Origin: a virus
Lineage: Duplodnaviria > Caudoviricetes
Direction: 5' to 3' (one strand)
IMG/VR virus record: IMGVR_UViG_3300044472_000066
Span: 1 to 48,530 of that record
Length of the DNA: 48,530 bases
Part shown: one piece after another, positions 1 to 48,530 of the stretch
Position numbering within the stretch: the first letter of the stretch is position 1
Layout: each line of letters starts with the position of its first letter
Program-made: the position numbers and the translations under genes
The notes under the pieces: generated by a model
Seen by the model: the letters and a program-made list of their open reading frames with translations, nothing else
Databases searched by the model: none
What the model was told of the DNA's origin: nothing

Positions 1-254
1 ACAGTTGAGCGATGGAGGGTTGGGTTGCGCCAAGATGCTGGGCGAGTTCTTCCTGCGTGGCTCCCACAGCGAAATATAGTGCCCCTAGAAGCCACCTAGA
101 ATCTGGAAAAATTTCGCGCTGCGTAGGATCCGCGTTCTCCAAACTCCGGAGGGTCCCCGTTCCAGTATCTTCGACTTCAAGCCAAGATGCGGCCGGCAAA
201 AACGACGAAATAAATGCATCAATCTGATTCTGCCCTCAAGCTCCATTCGATCCT
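1..254. repeat. Terminal overlap, identical to 48277-48530 except G127 vs C48403; marks a circular complete genome of 48,276 bp
   Basis: Direct comparison of both ends. The overlap cuts through the small terminase gene. About 127 bp on each side of one mismatch suggests an assembler k-mer overlap. Confidence 0.95.
119..157 (-). other. Predicted lambda-type cos site (cosQ-like GGGACCC, then cosN CGCG^GATCCTACGCAG^CGCG), left copy
   Basis: Same layout as lambda GGGTCCT...TACG^GGGCGGCGACCT^CGCG: a 12-mer flanked by CG/CGCG, just upstream of the small terminase, in a phage with a GpA-type terminase. Confidence 0.65.
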
Positions 255-431
255 CATGTGACCGTCAGCGAACTCTAACTTTCCATGCGCCACGAACCCC
301 TTTAGTAACTCTCGCTCAATCTCATTGTCCGGCACCAGACGTAGCGTTAGGCCGTTCTCCCGCGCTAGGAACGTAACTAATTCGATTTTCATCTTTGTGC
401 CATTATGCGGAGAGCCAATGCTCGCCTTCAA
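219..431 (-). CDS. hypothetical protein
   Basis: 70-aa ORF overlapping the stop of the upstream ORF by 4 nt. Confidence 0.55.
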   Translation of the reverse strand: MKASIGSPHNGTKMKIELVTFLARENGLTLRLVPDNEIERELLKGFVAHGKLEFADGHMRIEWSLRAESD

Positions 432-637
432 GGTGTTTGAGTGAGATCGAATTCCGAACTGACGAGATAACGAATCTTTACCGGATTGCCGCTGCGCTTG
501 CCCAATATCAATTCGATCGTCACTTTAGTTGTCTCAGTGTCAACTTCGATACTGCGGTCGCGCTTCTTTAATTCAGCACGGATTACTTCAAGCCAGGATG
601 CGGCGCGGGGTTGTAGCGGAGGCGAAACTATCGGCAT
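428..637 (-). CDS. small hypothetical protein, loosely DUF2292/YezD-like; candidate late regulator
   Basis: 69 aa with a helix then beta strands (KVTIELILGKRSGNPVKIRY); starts right after a leader terminator. Confidence 0.5.
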   Translation of the reverse strand: MPIVSPPLQPRAASWLEVIRAELKKRDRSIEVDTETTKVTIELILGKRSGNPVKIRYLVSSEFDLTQTP

Positions 638-639
638 AT

Positions 640-718
640 AAAAAAAAACGGCAGTCTTTGCCGCTCCGAACTCCGATAGAATTTAAGCACATCTTTTCAA
701 TGGACGGATCATAGCACA
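640..718 (-). promoter_or_regulatory. Extended -10 promoter (TGTGCTATGAT) with a short leader ending in an intrinsic terminator (CGGCA-AAGAC-TGCCG-T9)
   Basis: Motifs read on the - strand; the U-tract ends 2 nt before the ATG at 637. Confidence 0.5.
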
Positions 719-738
719 GATCGGGCCAAGAGTGGGAG

Positions 739-759
739 CGGTGCGATTTCGGTGCGATC
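739..759. repeat. Tandem GGTGCGAT repeats, putative integrase arm-type sites (second pair at 913-933)
   Basis: CGGTGCGATTTCGGTGCGATC (739-759) vs CGGTGCGATTTTGGTGCGATC (913-933), on either side of the attP core. Confidence 0.65.
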
Positions 760-780
760 GATAGTCGCCGATGGGAGCTT

Positions 781-1944
781 TTAGGCGCTTTTAAGGAGTT
801 GTGCTCCTTTGAAAACCCTTAGTCGTCGCACTTCCTCACACATGCGCTCGAAGTCGTCGACGGGTTCAAATCCCGGCCCCGCAACCATGATTTCATTACA
901 ATTTTGGCCAGCCGGTGCGATTTTGGTGCGATCCAAATCGAGCTTGCCGCAGTAATCGTCCTGGATCATTTGCACTGACGTCCCACAATATTGTGCGACA
1001 GCCAGCGGCTCATCGCCCCGCTTGATCGCCTCAGTGATAAAAGTGTGTCTTGTCGAATAGAACTTCCTATGCCTGATGCCAAGCTCAACGAGCGGTGCGG
1101 ACCAATTATGTTGCGCCCACTTCTTGGTCATTGGCCTTCCGAGCTTGCTCACGAAGACTGAATCGATTCCGAGGGCCCTGGATGGGAGGATCTTTAGCGC
1201 TGCGGCGATTTCGGGGCTTATAGCGATCGTCCTTCCGCTATGACGAGTTTTTGGCGCGCTTTCCTTACCCAGATCAAGCGATTTGGAAATAACGATGCTT
1301 CCAGATTGCAGATCGATATCGCTCCACTTAAGCGCAGAAGCCTCCGAAGGCCGCATCCCCGTGCTGAACTGCACCTTTATCCAGGGATAATAGAAATAAT
1401 CATTTATACGCCACCACTCGATTATTTTATCCCGCTCCTCAGCGGTGAAGGGATCAGGCGCAGGCGCGAGCCTTGTCGGCCATTCCACAAGCTCAAAGGG
1501 GTCCTCACGCGCGGCTTTTTCCTTCCGCGCGGCGCGCCACAAGGCGCGAAACGATCCGTCGATAATGTTTCTGGCAGTCTTGAGCTTGGCCGTTTTGAGG
1601 ATCTTTGAGCGAAAATTATTAAGCGCGTCGACAGTTATCTCGCAAAGCTGGCGATCGCCGAGCGCGGGCAGTATCCGTGAGCTGAAATGCTGGCGATAAT
1701 CGCGCAATGCGCTCGGACGAATCAGCCCCTGCGCCTCATCCTCGACTCTGAGCGCGATCCATTTTTCATAGAACTCCTTCAATGTCAGCTCCGGCCCTAG
1801 GCCAAACTCGCCACGGATGTATTGCTCCAGCCTAAGCTGCGCCAGGCCCCTTTTGCTCGTGCCCAGGGATTTTCTGATCTCGCCGTCGATCAAATAATAT
1901 AAGCCGCCGCCCCGATCCGGCCTTGCCTTGATGTGCGCTGGCAT
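781..1944 (-). CDS. int: tyrosine recombinase / phage integrase
   Basis: N-terminal arm and SAM-like regions, TGMRPSE (catalytic R), PKT, YSTRHTF (HxxR variant), DDY (catalytic Y). Confidence 0.93.
   Translation of the reverse strand: MPAHIKARPDRGGGLYYLIDGEIRKSLGTSKRGLAQLRLEQYIRGEFGLGPELTLKEFYEKWIALRVEDEAQGLIRPSALRDYRQHFSSRILPALGDRQLCEITVDALNNFRSKILKTAKLKTARNIIDGSFRALWRAARKEKAAREDPFELVEWPTRLAPAPDPFTAEERDKIIEWWRINDYFYYPWIKVQFSTGMRPSEASALKWSDIDLQSGSIVISKSLDLGKESAPKTRHSGRTIAISPEIAAALKILPSRALGIDSVFVSKLGRPMTKKWAQHNWSAPLVELGIRHRKFYSTRHTFITEAIKRGDEPLAVAQYCGTSVQMIQDDYCGKLDLDRTKIAPAGQNCNEIMVAGPGFEPVDDFERMCEEVRRLRVFKGAQLLKSA
861..887 (+). other. attP core identical in form to the 3' end of tRNA-fMet (T-arm + CCCCGCAACCA)
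   Basis: CGGGTTCAAATCCCGGCCCCGCAACCA; T-loop TTCAAAT, initiator acceptor 3' strand and CCA; no 5' tRNA half present. Confidence 0.85.
913..933. repeat. Second pair of putative integrase arm-type sites
   Basis: 20/21 match to 739-759. Confidence 0.65.
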
Positions 1945-2146
1945 TGATCACCGCCTCCTGTATCGGGATGCCCAGGCCCTCGGTCAGGCGAAACAGCGCG
2001 TCGATCCGTCTGGGGAGCTCCCCCGAAAGAATTTTCTGAAGCGTCTTACTATTAACGCCGCAGTGTGTGCAAGTAGATTTTACGTTCCACCCGCGCGCTT
2101 TCATAGCTTGCATGACCTGCGCCACGTTGGGCCGGGCTGCAATCAT
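1832..2146 (-). CDS. XRE/Cro-type HTH protein, possible recombination directionality factor
   Basis: MKARGWNVKSTCTHCGVNSKTLQKILSG helix-turn-helix; directly upstream of and overlapping int. Confidence 0.65.
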   Translation of the reverse strand: MIAARPNVAQVMQAMKARGWNVKSTCTHCGVNSKTLQKILSGELPRRIDALFRLTEGLGIPIQEAVINASAHQGKAGSGRRLILFDRRRDQKIPGHEQKGPGAA

Positions 2147-2188
2147 GAGCCAACATCTCCTGCTTTACGCAACATGCTTTCTCTAGGA

Positions 2189-2806
2189 TTATTTCACAGG
2201 CTTATATTGATCCGCGCCTTCTGGCTCACCGATGAATGCAGGTTGTTGCATAACAGGTACTGAAGAAGTCATATCCAGCCTGTTCCTCGCGGCAATTTGT
2301 TCATCGAGCAGTGCCTGGAGTCGTTTCGCCGTTGATTCTTTCGCGAGCGCCAACAGTTCGCTATCAGACCAGAATTTCGTCTCAACCATTCGCTTGTAGA
2401 TATCCTGTTTCTCTTGGTCCGTGGCGATTTTCTTTTTCTTTTTTCTTGTAAGTTTATCTATGATTTTCATAACCCTCTTTTGGTTTTCAGTTTTTTGCTG
2501 AGCAGTCAGCGGTGGTTGCAGTTTTCCAACTTTTTTCTGAAAGTCTTCCCGTTTTTGCTTTACGAGCGCTTGCCGCCACTCCGGATTGCCCCAGAAGCTT
2601 GCGGAGCCGAGCTGTGCGATAGTTGGAAAAAATCCGCTATGATCAATGCACCAAAGCACGCCCAATTTGAATCGATCAATGGGAATTTCGCCAAGCATTT
2701 GATAATAAATTTCCTGCGTTTTTTCGTCCCTATGCTCTTTTGAATGTGGAAAAGCGTTAAGAAGTGCTGCAAATTCAATATTAAAGTCTGCGCGCGACAT
2801 CATCAT
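2189..2806 (-). CDS. putative helicase loader/inhibitor-type replication protein (G39P-like N-terminus)
   Basis: FAALLNAFP...YYQMLGEIP...FFPTIAQL pattern; follows the initiator gene. Confidence 0.55.
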   Translation of the reverse strand: MMMSRADFNIEFAALLNAFPHSKEHRDEKTQEIYYQMLGEIPIDRFKLGVLWCIDHSGFFPTIAQLGSASFWGNPEWRQALVKQKREDFQKKVGKLQPPLTAQQKTENQKRVMKIIDKLTRKKKKKIATDQEKQDIYKRMVETKFWSDSELLALAKESTAKRLQALLDEQIAARNRLDMTSSVPVMQQPAFIGEPEGADQYKPVK

Positions 2807-3705
2807 TCTAACCCATGTCTAAGCGCCCGCGCGGTGGCCACTTGTAGGGAAGTCACGGCTTGAGGTTCCCTATCCGGCGCATAAATATCCTTCCACCCGC
2901 AACGTAATGATTTTTCGACCGCTTCGCCCGGATCATGGCCGCTCTTGCGAATTTCTTCGAGCTTCATGAATAAAGATTCGACCTGATGAATGGCGAGCTT
3001 TTTTCCTTCGAGTTTCCAAAACTGCTCCAGCCTGCGCCACCTATCCCAGCCACACAACATTGCCGGATGCTTCTCTCCGAGTCCCAAATCCGCGTTCTCC
3101 AAACTCCGGAGGGTCCCCGTTCCAGTATCTTCGACTTCAAGCCATCCCAAATCACTGTCTTCAATTAGTTCCGCGCGCGCGCGCGAAGGCGGCGCGCCGG
3201 CGCCGCCAATAAGTAAAGGTAAATGAGAATGAAGAGGGGAAAGAGAAAGAGAAGATGAGACGGCCTTTTCTGGCGATTTCGCCGACAAATGGCGTTTATC
3301 GGCTTTTTCTGGCGATATCACCGCCGCACTCCCCTCCTTCCCAACCCTGATCGCGGGCTTTTGCTGCCGCAGCGGCGGCGTAACCACACGCTTATCCGCA
3401 GGAATCTTCGTGTTATATTTGTAGAATGATGCCGCTGGAAAGAAATAATGACCATCCTCCTCCTGACCGATCAGCCCGGCATCGAGCAGCTCGTCGAGGC
3501 ATCCCGCCGTCTCTTCATCGGTTTTCTTGCGGTTGGGCCAGACCAGCAGATTGACCTCCTCGGGGTCCTTTGCCAGCAGGCGACAGAAATCGTCCGCATG
3601 GGGGATCATCCAGGTATAGAGGAGCGCCGCCAGGTCCGAGATGTTCTCGGCCTTGAATTTTTTGTCGGTGGATATGTCCGTGCTGAGGTCACGCCGTCGG
3701 CTCAT
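2803..3705 (-). CDS. phage replication initiator (replisome organiser-like)
   Basis: N-terminal LLYTWMIPHADD winged-helix-like region, low-complexity linker with internal repeats, C-terminal SLRCGWKDIY motif. Confidence 0.7.
   Translation of the reverse strand: MSRRRDLSTDISTDKKFKAENISDLAALLYTWMIPHADDFCRLLAKDPEEVNLLVWPNRKKTDEETAGCLDELLDAGLIGQEEDGHYFFPAASFYKYNTKIPADKRVVTPPLRQQKPAIRVGKEGSAAVISPEKADKRHLSAKSPEKAVSSSLSLSPLHSHLPLLIGGAGAPPSRARAELIEDSDLGWLEVEDTGTGTLRSLENADLGLGEKHPAMLCGWDRWRRLEQFWKLEGKKLAIHQVESLFMKLEEIRKSGHDPGEAVEKSLRCGWKDIYAPDREPQAVTSLQVATARALRHGLE
3082..3153. repeat. 54-bp copy of cos-adjacent DNA (3091-3144 = 131-184) flanked by a 9-bp direct repeat TCCCAAATC
   Basis: Exact 57-bp identity of 3088-3144 with 128-184; TCCCAAATC at 3082-3090 and 3145-3153. 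Confidence 0.95.
3209..3323. promoter_or_regulatory. Putative replication origin: purine-rich tract plus iteron-like 24-bp repeats
   Basis: CGGCCTTTTCTGGCGATTTCGCCG (3261-3284) and CGGCTTTTTCTGGCGATATCACCG (3300-3323) inside the initiator gene, as in lambda O. Confidence 0.45.
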
Positions 3706-3935
3706 AACAAATTTCCTTGTCTTTGGTGATTTTTTACTTCCGGCTTCTTATAGCCGAGATTTTTCCCGTCGTGCTCTTTTAGGTGCTTTTCATAGAAGCG
3801 CCGACACTGGGCGCAGACCGGCTCGCTCGCCCCCGGCACTAGCAGATGGCAGCAGGAAAGCAGCGCCGACTGCAGCGGCCGCGGCAAGGGGATGGCGGTC
3901 TGGGAAGTTTTACAAAGAATGCAGGGATTGTTCAT
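3702..3935 (-). CDS. small Cys-rich hypothetical protein
   Basis: CxxC...CxxC; ATGA coupling to the initiator gene. Confidence 0.55.
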   Translation of the reverse strand: MNNPCILCKTSQTAIPLPRPLQSALLSCCHLLVPGASEPVCAQCRRFYEKHLKEHDGKNLGYKKPEVKNHQRQGNLL

Positions 3936-3987
3936 TCTGGTGAGGCAAACATTGCGCCGATAATCTGAAAAAAAGAAATCATGGGAT

Positions 3988-4080
3988 CTAGTTCGTGCCC
4001 GCGCTGAGCGCAGAGACGACCCGAATGGCTGCGAGCGCGCCCAAAATAATTATCGCAGTCAAAGCCGCCATGCACGTCAT
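3988..4080 (-). CDS. small hydrophobic peptide (30 aa)
   Basis: MTCMAALTAIIILGALAAIRVVSALSAGTN, translated by hand; coupled to the upstream ORF. Confidence 0.35.
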   Translation of the reverse strand: MTCMAALTAIIILGALAAIRVVSALSAGTN

Positions 4081-4310
4081 CGCCCGCGCCGCAGCTCGAT
4101 GCGGCGGTTTTGAAACCAAGTGCCGCGCGGCCAGCGCCAGGGCAGACAGGTCTCCAATTTCGGGTTTCGGGTTTCTAGTTCGGCGGAAAAGGAGCGCTCG
4201 AAGACAGCCCGGATATGATTCGGATATGGCTCGATCTTGATCGGACGGAATTTTTCACCGCGGAGCGCGCGAAGAATTTTCATCATGAGATAATCTGCTC
4301 TCTTATCCAA
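4077..4310 (-). CDS. hypothetical protein containing a heptamer-repeat segment
   Basis: ORF in the early operon; ETRNPKLET is encoded by heptamer repeats. Confidence 0.4.
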   Translation of the reverse strand: MDKRADYLMMKILRALRGEKFRPIKIEPYPNHIRAVFERSFSAELETRNPKLETCLPWRWPRGTWFQNRRIELRRGR

Positions 4311-4687
4311 GCGCGGACCCGTTGCCAGCGTTGCTCCTCGTTTTCTCGTCCCGCATAACGGCGAAAATCGTCATCATTTATATATTCGATTTCGGCGGCG
4401 AGCGCCGTCGCGATGCCCATCGCCTGCGCAACGGAAGAGGGGTCAGAAATCGCAATCCCCGAAGTATCAAAAACTCGACGAGCTTTGCATACTGCGCCTA
4501 TCGCGCATACCTCGCCCTCCGCATCGATCAGCTCGCCAGCGATGAGTCGCTTCCGCGCCATGGCATCCATGGCTATTGCCATTTCGCGCAGAAAAGCTTG
4601 GCCGCGTTTGCCCCTGATCGCTTTTTCGACCGCGCGCCGGTAGAGATTCAAATTTTCGCACTCAAAATCATAGCCGCTTCTGCTCAT
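4283..4687 (-). CDS. conserved phage hypothetical protein
   Basis: IRGKRGQAFLRE...LIAGEL...GEVCAIGAV...EIEYIND pattern recognised from phage early regions. Confidence 0.7.
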   Translation of the reverse strand: MSRSGYDFECENLNLYRRAVEKAIRGKRGQAFLREMAIAMDAMARKRLIAGELIDAEGEVCAIGAVCKARRVFDTSGIAISDPSSVAQAMGIATALAAEIEYINDDDFRRYAGRENEEQRWQRVRAWIREQIIS

Positions 4688-4923
4688 TCGTGAGGCTCCT
4701 CATAAATGAAGTCGTCATCGATCAGCGCCCTTGGCGGCGGCGCCTTGTTTTCCCAAGAAAAAAAACGGATGTCCGTCATTTGCATTTTTCCGACACACAG
4801 CCTCGTGGCCTCCGCGACCGCCGCGGTGATAGATGCGACCTCGGCGAGCGAGATTTCATACTTCAGATATTTTGCCAGGATCGGGCTGCCCACGGTGAGA
4901 ACAAGCGGCGTCCTGCTCATCAT
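4684..4923 (-). CDS. hypothetical protein
   Basis: Overlapping start/stop coupling in the operon. Confidence 0.55.
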   Translation of the reverse strand: MMSRTPLVLTVGSPILAKYLKYEISLAEVASITAAVAEATRLCVGKMQMTDIRFFSWENKAPPPRALIDDDFIYEEPHE

Positions 4924-5102
4924 TCAGCTCGGCAAGACCACTCAATCATTTTTTTTATTTTGCGATCCAAGGACTTGGTTCGGTGCACGCGCCGCCATAC
5001 GCTAAGGTCGATCAATCCCTTTGGCACAATGAGGATTTGATGGTCCTCGTCCTTCAGCGCGCACATTTTTTTTCCGTCCGCGCCATGATAGATCTTTTTC
5101 AC
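4920..5102 (-). CDS. hypothetical protein
   Basis: Coupled 60-aa ORF. Confidence 0.5.
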   Translation of the reverse strand: MKKIYHGADGKKMCALKDEDHQILIVPKGLIDLSVWRRVHRTKSLDRKIKKMIEWSCRAE

Positions 5103-5111
5103 AAAATTATC

Positions 5112-5207
5112 TCAAGGAATCCAGCTCGGAATATTGAAGAGTTTTATCAGAGCAAGCGCCACGATAAATCCGATAGCCGCCCAGAAAGCGAACTCCGTCC
5201 AGCGCAT
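5112..5207 (-). CDS. small membrane peptide (31 aa)
   Basis: MRWTEFAFWAAIGFIVALALIKLFNIPSWIP, translated by hand. Confidence 0.5.
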   Translation of the reverse strand: MRWTEFAFWAAIGFIVALALIKLFNIPSWIP

Positions 5208-5209
5208 TC

Positions 5210-5335
5210 TCAGAACAGTCCACCCATCGCAGCCGCAGGGATAAAGATATCTGCGTGCTCAAAAAAATAAGCGAGCGCGACCAGGCCGAAAACGACCGCG
5301 AACAGCCCGATGATATCGTCGATCAATCTCATCAT
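5210..5335 (-). CDS. small membrane peptide (41 aa)
   Basis: MMRLIDDIIGLFAVVFGLVALAYFFEHADIFIPAAAMGGLF. Confidence 0.5.
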   Translation of the reverse strand: MMRLIDDIIGLFAVVFGLVALAYFFEHADIFIPAAAMGGLF

Positions 5336-5339
5336 TATT

Positions 5340-5504
5340 TTAGGTTCCAAAGAGCGCCCGCAAAGTTTTTTCGATCCAGTCGGCTTGCCAAAGGATCAAG
5401 GCGATCAAGCCCGCCATCAAGAGCCATTCGACCAAGCGCTGCATGATGAGCCATGCGACAATCGCGACCGGGCAGAAAAAAACCAGCGTCTGTCTATTTT
5501 CCAA
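5340..5504 (-). CDS. small membrane protein (54 aa from TTG 5504, or 34 aa from ATG 5444)
   Basis: ...MQRLVEWLLMAGLIALILWQADWIEKTLRALFGT. Confidence 0.45.
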   Translation of the reverse strand: MENRQTLVFFCPVAIVAWLIMQRLVEWLLMAGLIALILWQADWIEKTLRALFGT

Positions 5505-5628
5505 GTTCTACTACCTGCGTCACGGCACCGGCGACTCGGTATTGCAGCATCACCACGGCCTGGACCCAGAGCCAGCCGAGAAAACATACAAGTGCGGCGG
5601 TAAAGATCACAAAAGGTAGATCCTTCAT
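5494..5628 (-). CDS. small membrane peptide (44 aa)
   Basis: MKDLPFVIFTAALVCFLGWLWVQAVVMLQYRVAGAVTQVVELGK, preceded by a GGGAGG Shine-Dalgarno. Confidence 0.6.
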   Translation of the reverse strand: MKDLPFVIFTAALVCFLGWLWVQAVVMLQYRVAGAVTQVVELGK

Positions 5629-5637
5629 AGAGCCTCC

Positions 5638-5841
5638 CTATTTTTCCGACGGTCCGTCTCTTCCCTTCTCAATTGCCCAGTGATCATCGCCAACATAATC
5701 GAAAATTAGCCGATCGATCTCCGTCTTGTCGTTGCGCCCGAGCGCTAGGCGAAGCAGATCGAGGCGCTCCGCCGTGGAAATCGACTTATTTTCCACAGGT
5801 CCGGCACACATAGACCCTCCTCCCGTCGATCGACCCCGCAA
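5638..5841 (-). CDS. hypothetical protein
   Basis: ORF; more likely start at MCAGP (5811), after GGAGG. Confidence 0.45.
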   Translation of the reverse strand: MRGRSTGGGSMCAGPVENKSISTAERLDLLRLALGRNDKTEIDRLIFDYVGDDHWAIEKGRDGPSEK

Positions 5842-6214
5842 TCTTGAGCTCGTCGCCGCAGTCCGCGCAGCCGAGGACTTTTCTTCGCTTGCATGCGGCC
5901 CCGCTCCGGATCGCCTCTAGCGCCCGCTCCAACTCCGCGATTGCCGCTGCGGTCACGAGTTTCCGATTCGCCGGCGCACAAAAATGCTCTAGCAGCTCAT
6001 CCAGGAGCGCCTCGCCTTGCTCGCTCGCGATCTCTGCCGCAGCGAGCGAGATTATTTTAAGCAGCTGTCTGATGGGTATCTCCCGACCCGAGCGCTCCGG
6101 ATCCTGCTCCCAGGTCCGCGCCGTCCCCTCCGCCACTCTGAGCCGCTCCGCTGCAGCTTTCACGCCGCCGAGCTGCTCAAAAATATCGTCGATAATTAAA
6201 TGGCGGGGACGCAT
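5786..6214 (-). CDS. CII-like DNA-binding regulator with C-terminal zinc ribbon
   Basis: GGVKAAAERLRVAEGTARTW HTH; CADC...CRTC. Confidence 0.6.
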   Translation of the reverse strand: MRPRHLIIDDIFEQLGGVKAAAERLRVAEGTARTWEQDPERSGREIPIRQLLKIISLAAAEIASEQGEALLDELLEHFCAPANRKLVTAAAIAELERALEAIRSGAACKRRKVLGCADCGDELKIAGSIDGRRVYVCRTCGK

Positions 6215-6585
6215 TTAATCTTTTTCCCATTAACGCCCAATTGGTAGAGAGCGGCGCGATGTTCCAAGAAATTGGCTTCCTCCACTCTTTCGATAATTTG
6301 GAATTTGATAAGAAGTCCGATCGCTCTCGAAATTTCGATTTGATTCGAGCGAAATAATTCGGCAAGCCGCCTTTGCGGAAGTATGAATGTTGTAGGATGA
6401 GACTCGCTCAAATGAAGGACGAACGCCGCGAAAATTTTAAAATCCGCTCCAATATCAGGAACGTCTTTTAGGTCGAATGGCTCCTGCAGCGCTCTTTTAT
6501 AGGCCGCGCTTGGGGATCCGTCCAAAAGCTCGCGGAGCTCGAATCTTTTCTGCACTCCCACCAATTTTCTGTCTCCCCTCCGCAT
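6196..6585 (-). CDS. winged-helix DNA-binding protein
   Basis: LPQRRLAELFRSNQIEISRAIGLLIKFQII wHTH pattern. Confidence 0.55.
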   Translation of the reverse strand: MRRGDRKLVGVQKRFELRELLDGSPSAAYKRALQEPFDLKDVPDIGADFKIFAAFVLHLSESHPTTFILPQRRLAELFRSNQIEISRAIGLLIKFQIIERVEEANFLEHRAALYQLGVNGKKIKCVPAI

Positions 6586-6781
6586 CCTTCATCATTATTC
6601 TGGCCAATTCCTTGCGAGCCTGATCGAGACAAAAAACAAGCAGATGGAGCTCGGAAGCGTGAAGATTCTCAATTTCTCTGATCAGGTGGAGCAAATCACT
6701 ATGAGCCTCTGTTTTTTTTCTGCACCCCTTCCGAGAATTCTGCGTCACCGGCTGTAGAATAGGCTTCCGCCATCGCTGCAT
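6497..6781 (-). CDS. hypothetical protein
   Basis: ORF downstream of the cro-like gene. Confidence 0.4.
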   Translation of the reverse strand: MQRWRKPILQPVTQNSRKGCRKKTEAHSDLLHLIREIENLHASELHLLVFCLDQARKELARIMMKDAEGRQKIGGSAEKIRAPRAFGRIPKRGL

Positions 6782-6871
6782 TTTTCTCTTGCCCAGGGTT
6801 AAACATTTGAGTTAAACTCACCGCTTGAAAAAAATACGCCGCCTAGAGCACTGACCGGGCAAAGTCCGGCT

Positions 6872-7111
6872 CTAGGCGGCGCGTAGCTTGTCCCACGACT
6901 TGCCCGTGGCTTTCTCTATGGCGACCACGACGCGGGCTGATGTGCTTTGTCCGTTACAGACCCGCGTGACGAGAGAGTTACTCACGCCGCACTGTCGTGC
7001 GATCTCAGAGGGCGAAGTACCCGCGGCATAAAGCGCGAGCGTGACCTGAGTCGGCGGGCGCCGCTCCCTCGTTGGCTTAGTTCTTTTGCGTTTCGTGTTT
7101 GAGTTAATCAT
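6872..7111 (-). CDS. cro: Cro-like HTH regulator
   Basis: SPSEIARQCGVSNSLVTRV HTH; divergent from the repressor. Confidence 0.75.
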   Translation of the reverse strand: MINSNTKRKRTKPTRERRPPTQVTLALYAAGTSPSEIARQCGVSNSLVTRVCNGQSTSARVVVAIEKATGKSWDKLRAA

Positions 7112-7128
7112 TTAACGCAAGGTGAGTT

Positions 7129-7177
7129 TTACAGCTTAGCTGTAATTATGTCAAGCGAAAAATATAGCCAGGCTTTA
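7129..7177. promoter_or_regulatory. Immunity switch: operators TAnAGC-N3-GCTnTA (7130-7144, 7163-7177) and leftward promoter with -35 TTGACA (7149-7154)
   Basis: Perfect palindrome TTACAGC-TTA-GCTGTAA and related TATAGC-CAG-GCTTTA between and within divergent HTH genes. Confidence 0.65.
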
Positions 7178-7573
7178 AATATTTCCGCGGTTTCAAAAAA
7201 GCTCAAGGAAATCAAAGGGTCGGGTCGATTCGGAAACTACAAAAAAATGGCGGCGAGGCTGGGCATTTCACAGCAGCATTTAAGTGATCTCGTTGCCGGA
7301 CGAAAAAATCCATCTATTCAGCTTATTAAATCAATGGAGAATATGTTTCAGATTCCGCTCAACCAATTGATCGAAAGAGAGGAGAATTTTTTCGTGGCCG
7401 AATCATCCGGAGCGCAAAACCTCACCGAAGCCGGAAAAACCCTAGTCGAAAAAGTAAAGAAGCTCGTGCTCGTCGCCGAGGACGACGTCATCCTGGCGCT
7501 TTTGCAAAACGTGGAACAATTCCAGGAAAAAACCGACGCCCTGCGCGAGCTCAAGGAGCTAAAGAAAAAATGA
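7148..7573 (+). CDS. cI: CI-like repressor (XRE HTH, no S24 peptidase domain seen)
   Basis: YKKMAARLGISQQHLSDLVAGRKNPSIQLI; divergent from cro. Confidence 0.8.
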   Translation: MSSEKYSQALNISAVSKKLKEIKGSGRFGNYKKMAARLGISQQHLSDLVAGRKNPSIQLIKSMENMFQIPLNQLIEREENFFVAESSGAQNLTEAGKTLVEKVKKLVLVAEDDVILALLQNVEQFQEKTDALRELKELKKK

Positions 7574-7953
7574 AAAAGCTTGGTTGGTGCTGTGCAATCT
7601 TTTTTGGTCTCATCATTATAGGAAGCTTCGGCAAAAAGAGCTCGGATCCTCCAGAACTAAAAAATCCTAGGCTCGATGCGGCAATTATGGCGGTATATGC
7701 GGTCAAGAAGGCGCAACGGAACCCGGATAGCTTCGTGTTGGAAAAAGCGATTGTCACGAGCTCCTCGGTTTGTCTCCAATGGCGCGGGCAGAACGGCTTC
7801 GGCGGCATGAATAGGGGAAATTCCGTGGTCGAGCGCAGTTTGAAATTCGCTTTCAATGACAATGAGGCCGGTTTCCGTGCCGCATGGAACCGCGAGTGCG
7901 CGAATAAGGCGGGCGAGGATCTGACGCGCGAACTGCAAGCAGAGCTGCGTTAA
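7570..7953 (+). CDS. membrane-anchored protein co-transcribed with the repressor (possible superinfection exclusion)
   Basis: N-terminal TM helix; NPDSF...VCLQWRGQNGFGG motif. Confidence 0.65.
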   Translation: MKKLGWCCAIFFGLIIIGSFGKKSSDPPELKNPRLDAAIMAVYAVKKAQRNPDSFVLEKAIVTSSSVCLQWRGQNGFGGMNRGNSVVERSLKFAFNDNEAGFRAAWNRECANKAGEDLTRELQAELR

Positions 7954-7974
7954 CAATCGCGCGCTCTCTAGGTC

Positions 7975-8160
7975 TTATCCCCACGAAACTCGTTGGCAGT
8001 CCTCGCAAACTGCCGGCTCGCTGACGGCCGCTTGGGCGTAGAGCGCGCGTTTCTCGACTTCGTTACGAGCGATAAAAACCATCTCGCCGAGGCAATTGGC
8101 GCAGAACAGGTGCAGCTCGGCCAATACTTTGACCTGCTCCGGTAGCTCCAACGTTTCCAT
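7975..8160 (-). CDS. small zinc-ribbon protein
   Basis: CANC...CEDC. Confidence 0.5.
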   Translation of the reverse strand: METLELPEQVKVLAELHLFCANCLGEMVFIARNEVEKRALYAQAAVSEPAVCEDCQRVSWG

Positions 8161-8165
8161 TTATT

Positions 8166-8588
8166 TCATCCCTCTTGGATCAGAGACTTGTATTTGATCA
8201 CCGGAAAATCTTTTTTATAACTCTGATAAAGCTCGGCCTGGTCGAGCTGAAAGCGCGCCTCGTCGAAACGGCTCTGCTTGGCGATCTCGATCAGCAGCAG
8301 TCTTTCCACCTGGACCAGCTCGCCGATCTCCAGCGCGCCGATATCCACATCGCGCAGGTCGATCAACCGCTGGCGGATTAGCTGCTTGGCGGCCTTCGCC
8401 GACTGAGTCGCGCGCGAGAGCGCGGCATTGGCGTCTTTTAAGTTCCGGCAAGCCTGACTCAGCTCTTCGTCATCGATTTTAAGTGTTTTCATATTCCTTC
8501 CAATCCGGCGCGGCCACACCGGGCAGAGACCGCAGCGAATGCAATAAAAGCCTTCGGCGATCGGCGCACCGCAGCGCGGACAGGTCAC
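8166..8588 (-). CDS. hypothetical coiled-coil protein (possible start at MKTLK 8492)
   Basis: Coiled coil followed by SRFDEARFQLDQAELYQSYKK. Confidence 0.6.
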   Translation of the reverse strand: MTCPRCGAPIAEGFYCIRCGLCPVWPRRIGRNMKTLKIDDEELSQACRNLKDANAALSRATQSAKAAKQLIRQRLIDLRDVDIGALEIGELVQVERLLLIEIAKQSRFDEARFQLDQAELYQSYKKDFPVIKYKSLIQEG

Positions 8589-8989
8589 GAGTCAATAAAA
8601 AAACTGTGCGCTCCGATCACCGCGACGTTTTTTTCTTTCTTCGCCCAGCCCGGCCTGGGGATGCAGATCGCCAAGTTGCAATAAAGCACCGCTCCTTTGG
8701 CATAATTGCTCGATGCGGATTCTTTCCAGGCGCGCGCGCATTCGATCACCATTGGGTCGAGGTCATCGAGCTTAAGGCTGGCGATGCGGTTGGGGTCGCC
8801 AGGGTTCCAGCCCGAGAATTGGCTTGGCCGGAGCACGGTGCCGGCGATCGTCCCGTCGCTGGCATATCTGTAAGCGATCCTGTTTCGGATCACCTCGCCG
8901 ACGGCGCATTTTCCATTGAATTGTTCACCTCGCGCCTCTTGCCAGAGCGTGACGATTGCGAGGAGATCGGGCGAGATCAAAAAAGACAT
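8585..8989 (-). CDS. endolysin, SleB/Hydrolase_2-type cell wall hydrolase
   Basis: TLWQEARGE...AVGEVIRNR...SQFSGW...IGAHSF signature. Confidence 0.85.
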   Translation of the reverse strand: MSFLISPDLLAIVTLWQEARGEQFNGKCAVGEVIRNRIAYRYASDGTIAGTVLRPSQFSGWNPGDPNRIASLKLDDLDPMVIECARAWKESASSNYAKGAVLYCNLAICIPRPGWAKKEKNVAVIGAHSFFIDS

Positions 8990-9092
8990 AAAAAAACCCT
9001 CCGGCGCCATAAAAGCGCTCGGAGGGCCTTGTTATCCGCCAGGCCGCGGCGGAAATTTGCTCGATTATGGATTATCGCCGCCTGGGGCGCAA
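8990..9092 (-). promoter_or_regulatory. Promoter-leader-terminator module D upstream of the endolysin
   Basis: TTGCGC-17-CATAAT; hairpin TCCGCC-GCGGCCT-GGCGGA; terminator CCCTCCG...CGGAGGG-T7 abutting the ATG. Confidence 0.75.
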
Positions 9093-9104
9093 TCTGATTG
9101 CTGG

Positions 9105-9428
9105 CTAATTGTCGCGGCGCTCTTTTACCAGGAGCGGGAGCTTGAAAAAACCGTCGAGATTACCGGGCGCAGTGACCGTGATCTCCAGATCGAGTAGATC
9201 GCCCACCTCGACATTGACATCGGACTCGACAATGCCGCGATAGAGCCCATTGGACGCCGCGACATAGGAAAGAGTCAGCGGCCAAGTTGCGCCGCCGATT
9301 TCCGAGCCGTCGCTGTTTTGCTTGATCACCGCGGTGACCGTCGCGTTGTTCACGAACTGCTTGGTGACTTCGTTTCTGAGCGAACGCAATTCGAGCAGAG
9401 TATCGTTTTTCCAGTAAAGAGCTTCCAT
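9105..9428 (-). CDS. putative virion accessory protein (Ig-like beta sandwich)
   Basis: Beta-rich 107 aa; WPLTLSYVAASNGLYRG. Confidence 0.6.
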   Translation of the reverse strand: MEALYWKNDTLLELRSLRNEVTKQFVNNATVTAVIKQNSDGSEIGGATWPLTLSYVAASNGLYRGIVESDVNVEVGDLLDLEITVTAPGNLDGFFKLPLLVKERRDN

Positions 9429-9450
9429 AGAATAATCCCCCCCGTTTTTT

Positions 9451-11247
9451 TTAAGCCGCGCGGACGAGCGGCCCCCTTTTACTGCCGGCGCAGGCCGCGA
9501 TAACCGGCGCGCCACCAAGTAGCGGCTCTACCGAGATCGACACAGAGAAAACCGGGCCGATATCGGGCTCGCCACTGAGCACCGGCGCTACCGAGACTGA
9601 CGCGGAGAAGACCGGGCCAATATGCGGCTCGGCGCAGATCGGCCCCTCGCGGTGGGTTTCGACTAGCAAGACAGCCTGTGCCAGGTCGGCTTCGCTTGCT
9701 TGGCCGATGAGCCGGATCTTCGGGGCCCATATAACGGATTGCGCGCTGTCGCTCTCGGAGCATTGGCCGAGAGTCCATTGATGGGACGGGGTGACCGATT
9801 GCGCAGAATCGGACTCGGAGGCTTGGCCGAGCGTTTTGCGTTTCGCGCGCGCGATCGCCTGCGAGAGGTCGCCCTCGGAAGTCTGGCCGAGTATTTTGCG
9901 CTTGGCGCCGGCTACGGCGCCAGCAGAGTCGGTCTGGCTAGCCCGGCCGACGAGATAAAGCCGAGCCGGGCGGATAGTTTGCGCTAGATCAGTCTCGGAA
10001 GATTGGCCGAGAGTCTTTTGTTTGACAGACCTTGCCGGTCGCGCCAGGTCGGTCTCGGAACATTGGCCAAGCGCTTTGTTCTTAAGCGCCGTGATCGACT
10101 GCGCGCTGTCGGACTCGATAGCGCGGTCCACCGCTATGACTTTGTTCCCTGAGGCCGTGACTGCCTGGGCGAGATCGGTCTCGCTCGATTGGCCGAGCGC
10201 TTTGGTCTTGACCCTCGCAATCGACTGGGCGAGATCGGCCTCGGTCGACTGGCCGAGCGCTTTGGTCTTGACTGTCGTGATCGCCTGAGCGAGATCGCTC
10301 TCGGACGTCTGATTGACCAAGCGGCGCTGCGGATTGACGGCAATTGCTTGGGCGAGATCGGTCTCGTTTGGTTGGCCGAGCAATTTGCTCTTGACAGCGG
10401 TGATCGCCTGGGCGAGATCGGTCTCGCTCGATTGGCCGAGCGCTTTCGTCTTTAGCCGCGTGAGCGCTTGGGCGAGATCGGTTTCGGTCGATTGGCCGAG
10501 CGCTTTGGTCTTGACCGGCGTGATCGCCTGCGCGAGATCGGTCTCGGTGGTTTGATTGACCAAGCGCCGCTGCGGATTGGCCGTTACCGCTTGGGCGAGA
10601 TCGGTTTCGGTCGATTGGCCGAGCGCTCTGGTTTTTCGTGCCGTGACCGTTTGTGCCGAGTCAGTCTCAGTCGCCTGCGCCACTGCCACTAAATGCCCGC
10701 CGCGAGAGACAGCTTGCGCTAGATCGCTCTCAGTCGATTGGCCGAGCGTGACCGTCTTTCGCGCGCTGATTGCCTGCGACAGATCGGTTTCGCTCGCTTG
10801 GCCGATCAGCCGGCGCTGCGGATTGACGGCGACTGCCTGCGCGAGATCGGTTTCGCTTGCTTGGCCGAGTGTTTTGGTCTTGAGAGCCGTGAGCGCTTGG
10901 GCGAGATCGGTCTCGCTCAGTTGGCCGACCGTTTTTGTCTTTAGTCGCGTGAGAGCCTGGGCGAGATCGGTCTCGCTCGGTTGGCCGAGCAACTTGCTCT
11001 TGACCGCGGTGATCGCCTGGGCGAGATCGGTCTCGCTCGATTGGCCGAGAGCTCTGGTCTTTCGGGAAGTGATCGCCTGGGCGAGATCTGTCTCGCTCGC
11101 TTGATTGACAAGGCGATTTTTCGGCGCCCATGAGACCGCCTGGGCGAGATCGGTCTCGGTCGTCTGGTCTACCGCGACGCTGGTCGCGGCGGAGGGCTGC
11201 AAGCGAATAAAACTGAAATAGGGCGCTCTCCTGCTCGGGAAACTCAT
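9451..11247 (-). CDS. tandem-repeat fibre-like protein (about 20-aa LGQSSETDLAQAITAVKTKA repeats)
   Basis: Over 20 near-identical repeats in one open frame in the tail accessory region. Confidence 0.8.
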   Translation of the reverse strand: MSFPSRRAPYFSFIRLQPSAATSVAVDQTTETDLAQAVSWAPKNRLVNQASETDLAQAITSRKTRALGQSSETDLAQAITAVKSKLLGQPSETDLAQALTRLKTKTVGQLSETDLAQALTALKTKTLGQASETDLAQAVAVNPQRRLIGQASETDLSQAISARKTVTLGQSTESDLAQAVSRGGHLVAVAQATETDSAQTVTARKTRALGQSTETDLAQAVTANPQRRLVNQTTETDLAQAITPVKTKALGQSTETDLAQALTRLKTKALGQSSETDLAQAITAVKSKLLGQPNETDLAQAIAVNPQRRLVNQTSESDLAQAITTVKTKALGQSTEADLAQSIARVKTKALGQSSETDLAQAVTASGNKVIAVDRAIESDSAQSITALKNKALGQCSETDLARPARSVKQKTLGQSSETDLAQTIRPARLYLVGRASQTDSAGAVAGAKRKILGQTSEGDLSQAIARAKRKTLGQASESDSAQSVTPSHQWTLGQCSESDSAQSVIWAPKIRLIGQASEADLAQAVLLVETHREGPICAEPHIGPVFSASVSVAPVLSGEPDIGPVFSVSISVEPLLGGAPVIAACAGSKRGPLVRAA

Positions 11248-12575
11248 CTAATTTTTTCCGTGAACGAAATTATCCCGGCATTGCCGCGGTCCGCGCGCGA
11301 GTGCAGGAAATTGTTCCATTGTAGGGCCGGAGCATACTGGACAAAAGCGACTGCATAATAAGGCGGTTGAGTGTCGGTCTGGTTATCCACAGTCGGGGTG
11401 GAACTGCCCGAGGTGAGACTCGATGCGCCAGTTGCCGACCAAGAGGGATGGGTATGGGCCGTGGTCGCCGCGTTAGTCGACCCGGCCGTGCGGTTCTCGC
11501 CGGCGCCCGCCGCCGCCGTCACCGTGTGGGTGTGACTTGCAATCGGATGTGTATGTCCCGTAGGCGTATGAGTGTGAGTGAGCGAGCCCGCGGCCGTGCG
11601 AATATCCGAAAGCGTGTTGGCACCTTTGACGAACTGACTGCGTAGATCCGGCGTGTTTTTGCTCCCGTCGCAAAGATTCCACCCATCAGGGATCGCCGCC
11701 AGAGTGCCGATCCAGATCGCAATGATTCCGCGCGGCAGCTCGTCGTTGCCCCGGCCGTTATGGATGAAAGCCTGCTGCAGATAGGGAGGCTCGTTGGCTC
11801 CCGTGCCGGTCGCGTCCGTACTCCCGGTGATCGCCGGCGAGGTAGAACCGATCGTGAGGGTATGCGTGTGCGCTGAGGTCGCCGTGCCCACGTTTGCGCC
11901 CGATATGGAGCCGGCCACCAATCCCGAAGCCGTAGTCGAACTGGTCACGTCCGGATGGCCATGCGCATAGGGCGTGCTGTGAGTGTGACTCGCGAGCGTA
12001 TGGCTGTGGGTCGTCGCTCCGCCCGTGCTACCGCCATCACCGGCTGCCGCCGCTCCTTTGATGAACTTGTTGCGCAGGTCTGGCCGGCCGCCGCCGCCGT
12101 CGGCCAATGCCCATCCGGGAGGCACGTCGATGTTGTCGTTCCATAGCGTGATCGCGGCATTGGGGATGCCTAAAGGAGTTCCGTCCGACTTGATGAAGAT
12201 CACCGTAAAAAAAGGCGGCTCATGATTGATCGCGTCTGTCGTTGGCGTGTCGCCTGCCGTCGCCGTGGTCGGGTTCGTCGTACTGGGGTTGCTACCATGA
12301 GTATGCGTGTCCGCTGGATTCGTAGTCCCGGTGTCGCGCGCTGTGGCGCCGCTGCCCGCCGGAGAGTTGGGCACCGTATGCGTATGCGCCGTGGTGTGCG
12401 TGTGGCTTTGCGAAGTGTGTGTATGGGTCAGGGCCCCACCCGTGCCGCCGGGATCTGCCGCCGCCGCAGCGCCCTTCGGATATTTGGCGTCGAGAGCGGT
12501 CTCGCGCGACCACCCTGAGGGAATGCTCGCCGCCGTCGAAGGCCAGATAATAATGATGTTCGCTGCGATGGCCAA
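11244..12575 (-). CDS. tail fibre with three tail-collar-like modules and HxH metal-binding motifs
   Basis: IPSGW, VPPGWALADG..PDLRNKFIKG, IPDGWNLCDG..PDLRSQFVKG; many HTH/HSH motifs as in T4 gp12/gp37 tips. Confidence 0.8.
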   Translation of the reverse strand: MAIAANIIIIWPSTAASIPSGWSRETALDAKYPKGAAAAADPGGTGGALTHTHTSQSHTHTTAHTHTVPNSPAGSGATARDTGTTNPADTHTHGSNPSTTNPTTATAGDTPTTDAINHEPPFFTVIFIKSDGTPLGIPNAAITLWNDNIDVPPGWALADGGGGRPDLRNKFIKGAAAAGDGGSTGGATTHSHTLASHTHSTPYAHGHPDVTSSTTASGLVAGSISGANVGTATSAHTHTLTIGSTSPAITGSTDATGTGANEPPYLQQAFIHNGRGNDELPRGIIAIWIGTLAAIPDGWNLCDGSKNTPDLRSQFVKGANTLSDIRTAAGSLTHTHTPTGHTHPIASHTHTVTAAAGAGENRTAGSTNAATTAHTHPSWSATGASSLTSGSSTPTVDNQTDTQPPYYAVAFVQYAPALQWNNFLHSRADRGNAGIISFTEKIR

Positions 12576-12579
12576 GGAT

Positions 12580-12777
12580 CTAAGAGAGGCGATTGATCGG
12601 CGGCACAAGCGTCACGGGGACAACTCGGCTTTCTGCTTTTTTACCGTACTCATGGATGATCTGTCGCGCTTCCTCGAGCAGACCGTAGCAAAGGAGGCGG
12701 TCCCGGATCGGCCCCGTGACGTTGACAGTCGAGTCTTCGTTGAGAGTAATCGTCAAAATAACTTTTTCCTGCGCCAT
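12580..12777 (-). CDS. hypothetical protein
   Basis: Compact 65-aa ORF. Confidence 0.55.
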   Translation of the reverse strand: MAQEKVILTITLNEDSTVNVTGPIRDRLLCYGLLEEARQIIHEYGKKAESRVVPVTLVPPINRLS

Positions 12778-12778
12778 T

Positions 12779-13372
12779 TTATTTTTCCTCCCCCTCGATC
12801 GAATATTCGGCAAGGCCAATGTGGCGAATCTCGCGGGAGAGCTCCTCGTCGATAAAAATTTCGAAGCCCGCCTCGCTCGCCTTGCGGCAAAAAAAACGAT
12901 CCTCGCCGACGAGCTTCTCCCCGTCGAACGGCATCGCGAACCACGGCTCGGAGATCTCCTCGAAAACCCGCCTCTCGATCATCATCACCGCGCAGCCGAC
13001 GCTGATCACTCGGCCATTTTGAACGATAGCGGTTTGCTTGCCGCTGCGTTTGTCGACACAATTGGCCGCCACGATCGGCTTGTTGTGCCGGAGCATTTTC
13101 GCGATCAAGTCATAGGGAAATCTCATGTCACTGTCGATGAAAAGCACATAAGAGGCTTTTCTCCGAAGCGCCTCGCGCACGAGCATCGAGCGCTGATTCG
13201 GGATCACAGTGCCCTCGCACGGAATAAAATCAAGCGCCTCGGGATCGGCGAAAAGAGCGAGATAGAAAAGATCGCAAGCAAAACGCAGATGCACGAGATC
13301 ACGCGCCGGGGTGCAGACGGCGATCATTTTAAAATCGTTCTTTTTGAAGATTTGAGATTTGTCATCTTCCAT
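12779..13372 (-). CDS. GT2-like (GT-A fold) glycosyltransferase
   Basis: VCTP, YVLFIDSDM (DxD), VGCAVMMIERRVF, GEDRFFCRKA..GFEIFID..HIG. Confidence 0.75.
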   Translation of the reverse strand: MEDDKSQIFKKNDFKMIAVCTPARDLVHLRFACDLFYLALFADPEALDFIPCEGTVIPNQRSMLVREALRRKASYVLFIDSDMRFPYDLIAKMLRHNKPIVAANCVDKRSGKQTAIVQNGRVISVGCAVMMIERRVFEEISEPWFAMPFDGEKLVGEDRFFCRKASEAGFEIFIDEELSREIRHIGLAEYSIEGEEK

Positions 13373-13380
13373 GCGCCTCG

Positions 13381-13908
13381 CTAGTTGTACGAACTCAGCT
13401 CATAAATCATTCCGGTTAGAGTATTCGATGAGCTCGCCGTGCCCCAGGTCGCGGTGAGCGAAAGCGCAGTATCGGCAGTCAGGTCGCAGGTCGTCGCCGC
13501 GGGCGTCGCGCTCCCGGCCACGCACATGAGCTGCCCCGGCGTGGTCGCTCCCTGCACCATCACGTTGCCGATCAAGAGCAGAGTGCCAGTCGAGCCGTTG
13601 CTTCGCGTTTGTATAACGACATTAACTTCCCAGAGATTATTCGACACACCGCTGCCCGTGGTAAACGTCGGCGATAGGCCAATAATGGTCCCGGCCGCGC
13701 CTCCCCAGCGCACGTGAAACAGAAGCGTCGGCGTGCCAGTGGTCGAGTGCTTGCCGCTTGCGCGCAGGCGCAGCGCGCGACCGTCGGCCATGTAATTGGC
13801 CGGGATCGTCACGTTGGGAAAAACGATCGTTTCGGTGGTCGTATTGGCTATTGCAGTACCGTCGGCAACGGCCCAAGACAAAAGTTCAGTCCAGAATTGT
13901 CTGCTCAT
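13381..13908 (-). CDS. putative virion structural protein (Thr/Ser/Gly-rich beta protein)
   Basis: Composition and position. Confidence 0.6.
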   Translation of the reverse strand: MSRQFWTELLSWAVADGTAIANTTTETIVFPNVTIPANYMADGRALRLRASGKHSTTGTPTLLFHVRWGGAAGTIIGLSPTFTTGSGVSNNLWEVNVVIQTRSNGSTGTLLLIGNVMVQGATTPGQLMCVAGSATPAATTCDLTADTALSLTATWGTASSSNTLTGMIYELSSYN

Positions 13909-13920
13909 TATTCTCTCCCT

Positions 13921-14553
13921 TTACCGAGCTATCCCAGGCGCAAATGGACGCGGGCGATAAGCGCGGTTCGCGGTGATCGGTCCTGGTGGCGAGGTGTGGG
14001 CAGACACGCGCAAATGCGCGATAGCTGACACGTCCGATGCGCCACCGCCCACGCGAAACCGGCAAATAGCCGTGCTAAATGTCTTAGTGACCGCTGCGTT
14101 GCTGCCTGGCCATGCAGCAGCGGTACGCTCGACGCCTGTTGCGTCGAGAAACATCGCCGCCGCACTGGTCGCCGCATTAACCAGCACGCCCAGGGACGTG
14201 GAGGTATCTAACAATTCCATTTTATTAGGTCCGCGAGCATAGCTATAATCGCCGGAGGCGAGGTTAATGTCGTAGTTACCCGCTGACGGCAGGTCCAAGC
14301 GAAAATCAAGCCCCGGTGTCCACGGAGGATCGGCCCCAATCCAGTGTAGTCCCGCCAGTCTCACATCGGGCACGGTGGAACGGTCGCGCCTGTCCCCGCC
14401 CATGTCAGCAAGCGCAGACTCCCACCCGACAGTATTTCCCTGTGCGGTTGTGAACGGATAATCGGCGCCAGCGCTATACTCGCCAGCATCAGGCGACACG
14501 TCGGTAACGAACCCTGCAGTAGCGCGGAAATTTATGCCTTGTGGATAGGCCAT
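13921..14553 (-). CDS. putative carbohydrate-binding virion protein
   Basis: Beta-rich; FRLDLPSAGNYDINLASGD resembles a CBM-like domain. Confidence 0.55.
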   Translation of the reverse strand: MAYPQGINFRATAGFVTDVSPDAGEYSAGADYPFTTAQGNTVGWESALADMGGDRRDRSTVPDVRLAGLHWIGADPPWTPGLDFRLDLPSAGNYDINLASGDYSYARGPNKMELLDTSTSLGVLVNAATSAAAMFLDATGVERTAAAWPGSNAAVTKTFSTAICRFRVGGGASDVSAIAHLRVSAHTSPPGPITANRAYRPRPFAPGIAR

Positions 14554-14843
14554 AGACAAAGAATCTCGCCGGGCGCGGCTTCGAGTAAGGTAAAGGTATG
14601 TTGCTTCCCCATACCGATAAAGATTTTACTTCCCGCCGTAACCTCAAACGATTCCTGGTCAACCTCGCAGCGGAATTTTCCTTGCGTGCAAATCGCCATA
14701 TGGTCGTAACTGTGCGAGTGGAGCGGGACGCACCCACCGACTTCCGTCACTACGTTGGAGCGAAACTGTATCCCTGCTTCCGCCCACATCGAAAAGACGC
14801 GATGATTTTTCAAGTCGCTGTGTTCTTCGATTATTCCGGCCAT
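14532..14843 (-). CDS. cupin-domain protein
   Basis: PLHSHSYDH...GKF...IGMGKQHTF. Confidence 0.8.
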   Translation of the reverse strand: MAGIIEEHSDLKNHRVFSMWAEAGIQFRSNVVTEVGGCVPLHSHSYDHMAICTQGKFRCEVDQESFEVTAGSKIFIGMGKQHTFTLLEAAPGEILCLWPIHKA

Positions 14844-15250
14844 AAAGAATCCGGCAGGTTCACGTCGGCGATCACCACATCGCAAGCTGCAATGATCTCC
14901 GCATAGGTAGTCTTGCTCGCATTCTGCAAAGTGGTTGCCTCGGTTTTGAGGGCGTTGGTAATGTCGGTGATGTCAGAGACCGCAATTCCGATACGCGAAC
15001 AGCTGTTTTGCAGAATCGTGAGCTTGGCTGGCGTGTTGACGATATTCTCGCCCCATTGGATTCGCGTCAGATAGGATGCCGCCGCGTCGTTGACGAACTG
15101 GCGCAGGGTCGCAATGGCCGGTGACTGCGCTGACGCCATTGCCTTGTGAGTATTGGCATTGTTCGCCATGTCTCGCTGAAGCCCCACCACGTTGTTCATA
15201 ATCTGATCGAGCACCCGGTTGGCATGCAGTTTGGTTTGAGGTATAGCCAT
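14831..15250 (-). CDS. hypothetical helical protein
   Basis: 139-aa ORF in the operon. Confidence 0.6.
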   Translation of the reverse strand: MAIPQTKLHANRVLDQIMNNVVGLQRDMANNANTHKAMASAQSPAIATLRQFVNDAAASYLTRIQWGENIVNTPAKLTILQNSCSRIGIAVSDITDITNALKTEATTLQNASKTTYAEIIAACDVVIADVNLPDSLWPE

Positions 15251-15260
15251 CTTTAATTCT

Positions 15261-15830
15261 TCATCTACTCGTGATCACCGCCAGCGATTGCGACCAGGGG
15301 GAAACTCCCGCCGCATTTCCCGCGCGTAGCCGGATCTGGTACTGAGTATTCTTCTTAAGTCCGGTGAATAGGTAAGAGGTTATATTGGAGCCGGTCCGGA
15401 GAAGATTCATCGCGGGCGGCTTCTGTCTTGTGAACTCTATCTCGAAGTACTCCTCATTGCCTGAATTATCATGCCACGAGAGTGAGATGGACGTGTCGCT
15501 CGCAAGCGCGACAATTGTGCTCGGCGCGATCGGCACGGTAGAAAAGGGAATAGTTCCACAGACCGGATCGGTCTTCGCGGACTCGCCGGCGGCGTTGAAG
15601 GCGCTCACCTGATAGCAGAATTGCTGTCCTTCGTTGCCGCTGGCCGAGTCGCTGTAGGTCGTAATATCCGCCCCGATAGTCCCGATCAGAACGCCGTCGC
15701 GATAGATGCGAAATCCGTCTTCGTCGCTCGAGTTGTCTTGCCAGCTCAGCATAAACGTTTTGACCGCGGCTTTTCCATCTGCGGGCAATAGCAAGATGAG
15801 CGCTATGCCGAGTGCAAGAATCGATCTCAA
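15261..15830 (-). CDS. signal-peptide protein with two fibronectin type III domains
   Basis: LSWQDNSSDEDGFRIYR...YQVSAFNAAGES and LSWHDNSGNEEYF...YQIRLRAGNAAGVS; hydrophobic N-terminus. Confidence 0.8.
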   Translation of the reverse strand: MRSILALGIALILLLPADGKAAVKTFMLSWQDNSSDEDGFRIYRDGVLIGTIGADITTYSDSASGNEGQQFCYQVSAFNAAGESAKTDPVCGTIPFSTVPIAPSTIVALASDTSISLSWHDNSGNEEYFEIEFTRQKPPAMNLLRTGSNITSYLFTGLKKNTQYQIRLRAGNAAGVSPWSQSLAVITSR

Positions 15831-15831
15831 A

Positions 15832-16305
15832 TCAGCTCGCCCGATAAAATCCCGCCGTAGCGATCTGCGCCGTAATGTCGCTGCCGTCGGGCGTGACGAC
15901 GAAGTCGTGCTGAGTGAGCGGCACTATGCCCGAATCGGTGCCGCCCGTGCTATCGCTGTCGTAGCCGACGACGAAATCATTAAAGCCATCGCCGGCAGCG
16001 ACTGCGATCCAAGTTTGGTCAGGCATGTCGAGGTCGACCCTGTCGTTAGTATCGTCAGGCGCGAAAGCGACGATGTCGGAATCGGTCAAAGTTTTTCGCG
16101 CATAGCCGGAATTTGTGACCTCGTTCGTCGTGCCCGAAACCAGGGCGGAAAAGTCGTCCTTATCCTTCAACACCGCATCTGACTCGATGCCGGAGGTCGC
16201 CAGGATCAAAATCACGAGCACGGAGTTGGCCGGGTCATTGGTATCAACGCGATTGTAGAGCTCCGCCACTCGGCCAAGTGCAATATTGAAAACAAAATTA
16301 GCCAT
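15832..16305 (-). CDS. conserved phage structural protein
   Basis: MANFVFNIALGR...GYARKTL...TPDGSDITAQ pattern typical of minor virion proteins. Confidence 0.7.
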   Translation of the reverse strand: MANFVFNIALGRVAELYNRVDTNDPANSVLVILILATSGIESDAVLKDKDDFSALVSGTTNEVTNSGYARKTLTDSDIVAFAPDDTNDRVDLDMPDQTWIAVAAGDGFNDFVVGYDSDSTGGTDSGIVPLTQHDFVVTPDGSDITAQIATAGFYRAS

Positions 16306-16316
16306 TTTTTTTCTCC

Positions 16317-16775
16317 TTATTTGCGGTACTTATCGCCCAACTTTTTATGAAAAGCCTCGCGAATTTTTCGGTTCATAGCAATTGCCTGTTCGCGGCTGAG
16401 AGTGTCGACTTCCTTGCCCTGGAGTATGCAGGCAAAGAAATTGTCTTGGCGGTATCCGGCCGGATTACTCGGATCGGGCGAGGCTCCCTTATGGGTCGCC
16501 TCGATATGCGCGCGCGCCGCAGCGCCGTCGCTCACTGGCTCGTCGCAGTGGCAGCAATACATCCCAGGCGGATGAGCGATGACGTATGTGACAGCCTCCT
16601 TGCCACTGCCGAGGATGATTTTGTCGCCATCGCGCCTAAGCCAGCCCTCGGCCACGCCACCGTCGATAAAAGACGGTGTGAAATGCTGGCGCGCTTTGGC
16701 GCGTTGAATTTTGATCCCTGAAACTTTGAGCGGTTTGCCGTCCTTGTTCCTTTCATATTGTCTCTTGAGAAGCAT
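16317..16775 (-). CDS. hypothetical protein with C2H2-like motif
   Basis: CCHC...HIEATH. Confidence 0.6.
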   Translation of the reverse strand: MLLKRQYERNKDGKPLKVSGIKIQRAKARQHFTPSFIDGGVAEGWLRRDGDKIILGSGKEAVTYVIAHPPGMYCCHCDEPVSDGAAARAHIEATHKGASPDPSNPAGYRQDNFFACILQGKEVDTLSREQAIAMNRKIREAFHKKLGDKYRK

Positions 16776-16794
16776 AGTTCCTCCCTCGCTAAGA

Positions 16795-17226
16795 TTATTG
16801 ATTGATCAAATGACAGTTATCCGCGAAATGAAATTTAGCCTCGGTGCCTTTTGGTACGATGATCCAGACGGTATTTCCCGCCGGTGGGGGACCACCGATT
16901 TGAAAGCAGCCATAAACAGCGCTGCCGATCTCGTTGTAAGCCTTGATCTGCTCTGGAGTGAGGTCTTTTCCCTGCCGCGCCGCGTCCGCCATAAGAATGC
17001 CTGTGCAGCCGCCGGCGAGCAGGACCGCAGCAAGGATCGTCGCCGGCACGAGGATCGATTCGGCGACCGGCCACCAATCGCGTAGGCGGGACCAAAGGCC
17101 TTGAGCCAGTCGCCAGGCCATGACAACGCCGAGGATCAGCAGCGCCAAAAAGAGCGCGGCGCAGGCAAAGAGCCAGTTACCCAGCAGCGCTAGAAAAAAA
17201 CCGTAGATAAATTTTAGCTCAGTCAT
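16795..17226 (-). CDS. membrane/lipoprotein (possible lysis accessory)
   Basis: TM helices; lipobox-like LAGGC. Confidence 0.5.
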   Translation of the reverse strand: MTELKFIYGFFLALLGNWLFACAALFLALLILGVVMAWRLAQGLWSRLRDWWPVAESILVPATILAAVLLAGGCTGILMADAARQGKDLTPEQIKAYNEIGSAVYGCFQIGGPPPAGNTVWIIVPKGTEAKFHFADNCHLINQ

Positions 17227-17468
17227 TTTTTTTCCTCTTGATGGAGATAGCCGGCCAATGTCTGCGAGAAGAGCACCAGCCAGCCGGTGGTTTCCGATGA
17301 GAATTTGATCCCGAGATCGTTTAGCAATGATATTCCTAATAATATGCCGCAGCCCCAGAGCGCGCCGCGACTGATCTTGCCCTCGACGGGCTGGTTGAGC
17401 GCGCCGAGAAGCCCGCCTTGTTTCGCTAAAGCAGTAGAATCTTCACCACGTTTTTGATCCTCTGCCAC
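17223..17468 (-). CDS. putative holin-like membrane protein
   Basis: 81 aa, two hydrophobic segments, charged C-terminus. Confidence 0.4.
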   Translation of the reverse strand: MAEDQKRGEDSTALAKQGGLLGALNQPVEGKISRGALWGCGILLGISLLNDLGIKFSSETTGWLVLFSQTLAGYLHQEEKK

Positions 17469-17611
17469 AAACTTTTCAGTTCCTGGAGCGCGTCGAACAT
17501 GGCGATCCGGTTACGCGAGTACTCCTCGATCTCGGCCAGGCGGCGCTTGATCTCCTCGATGCGCGCGCGTTTCTTGATATTGAAAGGGTCATCATTTTTT
17601 GACTCGGCCAT
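17426..17611 (-). CDS. small coiled-coil protein
   Basis: RIEEIKRRLAEIEE. Confidence 0.45.
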   Translation of the reverse strand: MAESKNDDPFNIKKRARIEEIKRRLAEIEEYSRNRIAMFDALQELKSLWQRIKNVVKILLL

Positions 17612-17786
17612 CTGTCATGACTGGCCTTTCTTTTTTGTACTCGGCCCAGGCGGCCGTGATCATTCCATCAACTCGCACACCCTGGCGCTGCGCGATGCCG
17701 GCGTCGAGAAGCCGAGCGATCAACAATAAAAGCGGACAGATGCAGGCCTCCGGATGATCCACCCTCGACCCTTGTTTCTCAGGCAT
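17592..17786 (-). CDS. hypothetical protein
   Basis: Coupled ORF. Confidence 0.4.
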   Translation of the reverse strand: MPEKQGSRVDHPEACICPLLLLIARLLDAGIAQRQGVRVDGMITAAWAEYKKERPVMTDGRVKK

Positions 17787-18063
17787 CAGATTTCCGTTCG
17801 TGCCATCGCGCGCCGAATTTGAGCGTTTGCAGGCGCGCGAGCATCGCCATGCAGCATAGCGTCAGTCGATGCTTCGCTTCTTCTTCGCCGCAATCGCCAA
17901 AATCGAAATTGACCGTGTGCAAATCGCCGCTAAAACGGCACTGAATAAGGCCGGAGAATTTCGCCCAATGAACCCTGGGCTCCTCGCCGCCGGTGGAGCG
18001 AATCTGGCGCTCGCAAAATCGCGTGAACTCCTCGCGCTCCTTAGCTTCCATAATTTTTACCAA
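17779..18063 (-). CDS. hypothetical protein
   Basis: Coupled ORF. Confidence 0.5.
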   Translation of the reverse strand: MVKIMEAKEREEFTRFCERQIRSTGGEEPRVHWAKFSGLIQCRFSGDLHTVNFDFGDCGEEEAKHRLTLCCMAMLARLQTLKFGARWHERKSDA

Positions 18064-18283
18064 AACTCCTTGGATCGATCTTCAATAACCGAGCTGCGGC
18101 GCTTTTATTGCCCTTGGTTTTGATCAGTGCCTTTTCGATGAGGCCGCGGCGGAAATCCTCCCGCGCTGTGATCAGATTGGGCAATACGGCCAAGGATTCG
18201 CTCTCGATTTGACGCCAATGTTCCTCGGCAAGATCATCGAGCACGGCGATTTTTCCCCGCAGGGCGATCATTTCGTAAATCAT
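18041..18283 (-). CDS. Fis-family HTH protein
   Basis: LIEKALIKTKGNKSAAARLLKI matches the Fis/HTH_8 signature. Confidence 0.8.
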   Translation of the reverse strand: MIYEMIALRGKIAVLDDLAEEHWRQIESESLAVLPNLITAREDFRRGLIEKALIKTKGNKSAAARLLKIDPRSFGKNYGS

Positions 18284-18302
18284 GACTCGATTGCCTTTTA
18301 AT

Positions 18303-18462
18303 AAAAAAAAGCCAGGGCGGCTTCTTTAAACGAAGCGGCCCCGGCCTCTTTCCGTCGACCGTCGACGAGCATCTCGCGTGTCGAGACTATGTCAAACCGC
18401 GCATTTCAAACCACTACTCCAAAAACGAAGATGATTATCCGCGAACCCTCCGATTCACGCAA
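18303..18462 (-). promoter_or_regulatory. Promoter-leader-terminator module C
   Basis: TTGCGT-17-GATAAT; hairpin CGTCG-ACGGT-CGACG; terminator GCCGGGGC...GCCCTGGC-T8. Confidence 0.7.
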
Positions 18463-18474
18463 GTCTAAGTCTAT

Positions 18475-18870
18475 TTAGAGCGCTGCCTCGACGTTGGTGC
18501 CGTCGCAAATCAGCAGCTTCTTATCTCCGTTCACCAGGTTGACGCCGGTGCCAGCGGCGGTCTTGACCGTGATCGTAAAACCGCCGGTGCAGCTATGTTT
18601 GACCAGATAGAGCTTTTTATTGTTCGGCACGATCACGTTGCGGTTGGCGGTCATTGCTCCGGTGAACTCCAGCCTCACCGAGCGCAGAGCCTTATAGAGA
18701 TTGCTCGCGGTATCCTGCGCGCTTCCAGTCGTCAGATCGATATCGGCCGTGGTGACGGCGATCTGTCTTTGCTCGGTGAGAGCAAGGTCGACCTGGTCGT
18801 CGGCGGTATTGGATTGCACGTAATTCGCGGCCGTATTGGCGGTGACCTGCTGGAGAGTTAAATTTCCCAT
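18475..18870 (-). CDS. tail fibre-associated protein
   Basis: FTGAMTANRNVIVP...GGFTITVKT...CDGTNV motif common in tail fibre modules. Confidence 0.65.
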   Translation of the reverse strand: MGNLTLQQVTANTAANYVQSNTADDQVDLALTEQRQIAVTTADIDLTTGSAQDTASNLYKALRSVRLEFTGAMTANRNVIVPNNKKLYLVKHSCTGGFTITVKTAAGTGVNLVNGDKKLLICDGTNVEAAL

Positions 18871-18872
18871 AA

Positions 18873-19121
18873 TCAGTTGATCACGAAATTATAATCTTCT
18901 TCGGAGGCCGGGACGATCTGCCGAAGCACGGTCACGCGCGGCATTTGCGAAAGATCGATGTCGCCGAAGTTGTCCAACAGGGCGACCCTCGGCGCCTGAG
19001 AAATATCGACATCGCCAAAGTTATTGAGCACCGAGACTCGCGGTGCCTGGCTGACATCGACATCGGCGGCGTCATGGGTCTGCGAAACTCGCGGCGCCTG
19101 GCTAACTCTTACATCAGGCAT
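18873..19121 (-). CDS. small repeat protein (4 x DVxxSQAPRV)
   Basis: Four 17-aa repeats. Confidence 0.6.
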   Translation of the reverse strand: MPDVRVSQAPRVSQTHDAADVDVSQAPRVSVLNNFGDVDISQAPRVALLDNFGDIDLSQMPRVTVLRQIVPASEEDYNFVIN

Positions 19122-20158
19122 CAGCTAATCCTCTTGAGTCCGTATTGCATCCCGTTGATTTCCGACGGCGTGAACGGATTGCTGGTCGCCGGGCTCACCG
19201 TCATTACGTCCGAGAGATAGGCATAGCTTCCATCGCTGGGAAAAAGCTCGGTGCCGAGATACTCGGTACTGCTAATTTTTAGAAGCGGCTTGAAGCTCGC
19301 CGTTCCGGCGGCCGATTTCTTCGCATACATGGTCGGAAAAAGCGCGATGACCTCGCTTGTAGTCGGGATATTCGGATAGGTGAGCAGCACCTTGTCATTG
19401 ACGTTTTGCAGTGCGGTATAGGTCGTGTCGTCATCGGGGTCCGCTTCATCGGTTGCCTGCCGACTATCAGCCGCGCCCGTGGCCACGCCGTCGTCGACGT
19501 CGCCCGTGCCAGTGGGGAGATCTTCGCGGACCTGGCAGTCGCCGTTCCAATCGTCGTCGCGCACGGGAATGAAATCGTCGAAATCGAGATTGACCGTTAC
19601 ACCAAAGCCGCCGCCATCGCTATTATTACAGAGCACCACCTCGTCCACGGTCGCGTTGGCCGTGTTCTGCGTATCGAGACCGGTAAATGCGGTAAGGGCG
19701 CTCTCATTGATACGGATGCTGACGCTGCCCGTACTGTTGTCAATGATCGATTTGACCTCGAAGTGATAGATCGTGTTGACGATGACGGAGAAAGTAGTCG
19801 TGCCCAGCACGGTTCCATTACCGCGGTACACTCGTATCGTGCCGTTTGTGAGGATTTCGAAATAGAGCTGCAAAGTCCCGGCGTCGTATAGCTCCAAAAA
19901 TCTCACCGGACTTACGGTGATGGGAATGGCTCCGAGCTTAAAGGAAAAAGCAGTATAAAGCGTGCCGATGCTGCCAATGGTTTTCCGCGCGCGCAGCGTG
20001 ACGACGCCGCTATTATTGCCGCTCAGCCGCAGGCCGCTCGTACTGTTTCGTCCATAGGCGCCTATGCTGATCGACCCAGAGCTGGCGCTCGTCGAGTTAA
20101 AATAAAAAGTCGGCGTAGTGTAGCAGTCAAAACCCGTCGGGCGGACCGGAAATCCCAT
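19121..20158 (-). CDS. putative receptor-binding/tail protein with lectin-like (LamG-type) beta sandwich
   Basis: Beta-rich; YHFEVK..IDNSTGSVSIRIN...DFDDF. Confidence 0.6.
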   Translation of the reverse strand: MGFPVRPTGFDCYTTPTFYFNSTSASSGSISIGAYGRNSTSGLRLSGNNSGVVTLRARKTIGSIGTLYTAFSFKLGAIPITVSPVRFLELYDAGTLQLYFEILTNGTIRVYRGNGTVLGTTTFSVIVNTIYHFEVKSIIDNSTGSVSIRINESALTAFTGLDTQNTANATVDEVVLCNNSDGGGFGVTVNLDFDDFIPVRDDDWNGDCQVREDLPTGTGDVDDGVATGAADSRQATDEADPDDDTTYTALQNVNDKVLLTYPNIPTTSEVIALFPTMYAKKSAAGTASFKPLLKISSTEYLGTELFPSDGSYAYLSDVMTVSPATSNPFTPSEINGMQYGLKRIS

Positions 20159-20171
20159 TTTTTAGGCCTCC

Positions 20172-20669
20172 TCAGTAGATGCGCGTCCCATAGATCGACC
20201 AGGTGCAGATTGCCAACGTCGCATCCGGTGTCGCCGGATTAAGGACGGTCAGATAATCCGAAACTCCATTGAAAGAAGTGTCAGAGCCAATCGTAAACGA
20301 GCCCAGGGCGACTCCCGCGCTGAAATTGATAGTAGCGAACTGCGTGCCGTTTTTTCTAACCGAGAGGGTAGTAGCCCCAGTCGCGGTGATCAGGGCGTGC
20401 GCGACGGTCGGATTGGACGCCGCGGGAATCAGGATCGGCACCGGCGGGATATGATGCGCGATGATTGCATTGCCAGGCTGGGTCGCCGTCATCGAGCCGG
20501 GGATAATATAGGTATTCGCTGCGATCAGCGCGGCGACCGCTTTTAAAAAATCCCGAGCATCGATCGCCTTGCTCCCCGCCGCTCCGAGACTCGGGCGGGT
20601 AAGCAGAAGCAAGTCTCCTGAAAGAACGTCGCTGACCGTCGCCAGATCGGGATAGACTTGGAAGCCCAT
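20172..20669 (-). CDS. tail accessory protein
   Basis: Follows the tail tip gene; beta-rich C-terminus. Confidence 0.6.
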   Translation of the reverse strand: MGFQVYPDLATVSDVLSGDLLLLTRPSLGAAGSKAIDARDFLKAVAALIAANTYIIPGSMTATQPGNAIIAHHIPPVPILIPAASNPTVAHALITATGATTLSVRKNGTQFATINFSAGVALGSFTIGSDTSFNGVSDYLTVLNPATPDATLAICTWSIYGTRIY

Positions 20670-20671
20670 TT

Positions 20672-21886
20672 CTAGTGCTGTACCTCCGCCGCTGTGTCAT
20701 CCTCGAAATGCATGATGTTGTGATCTTGGAAAAGAAGCGAAAAGGCCGTGATGCTCGAACCGCCGGGATTTAGGATGGCATGTCCCGCATAGCCCCGTCC
20801 CACGGCGGCACTCATCTGATAGATATTCACATGGAGATTCTCACTCTTGAGTCCGCCAAAATCGGTAGTCTGATCGGTATCGGAATAGTTCACGGTCGCC
20901 GTCGTCGACGTAAGCGTTCGCTTTACCGCGGTCTCATCGTCGCTCAAAATATCGATCTCATAGCTTTCGCTTTCCTCGCCCAGAGGCGGATCGTAAAAAT
21001 CGCGCCCGTTTCGTCCGACCAGCCGCGATCGGCGCCGCCAGATGATCACGACATTATCGCTCATGTCGAAGCTCGCCGAAACATCGGCGGGCGACCAGGG
21101 CTTGAGCGAAACTCCGGTATCGGTAAAGCGCGTGATCGCGGCGCTATCGAGTGATTGACCACTGGTGACTGCTTTGAAAAACGCCAGCTTGTCGAGATCG
21201 GCGAGTGTATCGTTGACTCGCTTGGTGCTGGCAATGTCGAGCCGGACAAATCGCTCCTGCCCACCGCCATGGGCTATAGCCCACTCCGTCCCTTTCCATC
21301 CCCTAACCATCGGCCCCAAAAGCCGCCAGCGGGTCGCGCTCAGTTGCTGGACGGCGGCATTGAGCAATATTTCGTTTCCGACCAGATATCCGACTTCACC
21401 GCGAAGCATATCGTCGGCGCTCATTGACTCTAGAGAGCCGCCCGGAAGCAGTTCGACATCGAGCCGGCTATCATAGTCGAGAACTGACGTGGGCCCGTCG
21501 ATCAGTTTAATTTCCGGCGTATAGGCGAGATTGAAGCCGATGACCGCCGGATCGTCGTCGATCAGGATCTCGGAAAATTCCGCGGTCTCATCATAACTCT
21601 TGAGCAAGAGCGCTGTGCTCCAGCTACTCGGCAGCATGCCGCGCATCGCCGCGTAAAAGCCCGCGCCATCGTCGGCATCTCGCAGAGTAGCGATATCCAT
21701 CAGCCTCAGAGCAGTCGAACCAGCGACCGAAAGCACGCTATTGGGATAGCCCATGCGATCGACCAGCTCGCCGATGGCGTGTGAGTTGTAAATCGAAGGG
21801 TCCTCGTCAAATATTTTTGCCGAGATGATTCCCTCGGCGCCGATCTGGATCTCTGAGACACGGCCGGAGATAATCCGCGTGGTCAT
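20672..21886 (-). CDS. tail tip protein, C-terminal part (GTA megatron / gpJ-like)
   Basis: WRRRSRL...PLGEESESYEIDI...IYQMSAAVGRGY motif. Confidence 0.8.
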   Translation of the reverse strand: MTTRIISGRVSEIQIGAEGIISAKIFDEDPSIYNSHAIGELVDRMGYPNSVLSVAGSTALRLMDIATLRDADDGAGFYAAMRGMLPSSWSTALLLKSYDETAEFSEILIDDDPAVIGFNLAYTPEIKLIDGPTSVLDYDSRLDVELLPGGSLESMSADDMLRGEVGYLVGNEILLNAAVQQLSATRWRLLGPMVRGWKGTEWAIAHGGGQERFVRLDIASTKRVNDTLADLDKLAFFKAVTSGQSLDSAAITRFTDTGVSLKPWSPADVSASFDMSDNVVIIWRRRSRLVGRNGRDFYDPPLGEESESYEIDILSDDETAVKRTLTSTTATVNYSDTDQTTDFGGLKSENLHVNIYQMSAAVGRGYAGHAILNPGGSSITAFSLLFQDHNIMHFEDDTAAEVQH

Positions 21887-24180
21887 GCCGCGACCTCCAG
21901 ATTGACCGGATCAGCGGCGTCGAGTTGCATATATCTACGCGAGAGCTTGATTTCTTTCGGACTGCGCTCGAGCCAGTGATCGGCCATCAGAACTTCGCTG
22001 ATTTGGCGCGCCTTGTGCGCGTTCATAACGATGGCGAGGTCGACAGTCTCGACCTGCTGTGACTCGGTGATGAGCCTGCAACTGTATTGATGCCCAGTCT
22101 CATAGTCTGCGTCCATATCGCGATAGCGCACGTGGACGCGGATCGGTAGCTCGGTCTCCTGGCCGCGCGTAGTGGAAAGTACCGCTGGCAGATCGGCGTC
22201 CACTCCGGGCCGGGCCGCCATATCCTCTTCCGGGATCGTTGCGACCGCGTTTTTTCCGCGCACGGGAAAATCCAAAAGCAAATCGCTCTCGCGTCCGTCG
22301 AAAAAGCCGAAGCGCTGGAGCGGCAGGATCGCGTCGCGTCCGCTCATCTGCTGGTCGAGCGTATAGCCGCAAAGTTCTTCCTGAAGGTCGCTGACATCGA
22401 TTTCATTTTCGTCGAGTCCGCATGAAACGCAGACATCGCGCACCGGGACATAAAGCCGCCCGCAAAGCCCCTGTGCGACCGGGGCCCAGGCGTGAACATT
22501 GATGTCAAAAATGCCGAAAACGTTCTGGCCGGTGTACCATATGCCATTTCGGATAAACAGATTCGGCGGCCCGTCGAAGAGCCCGCCGTTCGGCATGGCT
22601 GCGGTGCCAAGGGTCGTGAGTTTGTTGGTTGAGGGAACATATTCGTAGAAGCCGGCGCGCGAGCCCGTCGCGCCGCCGAAAAAATGGATCAGGTCGTCGT
22701 TATCGACCCAGAGCGAGGCTGCATACTCGTCGAGAGTAAAAGGGAGATTATACACTTGCACATCGGAGAGAGTCTCCAGATCGATCCTCAAAAGCGTGTT
22801 GCCACCGCGCAGAACCCACATGTAATTTTCGCCGACGTTCATGCCGATAATATGGCTCGGATCATAGCCCGAATCGCTGTTGATCGCCTCGGAATTTTGC
22901 AGATAGATCGCACCAGCCCCTTCGATGTTCAAAACGGCGACGTGGGCGTCGCCAACGTATCCGGCATTGAAGATCGCATAGAGTAGGTTGCCTTTCTTGT
23001 GCCACTGCGTGATCTCTGTAACGCCGAAGTCGTCATGCGCCCAGAGTTCCGTCGGAGGCCGTGCGATCTGCACGGCGCGATCGGGAAAAATGAGTACATG
23101 AGTGTTGAGCTCGGCGGTCATGAAAGCCGTTTCGTCGCTTCGCCCGAGCGTGGCGCTCGCGCTATCGTTCGGAAAAGGATTGTCGGGACGCTGGACATCT
23201 ATCACCGAGCCGTCGGCCAAGAGCTTATAGGTGCGCATTGCCGGCAGTCCGTCTTCTAAATAGCTCGTGTAATTGGTGAACCCCGGAAGAGCCGTCATGA
23301 CCTCGAGCTCTCCGTTGCCGTCGACGTAGCTCCAAGTGATCCGCCGTCCGGCGCCGTGGCCATATGCGTCGTTTACATCCCATAGCTGGATCTCGGTCCA
23401 GTCTTCGTTGCCATCGGTATAGACCTCGAAGCTGAATTGTGGGATCACGCCGTAATTGGTTACATCGAAATTTTGAAAGAGCGCGATAAATTGATTGCGA
23501 TACGCGCTCACGTTGCCAACGCCGGCGAGCGCCTCCATCGCCGGGATCGGCTGCTGTTCCTCGTTGCCGTCATAAAAAGTGATCGTGGCGTTGCCCAGAT
23601 TCATCGCGGTCGCGATGCGTGACGCTGCATCGAGATCGCTGCGCACATCGTAGATCAATTTCGCCCCCGCCCAGATGCGCAGCACTCCCTTAACTCTTCC
23701 GCCCGACTGCGAACAAATCGAAACGGCAAAATCGGCGTCATAGCTATAGACGACCGTTGATGCGCTGCCGCCCTTGCCCTTGCCTCCGGCGGTGATTTTG
23801 CGTGCATGCTCGCGGATGCCGCGCCCGCCTTTGCCATCGCTGCCGATCCATATAAGTTCCCCAGCCAGCCGCGACAAAAACCAGGTTCGTTTCATCGCCG
23901 AGCCGAAGGCGGCGCTTTGGACATGCAGATCGCTGAGCCTCGGTCCCTGAGTCGTGATGCCTGAGCTGCCATGGATAGCCGAAAATAAGGTCGACCCGAT
24001 CGACCATGCAAGAGAGGCGCCCTGGAAAATCGTGGATAGCGATAGTGTCCCTTCGAGCGCCCCCGCCGCCCCCGCCGCTACGCCGCCCTCGGCCGCCGCG
24101 GTGGCGACGGCTGCCCCGGCCGCGCCGAGTAACTCTGCTGCGCCGGCTCCCACCGCCGCTGCAACGCCGACAAAGGTCAT
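21883..24180 (-). CDS. tail tip protein, N-terminal part (phage-tail_3 / megatron-like)
   Basis: GPRLSDLHVQSAAFG, LRIWAGAKLIYD, SAYR, IPQFSFEV, QETELP...YRDMDADY. Confidence 0.85.
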   Translation of the reverse strand: MTFVGVAAAVGAGAAELLGAAGAAVATAAAEGGVAAGAAGALEGTLSLSTIFQGASLAWSIGSTLFSAIHGSSGITTQGPRLSDLHVQSAAFGSAMKRTWFLSRLAGELIWIGSDGKGGRGIREHARKITAGGKGKGGSASTVVYSYDADFAVSICSQSGGRVKGVLRIWAGAKLIYDVRSDLDAASRIATAMNLGNATITFYDGNEEQQPIPAMEALAGVGNVSAYRNQFIALFQNFDVTNYGVIPQFSFEVYTDGNEDWTEIQLWDVNDAYGHGAGRRITWSYVDGNGELEVMTALPGFTNYTSYLEDGLPAMRTYKLLADGSVIDVQRPDNPFPNDSASATLGRSDETAFMTAELNTHVLIFPDRAVQIARPPTELWAHDDFGVTEITQWHKKGNLLYAIFNAGYVGDAHVAVLNIEGAGAIYLQNSEAINSDSGYDPSHIIGMNVGENYMWVLRGGNTLLRIDLETLSDVQVYNLPFTLDEYAASLWVDNDDLIHFFGGATGSRAGFYEYVPSTNKLTTLGTAAMPNGGLFDGPPNLFIRNGIWYTGQNVFGIFDINVHAWAPVAQGLCGRLYVPVRDVCVSCGLDENEIDVSDLQEELCGYTLDQQMSGRDAILPLQRFGFFDGRESDLLLDFPVRGKNAVATIPEEDMAARPGVDADLPAVLSTTRGQETELPIRVHVRYRDMDADYETGHQYSCRLITESQQVETVDLAIVMNAHKARQISEVLMADHWLERSPKEIKLSRRYMQLDAADPVNLEVAA

Positions 24181-24743
24181 TCGGTGAGCTCCATTTTGGA
24201 TTTTGGATTCTCGAATTTGGGCTGTCCGGGTTTCGGATTTTCTGTAGCGAGGCCAATCTCGTCGTAGCTTTTGGCAATCAACTCGTCCTCGATCGCCCCG
24301 AGATTGTTCTCGCCTGAGAGCCTGGTGAGATGCACCGTCGTCCAAATTGTATCCTCTTCGGCATAGACGGCGCGTTTGAGGCCGACCTCGGAGATAAAAG
24401 TGCAAGGCGCCTCGAAATATTTCTTGCCGAATTCGGTGTTGACCGAAACCTTGCCCTTGAGGATAAAATTCAGATGCTGGTGCTTGTGAATCTTGCCGAT
24501 GATCAGAGTGCCTTTGGGGATAAATATCTCGCGCGCGTAGGTATAGCAGCCATATTCCTTGCTCAGAGGCGTGAAGCGGTGACGGAGCGGGCAGAGTTCC
24601 GCGCGATCGACGAGCCTGCCGCTCTTGATCGCCTCCACCATTTCGCGCTGGGCCTCTAGGATCGATGCACGAAATCGAATTTTCTCGGGCGCATTATGAT
24701 TTTCGATCACCGACAGAGACTCAATGCACACCGGATTTTTCAT
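24177..24743 (-). CDS. cupin-like protein
   Basis: YAREIFIPKGTLIIGKIHKHQHLNFILKG...KRAVYAEEDTIWTTVH. Confidence 0.75.
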   Translation of the reverse strand: MKNPVCIESLSVIENHNAPEKIRFRASILEAQREMVEAIKSGRLVDRAELCPLRHRFTPLSKEYGCYTYAREIFIPKGTLIIGKIHKHQHLNFILKGKVSVNTEFGKKYFEAPCTFISEVGLKRAVYAEEDTIWTTVHLTRLSGENNLGAIEDELIAKSYDEIGLATENPKPGQPKFENPKSKMELTE

Positions 24744-25159
24744 TTCAGGCCCCTGAATCTGTAAACCGCAACGATTCTTGTCTTATCCACTCCGGCAATT
24801 GGCCATTCTTCGACTTCACGCTCGGGCACGGCGTGGATCAGGGTGTTGCAGTCACTTAAGATGCCGACGTGCTGCGCGCCATCGCCCGTCGTGCGCAACC
24901 AGAGGATATCCCCCGGCCGCATCGCACCGAGCTCGCCTCGATCGAAAAGGGACTCCAAGACGGCGCGCATCTTGATCGGATTGGCCGAGCGCCCATAGTC
25001 GCATCGGCTCGCGTCGTGCTCGGAGATCAGGCCAAATTTTTCGCCGACCTTTACCACCAGCCCGGCGCAGTCCGCGGAGATACCCTTTAGCCGCCCTTGG
25101 TGGCGGAATGGCGTCCGTTTCCAAGTCCTGGCTTCGGCGACTATTTCCTGTCGGATCAT
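24740..25159 (-). CDS. NlpC/P60 tail-associated peptidase
   Basis: EARTWKRTPFRHQGR...DCAGLV...PGDIL...HVGI...IHA. Confidence 0.9.
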   Translation of the reverse strand: MIRQEIVAEARTWKRTPFRHQGRLKGISADCAGLVVKVGEKFGLISEHDASRCDYGRSANPIKMRAVLESLFDRGELGAMRPGDILWLRTTGDGAQHVGILSDCNTLIHAVPEREVEEWPIAGVDKTRIVAVYRFRGLK

Positions 25160-25701
25160 AGAGCCAATGCCTCGCGCCTGACTGTCTTGATCCATTTCGC
25201 GCCCGGTGTCTCGTGCAGCAGCCTGCGATGCTGTTCGCTCACCGGAGTCCCTTCCCAGTTTAACCCGACCGAGGTCGGCACGATGCCGTTATTCCATCGC
25301 TGCAAGCTCAAAAACTGTCCGCCGTTTGGCACATCTCCTACCCGGTGCCAATCCTCGGCGCCGACGATATAGAGCGAGCCGCGATTGGAAATTTCGCCGG
25401 CAGCCTTTGGCAGGTCGACGCCATTGAGGATCAGCGGAACATATTCCGCGAGGCAATACTCGACCGACTCGACATCCGGATGCCGATGATCGCGCGGAAA
25501 GCCGCGATTGGGCCGTAGCATGAAAAGCTCGGCCTGGAACGGCAGCTCGCGATGGAGCACGAGCGAAAGAACGGAGCCGAAGTCGTAGAATTCGCGCGGC
25601 ACAAGGCTCGCAAAAGGGAGCGCCAGAAAATATTTGACGAAATCTCCGAGGCGGCGGGTTTCGGATTTCAGGTTTCGGATTTCGGATTTTGCGCCGATCA
25701 T
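25156..25701 (-). CDS. cupin-like protein
   Basis: HRHPDVESVE...DWH...FLSLQRW. Confidence 0.65.
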   Translation of the reverse strand: MIGAKSEIRNLKSETRRLGDFVKYFLALPFASLVPREFYDFGSVLSLVLHRELPFQAELFMLRPNRGFPRDHRHPDVESVEYCLAEYVPLILNGVDLPKAAGEISNRGSLYIVGAEDWHRVGDVPNGGQFLSLQRWNNGIVPTSVGLNWEGTPVSEQHRRLLHETPGAKWIKTVRREALAL

Positions 25702-28700
25702 ATTTTCGACTCCGGAAAGGACAAGGAAACGTCGGTGCCCGGTATTTCGACCTCGGCGCGCAGATTGTAAATATTATCGAACTTCGCCTTGCAAGTCGCT
25801 GCGGCGAGATCGCATCCGGCCGTGCACATGTACTGATCGCCGATCTCGATATCGAAGGGCATGCGCTCGAAGAGCTCGAACTGCCCGCCGGGACCAAAAA
25901 TGGTCCCATCGGCGATCGGGCTCACCACGTCCTGAAAGACTTCTATCGCTGTCTGATCCGTCATCGAATCGTATGTCGCGGAGACGACATCATAGTTCGC
26001 GTCATTAGACGTCGAGCCGTTAACTGAGAAGCGAAGATCACTGGTAAACTTCGCCGTCTGATCGCCGCTGACCAAAAACTTATCCGCAGCGGTATCGACG
26101 GCGACGATCGTATAAGAAGTCGTCAAAAAATCTTTTACTTCCTTGCTAATGCCGAGGTTCGCACCGCTCAAGAAAGTCAGCTTGCCATAGGCGAAAAAGC
26201 CGCGCGGCGCGCTTATCGGTGCGGAAATAAATCCAGTTACGCTCGCGCTCGGGATCGAGCTGGACACGTTGACGCGAGTGCGCGCCCCGTCGAGGCTCGC
26301 CGAGCTAACGGCGTAAACTCCATCGTTGCCGTCGCTACCGATAACCGTAACGGTCGCGCCCGACTCAAAAAAGCTGGTGATGTCGCCGTCGACCTCGAAG
26401 TAGGCCGGCGATTGAGAAACAACGCGAATGGCATAGTTCGCGATCTGCGCGCCGACGCCTAGGCCAAGGGTCGGCGGTTCGCTGCGCATACTGTCCAAGA
26501 AAAAGCGCCGGTTGAGCACCGAGGTTACCGAGCCAAAAACCGTCAGCGCCTGAATCGCGGTCCATTCGGCGGTTCCGTCGAGAGTGACAGCGCCGATGCG
26601 CGGATCCCAGTCGGGCTCGATCACATTTCCAAGACCCGATTTTGAACAATAAAAATGACGATTAAGATAGAGACTCGGCTTCACCACCGAGCCAGCGCCA
26701 GCATCCCCAGCTGGCCGGAGGGTCCAATATCTTCCGACCAACAGCGTCCCGTCGGCGGTCGAACTCGGGATGGCCTCGCTGACTCCATAGGTCGTTTTGT
26801 CGGCGCCTGAATCATAGGATCTAGTCAGGACGGAGTAAGTCCCGTTATTGCCCGCGGAATTAATAATGCCGATCTTCGCCGAAGTGGGTGCGTTCCCCGC
26901 GACCGTAACTTCCTTAAGCGTTGTATCGACATCCGTGATGGCGAACGCCCGCCCCGCACGCCAGAACGGCGGATCGAGCCGGACATGGCAACCAAAGCCC
27001 GGCCGGCGATAATCGTGGACATCGTCACCCAGCACTGCGCGACAGAGCTTGGAGTAAAGATCGCCGACCATCTGCTGAAGATAAATCGTCTTGCCGCGGA
27101 GCTCGCTCTCATGCGTACCGCGATTCATCTTGATCTGGCCAATATTGCCGCTGCCGGGCAAAATAATCCTGCCCTGAGAAAGATCGTTATAGTTCACATA
27201 AAAAAGTTCGGCGCGCGCATGGTCGAAGCGGCCGACGTCAAGATCGGTATCGCTCAATCCTTCGATGATAATGCCAGCGGCCTCAGACTTGACACGGTTC
27301 GGCATCAGTTGGACGATTTCCATAAAATCGACGCTAAGATCCGACCCGCCTTTCATCGAGCGCGGCATGTAACCGACGCCTGAGCGGTAGCGAAGACCCG
27401 GAATAAAGATTCCGACCGGCTGCTGGAGTTGCACCGAGCCGTTGGAGTTCTGCGCGACAACGATCACCGTCGGCTGAGACGGAGTCGGCGTGAAACTGAC
27501 CGATCCACTCGGCGGCAGGCCAGTGCCGACGCCGGGAATATCGACGCTGTCTCCGCTGCTGGAATAATCGACCGTCACGCTTCCACCGGGCGAAACCGCA
27601 GGAGGGGCTACAACGACATCAACGGTGGGCAGGTCTTCGCCGCCATATTCATAGCGGCCCATGTCAGGATTGGCTCCAGTGTAGGCGATGCCGTTGATGA
27701 CGAGCTCGCCCGCATCGATGCAAGGGCTCGAAGCCTGTAGAAAAAAGTTTTCCACTATCGCGGGATCGAAAATATCCGGAGAGCCGAGCCCGCCATCCCA
27801 GAGGCGCGGCATTGAAACCGTCTCCTCAACGAGTAATGGATCAGCTTGCAGCGAACCGGATTCGCCGGCCTTTTGGCGCCAGGCGGAAAAATCTGTGCCG
27901 CTTAGGCCGCCCCAGTAGAATTCGTTCGGCGCGAACGGGTTATAATAAAGATTGCTGATGAAACTGCTGTCTGTGGGCGCGGGATTAACGCGGATGCTCG
28001 GATTGCCGGCAATCTGATTGCCACCGCCACGAACGATATTGTTGGCGAAGGTAATCGCATCGATGCCGGCGCCCCGGTTGTCGATCAAGACGCCAACATC
28101 GTTGTCAACGAACGTATTGTTAGCGATAAGCCAGTTCGCGAAAAGATGCCCCGCTTCCTCTGGGAAAGCCTGAAAGCCTACGCCAGCATTTACCACCAAA
28201 TTTTTAACAACCTTGAGCCCGGAAAGACTGGGCTGAAAGCTTGAGTCGGGCTCGACAGCCGCGCCAATGCCTAGCGAATTGCTATGATTGCGGCCAAAGG
28301 AATCCACCGTCGGCCAGGTTTTGGCCGCGTTGGAGAGAAAAACAAAATTCTCCTGAAGGGTGACGTCGTTCGCGCCATCGACGTAGAGGTTGACACTCCA
28401 GTTGTCAGCAATGACATTGCGCCGAAAGATCGTGCGCGAGGAACCAATACCTGTGGACAGCCCTTCGCCGTGATTCCAATAGATCAGGCAATCCTCGACG
28501 ATATTATCGGTTCCGCCCCCCTGCGAAGTCACGCCCGCACCCCAGATGCCCCCGCGGTCATAGATTTTGCCCCGCGGCCAATTGAGCAGGACATTGTTGT
28601 AAACCGTGCATCCCTTGATCAGATTGCGGCTACTGCCACCCCAGCTCGAGATGCCGGTGCCGATCGCGCCAGTGACGATGCAGTTGAGAATCTGATTGTC

Positions 28701-29051
28701 GCTACCGCCATAGGTCAAAATACCGGTGCTGCCGCCCATGGTCGTCAGGCCGTCTACGACAATCCGGGAACAGTAAGAGAGATCAATGCAAAAAACTTCT
28801 GGACTGGGAGGAGAATCGGGGTCAACGGTGTAGTTAATTACCGGGCTCTGTCCGCTATCGGCCTTAAAAGTGATCGGCAAACCTTCGGCGCCCGAGCGCA
28901 CTGCATGAAAGGGCGCAAAGGTTCCGGTGCGAAAAAAGACCGTATCTCCAGGCTGAGCCACATCGGCCCCATGCTGTGCGGTCAGAAACGGCTGAGCCAG
29001 AGTGCCGGGATTGGAATCGTTTCCCGCTGGATCGACATAGTAATTCAACAT
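25698..29051 (-). CDS. fusion of a right-handed beta-helix (pectate lyase-like) domain with the body of the DUF2163/BR0599 tail hub
   Basis: YYVDPAGNDSNPGTLAQPFLT..AQPGDTVFFRTGT start with PbH1-like repeats; then LSVDFMEI...GRFDHA, YSKLCRAVLGD...C, TAGCD...C.AKFDNIYNLRAE. Confidence 0.85.
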   Translation of the reverse strand: MLNYYVDPAGNDSNPGTLAQPFLTAQHGADVAQPGDTVFFRTGTFAPFHAVRSGAEGLPITFKADSGQSPVINYTVDPDSPPSPEVFCIDLSYCSRIVVDGLTTMGGSTGILTYGGSDNQILNCIVTGAIGTGISSWGGSSRNLIKGCTVYNNVLLNWPRGKIYDRGGIWGAGVTSQGGGTDNIVEDCLIYWNHGEGLSTGIGSSRTIFRRNVIADNWSVNLYVDGANDVTLQENFVFLSNAAKTWPTVDSFGRNHSNSLGIGAAVEPDSSFQPSLSGLKVVKNLVVNAGVGFQAFPEEAGHLFANWLIANNTFVDNDVGVLIDNRGAGIDAITFANNIVRGGGNQIAGNPSIRVNPAPTDSSFISNLYYNPFAPNEFYWGGLSGTDFSAWRQKAGESGSLQADPLLVEETVSMPRLWDGGLGSPDIFDPAIVENFFLQASSPCIDAGELVINGIAYTGANPDMGRYEYGGEDLPTVDVVVAPPAVSPGGSVTVDYSSSGDSVDIPGVGTGLPPSGSVSFTPTPSQPTVIVVAQNSNGSVQLQQPVGIFIPGLRYRSGVGYMPRSMKGGSDLSVDFMEIVQLMPNRVKSEAAGIIIEGLSDTDLDVGRFDHARAELFYVNYNDLSQGRIILPGSGNIGQIKMNRGTHESELRGKTIYLQQMVGDLYSKLCRAVLGDDVHDYRRPGFGCHVRLDPPFWRAGRAFAITDVDTTLKEVTVAGNAPTSAKIGIINSAGNNGTYSVLTRSYDSGADKTTYGVSEAIPSSTADGTLLVGRYWTLRPAGDAGAGSVVKPSLYLNRHFYCSKSGLGNVIEPDWDPRIGAVTLDGTAEWTAIQALTVFGSVTSVLNRRFFLDSMRSEPPTLGLGVGAQIANYAIRVVSQSPAYFEVDGDITSFFESGATVTVIGSDGNDGVYAVSSASLDGARTRVNVSSSIPSASVTGFISAPISAPRGFFAYGKLTFLSGANLGISKEVKDFLTTSYTIVAVDTAADKFLVSGDQTAKFTSDLRFSVNGSTSNDANYDVVSATYDSMTDQTAIEVFQDVVSPIADGTIFGPGGQFELFERMPFDIEIGDQYMCTAGCDLAAATCKAKFDNIYNLRAEVEIPGTDVSLSFPESKI

Positions 29052-29052
29052 T

Positions 29053-29421
29053 TCAGGAGTCCGAGTCCAAGATTAGATCGCGAATAAACTCGGTGAATCC
29101 GATCACCTTGCGCGCCTCGCCTTTGTTTTCATACTCCCCATAGGCCGTGGTGTCCTGATCGATGCGAAAAAAATAGTTATCGACGCGTAGCACGTTGAAC
29201 TCTCGATTATTCAGTTCCGTCATGCCGCGCACGCCGACGATTCTCGTAGTGTCGCCGTCGACGAAACCATGAGGCCATTGGGTCTGCACCAGCCCGGGAT
29301 TTGAATTGAAAATGCGCAGGATCTGCGGCTGATACTTTGTCAGGATAATTTTCACGCACATGCACAGCGAGGTGTTTTCAAGGCCAATGTGGTCGGCGAG
29401 CGCGGCGCTGGCGGATTTCAT
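29053..29421 (-). CDS. N-terminal fragment of the DUF2163 hub with an inserted FCCH-like domain
   Basis: LADHI...TSLCMCVKI ... VIGFTEFIRDL; insert HGFVDGD..IVGVRGMTELN. Confidence 0.75.
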   Translation of the reverse strand: MKSASAALADHIGLENTSLCMCVKIILTKYQPQILRIFNSNPGLVQTQWPHGFVDGDTTRIVGVRGMTELNNREFNVLRVDNYFFRIDQDTTAYGEYENKGEARKVIGFTEFIRDLILDSDS

Positions 29422-30593
29422 ATCAGCCTCAGTTCAATTACCGGCAGATCGACGCCAGCGGCCTCCCAGGCCTCGAAACTGAAAGGGATATGATCGGTGT
29501 CAAAGCGAACAGGGAGGTCGTAGATATAGCCAGCGGTCATCCGCTCGGCGACCGCGAAAGTGCCGCTGCCAGTAAAAGTGGAGAACAGGAGCGAGTTCAC
29601 GTCGACCCGGAAATGACTGGCGTCGATCACTTCGACCACCGTCGCCTCCACTGAGTTTATCTGCGTCATGCCGCCGATCCCGGAAAAGATCCCGACATCG
29701 CCGGCGACGAGACCATGCGCGCCGGAGCTCGTCACCAGCGCTAACGCTTTTTTCGCAATGCCGATGATCGAGACACCGAAAGCGAAATTTTGTCGCTGGG
29801 TATTTAAAGTCCCGCCGGTGGTGAAAGCCGAATAAGCGCTCGTATCGACATCGACGGTGAAGATGGATCCGCTGGCGCCGCTAATGGTCCCGCGCTGGCC
29901 GCGGATCTGGGTCATTCCGCCAATGTCCGAGCCAAAATGAACTGAGCGGCCGTCAGTGAGGCCGTGGGCCGTCGAGGTCGTCACCACTGCGGCCGGCGCG
30001 TTGGTGATATTGGAGATGGTGCGCTGGATATTGGTCCCGAGCGTGATTCGTCCGACAGTCTCGTGTCCGAGTGCGGCGAGATCATCGGGCACGTAGTCGA
30101 GGTCGAACTCGGTCGGGCCGAGCTCCACACCTTCGATCGCGACTAGCACGGTGTCGACTCTCGGCTTTGTGATCGTCTTGCGCTCGAAAAAACTGCCATA
30201 GCGCGAAGTATAGATAAGCTGAAAAATATCAGTAGTCGCCCGATCGATCGAAATCACCTGATCGGTCGCCGAGATCGCGTCCTCGCTCTCGGCCTCGGGT
30301 CCGGCGCGCGTGATCGGAACGCTCTTATAGTCGCGCCAGTCGCGCACTCTAAAACCGCGCGCCATGCCGCGGCAGGCGCGAAAAATATGGTTGACGAGCT
30401 GGGCCTTTCCTAAAAGCCGGGGGCCATACCCGAGAGTAAATCGGCGCCGGTGCTCCGGCCAAAACGAATTTCGCTGCTCGCGACCGGACTCCAACACGGC
30501 CACGTCGGTGTTAAATAGCGCGCCGCCCGGCTGGTGAAAGCTCACATCGGTCGGAAAGATCGGCGATTCGAGGAATGCTATCTCGTGGGCCAT
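29418..30593 (-). CDS. distal tail protein (DUF2460-like) with two FCCH-like insertions
   Basis: GG..FNTDVAVLESGREQRNSFW, GMARGFRVRDWRD, TAGYIYDLPVRFDTD; HGL..G...GGMTQI twice. Confidence 0.85.
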   Translation of the reverse strand: MAHEIAFLESPIFPTDVSFHQPGGALFNTDVAVLESGREQRNSFWPEHRRRFTLGYGPRLLGKAQLVNHIFRACRGMARGFRVRDWRDYKSVPITRAGPEAESEDAISATDQVISIDRATTDIFQLIYTSRYGSFFERKTITKPRVDTVLVAIEGVELGPTEFDLDYVPDDLAALGHETVGRITLGTNIQRTISNITNAPAAVVTTSTAHGLTDGRSVHFGSDIGGMTQIRGQRGTISGASGSIFTVDVDTSAYSAFTTGGTLNTQRQNFAFGVSIIGIAKKALALVTSSGAHGLVAGDVGIFSGIGGMTQINSVEATVVEVIDASHFRVDVNSLLFSTFTGSGTFAVAERMTAGYIYDLPVRFDTDHIPFSFEAWEAAGVDLPVIELRLI

Positions 30594-30602
30594 AGGCGTG
30601 TT

Positions 30603-33600
30603 TTAACTATTCCGCGCAGCCGCTTTCACTTGCCTGCCCAGCTGCGCCGAGATCTGCTGCATGGACTGGCGATTTTGAAAATTGGGATTGATGATATTGA
30701 TCGTCATCGCATCCGCGCCGCGCGAGGTTGTCCTGCGTTCAAGTAGACTTGCCGGCGCGGCCATTACCGAAGGGCTACTTTCGGAGCTTCCCACCTGGCC
30801 GCCGAAATCAAAGCTCGGCAGGGCGCGTGTGTGGAAAAATATTTTACCGCCGCCTTCGAAGCGCGGCATTGCGCGTTCCGAGCGCGTGAGCGCCTTGGCC
30901 GCGACTTCGGCCGGGATCGCGCCATTTTTCCTGATCCAGTCCAGATTAGAGACGCCGATCCGATCGACAACTTTTTTCGGTACGACGTACTCGCCCTGGT
31001 GCGCGATGATCGGCACTTCCCCCGGCGCGAGGCCGCCGGCTTGGAACCGAGAGAGGCCGGCGCTATTTGCGACATTCGTGATCTGCGTGCTATTGACCGT
31101 TTTCTCAACCATCGAGGAACGAGCTTCCGAGACGACGACTCGCCCGCCGCCCTCGAAACGCGGGAGCATGCGTTCGTGTGCCGTCAGCACTTTTGCCGCG
31201 ACCTCCTTCGGGATCGCGCCCGCCTTGCGAATGCGTTCGAGATCCGCCAGGCCGATCCGGTCGACCGCTTTTTTCGGCAGGACGTATTCGCCCTGGTGCG
31301 CAATGATCGGCACTTCACCCGGCGCGAGGCCGCCGCTTTGAAAATGAGGAAGGGGAGAATCTTTTGCCCGGATTTCACTGCTGCTCGAGGAGCCTACCTT
31401 GCCGCCGGTCTCCAGTCGCGGCGCACCGCGCCATTCTACTTTTCCCCCTGAGCTGTACGTGTTGGTTAGGATTTGGGCGAGATTGAGGCCAAAGCCGCCG
31501 AAAGAAGATTGCGCCGCGCCGGCAATGCCCGGCAGAGCGCCGCCCAAGCTCGATGCGTTGGCCGTTTCGATCGCGGCGATCGCAGTCGCCTGTAGGGCGC
31601 TGATGCTCGCTTCGGTTGTCGCGCCGAGAGTAGTGATGCCGGCCTCTGCGGTGCTCCCGACCGTGGTGATTTCAGTCGTTGCCGCAGTCGCCGCCGTCTG
31701 GATAGCGGCGATGCTCGCTTGATCTGCCGCGGTTCCGGCGATCCCGGCCGCTCCCTTGCCGAGGCCCGGCAGAGTGAGAAAAATCTTGCCAAAAAGAGAA
31801 TTTGCCTGGCTCTTGATGAAATCTTCGAGAGGCTTGGTGATAAAGGCTTCGTTCAGCGCGCGGCGGATATTGCTCGTGAGATTTTTCAGCGCATCTTTGA
31901 GCTTCGCTCCGCCGCTGAGGTCGTCGAGGAAAGAGGAAAAGCCCGAAGCGACACCGCTGAAAGCATCAGCAAAGTGCTGCGCCGCCTTGGCGTCCTCAAG
32001 CTGGGCTTTGAGCTGTTGCAAACGCGGATCGAGCGGATCGAGGCCCTGAGAGATTAGCTGACGGATCGCATCGGTTAGCTTCCCAACGGTCTCCGCAGGC
32101 AAATCCACCGCGCTGCCGAGAAGCTCTGCTTCGACGGCAGTCTGGTGCAGGCCGAGGTCGAGATTTCTGAGAACTGTGTCGGCTTCGCTGAGTTTCGCCT
32201 GCGGGCCGAGCTGAGCCGCCGCGGCGCGGCCGGCGCCGGTGCGCAGCTTCAGCAGTTGATCGATTGCCGCCCTCTGCGCGTCGCCGATCTCGGCGGGGAC
32301 GTTTATCTCGAGCGGCCCTAATATATTCGCCCGCTGAAAAGTGTCTTCGATGCTCTTTTTAAGATTGTCGAGAACCCTGTCGACCTCGGCCTGATCGAGC
32401 TCCGCCTTGGTTTTGATGACGAGTTCGTCCTGCGGCCCGAGCTTGAGCTCGCTGCGGAGTTTTTGCAGCTTGGCGCGCAAATCCTCGACCTCTTTGCCCG
32501 ACTTGTCGAAAGCATCGCCGAAGACCTGCGAAAAAAAGTTGGCATCGCTCTGGGCTTTTTTGAACTCTGCTTCGATCGCCTGGATATCGAGAATTTTTAG
32601 CGCGCCGCTCGGCGCCGGCTCTTGCGCCTGGCGAATACGCTCGATAACCGACTCCAATTTTTTCGGCAGCTCGTCGAGATTGCGGATCTCAAAGACGCGA
32701 TTTAAAAACTCGGGATCGCGCGAAGCACGCTCGGAGAGCGCGATAAACTCCTCGCGCGCCGCTTTGATCTTGTTCGCCAGCGCGGCTGGATCGATGCCGG
32801 CGAAAGCCTGGGCGACGGCTTTTTGCGCGCCCGCCGGCGAAGTGCCGCCCGCGATCAATTGTGCGATCACGTGCTGCTTTTTGGCCGCGAGCTCTTGCTC
32901 TATCGCGAACTTCTTTGCCGCATCGGCGCCCTGGAAAAAGGCGATGTTCTGTTCCTGGAGCTTAAGGATCTCCTTTTCGATCGATTCGAGAAAAGCATTG
33001 GCCGCCTCAGTGGCGGTCTTTATCGCGCTTGTGTTCGGCAGCAATCCTTGGAAGGGCGGCTGCCGTTTTTTGACGGCCTCCACCAGATTTTTGCTCGGGT
33101 CGAAATTGGCGAGGAAACGGTCGCCGATCTTTTCCATCTTCGACTCGACACCCTCGATCGCCTTGTCGAAGTTCTTTGAGCCGAAATCGATCTGGTTAAA
33201 CGTCAGCGCCTCCGCGACTAGCGGCGCGACCCTGAGAATTTTGAGCAGGCTTTCCGTAAGCGCCAGCGCGGAAAAGGCGCCGAGCTCAAAAACGTAAGAA
33301 GTTCCCTTAGCTGCCGTGGTGACGAGATCGAAGGCATCCTTTCCGCCGGATAATGCCTTTATGACCTCACTTAGGCCGGCAACGACATCGCCGGTGGTTC
33401 TGCCGACATCGAACAGTGATTCGACTACGGCGACCAGCGGCTGCACGGTCAGATTGGCAAACGCCGCCTTGGCAAAGGTGATCTGATCGGCGAGTTTGCC
33501 CAATCGCTCATACGCTTCGGCCGTGGCCGCGTCGAGCTTGGGAATGCCATTTTCCGCCAGCTGGAGCACAGTCGGAATCAGCTCCGCCGAGGATTTGCTG

Positions 33601-34106
33601 AACAGGCGGCCGGCGATCGCGGCGCGTTCATTGGCGTTCGCTACGCCGCCAAGACCGCTGATTATTTGTTGCAGCGCTTTGTCGGCGGACTCGTTGGCGA
33701 GCTGGGCGGGATCGAGCTTGATCGCCCTTAATGCTTCCGCCGCCTGCTTGCCCTCGCCCTCGAAGTCACCAAGGCTGCGCTGAAATTTGCCGAACCCTTT
33801 CGCAAACGTTTCGAGCGAGGAATTGCTCGAATCGAGCACCGGCTTGATGCCGCCCAGTGTCGCGATCGTGAGGCCGGTCTGTGCACTTAAATCGGAGAGC
33901 TGATCGCCGAGATTAAGGACCGATTTGCCGAAGCCGACCACGGCGCCGATGCCCAGGCCGACGCCAAGGACGCCGGAAAGCTGTCCCGCTGCCTGCTGGA
34001 TATTGCCAAATGTGCCCTTGAAGCTGCTTTCGAGGCTTTTCAGATCCTGCTGGATCTTAGTGAGGCTTGCCTCAATGACAATAGTTTGCTTGATTTCGTC
34101 GGCCAC
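30603..34106 (-). CDS. tape measure protein
   Basis: 1167 aa, Ala-rich and helical, after the chaperone genes; duplicated GGLAPGEVPIIAHQGEYV module. Confidence 0.9.
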   Translation of the reverse strand: MADEIKQTIVIEASLTKIQQDLKSLESSFKGTFGNIQQAAGQLSGVLGVGLGIGAVVGFGKSVLNLGDQLSDLSAQTGLTIATLGGIKPVLDSSNSSLETFAKGFGKFQRSLGDFEGEGKQAAEALRAIKLDPAQLANESADKALQQIISGLGGVANANERAAIAGRLFSKSSAELIPTVLQLAENGIPKLDAATAEAYERLGKLADQITFAKAAFANLTVQPLVAVVESLFDVGRTTGDVVAGLSEVIKALSGGKDAFDLVTTAAKGTSYVFELGAFSALALTESLLKILRVAPLVAEALTFNQIDFGSKNFDKAIEGVESKMEKIGDRFLANFDPSKNLVEAVKKRQPPFQGLLPNTSAIKTATEAANAFLESIEKEILKLQEQNIAFFQGADAAKKFAIEQELAAKKQHVIAQLIAGGTSPAGAQKAVAQAFAGIDPAALANKIKAAREEFIALSERASRDPEFLNRVFEIRNLDELPKKLESVIERIRQAQEPAPSGALKILDIQAIEAEFKKAQSDANFFSQVFGDAFDKSGKEVEDLRAKLQKLRSELKLGPQDELVIKTKAELDQAEVDRVLDNLKKSIEDTFQRANILGPLEINVPAEIGDAQRAAIDQLLKLRTGAGRAAAAQLGPQAKLSEADTVLRNLDLGLHQTAVEAELLGSAVDLPAETVGKLTDAIRQLISQGLDPLDPRLQQLKAQLEDAKAAQHFADAFSGVASGFSSFLDDLSGGAKLKDALKNLTSNIRRALNEAFITKPLEDFIKSQANSLFGKIFLTLPGLGKGAAGIAGTAADQASIAAIQTAATAATTEITTVGSTAEAGITTLGATTEASISALQATAIAAIETANASSLGGALPGIAGAAQSSFGGFGLNLAQILTNTYSSGGKVEWRGAPRLETGGKVGSSSSSEIRAKDSPLPHFQSGGLAPGEVPIIAHQGEYVLPKKAVDRIGLADLERIRKAGAIPKEVAAKVLTAHERMLPRFEGGGRVVVSEARSSMVEKTVNSTQITNVANSAGLSRFQAGGLAPGEVPIIAHQGEYVVPKKVVDRIGVSNLDWIRKNGAIPAEVAAKALTRSERAMPRFEGGGKIFFHTRALPSFDFGGQVGSSESSPSVMAAPASLLERRTTSRGADAMTINIINPNFQNRQSMQQISAQLGRQVKAAARNS

Positions 34107-34180
34107 TATCTTCGCTCGCTATGGTTTCGCTTCATATATCATAATTTTGAGATTTGAGATTTGAAATTTGCCATGCTTCC

Positions 34181-34582
34181 TTAGCTTTCGATCATTTCGG
34201 CTCTGCTGACTTTCTTTTTCGGCTGCGCCTTGAGATTGCCGCGCGAGTTTTTTTCCGCCTCGGCGACGATGCCGCTGAAAAATAGATCGATGGCCGCGTC
34301 GCTTGCCTGCGCGATGCGTTCGGAAGCCTGCCGCTCGCCGATCCAAGGAAAAATATCCTCGGCGCGGAAAGGATTGGAGTGACGTTTGGGGTCGCGGTAG
34401 ACGTTGTAGGTCGCGGCGACGATCTCGCCGGCGCGCGTGTATTTTCTTTTTTCCCGGTCGCGAAAGCGCGTGGCCAGCGCATCGAATTCAGTCCAGGTGA
34501 GCGACCAGAAGCGTTCCTCGGAAAGCCCGAGCTCGACTACTGCAAAACTCCAGTGGTCGAGCCAGGGCGTCGGGCCAAAGGG
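34181..34582 (-). CDS. tail assembly chaperone, -1 frameshift extension (gpT-like)
   Basis: ELGLSEERFWSLTWTEF motif in the -1 frame, entered at the slippery site. Confidence 0.75.
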   Translation of the reverse strand, partial: PFGPTPWLDHWSFAVVELGLSEERFWSLTWTEFDALATRFRDREKRKYTRAGEIVAATYNVYRDPKRHSNPFRAEDIFPWIGERQASERIAQASDAAIDLFFSGIVAEAEKNSRGNLKAQPKKKVSRAEMIES

Positions 34583-34980
34583 TCGCCGTCGTGCTCCTTG
34601 TCTTTTTCCTCTTCGTCCTGCGCCTCTTTGGACTTCCGCTTGTTCTGCGCTAGGTAGGCATCCCAGACCCGCGTCATGATCTCGCCGTGTGTGAGAGGCG
34701 ATTGATCGATCAGTTGAGGAATCGTTTCGACCGAGAGCTGTGGCTCTTGCCAGCGAAGGCCGGCCCACAGAAGCACGGTCATCAGGTCCAGCGGAAAGCC
34801 GCCGGAGCCGCTCACTTGCGCCGAGGCTGCCGCGATGATCAGATACTCGATGTTGACGAATTCGGAGATCCGAGCGCCGCGGCGCCGGTTGATCTCGCGC
34901 TCGGCCAGCATCAGCGCTTCCATGCTAAAGCGCAGCTCGCGCTTTTTATCGAGCTCGACCTCGACGGTTTCGACTAGCAT
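34537..34980 (-). CDS. tail assembly chaperone (gpG-like)
   Basis: LDKKRELRFSMEAL...LLWAGL; lies between tube and TMP. Confidence 0.8.
   Translation of the reverse strand: MLVETVEVELDKKRELRFSMEALMLAEREINRRRGARISEFVNIEYLIIAAASAQVSGSGGFPLDLMTVLLWAGLRWQEPQLSVETIPQLIDQSPLTHGEIMTRVWDAYLAQNKRKSKEAQDEEEKDKEHDGDPLARRPGSTTGVLQ
34576..34582 (-). other. -1 programmed ribosomal frameshift site C-CCT-TTG
   Basis: X-XXY-YYZ heptamer in the correct phase near the end of gpG; links to the gpT frame (PFGPTPWLDHW). Confidence 0.75.
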
Positions 34981-35020
34981 TTTCCCCTCCTCGCTTCGGA
35001 TTCGATTTGCGGGCCGCGGC

Positions 35021-35449
35021 TTAAGAGATTTCGACAGCCGTCGGTAACCCTGTAACCTTGATCGACCAGTTGAGAAAGACCGGCGCGTCGAAATTAAGCG
35101 GCATGTCGAATTTACTCACACGACCTTCAAATTCCCATCCGTCGATGGTGTTGCTCAGCAGAGTGCGCCATAGGAGCTTAGTCTGCGCGATAAAGTCGAG
35201 ATAAATTTGTTTATGCATCTCGATGTCGGGATGGTAGACGAGTACGAGCGCGACCTCGTCGCCCGCCTTAAATGTGTCAATGTTTTCCTCGAAGCTCCCA
35301 GGGCTGTCATGGTTGGTCGCATCCGCATAGTTCTGGGTCGCGGACGGCGCCGGGATCACGCGCAGTTGCGGCACGGCGATGAACAGAAGGGTATCGGGAT
35401 TTCTCCGGTAGAGCTGGGCGCCTTTGCCTCGCAGTATTTGACTGGCCAT
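35021..35449 (-). CDS. tail tube (major tail) protein
   Basis: DATNHDSPGSFEENI...FEGRV...IKVTGLPT. Confidence 0.8.
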   Translation of the reverse strand: MASQILRGKGAQLYRRNPDTLLFIAVPQLRVIPAPSATQNYADATNHDSPGSFEENIDTFKAGDEVALVLVYHPDIEMHKQIYLDFIAQTKLLWRTLLSNTIDGWEFEGRVSKFDMPLNFDAPVFLNWSIKVTGLPTAVEIS

Positions 35450-35464
35450 TGTTTTTTCTCTCCT

Positions 35465-35902
35465 TTACTCCATGTTTTGATGACTCGGATCGGACTCCTC
35501 GGTTGCATAACGGGTGGAAAACATAAGATCGGCGCCGGCGCGCGGCAGCTCGGCATCGACGTAAAGATATTTCACGCCGGTTTTGTGCGTGTATTCGGCC
35601 AGGCCGCTGCGGGTCGTATCTGCCTTGACGGCAGCCTCGACGTCGGCCAGCGCGTCCTCAAGCTCATAAAGCGCGTGCTGGTCTTCTTCGTCGACCAAAA
35701 CCCGCACGATAAAATCAAGCACGTTGAGCTCGCTCGCTGCCGGATAAAGTTCAGTGTCTTCATTGGCCGGAAAAAATCCGGCGATCGGGCGCGCGAAGTT
35801 GAAATGCTCGGGCCGTCCGGTCACGATGGTCTCAAGCGATGGAGCAGTTTTCAGCGCTTCCTCGATATCCATCAAAATCAGCTTGCGGATCGAATCGGCC
35901 AT
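35465..35902 (-). CDS. tail terminator / completion protein
   Basis: SIRKLIL...LADVEAAV..D.TRSGLA; synteny. Confidence 0.65.
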   Translation of the reverse strand: MADSIRKLILMDIEEALKTAPSLETIVTGRPEHFNFARPIAGFFPANEDTELYPAASELNVLDFIVRVLVDEEDQHALYELEDALADVEAAVKADTTRSGLAEYTHKTGVKYLYVDAELPRAGADLMFSTRYATEESDPSHQNME

Positions 35903-35909
35903 TTAGCAA

Positions 35910-36470
35910 TTAGCCAGCAAACTTAAGCGCCCTTGCAATCTCCTGCGGCACTTTTTCTTTCAAAAATTCCTGAATCTTGCTCCTGATTTTCCTGCGCGAA
36001 AAAACCAAAGCGACCGAAGGTCCGAAAAGTTCGCGCACCGGCAATCTTTTGTCTCTGATACGCTGGAATACGCCGATATGGCCGCTCTGCATGCGCGCGA
36101 TAAACGATCCGGGAATCAATTTGCTTTGCGGCCCATAGGTCACGCCGCCAGGAGGCCGGCGCCGTGTGACGCTTCGCGGCTTGGGAGCGATCTCATAGAT
36201 CGGTACGCGCTCCTTCTTCGAGGAAAGCGCCGTGAGCCTGGCCTCGGGCTTGGCGGCGCTCGCTTTTGAGAGTGAGAGATTTCGCCGGATCGATTTTTGC
36301 GCCGTGGCCCCGATGTCTTTTTGAATTTCCCTGACCGAAAGCGTGAACGCGCCCTGCGCCGCTCGATTGATGCCCGCGGCGGCAGCGCGTGGTGCGCGCT
36401 TGAGAATCTTCTCTTCGAGCTTGCGCTCTAGCCCGGCCTGGTCTGTGGAAACTTTTAAAGTCAACGCCAT
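35910..36470 (-). CDS. minor tail protein Z-like
   Basis: RAAAAGINRAA...SFIARMQSGHIGVFQR...LPVRELFGPSV. Confidence 0.8.
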   Translation of the reverse strand: MALTLKVSTDQAGLERKLEEKILKRAPRAAAAGINRAAQGAFTLSVREIQKDIGATAQKSIRRNLSLSKASAAKPEARLTALSSKKERVPIYEIAPKPRSVTRRRPPGGVTYGPQSKLIPGSFIARMQSGHIGVFQRIRDKRLPVRELFGPSVALVFSRRKIRSKIQEFLKEKVPQEIARALKFAG

Positions 36471-36480
36471 GGCTTTGTTC

Positions 36481-37431
36481 CTAGCAGTAATTCCTCGGAA
36501 TCCACTGATAATCGTCTGTCGCGCCATGGCGGTTGAAGTTAAGCTCCCAGGGTGGCTTGACGCGCACGTCGGCCCCGCAGGCATGGCAGCGCGGGCGCTC
36601 CGTCGACGCGAAGTGCCAGGGTTTCTCCCCGCCATAGAAAAAAATGATCCGCGCATCCTCTGGCGGCTTTGCCTTGTAGCGCCGGTCGCGGCAGATATTG
36701 GGCCAGCCGTAAACGCCATCCTCGCGAGTCCAACCGCTTTCGCCGTCGCCGAGAGAATGACGCATCCAGGCCTGGTCGGTGCCGAGATATCCATCGGCGG
36801 CACGCACGCTCGCGAGGCCTTTGAAATCTTCCCAGACTTTTTTCCGCGCGCCGGCCTTCATCATCCACATCGAGGCTTGATACACATTGACCTCGTCCTG
36901 GGGAATCTGCTCCAAGTGGCGCCGGTAAATCAGAAAATCCTCGTCGCGATCGAAAAGCGGATCGAGATTTTTTAAAACCACGCAGTCGAGATCGATCGAA
37001 ACAAAGCGCGGCACGATATTAAGCCCTTCGTGACCTTCGTGTCCTTCGTGGTGAAGAAGTATTTTCCCGAATTCCTCGCTGAATGCCTTCAGCCGCACAT
37101 AGCAGTTGGGCCTGTTCTCGGGCCAGGCGGGATTTCGGAGCTCGCGCCAATCGGACCAGAGGGGAACTGGCTCGATCAACGGATCGAAGTCCGCGCCCGG
37201 CGCCGAGCTGTCCCAGTCCGTGAGGAGGCACAGGCGGTGGGGCAGAGTCAGGTGTCGATGGATCATCCGTGCCCAGATATTTGCATGCTCCGGTGTATAG
37301 CGCGCCTTGCCGGTGGAACTTTTCCAAAGCCAGCCGACGACGGTCAACCGCTGGGTCTGCGTTCGATTCTCAGACGAAGAAAAGCCCAGATAGCCGGACT
37401 CGCGATCCGATATTTCAACCTGGGCTTCCAT
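36481..37431 (-). CDS. glycosyltransferase-like protein (GT-A/GT8-like), paralog of 45105-45836
   Basis: WLWK..YTPEHAN..RHL..LLTD, SIDLDCVV (DxD), GTDQAW, FYGGEKPW. Confidence 0.75.
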   Translation of the reverse strand: MEAQVEISDRESGYLGFSSSENRTQTQRLTVVGWLWKSSTGKARYTPEHANIWARMIHRHLTLPHRLCLLTDWDSSAPGADFDPLIEPVPLWSDWRELRNPAWPENRPNCYVRLKAFSEEFGKILLHHEGHEGHEGLNIVPRFVSIDLDCVVLKNLDPLFDRDEDFLIYRRHLEQIPQDEVNVYQASMWMMKAGARKKVWEDFKGLASVRAADGYLGTDQAWMRHSLGDGESGWTREDGVYGWPNICRDRRYKAKPPEDARIIFFYGGEKPWHFASTERPRCHACGADVRVKPPWELNFNRHGATDDYQWIPRNYC

Positions 37432-37457
37432 CCGATTTCGATCAGCGATCTAAAAGA

Positions 37458-38492
37458 TTAAGATGCGGCGCCGTTGTCGAGCTGGACGACCGCGCGCGGC
37501 TTGGTGCATAAGCACAGCGGGTTCATCTGCGCCTCGATATCGATGCCCTTGCCCATCGGCTTCATCTCGCTGCGCACTTCGATCGGCAGGCCGTCGGCAC
37601 TGGGAATCTGATTGACGCGGTCGACATAGTCCGAGGGACCGTTGCGCTGGATAAAAAGGCCCATAACGCCGGTCGGGAAGAGGTAGGCCTTGTCGCCTTC
37701 GACAAAGCTCACGCCGCCGACCGAGCCGCGATAGTTTTCCCAGACCACGCCACCGAACGCGATCGCGCCATAGGCGAGATCGGGCTCGCGCAAAAGCCGC
37801 GCGTCGGCACTGTTTAGATATTTGTCCTCGACCCGGTCGTGGCCGACGAACTGGTCGAAGAACGTATCGCCGCAGAGCGCGCGCCAGCCAGTGAAGGCGG
37901 CGTTGCCGAGGGCAGTCAATGAGAGGCGCTGGGCCTGGCGGATCTTTGCGAGAATATCGGTGGTCGAGCTGCCCAGTGCCATATTGAGAGTCTGCTGGGC
38001 GACACCGAACTCGGTGAACAGATTATAAATCGTGGTGATGCCGTCGGCATCGAGGATTTCGCCCTTGATCGCGCCGACCCGATGATATTCGAGAGTGGCT
38101 TGGAGCTTGAGCTGCATCTGCTGGAGCTTTTTGTCGCGCATGGACTCGACGGTGAGCCGGGCATTCTGAGGGGCCATACCGTTGGCATAGGCCCGCACGC
38201 TCTGGATCTCTTCGGCGCTGATGGCGTCCATCACCGGAATGTGCGGCACGATGAACGGCCGTGCCTTGCGGGCGTCGGTCGTGTTTGCCGCCGGTACGCC
38301 ACCGAAGGGCGCCGTCGGCACGAGCTTCAGAGTTTGATACTCTTCCTCGATCACGACCTTGCGATCGGGGATGCCCTGGACATCGAAAATCCCGAGCTGT
38401 CCTACCCGGCCGGGAACATAATCGATGTGACTCACGGCATCGGTCAGACTCGCCATCGTGAAAATATCTTTGAATACGTCGATAATATCCAT
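37458..38492 (-). CDS. major capsid protein (lambda E family)
   Basis: FTMASLTDAV...PHIP..D.I.AEEIQ...TLEYHRVGAIKG...EAQMNPLCLCTKP. Confidence 0.9.
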   Translation of the reverse strand: MDIIDVFKDIFTMASLTDAVSHIDYVPGRVGQLGIFDVQGIPDRKVVIEEEYQTLKLVPTAPFGGVPAANTTDARKARPFIVPHIPVMDAISAEEIQSVRAYANGMAPQNARLTVESMRDKKLQQMQLKLQATLEYHRVGAIKGEILDADGITTIYNLFTEFGVAQQTLNMALGSSTTDILAKIRQAQRLSLTALGNAAFTGWRALCGDTFFDQFVGHDRVEDKYLNSADARLLREPDLAYGAIAFGGVVWENYRGSVGGVSFVEGDKAYLFPTGVMGLFIQRNGPSDYVDRVNQIPSADGLPIEVRSEMKPMGKGIDIEAQMNPLCLCTKPRAVVQLDNGAAS

Positions 38493-38569
38493 TCTCTTCT
38501 CCTTATTTTTTGGTTTCGCGTCTTTCGTCCAGCGTCTAGCGTTTGGCGCCAGACCCCAGACGCTAAACC

Positions 38570-38941
38570 CTAGACGGCGGTCCTCAGTTTGATTCCGAGC
38601 GCGGCAAGATCGGTCTTGCCGTTGGTGATGTCGGTGGCGTCATTGGTCGAGGCCCAGACTAAAAGATCCGGATTCAGCTCGGCGTCTTTGACGATGATCA
38701 CGCCGTCCTTGTCGCCGCCGCTGGCATCGACATCCTCTCCGACGAGCACTCCGGCCGCCGCCTCGCTGCCGTCGTTGTTGTCGTCGTCATAGGCTTTGTA
38801 CTTGCCGGTCGACGTGATCTTGCCGACTACGGTGCCGAAGGCGAGATCCTGGCCGCTGACGATAGTCACATTCTCGCGCGATTGATGGCCGGGCAGCTCG
38901 GATAAAATCAGTCCGACCTTGACCTGTTCGGTTACGCTCAT
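38570..38941 (-). CDS. head decoration protein (gpD-like)
   Basis: SRENVTIVSGQDLAFGTVVGKIT...DGSEAAAGVL. Confidence 0.85.
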   Translation of the reverse strand: MSVTEQVKVGLILSELPGHQSRENVTIVSGQDLAFGTVVGKITSTGKYKAYDDDNNDGSEAAAGVLVGEDVDASGGDKDGVIIVKDAELNPDLLVWASTNDATDITNGKTDLAALGIKLRTAV

Positions 38942-40380
38942 GATTTCCTCCCGTGAAATTTTTCTTCTCTTTCCCGATAGCGCTTATTGATGGCGCGCGG
39001 ATCGAAGGGGACTGTCTCCCTTCCAACCGTGGACTGTGCCCTTTGATCCGGTCCTAGCTTGTTATCGATCTCGGGCCCCTGGCGCGCGATCAGCACGTCA
39101 AAAAGATCGTTGGCCACTTCGCCCACGCTCATGCCCGCCTTGATGTAGCCGTTGGCGCGCTCCGAGAGCTTGGCGGCGGCGCACCGGGCGCGTATCTTGT
39201 CGGCATCTGCGAGCTTGGCTCGCACGTCGTCGACGCCGAGTCCGCTGTCTAAAAAACTAGCCGCGGCATCGGCGATGCCGGCCTTTGCGCAGAGCGAGAC
39301 TATCTCTTTGGCAGATTTCTCGGCTTGGGCGCGGATCTCATGCGGGGACGGTCCTGCTTCCCGTGCCGAAGGCGCCGGGACTGTCCCCATTTCCTCCGAG
39401 TCTTTTATTTCCTCTTTGTCAGGGTCATTTTCCTCTTCGACCATTAGCAGGGAGTCCAGCGGCGCCGGAAGATTTTTAAAGCGCGACAAAGTCGCATTCG
39501 CCGCGATCTTGACAGCGCTCGTGACCTCGTCTGCCAGCCCGGCGGCGAGCGCCTCGGCGGCGGTGAACCAAGTATCCTCATTCATCCATTTTCTGATCTG
39601 GCTTGCGTCCTGGCCGGTCTTGGCGACGTAGGACGAGATCAGCCCGGCGGCGATCTTGTCGAGCGCGTCGGCCATATCGCGCATATCGGCGGCGTCCCCG
39701 ATCACCAACGCGAGCGGGTCATGGACAAATAAATACGTGTTCTCCGGCATAACCACGCGGTCGCCTGCCATGGCGATCACCGACGCGATGGACGCGGCGA
39801 CGCCATAGACGACGACGGTGAGGTTGGCGGGGTGGCGCTTGAGGGCATTATAAATAGCGACGCCATCAAACACTTCGCCGCCGTAGGAATTGAGGCGCAG
39901 CGTGATCGACTTGGCGTCGGGATATTTTTTTAGATCGGTGATGAAGTCCTTGGCGGTGACTCCCCAGAAGCCGATCTCATCGAAGATATCGATCTCGATC
40001 TCGCCGCCGTTTTGCGCTTTGATCGAGTACCAGGTTTTTTTATTGAGCATTTTTTTACCCTCTGTCAGTCCGAGCGCCTGGCGATGGGCTTGGAGATGAT
40101 CGATCACTTCCTGGCTGGCCTTTTGCCCAGTGCGCCCGCCGTTGGCGGCGGACCAGGCGGCGTCGAGACCGCCGCGATGCAGATACATGTCGCCGGAAGT
40201 GAAAACCCCCATGTCGTTTAGGTCGCCGCCGTTCTCCACCCAGTGATGCGGATAGCCCCAGCTAGATTTCTGGTCCGCCTCGCCTTGATCGGCGAAGGCA
40301 TTACGCGGCAGCTTGGTCTTGTCGACCGCGCTCCACTCAGGTTCGCTGTCGGCGAGCTTTGAATTGTGGGTCAGTGCCAT
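38938..40380 (-). CDS. ClpP-like head maturation protease/scaffold with an extra N-terminal domain
   Basis: IFDEIGFWG, LNSYGGEVFDG, AASIAS (Ser), VHDP (His), TWFTAAEA..GLAD. Confidence 0.9.
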   Translation of the reverse strand: MALTHNSKLADSEPEWSAVDKTKLPRNAFADQGEADQKSSWGYPHHWVENGGDLNDMGVFTSGDMYLHRGGLDAAWSAANGGRTGQKASQEVIDHLQAHRQALGLTEGKKMLNKKTWYSIKAQNGGEIEIDIFDEIGFWGVTAKDFITDLKKYPDAKSITLRLNSYGGEVFDGVAIYNALKRHPANLTVVVYGVAASIASVIAMAGDRVVMPENTYLFVHDPLALVIGDAADMRDMADALDKIAAGLISSYVAKTGQDASQIRKWMNEDTWFTAAEALAAGLADEVTSAVKIAANATLSRFKNLPAPLDSLLMVEEENDPDKEEIKDSEEMGTVPAPSAREAGPSPHEIRAQAEKSAKEIVSLCAKAGIADAAASFLDSGLGVDDVRAKLADADKIRARCAAAKLSERANGYIKAGMSVGEVANDLFDVLIARQGPEIDNKLGPDQRAQSTVGRETVPFDPRAINKRYREREEKFHGRKS

Positions 40381-40386
40381 TCGGTC

Positions 40387-40493
40387 AAAAAAAAAGCCGC
40401 GCCATCTTTTCGATGGGCGGCCTCTTGGGCTCCGGCCGGCGGAGCAAAGTCTCTTTAGGTCGCGATTATGCGCGATTGTTCCGCGCCGGTCAA
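40387..40493 (-). promoter_or_regulatory. Promoter-leader-terminator module B upstream of the head genes
   Basis: TTGACC-17-CATAAT; hairpin GCTCCG-CCGGC-CGGAGC; terminator GCCGCCCATC-GAAAA-GATGGCGCGGC-T9. Confidence 0.8.
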
Positions 40494-40548
40494 TCAGTAT
40501 CAATCAGTAACAGGCGGCATCGGCCCGGCGAAAGGGGATCTGGCGCGC

Positions 40549-42105
40549 TTATCCTTGCGCGGGCGGCCCGGCCGGAGCGGCGCCGGCGCCGACGGGATTG
40601 GTCCCGCCGTAATCTTCCGTGAGCCCCATCTGCTGCGCGCGCTGGTCATCTTCCTGGCGCTCCTGGTCAATCTCGCGGATGTCTTCGCCCGCTTCGCTTG
40701 CCACGCGCTTTCGACTCGTGAGTCCGGCCTTCAGCCGGGCGAGATCGGCGTTGGCATCCTGGAGCTCGTGCAGGTACGGCCAGCCCTCTGGATGGCAAGC
40801 GACCTTTAAATAGCTCTCGCGCTGATTTTCGTAGTCGGCTGGCTCGGGCAGTGCCCCAGAGACGATCGCCATATCGATAAAGTCTCGCCATATCGGATAG
40901 CAGACTTGGGGGACGGTCAATTGCCAGCGATCTTGCTCTAAAATGCGGTGATACTCAGCGAGCACGACCCTGAGCGTCCGGTCGTTGAGCTTGGAGAAAT
41001 CGCCGCTGAGAAACTCATAGGGCACATCCTGGCCGGCGCCGATGCCGAGAAGCTGCTGGCGGATAAAATCCGCATAGCCCTGGCCGGTCGTGTCGCCTTC
41101 GAACATGGTCACGTCTTCACCGGGCAATAGCTGGATCATCGAGCCGCCCTCCACGTTTTGGATGCCGACGCCCGAGGCGTCTTTCTCCAAGGTCTCGCCC
41201 GTGAAGGGATCGAACTTGTAGTCATTCTCATCGAAGGCGGCGCGCCGCAACACGCCGCTGTAGGCCGCCTTATTTTTTTTGCGCAAAAGCTCCGCGTCAT
41301 CATACTCGTCGAACTCGCGCGCCTTGATCATCGCCTGGACAATCGCCGGCAGGCCGCGGATCTGGCCGGGCCGCAGGATCGCATAGTGGTGCAGGATCTC
41401 GGAGGCGGGGATTGGCACGATGTCGAGATTAACGAACTGGCTGGTGAAAAAGAAGTCATCGGGGTGGCTCCGATACATGAAATAAGCCGTGCGCTGCCCG
41501 ATCGCGTTGAACTCAATACCCGCCTTTACAACCCGGCCGGGAAAACTGGTCGTCGCTGCCCCTTGATTGTGTGGGCAAAACTCTGGCTCAAGCAACTGGT
41601 ACTGCAAGGGCACGGGCAGGCCACTGTCGGGCCGTCGCACGCGGCGGCGAAGAAAAATCTCGCCCGCGGCCCGCCGCGTCCTGACGACCTGAGCGAGCAT
41701 GCCATTGAAATCCATCATGCCGTCGGCGTCGAAATACTGAACCTGTCTTTCCCAGAGATCGTCGGCCTGCTGATTAAATGCCTGATCGGGGCTTTGCGCC
41801 TTGAACGTGATACCGCAGCCGATCTCGTTGGCGACCCAGCTATTGACCCCGCGTGCAATCCAAGGATTATTGCGCACCAGCTCGCGCGCGCGCTGGCGGA
41901 GCAGAGTCAGATCGCCGAGCATGGCGCTGTTCGGCCCAAGCGAGCCAGGTTGCCAGAGTCTGAGCCGCCGTCCAGCCTTCGCCGCCTCATAGGCTGCTCT
42001 AGCGCGAAGGGCGCCGGCCGGTTTCCGATTGCCGATTTTAGATTTCCGATTTGTCAAAGGCGCCTTCGGCTGTTTTCGTTTGTTCCTCGCGCGTGGCTTT
42101 TTCAT
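40549..42105 (-). CDS. portal protein, lambda family
   Basis: LRQRARELVRNNP, GIEFNAIGQRTAY, RPGQIRGLP, YEFLSGDFS. Confidence 0.93.
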   Translation of the reverse strand: MKKPRARNKRKQPKAPLTNRKSKIGNRKPAGALRARAAYEAAKAGRRLRLWQPGSLGPNSAMLGDLTLLRQRARELVRNNPWIARGVNSWVANEIGCGITFKAQSPDQAFNQQADDLWERQVQYFDADGMMDFNGMLAQVVRTRRAAGEIFLRRRVRRPDSGLPVPLQYQLLEPEFCPHNQGAATTSFPGRVVKAGIEFNAIGQRTAYFMYRSHPDDFFFTSQFVNLDIVPIPASEILHHYAILRPGQIRGLPAIVQAMIKAREFDEYDDAELLRKKNKAAYSGVLRRAAFDENDYKFDPFTGETLEKDASGVGIQNVEGGSMIQLLPGEDVTMFEGDTTGQGYADFIRQQLLGIGAGQDVPYEFLSGDFSKLNDRTLRVVLAEYHRILEQDRWQLTVPQVCYPIWRDFIDMAIVSGALPEPADYENQRESYLKVACHPEGWPYLHELQDANADLARLKAGLTSRKRVASEAGEDIREIDQERQEDDQRAQQMGLTEDYGGTNPVGAGAAPAGPPAQG

Positions 42106-42111
42106 TTTAGT

Positions 42112-42324
42112 TTAAAGTCCCTTGGAATATCGCGAGCGCAGCAGCCGCGGCCGGTTCTGCACATTGGCATTGATCGTATCGAGCAGCTTTTGAAGATCCC
42201 CGACATCGGCGATCTGATAGGTCTCCGAGCGATCGGCCGTGGTGACCGAGGTCACCCGCTTGCCCTCCGCGATGTCGCGGATAGCGTCCAAAATAATCTC
42301 GCGGTCAGCGGTAGTCCAAGGCAT
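42112..42324 (-). CDS. head-tail joining protein gpW-like
   Basis: AIRDIAEGKRVTSV..DRSETY...DLQKL; immediately before the portal. Confidence 0.8.
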   Translation of the reverse strand: MPWTTADREIILDAIRDIAEGKRVTSVTTADRSETYQIADVGDLQKLLDTINANVQNRPRLLRSRYSKGL

Positions 42325-42372
42325 GGCTTCGGTCGATTCGCTCCTTATTGCAAATGGCAGATCACAAATTTC

Positions 42373-42502
42373 AAAAAAAAGGCCTCTTTCTTTGGCATCT
42401 GAGATCTGAGATCTGAGATGCTGCGAAAGTGGCCTCATTTCCCGCAGGCCTCGCGGGTCAATGTTTGACGACGATTATCGGTTAAGCAAGAGAAACGCGC
42501 AA
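42373..42502 (-). promoter_or_regulatory. Promoter-leader-terminator module A upstream of gpW/portal
   Basis: TTGCGC-17-GATAAT; hairpin CCCGC-GAGGCCT-GCGGG; terminator GGCCACTTTC...GAAAGAGGCC-T8 with (ATCTCAG)3 in the loop. Confidence 0.7.
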
Positions 42503-42523
42503 GCGGATCGATCTCTCTCCCAT

Positions 42524-42591
42524 GCCTTGCCCTGCCAGGCCTCGCCTTGCCCTGCCAGGCCTCGCCTCGCCCTGCCTTGCAAGGCCAGGCC
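42524..42591. repeat. Pentamer-based tandem repeat (GCCTTGCCCTGCCAGGCCTC x2 plus degenerate copies)
   Basis: Seen directly. Confidence 0.85.
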
Positions 42592-42867
42592 TGCGTGGTG
42601 AAATTATTTTTTTTCTCTTCGGAGAATGAATGCATCACCGACCGTGGAAATAAAATCTGTCGGCGTCAGCACTCCCGAAAGCTTTGGCAACTTCTTCTGT
42701 CGGGAAAATCGTCTCATGATCGTAAGGTCGAGCCCGACGAGAGTCTGCTCCCTTTGGATCGCCGCGCGCTCCTCCGGGCTGATTCCGCTTAGTTCACCTT
42801 GCGCCCGCCAAGGCCGGAGCGGATTTTCGATTTTAGTCCGCGCGGGGCTTCTTCTTTTGGATTTTGG

Positions 42868-43578
42868 TCATCGCGGACTCAGAAGTCTCAGCAGATATCC
42901 GCCCGCACTGCCGATATCGATGGCTTGGATGCCGCGGGCGGCGAGGCGGTTGGCCAGACACGTCGCTGTCGGACCGCAGCTGAGCAGGATTATCTCTGGT
43001 TTGCCGCGCGAGAGCGCGCGTTCGAGCTTATCGATCCTTGAGTACGCTTCCCGATGCGGGCAGCCGATCAGTCTGATTTTTTTGGCCGACAGCGCGACGA
43101 CCTTGCGGATCTTATTGCCGCGTTCCGATAAGACAGCAATACGTTTTCCGGCCCAGAGCTTTTCCATGTCGCGCGCGAACTCGATGCAATTGATCCACGG
43201 CGCGGAGTCGGGCCGAGTGATAAAGGCACTGTAATAGATCATTTCGCCGTTCATGAGCCTGGAGAAACGCTTTGCGTGGCGGAGCCAGCCTGCGAACTTC
43301 GGCCCCTCGGGGTCGAGAGTCGGCGCGCCGACGATGCAATGGCGATGCGGCGAACGGAATACGGTCAGCAGCTCCGCCGCAAGCTCCTCGGAGGGCGGCT
43401 CGCGGAAATAGCCCTGGGCATCCATGCACTTTAGCTCGCCGTCGCCGAAGCGCGCGATGGAGAAGCCGCCAAGCAGCTTTGCGAGAGTCGTTGACTCGGT
43501 GGCCACCGGAGGATAAAAACTCGGCCTGATGACTTTGATCGCCTCTCCCTCGTCAGGAGATGGCCGAGGCGCACTCAT
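42868..43578 (-). CDS. GT-D fold (DUF1792-like) glycosyltransferase
   Basis: SIARFGDGE...LSCGPTATCLA..L...AIDIG signature. Confidence 0.85.
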   Translation of the reverse strand: MSAPRPSPDEGEAIKVIRPSFYPPVATESTTLAKLLGGFSIARFGDGELKCMDAQGYFREPPSEELAAELLTVFRSPHRHCIVGAPTLDPEGPKFAGWLRHAKRFSRLMNGEMIYYSAFITRPDSAPWINCIEFARDMEKLWAGKRIAVLSERGNKIRKVVALSAKKIRLIGCPHREAYSRIDKLERALSRGKPEIILLSCGPTATCLANRLAARGIQAIDIGSAGGYLLRLLSPR

Positions 43579-44378
43579 AGCTCTCTCTTCCATGAAAACC
43601 TGAGAGGATTTTTCGGCGCGGTGTCGCCACGGCGCTCTTTTTCTTTTTTGCGCCGCTTATACTCGATGGGGTCACGCGACAGGGTCCACTCGTTGGCATC
43701 CGCGATCTCGCTGCGCGTGTATACTTCGAGCCTAATCGGCAACGGCAGCATCAGCGGCGGGCCGGCGATCGATTCGAGCCGATGCAGAAATGGATTGCCG
43801 CCGCCGATAGCGCCGGAATAGTCCTCATCATAGCCGCCGACTTTCCAGTAAAGATCGCGCCGGATTAGATAGGAGTCGACATGCGGGTGAATCTCGCCGA
43901 ACTCGGCGTCGGGCGCGATCCTATCTTTTTTCCGCGTCTCATCGGCGCGGCCACGGCGCCAGCGTGGAAACTGATACCAGTCATTTTGGATTTTAGAGCC
44001 TCGCCTCATCTTGATGAAATCAGATAGCGCGATCGCTGCGTCCGCTGGGAAAATGTGATCGATGTCGACCTGGACGATCCAGTCCGCGCCCGCCAAATGC
44101 GCACCAAGATTGCGCGCGCCGCCCCGGTTCCATGGAATGTCAACGTCGATCCGATATAATCGCACCGCATCGCTCCCTCGAAAGTCCGGGCGCAAATTCC
44201 GCCGAATGATCGGCAGCGCGGGCTCCGGTGAACCGTCGTCGATGCAAATGACGTTCAGGCTGGGCGGATTGTTGGGATGCCATCCCCCCATCTGATATTT
44301 GTTCCACTCCTCAACCTGACGCTTGAGCATCGCGCAGTTGCGATAAAACGGGACGATCAAAGTGAGCGCTGCTTCCAT
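43575..44378 (-). CDS. GT2/GT7-like glycosyltransferase
   Basis: LIVPFY, IDDGS, GGARNLG, VDIDH, WKVGGYDEDYSG. Confidence 0.88.
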   Translation of the reverse strand: MEAALTLIVPFYRNCAMLKRQVEEWNKYQMGGWHPNNPPSLNVICIDDGSPEPALPIIRRNLRPDFRGSDAVRLYRIDVDIPWNRGGARNLGAHLAGADWIVQVDIDHIFPADAAIALSDFIKMRRGSKIQNDWYQFPRWRRGRADETRKKDRIAPDAEFGEIHPHVDSYLIRRDLYWKVGGYDEDYSGAIGGGNPFLHRLESIAGPPLMLPLPIRLEVYTRSEIADANEWTLSRDPIEYKRRKKEKERRGDTAPKNPLRFSWKREL

Positions 44379-44542
44379 CGAGGCTCGTAAACTTCCAGCA
44401 TGGCTTTTAGTCTGGCGGCCAACTCGGGATATTTTTCGAACTGACCCAAGTCGCGCATCAGATCGTGATAGGCCTTCAATGTTTTATAGCCGTACTCAGC
44501 TCGCTGGCTCTCGACCGTCATGCTCCGATCATTTTCAGCCAA
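44357..44542 (-). CDS. hypothetical protein
   Basis: Coupled small ORF. Confidence 0.45.
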   Translation of the reverse strand: MAENDRSMTVESQRAEYGYKTLKAYHDLMRDLGQFEKYPELAARLKAMLEVYEPRWKQRSL

Positions 44543-45108
44543 TTCTTGATCCTCGCCCCATGAGTCTCGCCGATCATCACGTCGCGCGCGAAAGCGACGC
44601 GCGGAAAGCCGATGCCTGCGCGTTTTAGCCTCTCCCTTACTTCCCGCTCGCGGTGCTTCTGGGAGTCGATCTTTCGCACATCGAAGTCGATCATTGCATA
44701 GGAGACTTTTCTGAACTCATCAGAGTCGAGTAGATCATCGAGGATATCGCATTCCGCGCCCTCGCAGTTGAGCTTCAAGAAAACCTCGTCGCCCTCATCG
44801 ATAAATTGCCTGAACCATTCGCTAGCGCGGCGAAACTCACAAGTCTCCCTATCGTCGCGCGCACTCTTTTCTTTTTTCCAGATGCTCGCGCCCTTTCGCC
44901 CCGGCTCGATCAACGGTCGCTCGCAGTTCTGGTTCCAAAGTCCGAAACGGGCGATAAAGGTTCTCTCGTCCGCCAACTCTGATAGGTAAGACCAGCATAT
45001 GCTCGCCGGCTCGAAGCAGACGATGCGGTCAAATGCGAAGACCGGGTCCAGCGCCGCGGCGAGAGTCTGCCCGGTGTTCGCACCGACGTCTAAGAAAATC
45101 TTCCTCAT
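44518..45108 (-). CDS. FkbM-family SAM-dependent methyltransferase
   Basis: FLDVGANTGQ, CFEP, LKLNCEGAE..IL. Confidence 0.88.
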   Translation of the reverse strand: MRKIFLDVGANTGQTLAAALDPVFAFDRIVCFEPASICWSYLSELADERTFIARFGLWNQNCERPLIEPGRKGASIWKKEKSARDDRETCEFRRASEWFRQFIDEGDEVFLKLNCEGAECDILDDLLDSDEFRKVSYAMIDFDVRKIDSQKHREREVRERLKRAGIGFPRVAFARDVMIGETHGARIKNWLKMIGA

Positions 45109-45836
45109 AAATGAAGGTGCTTTTTGATCCAAGGATATTTTCGTTGAGTGGCAGAGTTCCACGGCGGCTTGACGCCATTGGTGAAAACGATCCGCGCCGG
45201 CGGCGCGTGCGTCGAAAAAGGCGGGGTCCAGTTGATCTTGAGCAGCTCGGCGCTGCGCCATAGTCCAATGCTCGGTTTCGGATCGGACCTGTTCGCCAGA
45301 CAATAAGATATCCATCCCTGGTCAGAGCCGAGAAACCCGGCGCGAAAAGCCCGTGAGGGAGAGTACGCCGGGGAGAACTCTTCCCAGATCCATGGGATCG
45401 AGCCTGTACGCAAGAGATAGATACCGCCGGCGACCTTATTTTTTTCAAAGCGGCGGTCCGACCAGCCGACGAAATCCTCGGCTCGGTCAAGAAGCGGGAC
45501 CAGGTCGCTGAGGATGATGAGGTCGATATCGATCTGACAAATTCGCTCTCCAAGGATGATCGCCTCGCGCGAAAAATTCCACAGCCGAGAGTAACAGTTG
45601 GGGAAACGCGCGCCGCGCGGATTCTCGATTTGCGCCGCGGCCTGGTGCGCCGCCTCGGGGATCTTCATCGCTTCGATCTTGGCATCAAGCCCATCGCTCT
45701 TATCGGTGATGCAGATCAGCCGAAAAGATTTCTTATAGTGCCGCGCGATCATCGCCCGCAAAAGGTTCACGTGCTCGGAAGAAAAAACCCGCGCCGTCCC
45801 TGCCACGCGCCATTTCCAGCAGACAAAAGAGATCAC
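45105..45836 (-). CDS. glycosyltransferase-like protein (GT-A/GT8-like)
   Basis: VCWKW..EHVNLL..ICITD, QIDIDLII (DxD), GSDQGW, FTNGVKPPW. Confidence 0.78.
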   Translation of the reverse strand: MISFVCWKWRVAGTARVFSSEHVNLLRAMIARHYKKSFRLICITDKSDGLDAKIEAMKIPEAAHQAAAQIENPRGARFPNCYSRLWNFSREAIILGERICQIDIDLIILSDLVPLLDRAEDFVGWSDRRFEKNKVAGGIYLLRTGSIPWIWEEFSPAYSPSRAFRAGFLGSDQGWISYCLANRSDPKPSIGLWRSAELLKINWTPPFSTHAPPARIVFTNGVKPPWNSATQRKYPWIKKHLHL

Positions 45837-46030
45837 TTTTGCCTCGCCGGCTTTTCTATTACGAGGTCTTCAACCAAAATGGTCAGCGTCAAAGATTTCG
45901 GTCCCGGAAACCGATGGTCGAAAGAATAGTCTCGAAGACCTTTTATCTCGAGACCATCAAGGAAAATCTGGGTGGGTCCGGTTAGGGTAGGTTTGCTGAT
46001 AATGCGCACGATATGAAATAGATCGCTCAT
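45833..46030 (-). CDS. hypothetical protein
   Basis: TQIFLDGLEIKG; coupled to both neighbours. Confidence 0.55.
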   Translation of the reverse strand: MSDLFHIVRIISKPTLTGPTQIFLDGLEIKGLRDYSFDHRFPGPKSLTLTILVEDLVIEKPARQK

Positions 46031-47928
46031 CCTCCGAACCTAAATCTAACTTTTCGCCCGCCGAGACTCGGATCTGGCGGAGGCTTGGATCTTGGATCGT
46101 CGTTTCGTATTTCGGACTTCGGATTTCGAGCTTCCGCGCCTTCGGCCGGCGAGGCGACGCTTCTCGCCAAGATTTCCCATGGGACTTGGTGCGAATAAAG
46201 TGCCGCGAGCGCATAGACCCTCACGTCGAGCGCCTCATTGCGCGCACCAGGCGGCTTGTGCCACTCGCGGACAGGGTGTCCCTTGATGTAGCGCGTCCGT
46301 ACTTGCTCGGACGTGAGCTGTTTGAAAAAGGCTTCATCATAGTCGCTCGAAAAATGGCAAAAACCGGGGCCGGGCTCGGTGATGCGCAGGCGGGCATAGA
46401 TCGCGTCCTTGGCTGTATCGACGCCGACAAGCCAGATCAGCGAGCCGGCATGCTTCTTCGATCTACCGGCTCGCTTGGGCCAGATCGGCCTGGCGCCGTT
46501 GGCGCCTTTAATCGCGTAAACATGGCGGCCGATGCGCGTGTTACAGAACTTGTAGACCTGCTGCGTATGGTGTCCGCCGGAGTCGATGCAGGCCGAGGAG
46601 ATGCGGAGTTGGCGGCCGTCCTCGGTCTTATAAAAGCCTCTGAGAAATTCGTCCAGCTCGCTCCAAAGCTCAGCCTTAGCCGGATCGCCGTAAAATAACT
46701 TGTGCTCGATGCCCCAGCTCTCTTCTGGATCGGCGCGTTTTTCGGAGCGCCAGCCGACGACCTCGATCTCGATCCGGTCGTCCTGCACATCGACGCCGGC
46801 AGTCAGGTAAAGAATCGGCCAGGGCAGCGCTGCGGGGGAATAATTTTCCCGCCGGGAGAGTAGCGGCGCTGCGGCGACCGTCTCGGCTTTTTCTTCCCAT
46901 GTGCGGCCGAGGCTGGTGTTGACGAACGCCTTGAGGGGTTCGTTGTCGCCCATATCCGCGGCGTGCTTGGCCTTCAAAAAACCTTCGACCATGTCGGCGA
47001 GGCGCGACCACGGAGAATAGGCCTCCCAGATGTGAAACCCGGCGACGCCATTGAACGGTGCCTCGGCGATCCAGCGGCCAAGCATCACGGCTTCGTGGCG
47101 CTGGGGATCAGTCCAGGCAGCGCCGCAAAGCGCGCAGACATAGACGGCCGTCTCGGGCCGGCCTGGCTCCCAGCGAACATATTCCCACTCGAGTTTTTGA
47201 AAGGCGCCGCAGGCATGACAGGGCACATGGTAAAAACGCTTGTCGGAGGCCTCGAACCAGCTCTCAATGCGTGAGAGACCTTTGATCGTCGGCGAGCTCA
47301 CGTAGATCTTTTTCCGGTTCCAGAAAGTAGTAGCGCGCTTGCTTGCGAGACTTAGCGGATCGCCCTCGGCGCCAGCACTCACCGGATATCGGTCGACCTC
47401 ATCGCAGAGGACAATTCGGACAGGTCGAGACGCCAGGCCGGCGGGCGAATTGGCGCCGCCGAGAGTGATATGCCCGCCGACGAACTTTTTATGCAGCAAA
47501 GTATTCGAGCCGTCCTTGGAACGAGGCTCGCGGACAATCTCGGAGAGCACTGGCGTGTCGCGGATCATCGGCGCCAGGCGGTCCTTGCTGTAGGATTCCG
47601 CGATATCCAGAGTCGGCTCGATGCAGAGCATCGGGCAGGGATCTTGGTGCGTGTGATAGCCGATGATGTTAAGAATCGTTTCCGTCTTCCCGACCTGGCT
47701 GGAGCTCATCAGAACGATCGTCTCCGCGTCGGGATCGCTTACGGCGTCCATGGGCTCGCGCAGGTAGGGCGTCCGCGCGGTTTGCCACTTGCCGGGCTCG
47801 GCGGCGCTTTCCGGACTTAGATAGCGGAACCGATCGGCCCATTCGCTGACCGTGAGCTTTGGCGGCGGCATGAAGCCGCGCATAATACTTGTCCACCAAG
47901 CCTCGGAACTCTGGAGAGAGTCGCTCAT
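46027..47928 (-). CDS. terL: terminase large subunit (lambda GpA family)
   Basis: TPYLREPMD, SSQVGKT (Walker A), VLCDEVD (Walker B), SSPT, AGVDVQDDR, RNEALD. Confidence 0.95.
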   Translation of the reverse strand: MSDSLQSSEAWWTSIMRGFMPPPKLTVSEWADRFRYLSPESAAEPGKWQTARTPYLREPMDAVSDPDAETIVLMSSSQVGKTETILNIIGYHTHQDPCPMLCIEPTLDIAESYSKDRLAPMIRDTPVLSEIVREPRSKDGSNTLLHKKFVGGHITLGGANSPAGLASRPVRIVLCDEVDRYPVSAGAEGDPLSLASKRATTFWNRKKIYVSSPTIKGLSRIESWFEASDKRFYHVPCHACGAFQKLEWEYVRWEPGRPETAVYVCALCGAAWTDPQRHEAVMLGRWIAEAPFNGVAGFHIWEAYSPWSRLADMVEGFLKAKHAADMGDNEPLKAFVNTSLGRTWEEKAETVAAAPLLSRRENYSPAALPWPILYLTAGVDVQDDRIEIEVVGWRSEKRADPEESWGIEHKLFYGDPAKAELWSELDEFLRGFYKTEDGRQLRISSACIDSGGHHTQQVYKFCNTRIGRHVYAIKGANGARPIWPKRAGRSKKHAGSLIWLVGVDTAKDAIYARLRITEPGPGFCHFSSDYDEAFFKQLTSEQVRTRYIKGHPVREWHKPPGARNEALDVRVYALAALYSHQVPWEILARSVASPAEGAEARNPKSEIRNDDPRSKPPPDPSLGGRKVRFRFGG

Positions 47929-48343
47929 GGCTGAGCTCGACAAGTAATTCGCGGCCGAGAGACTCGACGACCTCGATTTGGCGCGGCGTGAAGCTCTCTT
48001 CGAGCGAGCGGCAGCGCGAGGGATAGGAAAGGATTTTAGTTTTGATGGCATTGATGAGCGGAATAAAAATTTTCTCCGCGACCGCGGTCAGCGGCGCAAG
48101 CTCGCCGCGCTTGACCGCCAGATCTATTTCCATTTTTTCCGATTGCCGGGCCGCCAGACGGGTCCGTTCTTCGGCGAGGGGACCGCGCCGGCCTGCCGCG
48201 CAGTCGCACATATAAGTCCAAGCCTCGCGCCGCCATTGATCCAGGTCGCCGCCCGGCGTGAGAATTCCTTTTTTAAACAGTTGAGCGATGGAGGGTTGGG
48301 TTGCGCCAAGATGCTGGGCGAGTTCTTCCTGCGTGGCTCCCAC
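47669..48343 (-). CDS. terS: terminase small subunit (gpNu1-like), GTG start; 3' end overlaps terL
   Basis: ATQEELAQHLGATQPSIAQL HTH, EERTRLAARQSEKMEI..KRGEL coiled coil. Confidence 0.85.
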   Translation of the reverse strand: MGATQEELAQHLGATQPSIAQLFKKGILTPGGDLDQWRREAWTYMCDCAAGRRGPLAEERTRLAARQSEKMEIDLAVKRGELAPLTAVAEKIFIPLINAIKTKILSYPSRCRSLEESFTPRQIEVVESLGRELLVELSHERLSPEFRGLVDKYYARLHAAAKAHGQRMGRSVPLSKSGKRRRARQVANRADALPARAHGRRKRSRRGDDRSDELQPGREDGNDS

Positions 48344-48530
48344 AGCGAAATATAGTGCCCCTAGAAGCCACCTAGAATCTGGAAAAATTTCGCGCTGCGT
48401 AGCATCCGCGTTCTCCAAACTCCGGAGGGTCCCCGTTCCAGTATCTTCGACTTCAAGCCAAGATGCGGCCGGCAAAAACGACGAAATAAATGCATCAATC
48501 TGATTCTGCCCTCAAGCTCCATTCGATCCT
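48277..48530. repeat. Terminal overlap, right copy (contains the predicted cos 48395-48433; 12-mer GATGCTACGCAG on the - strand)
   Basis: Identical to 1-254 except one base. Confidence 0.95.

Follow-up and report, generated by a model that had tools for sequence, protein, structure and literature searches.

In an uncultured temperate phage, each of four late gene blocks with virion and lysis functions is preceded by a promoter-like site, followed by a small hairpin and then by a terminator-like hairpin with a U-tract. The loop of each small hairpin is complementary to the first 4–6 bases of the terminator 5′ arm, so that the two are predicted to pair as an H-type pseudoknot, which would be incompatible with pairing of the terminator base. 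We consider it moderately probable that termination is the default at these sites and that a 69-aa phage protein likely binds or holds the predicted pseudoknot, which would let RNA polymerase read through into the four blocks. The DNA analyzed (48,530 nucleotides; hereafter, the window) holds a complete temperate phage of 48.3 kb, whose closest relatives with a known host link are prophages of Candidatus Binatia. The pseudoknot leader was found in 10 lineages as 17 distinct copies, which are mutually related and do not represent independent samples.

Promoter-leader-terminator modules in the window

The preliminary description had placed four elements with a shared promoter, small hairpin and terminator on the minus strand; all four were confirmed at their positions (Table 1), and the common architecture was borne out, with the loops refined to 7 nt. 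All loops are best read with a C-G closing pair (A, GAGGCCT; B, GCCGGCC; C, GACGGTC; D, GCGGCCT). The promoter-like site lies 11 to 65 nt from the first hairpin, and the predicted terminated RNAs would measure about 65–125 nt if transcription started about 7 nt past the −10 box. Across the four modules, the next start codon follows the U-tract after 0, 6, 19 and 48 nt. Because of this short distance, cis-acting leaders are favored over the family of free small RNAs that had also been proposed. Each module is preceded by an upstream gene on the same strand.

Table 1. Coordinates of the predicted features in the window.
Feature	Position	Strand	Details
Module A promoter-like site	42474..42502	-	−35 TTGCGC, 17 bp, −10 GATAAT; same place kept in G001 and G003
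Module A predicted pseudoknot	42431..42457	-	P1 42457-42453/42445-42441, loop 42452-42446, linker 42440-42436, P2 3′ strand 42435-42431
Module A terminator-like hairpin, U8	42373..42436	-	upstream of gpW (start 42318) and portal
Module B promoter-like site	40465..40493	-	−35 TTGACC, 17 bp, −10 CATAAT
Module B predicted pseudoknot	40418..40445	-	P1 40445-40441/40433-40429, loop 40440-40434, linker 40428-40423, P2 3′ strand 40422-40418
Module B terminator-like hairpin, U9	40387..40422	-	in-frame head protease ATG after 6 nt (40380)
Module C promoter-like site	18434..18462	-	−35 TTGCGT, 17 bp, −10 GATAAT
Module C predicted pseudoknot	18342..18368	-	P1 18368-18364/18356-18352, loop 18363-18357, P2 3′ strand 18346-18342 (one G-U pair)
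Module C terminator-like hairpin, U8	18303..18346	-	upstream of Fis-like HTH_8 gene (18041-18283)
Module D promoter-like site	9064..9092	-	−35 TTGCGC, 17 bp, −10 CATAAT
Module D predicted pseudoknot	9025..9052	-	P1 9052-9048/9040-9036, loop 9047-9041, linker 9035-9030, P2 3′ strand 9029-9025
Module D terminator-like hairpin, U7	8990..9029	-	in-frame endolysin ATG immediately after (8989); 3′ arm contains GGAGG, a candidate ribosome site
Extended −10-like site (716-708) and short terminator-like hairpin, U9	640..716	-	before the 69-aa ORF; without pseudoknot
69-aa ORF	428..637	-	candidate trans-acting factor; modelled helix-helix-beta-hairpin; no catalogued family
Tyrosine integrase	781..1944	-	
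tRNA-3′-end-like stretch	862..887	+	presumably of tRNA origin; likely attP core

On both strands of the window, TTG-N20-NATAAT occurs exactly four times, once per module, and the narrower TTG-N20-SATAATC was found four times; in 60 dinucleotide shuffles, the narrower pattern averaged 0.17 occurrences (maximum 1). A pseudoknot descriptor (5-bp stem, 2-nt G-N loop, 5-bp stem, 4–7-nt linker) matched seven places, and a tract of at least six U followed four of them, namely A–D; the shuffles gave a mean of 2.0 matches and none with a U-tract (60 shuffles). Both descriptors were derived from the modules themselves, so the contrast with shuffled DNA overstates significance, and the independent support is conservation in relatives. 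In the records G000–G003, 11 of the 12 TTG-N20-NATAAT sites open a module, the twelfth lying antisense within the portal gene. A built-in consensus scan recovered only the module B promoter and none of the four terminators, which are long, bulged hairpins outside the narrower stem and loop limits of that scan.

The copy upstream of the protease, as in module B, was present in all 10 leader-bearing lineages, and G001 likewise has a module after its tail-fibre block, as in module C. The simpler fifth element that had been proposed at 640-718 does have a terminator-like hairpin and an extended −10-like site, but it lacks the first hairpin and the pseudoknot, so that it does not count as a further module. 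A distributed attenuation or antitermination layout, as suggested earlier, is supported.

Conservation of the predicted pseudoknot

The first hairpin (P1), whose conservation had been put forward as a check, retained 64 of 64 inner pairs across 16 copies with nine distinct stem sequences, and its closing pair was C-G in 16/16. The pairing between loop and terminator base (P2), one of the earlier suggestions, retained 68 of 68 core pairs in 17 copies, including three double compensatory changes (G003 and G419, GCCC/GGGC; G004, GGCT/AGCC) and two G-U substitutions. When the leaders were aligned with MAFFT, the stems fell out of register; registers were therefore set by hand in place of a covariance model, and pairs were counted by script on these hand-set registers. 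With the register of P2 fixed in this way, permutation of the 17 copies gave p = 0.0011 for the core and p = 0.008 for six positions (p = 0.008 and 0.016, respectively, without G419). Permutation with a free register (16 copies) was not significant (p = 0.24), nor was the outer fifth P2 pair by itself (p = 0.34).

The palindromic GGCC/GGCC core was found in 12 of the 17 copies. Its self-complementarity, which had been considered as a basis for the switch, is not needed, as two copies use the non-palindromic GCCC/GGGC. P2 comprises just 4 bp in 6/17 copies, the first loop is absent from the G005 copy, and first-loop and linker bases vary in both sequence and length (linker between P1 and P2, 4–11 nt); G003 has three loops that differ from one another.

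In minimum-energy folds, all P2 3′-strand bases (4–6) were paired within the terminator in 16/16 copies, and likewise in G419. The pseudoknot and the terminator base are thus predicted to be mutually exclusive. The terminator state had the lower energy in 14 of 16 copies under an assumed pseudoknot loop penalty of 6–9.6 kcal/mol, and module D and one G003 copy were near balance.

A strict descriptor had no match in 15 distant portal loci and four records of the other type. Among 123 genomes of the host order, the core pattern was about as frequent as its reversed control; 31 matches in 30 loci, a minority of all host-order matches, were examined, and none combined a pseudoknot with a terminator. 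Host genomes commonly have AGGCC...GGCCT as a terminator base. In viral contigs, scans with promoter-anchored patterns returned 63 loci; the element was real in only five of these (three phages), and the remainder were chance matches; a third scan pattern returned four loci, two of them real (one phage). Class-wide and phylum-wide genome samples (1/401 each) added nothing. No known Rfam family matched the leaders at the gathering score, with no match in the window and only tRNA in seven related loci; E-value searches gave best values of 0.09–2.1, all far below the gathering score. Searches of open-licence PMC and bioRxiv literature turned up no description of this element.

The 69-aa protein family and the sister clade

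The 69-aa ORF, proposed earlier as a candidate factor, is supported by co-occurrence and gene neighborhood. Homologs were found in 8 of the 10 leader-bearing lineages, the remaining two being fragments, and among 492 window ORFs of at least 35 aa it alone matched in 7/9 leader-bearing and 0/3 other-type records. In six lineages (G004, G005, G006, G419, G430 and the L075 clade), the gene lies directly upstream of the promoter-leader-protease unit. G419 was found blind, through the protein profile only, and the DNA downstream of its protein gene contains a promoter-like site, a hairpin, a complementary terminator base, U9 and the protease gene. In G000 and G003, the gene has moved away from the leader and is still linked; in G003, a promoter-like site and a terminator precede the homolog as well. 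G001 has three leaders and no match, and its record is without the entire terminase-integrase region.

In the window, the 69-aa gene stands behind its own terminator-like hairpin and ends a cro-replication-integrase gene run. The likely attP core lies inside the integrase region, so only after excision and circularization would the ORF come to follow the early genes. Among single-leader relatives, the gene follows the gpW/portal promoter-like site without an attenuator. How it would be silent in a lysogen behind that promoter is not accounted for by our preferred explanation.

The family comprises about 58 orphan protein clusters; of 63 representatives, five that are long and repetitive were excluded from the alignment as likely false, and a partial G387 profile match, antisense to another reading frame, was dropped. 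The proteins are only weakly basic, most of them with a net charge of 0 to +3, and had no Pfam or NCBIfam match, including to CAT and PRD domains or PF17362 (ConAn1). Structure comparisons of the model picked up no known RNA-binding fold: Foldseek against PDB and BFVD gave nothing at E ≤ 0.001, and VIA-align gave a best Z of 4.3 (rmsd 8.3, 61 aligned), both with a small monomer model. This model presumably resembles a DUF2292-like helix plus beta-hairpin. DUF2292 (PF10055) matched 0/55 representatives at E ≤ 0.5 and 0/7 members at E ≤ 1, and no DUF2292 sequences for comparison were found in 61 host-order genomes. A PDB sequence search gave nothing below E 0.07, the ESM Atlas no usable match, GenBank phages no match to one family member, and viral contigs no new one with the window-like subfamily. 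One weak CsrA match (E 0.035, 1/55 representatives) was taken as noise.

Two other candidate factors were rejected. The Fis-like ORF, also proposed earlier, lies behind leader C, followed by more small genes and tail-accessory genes; among 12 relatives it has a homolog in G001 only, and it is missing from the complete, leader-bearing G004. A 61-aa zinc-ribbon ORF (7975-8160), considered as a Com-like factor, had no homolog in 12 relatives. In keeping with the preliminary description, no Q, Ogr or Mor/C gene was recognized among 72 ORFs compared with PHROGs and 30 small or regulatory ORFs compared with Pfam, searches that a very remote Q-like member could escape.

A sister clade (G409, L078, L085) carries an HTH_17 gene at the spot of the 69-aa gene and a different leader, and a 48.3-kb prophage contig contained no member of the 69-aa family and no pseudoknot leader. 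Portal and protease trees place the loss of both parts as one event. There, an excisionase-like HTH_17 protein and a hairpin with a GACG loop could do the equivalent job.

Proposed mechanism, alternatives and known systems

The proposed mechanism builds on elements seen in the sequence, namely a sigma70-type site followed by a hairpin with an invariant C-G closing pair, an A-rich linker, a GC-rich hairpin with a U-tract and a start codon 0–48 nt on. The loop would pair with the first bases of the terminator 5′ arm, and this P2 helix could form before the terminator 3′ arm is transcribed. Rough energies suggest that the unaided pseudoknot would be displaced by the terminator. The fluoride riboswitch offers a precedent, in that its pseudoknot is disrupted by the terminator unless stabilized (as described in an excerpt of PMC11077080). 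The trans factor would be the 69-aa family, acting through putative direct RNA binding and in the activating direction, and the position of its gene at the end of the early run would place the switch after induction and excision. The preliminary description had offered two options, binding of a protein to the hairpin and pairing of the loop with the terminator base; the pairing is recovered as the predicted pseudoknot, and the two are best merged, with the protein as its likely stabilizer.

The 69-aa protein might instead antiterminate through RNA polymerase, the hairpin or nearby DNA being its loading site in the style of N/nut, conAn, Q, AlpA or GafZ and loop-terminator complementarity being secondary. 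The invariant C-G closing pair and the mostly kept GGCC loop do resemble a site read by sequence, and the gene is placed after early genes, as is Q. The gene-then-RNA order is also like that of conAn1-conAn2 (PMC8191782, in part). However, every terminator has its own hairpin, which would be superfluous for a processive factor, and loop and terminator base changed jointly three times. For Q, AlpA and GafZ, part of PMC11150451 places the element between the −35 and −10 boxes, whereas a simple word search found no motif of 5–7 nt shared by at least three of the four spacers beyond the hexamers, the G001 and G003 spacers differ too, and the promoter-hairpin distance is variable. We hold this reading to be unlikely. 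With the sign reversed, the pseudoknot alone would permit read-through and the 69-aa protein or an antisense RNA would block it as a lysogeny or feedback brake. Early or constant production is conceivable in the six lineages with the gene beside gpW/portal and its unattenuated promoter-like site, the two states are nearly balanced in energy for module D and one G003 copy, and GC-rich pseudoknots can lock a riboswitch on (PMC11077080, in part). Against this, the terminator state is favored in most copies, the window gene follows a terminator-like hairpin of its own, which would not be expected of a maintenance repressor, and the three different G003 loops are beyond the reach of one antisense RNA; we rate such a brake as quite unlikely.

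We see a small chance that the pseudoknot is a borrowed riboswitch sensing a host metabolite, ion or protein, with the 69-aa gene as a cassette passenger. Its architecture is like that of ligand-gated pseudoknot/terminator switches (PMC11077080, in part), but Rfam gave sub-threshold scores only, 0/31 examined host-order matches had both pseudoknot and terminator, and the gene is still linked where it lies away from the leader. The variable first-loop and linker bases also argue against a ligand, without excluding one. Least credible, and very improbable in our view, is that upstream genes have their ordinary terminators here, or small free RNAs their promoters, and that the late genes are fed by leaky read-through. 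A same-strand gene does precede each module, and the terminator base is one frequent in host genomes; yet the gap between U-tract and start codon is too short for a promoter, the extra hairpin covaries and is kept at orthologous sites, the strict descriptor is absent from distant portal loci and other-type records, and this reading would offer no reason for the link to the 69-aa family.

For the broader picture, we give about even chances to a protein-gated pseudoknot attenuator, that is, a minimal riboswitch-like RNA whose ligand is the new 69-aa family, controlling 1–4 late operons as a swappable gene-plus-leader cassette with an HTH_17 equivalent in the sister clade. To our knowledge, no late-gene regulator is recognized in most temperate phages other than those of the lambdoid, P2 and Mu groups. 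For one phage group, there is now a concrete, testable candidate consisting of a 25–30-nt RNA switch and a 69-aa protein, neither in a catalogued family, and natural compensatory mutants of the loop and terminator base already exist. If true, a protein-controlled pseudoknot would join the known antitermination mechanisms as an undescribed way to time virus assembly, the orphan protein clusters would gain a function, and late-gene timing would be a plug-in module in which small RNA-binding proteins are matched with their cognate leaders. The sister-clade swap hints at a second system with an HTH_17 protein, and a compact orthogonal transcription switch is a possible use.

One parallel is with BglG, SacY and LicT, which non-processively hold a small RNA structure, the RAT hairpin, that is exclusive with an adjacent terminator. 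The same exclusion is predicted here, but the RNA is a predicted pseudoknot rather than a bulged hairpin, CAT and PRD domains are not matched, and the putative targets are phage operons. Type III toxin-antitoxin loci have tandem pseudoknot repeats before a ToxN, TenpN or CptN nuclease, in contrast to one pseudoknot per leader before gpW, protease, HTH_8 or endolysin genes. The lambda Q gene closes the early gene run, as does the candidate gene in the window. As in lambda pR′-tR′/Q, Pseudomonas AlpA and Caulobacter GafZ, a promoter, short leader and terminator precede virion or lysis genes, and a phage protein would open the way. Q, AlpA and GafZ load at a promoter DNA element and modify RNA polymerase (PMC11150451, in part), whereas here there are four separate promoter-leader units, and what is conserved is an RNA structure that overlaps each terminator. 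conAn of pLS20 and HK022 put are likewise mobile-element antitermination systems with an RNA part, and conAn has a small gene immediately before its own RNA element. An excerpt of PMC8191782 describes conAn2 as about 260–600 bp and processive and put as apparently acting alone; the present element has about 25–30 nt plus its own terminator (<130 nt), and its candidate protein does not match PF17362. In fluoride and ZTP riboswitches, as predicted here, an early pseudoknot overlaps the terminator 5′ arm and is disrupted unless stabilized (PMC11077080, in part). The present leaders differ from these in having no Rfam match, a minimal two-stem pseudoknot, variable loops, a phage late-gene context and a co-inherited protein in place of a known ligand.

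Attenuator-like modules before late genes

Four promoter–hairpin–terminator modules (A–D) had been placed on the − strand by the preliminary description, and all four were borne out at their positions (see table). The pattern TTG-N20-NATAAT occurs four times in the whole genome, once in each module. From this promoter-like site, 11–65 nt lead to a small hairpin (5-bp stem, 7-nt loop), followed by an A-rich linker of 5–6 nt, a GC-rich hairpin and U7–9. Between the U-tract and the next start codon there is too little room for a separate promoter, so transcription of the genes beyond has to pass the terminator-like hairpin. In module D, the sole GGAGG sits in the 3′ arm of the terminator, and translation there may be affected by the switch as well. 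The proposed fifth element, before the 69-aa open reading frame (ORF), does have a promoter–terminator-like unit but lacks the module hairpin and is a plain unit only.

The window, a single contig, has ends that repeat each other over 254 bp with one mismatch, and so is in all likelihood a circular genome, complete at ~48.3 kb. Its genes, of which nearly all lie on the − strand, include those for terminase, gpW, portal, protease, the decoration and major head proteins, the tail and endolysin, as well as for Cro/CI-like HTH proteins, an integrase and an O-like replication protein. Among cultured phages, no close relative was found (terminase identity ≤54%). The host is probably Binatia, because just one named genome record, a Candidatus Binatia MAG, had a related portal, and such portals occurred in 3 of the 123 genomes of its order.

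Coordinates of the modules and neighboring features in the window and of features in related phage records
Feature	Position	Strand	Remark
Module A	42373-42502	−	before gpW/portal; U-tract to start codon, 48 nt
Module B	40387-40493	−	before protease; 6 nt
Module C	18303-18462	−	before Fis-like gene; 19 nt
Module D	8990-9092	−	before endolysin; 0 nt
Start regions of endolysin and 69-aa ORF	8989-9010, 637-640		start codons 0-2 nt past U-tract
69-aa ORF	428-637	−	candidate trans-acting factor
Fifth element	640-718		before 69-aa ORF
tRNA-3′-end-like stretch	862-887	+	inside integrase 3′ end
Strong terminator-like hairpin with U7	6834-6882	−	at cro-like gene end, without pseudoknot
Short repeats of GGCCTGGCAGGGCAAGGC-like units	42520-42590	−	just upstream of promoter A, within a small 67-aa ORF
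Glycosyltransferase (GT-D, GT2) and methyltransferase-like gene cluster	42868-45836, 36481-37431		between terminase and portal; kept in most relatives
N-terminal extension of head protease, ~105 aa	39900-40380		ahead of protease domain; absent from most relatives
tRNA-Thr(CGT) gene	L001 1797-1871		in G003, between 69-aa homolog and small terminase gene
Promoter-like site in single-leader relatives	L070 near 9740; L072 near 9820; L075 near 820; G430:C21 near 12770		~7-10 nt before gpW or portal ATG
Second leader type	G409:C18:4782 and 6830 (−); L078 1396 and 3472; L085 8224
HTH_17 ORF	L073:3465-3668		at spot held elsewhere by 69-aa family

The glycosyltransferase/methyltransferase-like cluster possibly serves virion glycosylation, and in the relative G003 an extra pseudoknot leader stands at its head. 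A sequence similar to the hairpin at the cro-like gene end lies after the U-tract in G001; no N-like gene, relevant to passing this hairpin in early transcription, was recognised in the window.

Predicted pseudoknot and default state

Each of the four modules has a loop whose last five bases complement the five that open the terminator 5′ arm (GGCCT with AGGCC in A and D, CGGCC with GGCCG in B, CGGTC with GGCCG in C), leaving two loop bases spare, a geometry that we read as an H-type pseudoknot. A descriptor of this pseudoknot plus U-tract retrieved exactly A–D in the window and nothing in 60 shuffles, a lower bar than it suggests since the descriptor was derived from A–D themselves. Among 16 distinct copies with nine stem sequences, the inner four pairs of the small hairpin were kept in 64 of 64 cells and its closing pair was C-G in every copy. 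The core of the loop–terminator pairing was paired in 68 of 68 cells (17 copies, G419 included), as GGCC/GGCC in 12 copies, GCCC/GGGC in 2, GGCT/AGCC in 1 and with a G-U pair in 2. When loops were dealt among copies, p was 0.0011 in the fixed register, which was hand-set on copies related to each other. Because p was 0.24 in the free register (16 copies) and 0.34 for the outer pair by itself, and given the hand-set register and related copies, the pseudoknot is likely rather than proven; we consider it the probable read-through fold.

Nearest-neighbour folding placed the 3′ strand of this pairing within the terminator stem in 16/16 copies. If the pseudoknot loop is taken to cost 6–9.6 kcal/mol, the terminator state was lower by 1.5–16 kcal/mol in 14 of these, while module D and a single G003 copy were near energetic balance. 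As described in PMC11077080, the fluoride riboswitch first forms a pseudoknot that the terminator then disrupts unless it is stabilised, the same logic as we propose for the phage leaders.

Leaders and candidate factors in relatives

Portal-based, pattern and protein-profile searches brought the leader to light in nine other lineages (G001–G006, G419, G430 and the L075/76/77/107/124 clade), with three copies each in G001 and G003 and one in each of the others; in every lineage (9/9) a leader stands before the head protease. Across the window and G001–G003, 11 of 12 TTG-N20-NATAAT sites lead into a module. With a strict descriptor, which misses one of the three G001 copies, 15 distant portal loci and four sister-clade records were all negative. 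In the 123 host-order genomes, the pattern matched at about the rate of a reversed control, and none of the 31 matches in the 30 loci retrieved, out of ~200 matches listed, was a full element; four of the genomes counted here (G399, G347, G420, G357) are unpublished and are the basis of no other claim. The feature is real and conserved, and is very probably a cis-acting attenuator before late operons.

Homologs of the 69-aa protein lie directly before the promoter–leader–protease unit in G004, G005, G006, G419, G430 and the L075 clade (with a 1.3-kb insert between them in L124); in the window and G003 the gene precedes the terminase region. None was found in G001, which lacks the terminase–integrase region, or in G002, which ends ~50 bp before the promoter. 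G005 was picked by RNA pattern and then found to carry the 69-aa gene, and G419 was picked by protein profile and then found to carry a leader with a non-palindromic pair; RNA and protein are thus tied without selection on the other part. The only other new match of that profile search, G387, was false. The 69-aa ORF was the only one of 492 window ORFs present in 7/9 leader-bearing records and 0/3 others.

Of 1.84 billion representatives, 63 matched the family, and 58 of these matches are short proteins. No match in Pfam, NCBIfam or PDB was credible; one of 61 members matched a PHROG, of unknown function. An AlphaFold2 model (17 sequences, pLDDT 87.6) was helix-helix-beta-hairpin, and fold comparison gave no match. 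Basic residues recur (R11, K25-R28, K38, R48, K54), but net charge is low. The family may bind RNA and is fairly likely to be the factor of the leader switch. In two cases (P0141/P0001 and P0166/P0062), a member and a close integrase homolog share longest-contig size (7,657 and 53,594 bases), hinting at a recurrent place of the gene next to the integrase.

In the sister clade (G409, L078, L085), an HTH_17 gene (PF12728) lies between portal and protease, and the leaders have a GACG-loop hairpin in place of the pseudoknot; the 48.3-kb G409 prophage contig had neither the 69-aa family nor a pseudoknot leader. This second leader type, which stands before gpW and protease, comprises the GACG-loop hairpin with motif GACGGGCGG, a second hairpin and a terminator, and in L085 the motif is able to pair with the terminator 5′ arm. 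The three records form one clade on the portal tree, inside the leader-bearing phages, and on the protease tree, so gene and leader were replaced together in one event. Rfam gave no match in L073, L078 or L085. HTH_17 and the GACG-loop leader are a candidate second antitermination system.

Direction of control and comparison with known systems

In the window, the 69-aa gene is on the same strand as cro, the replication genes and integrase, after all three, behind its own short terminator-like hairpin and just past the tRNA-end-like stretch, which is likely the attP core. Integration there would alter the integrase C-terminus, and in the excised circle the 69-aa gene could be turned on by early transcription. 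In single-leader relatives, that gene is preceded by a gpW/portal promoter-like site that has no attenuator; the distance from this site to the gpW or portal ATG suggests leaderless transcripts. Behind this site the 69-aa gene could be made early or constantly, and this keeps alive the reverse sign, in which the pseudoknot would allow read-through by itself and the 69-aa protein would block it. On balance we lean slightly towards the whole model with its activating direction, in which the protein would hold the pseudoknot for read-through.

In BglG/RAT systems, a protein acts on local structure; the phage system as proposed is alike in this use of a protein, but the 69-aa family has no matching domain. 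Unlike fluoride and ZTP riboswitches, the leaders had no match in Rfam. According to PMC11150451, Q-type systems have an element between −35 and −10, whereas no such spacer element shared among the promoter-like sites was found here, and conAn2, as described in PMC8191782, is far longer than the phage element. Open-licence PMC and bioRxiv text yielded no description of such an element. By the membership tests run, it falls outside the Q-type, fluoride/ZTP, BglG/RAT and conAn systems, while its layout resembles that of Q-type late control and its RNA logic that of a fluoride or ZTP riboswitch.
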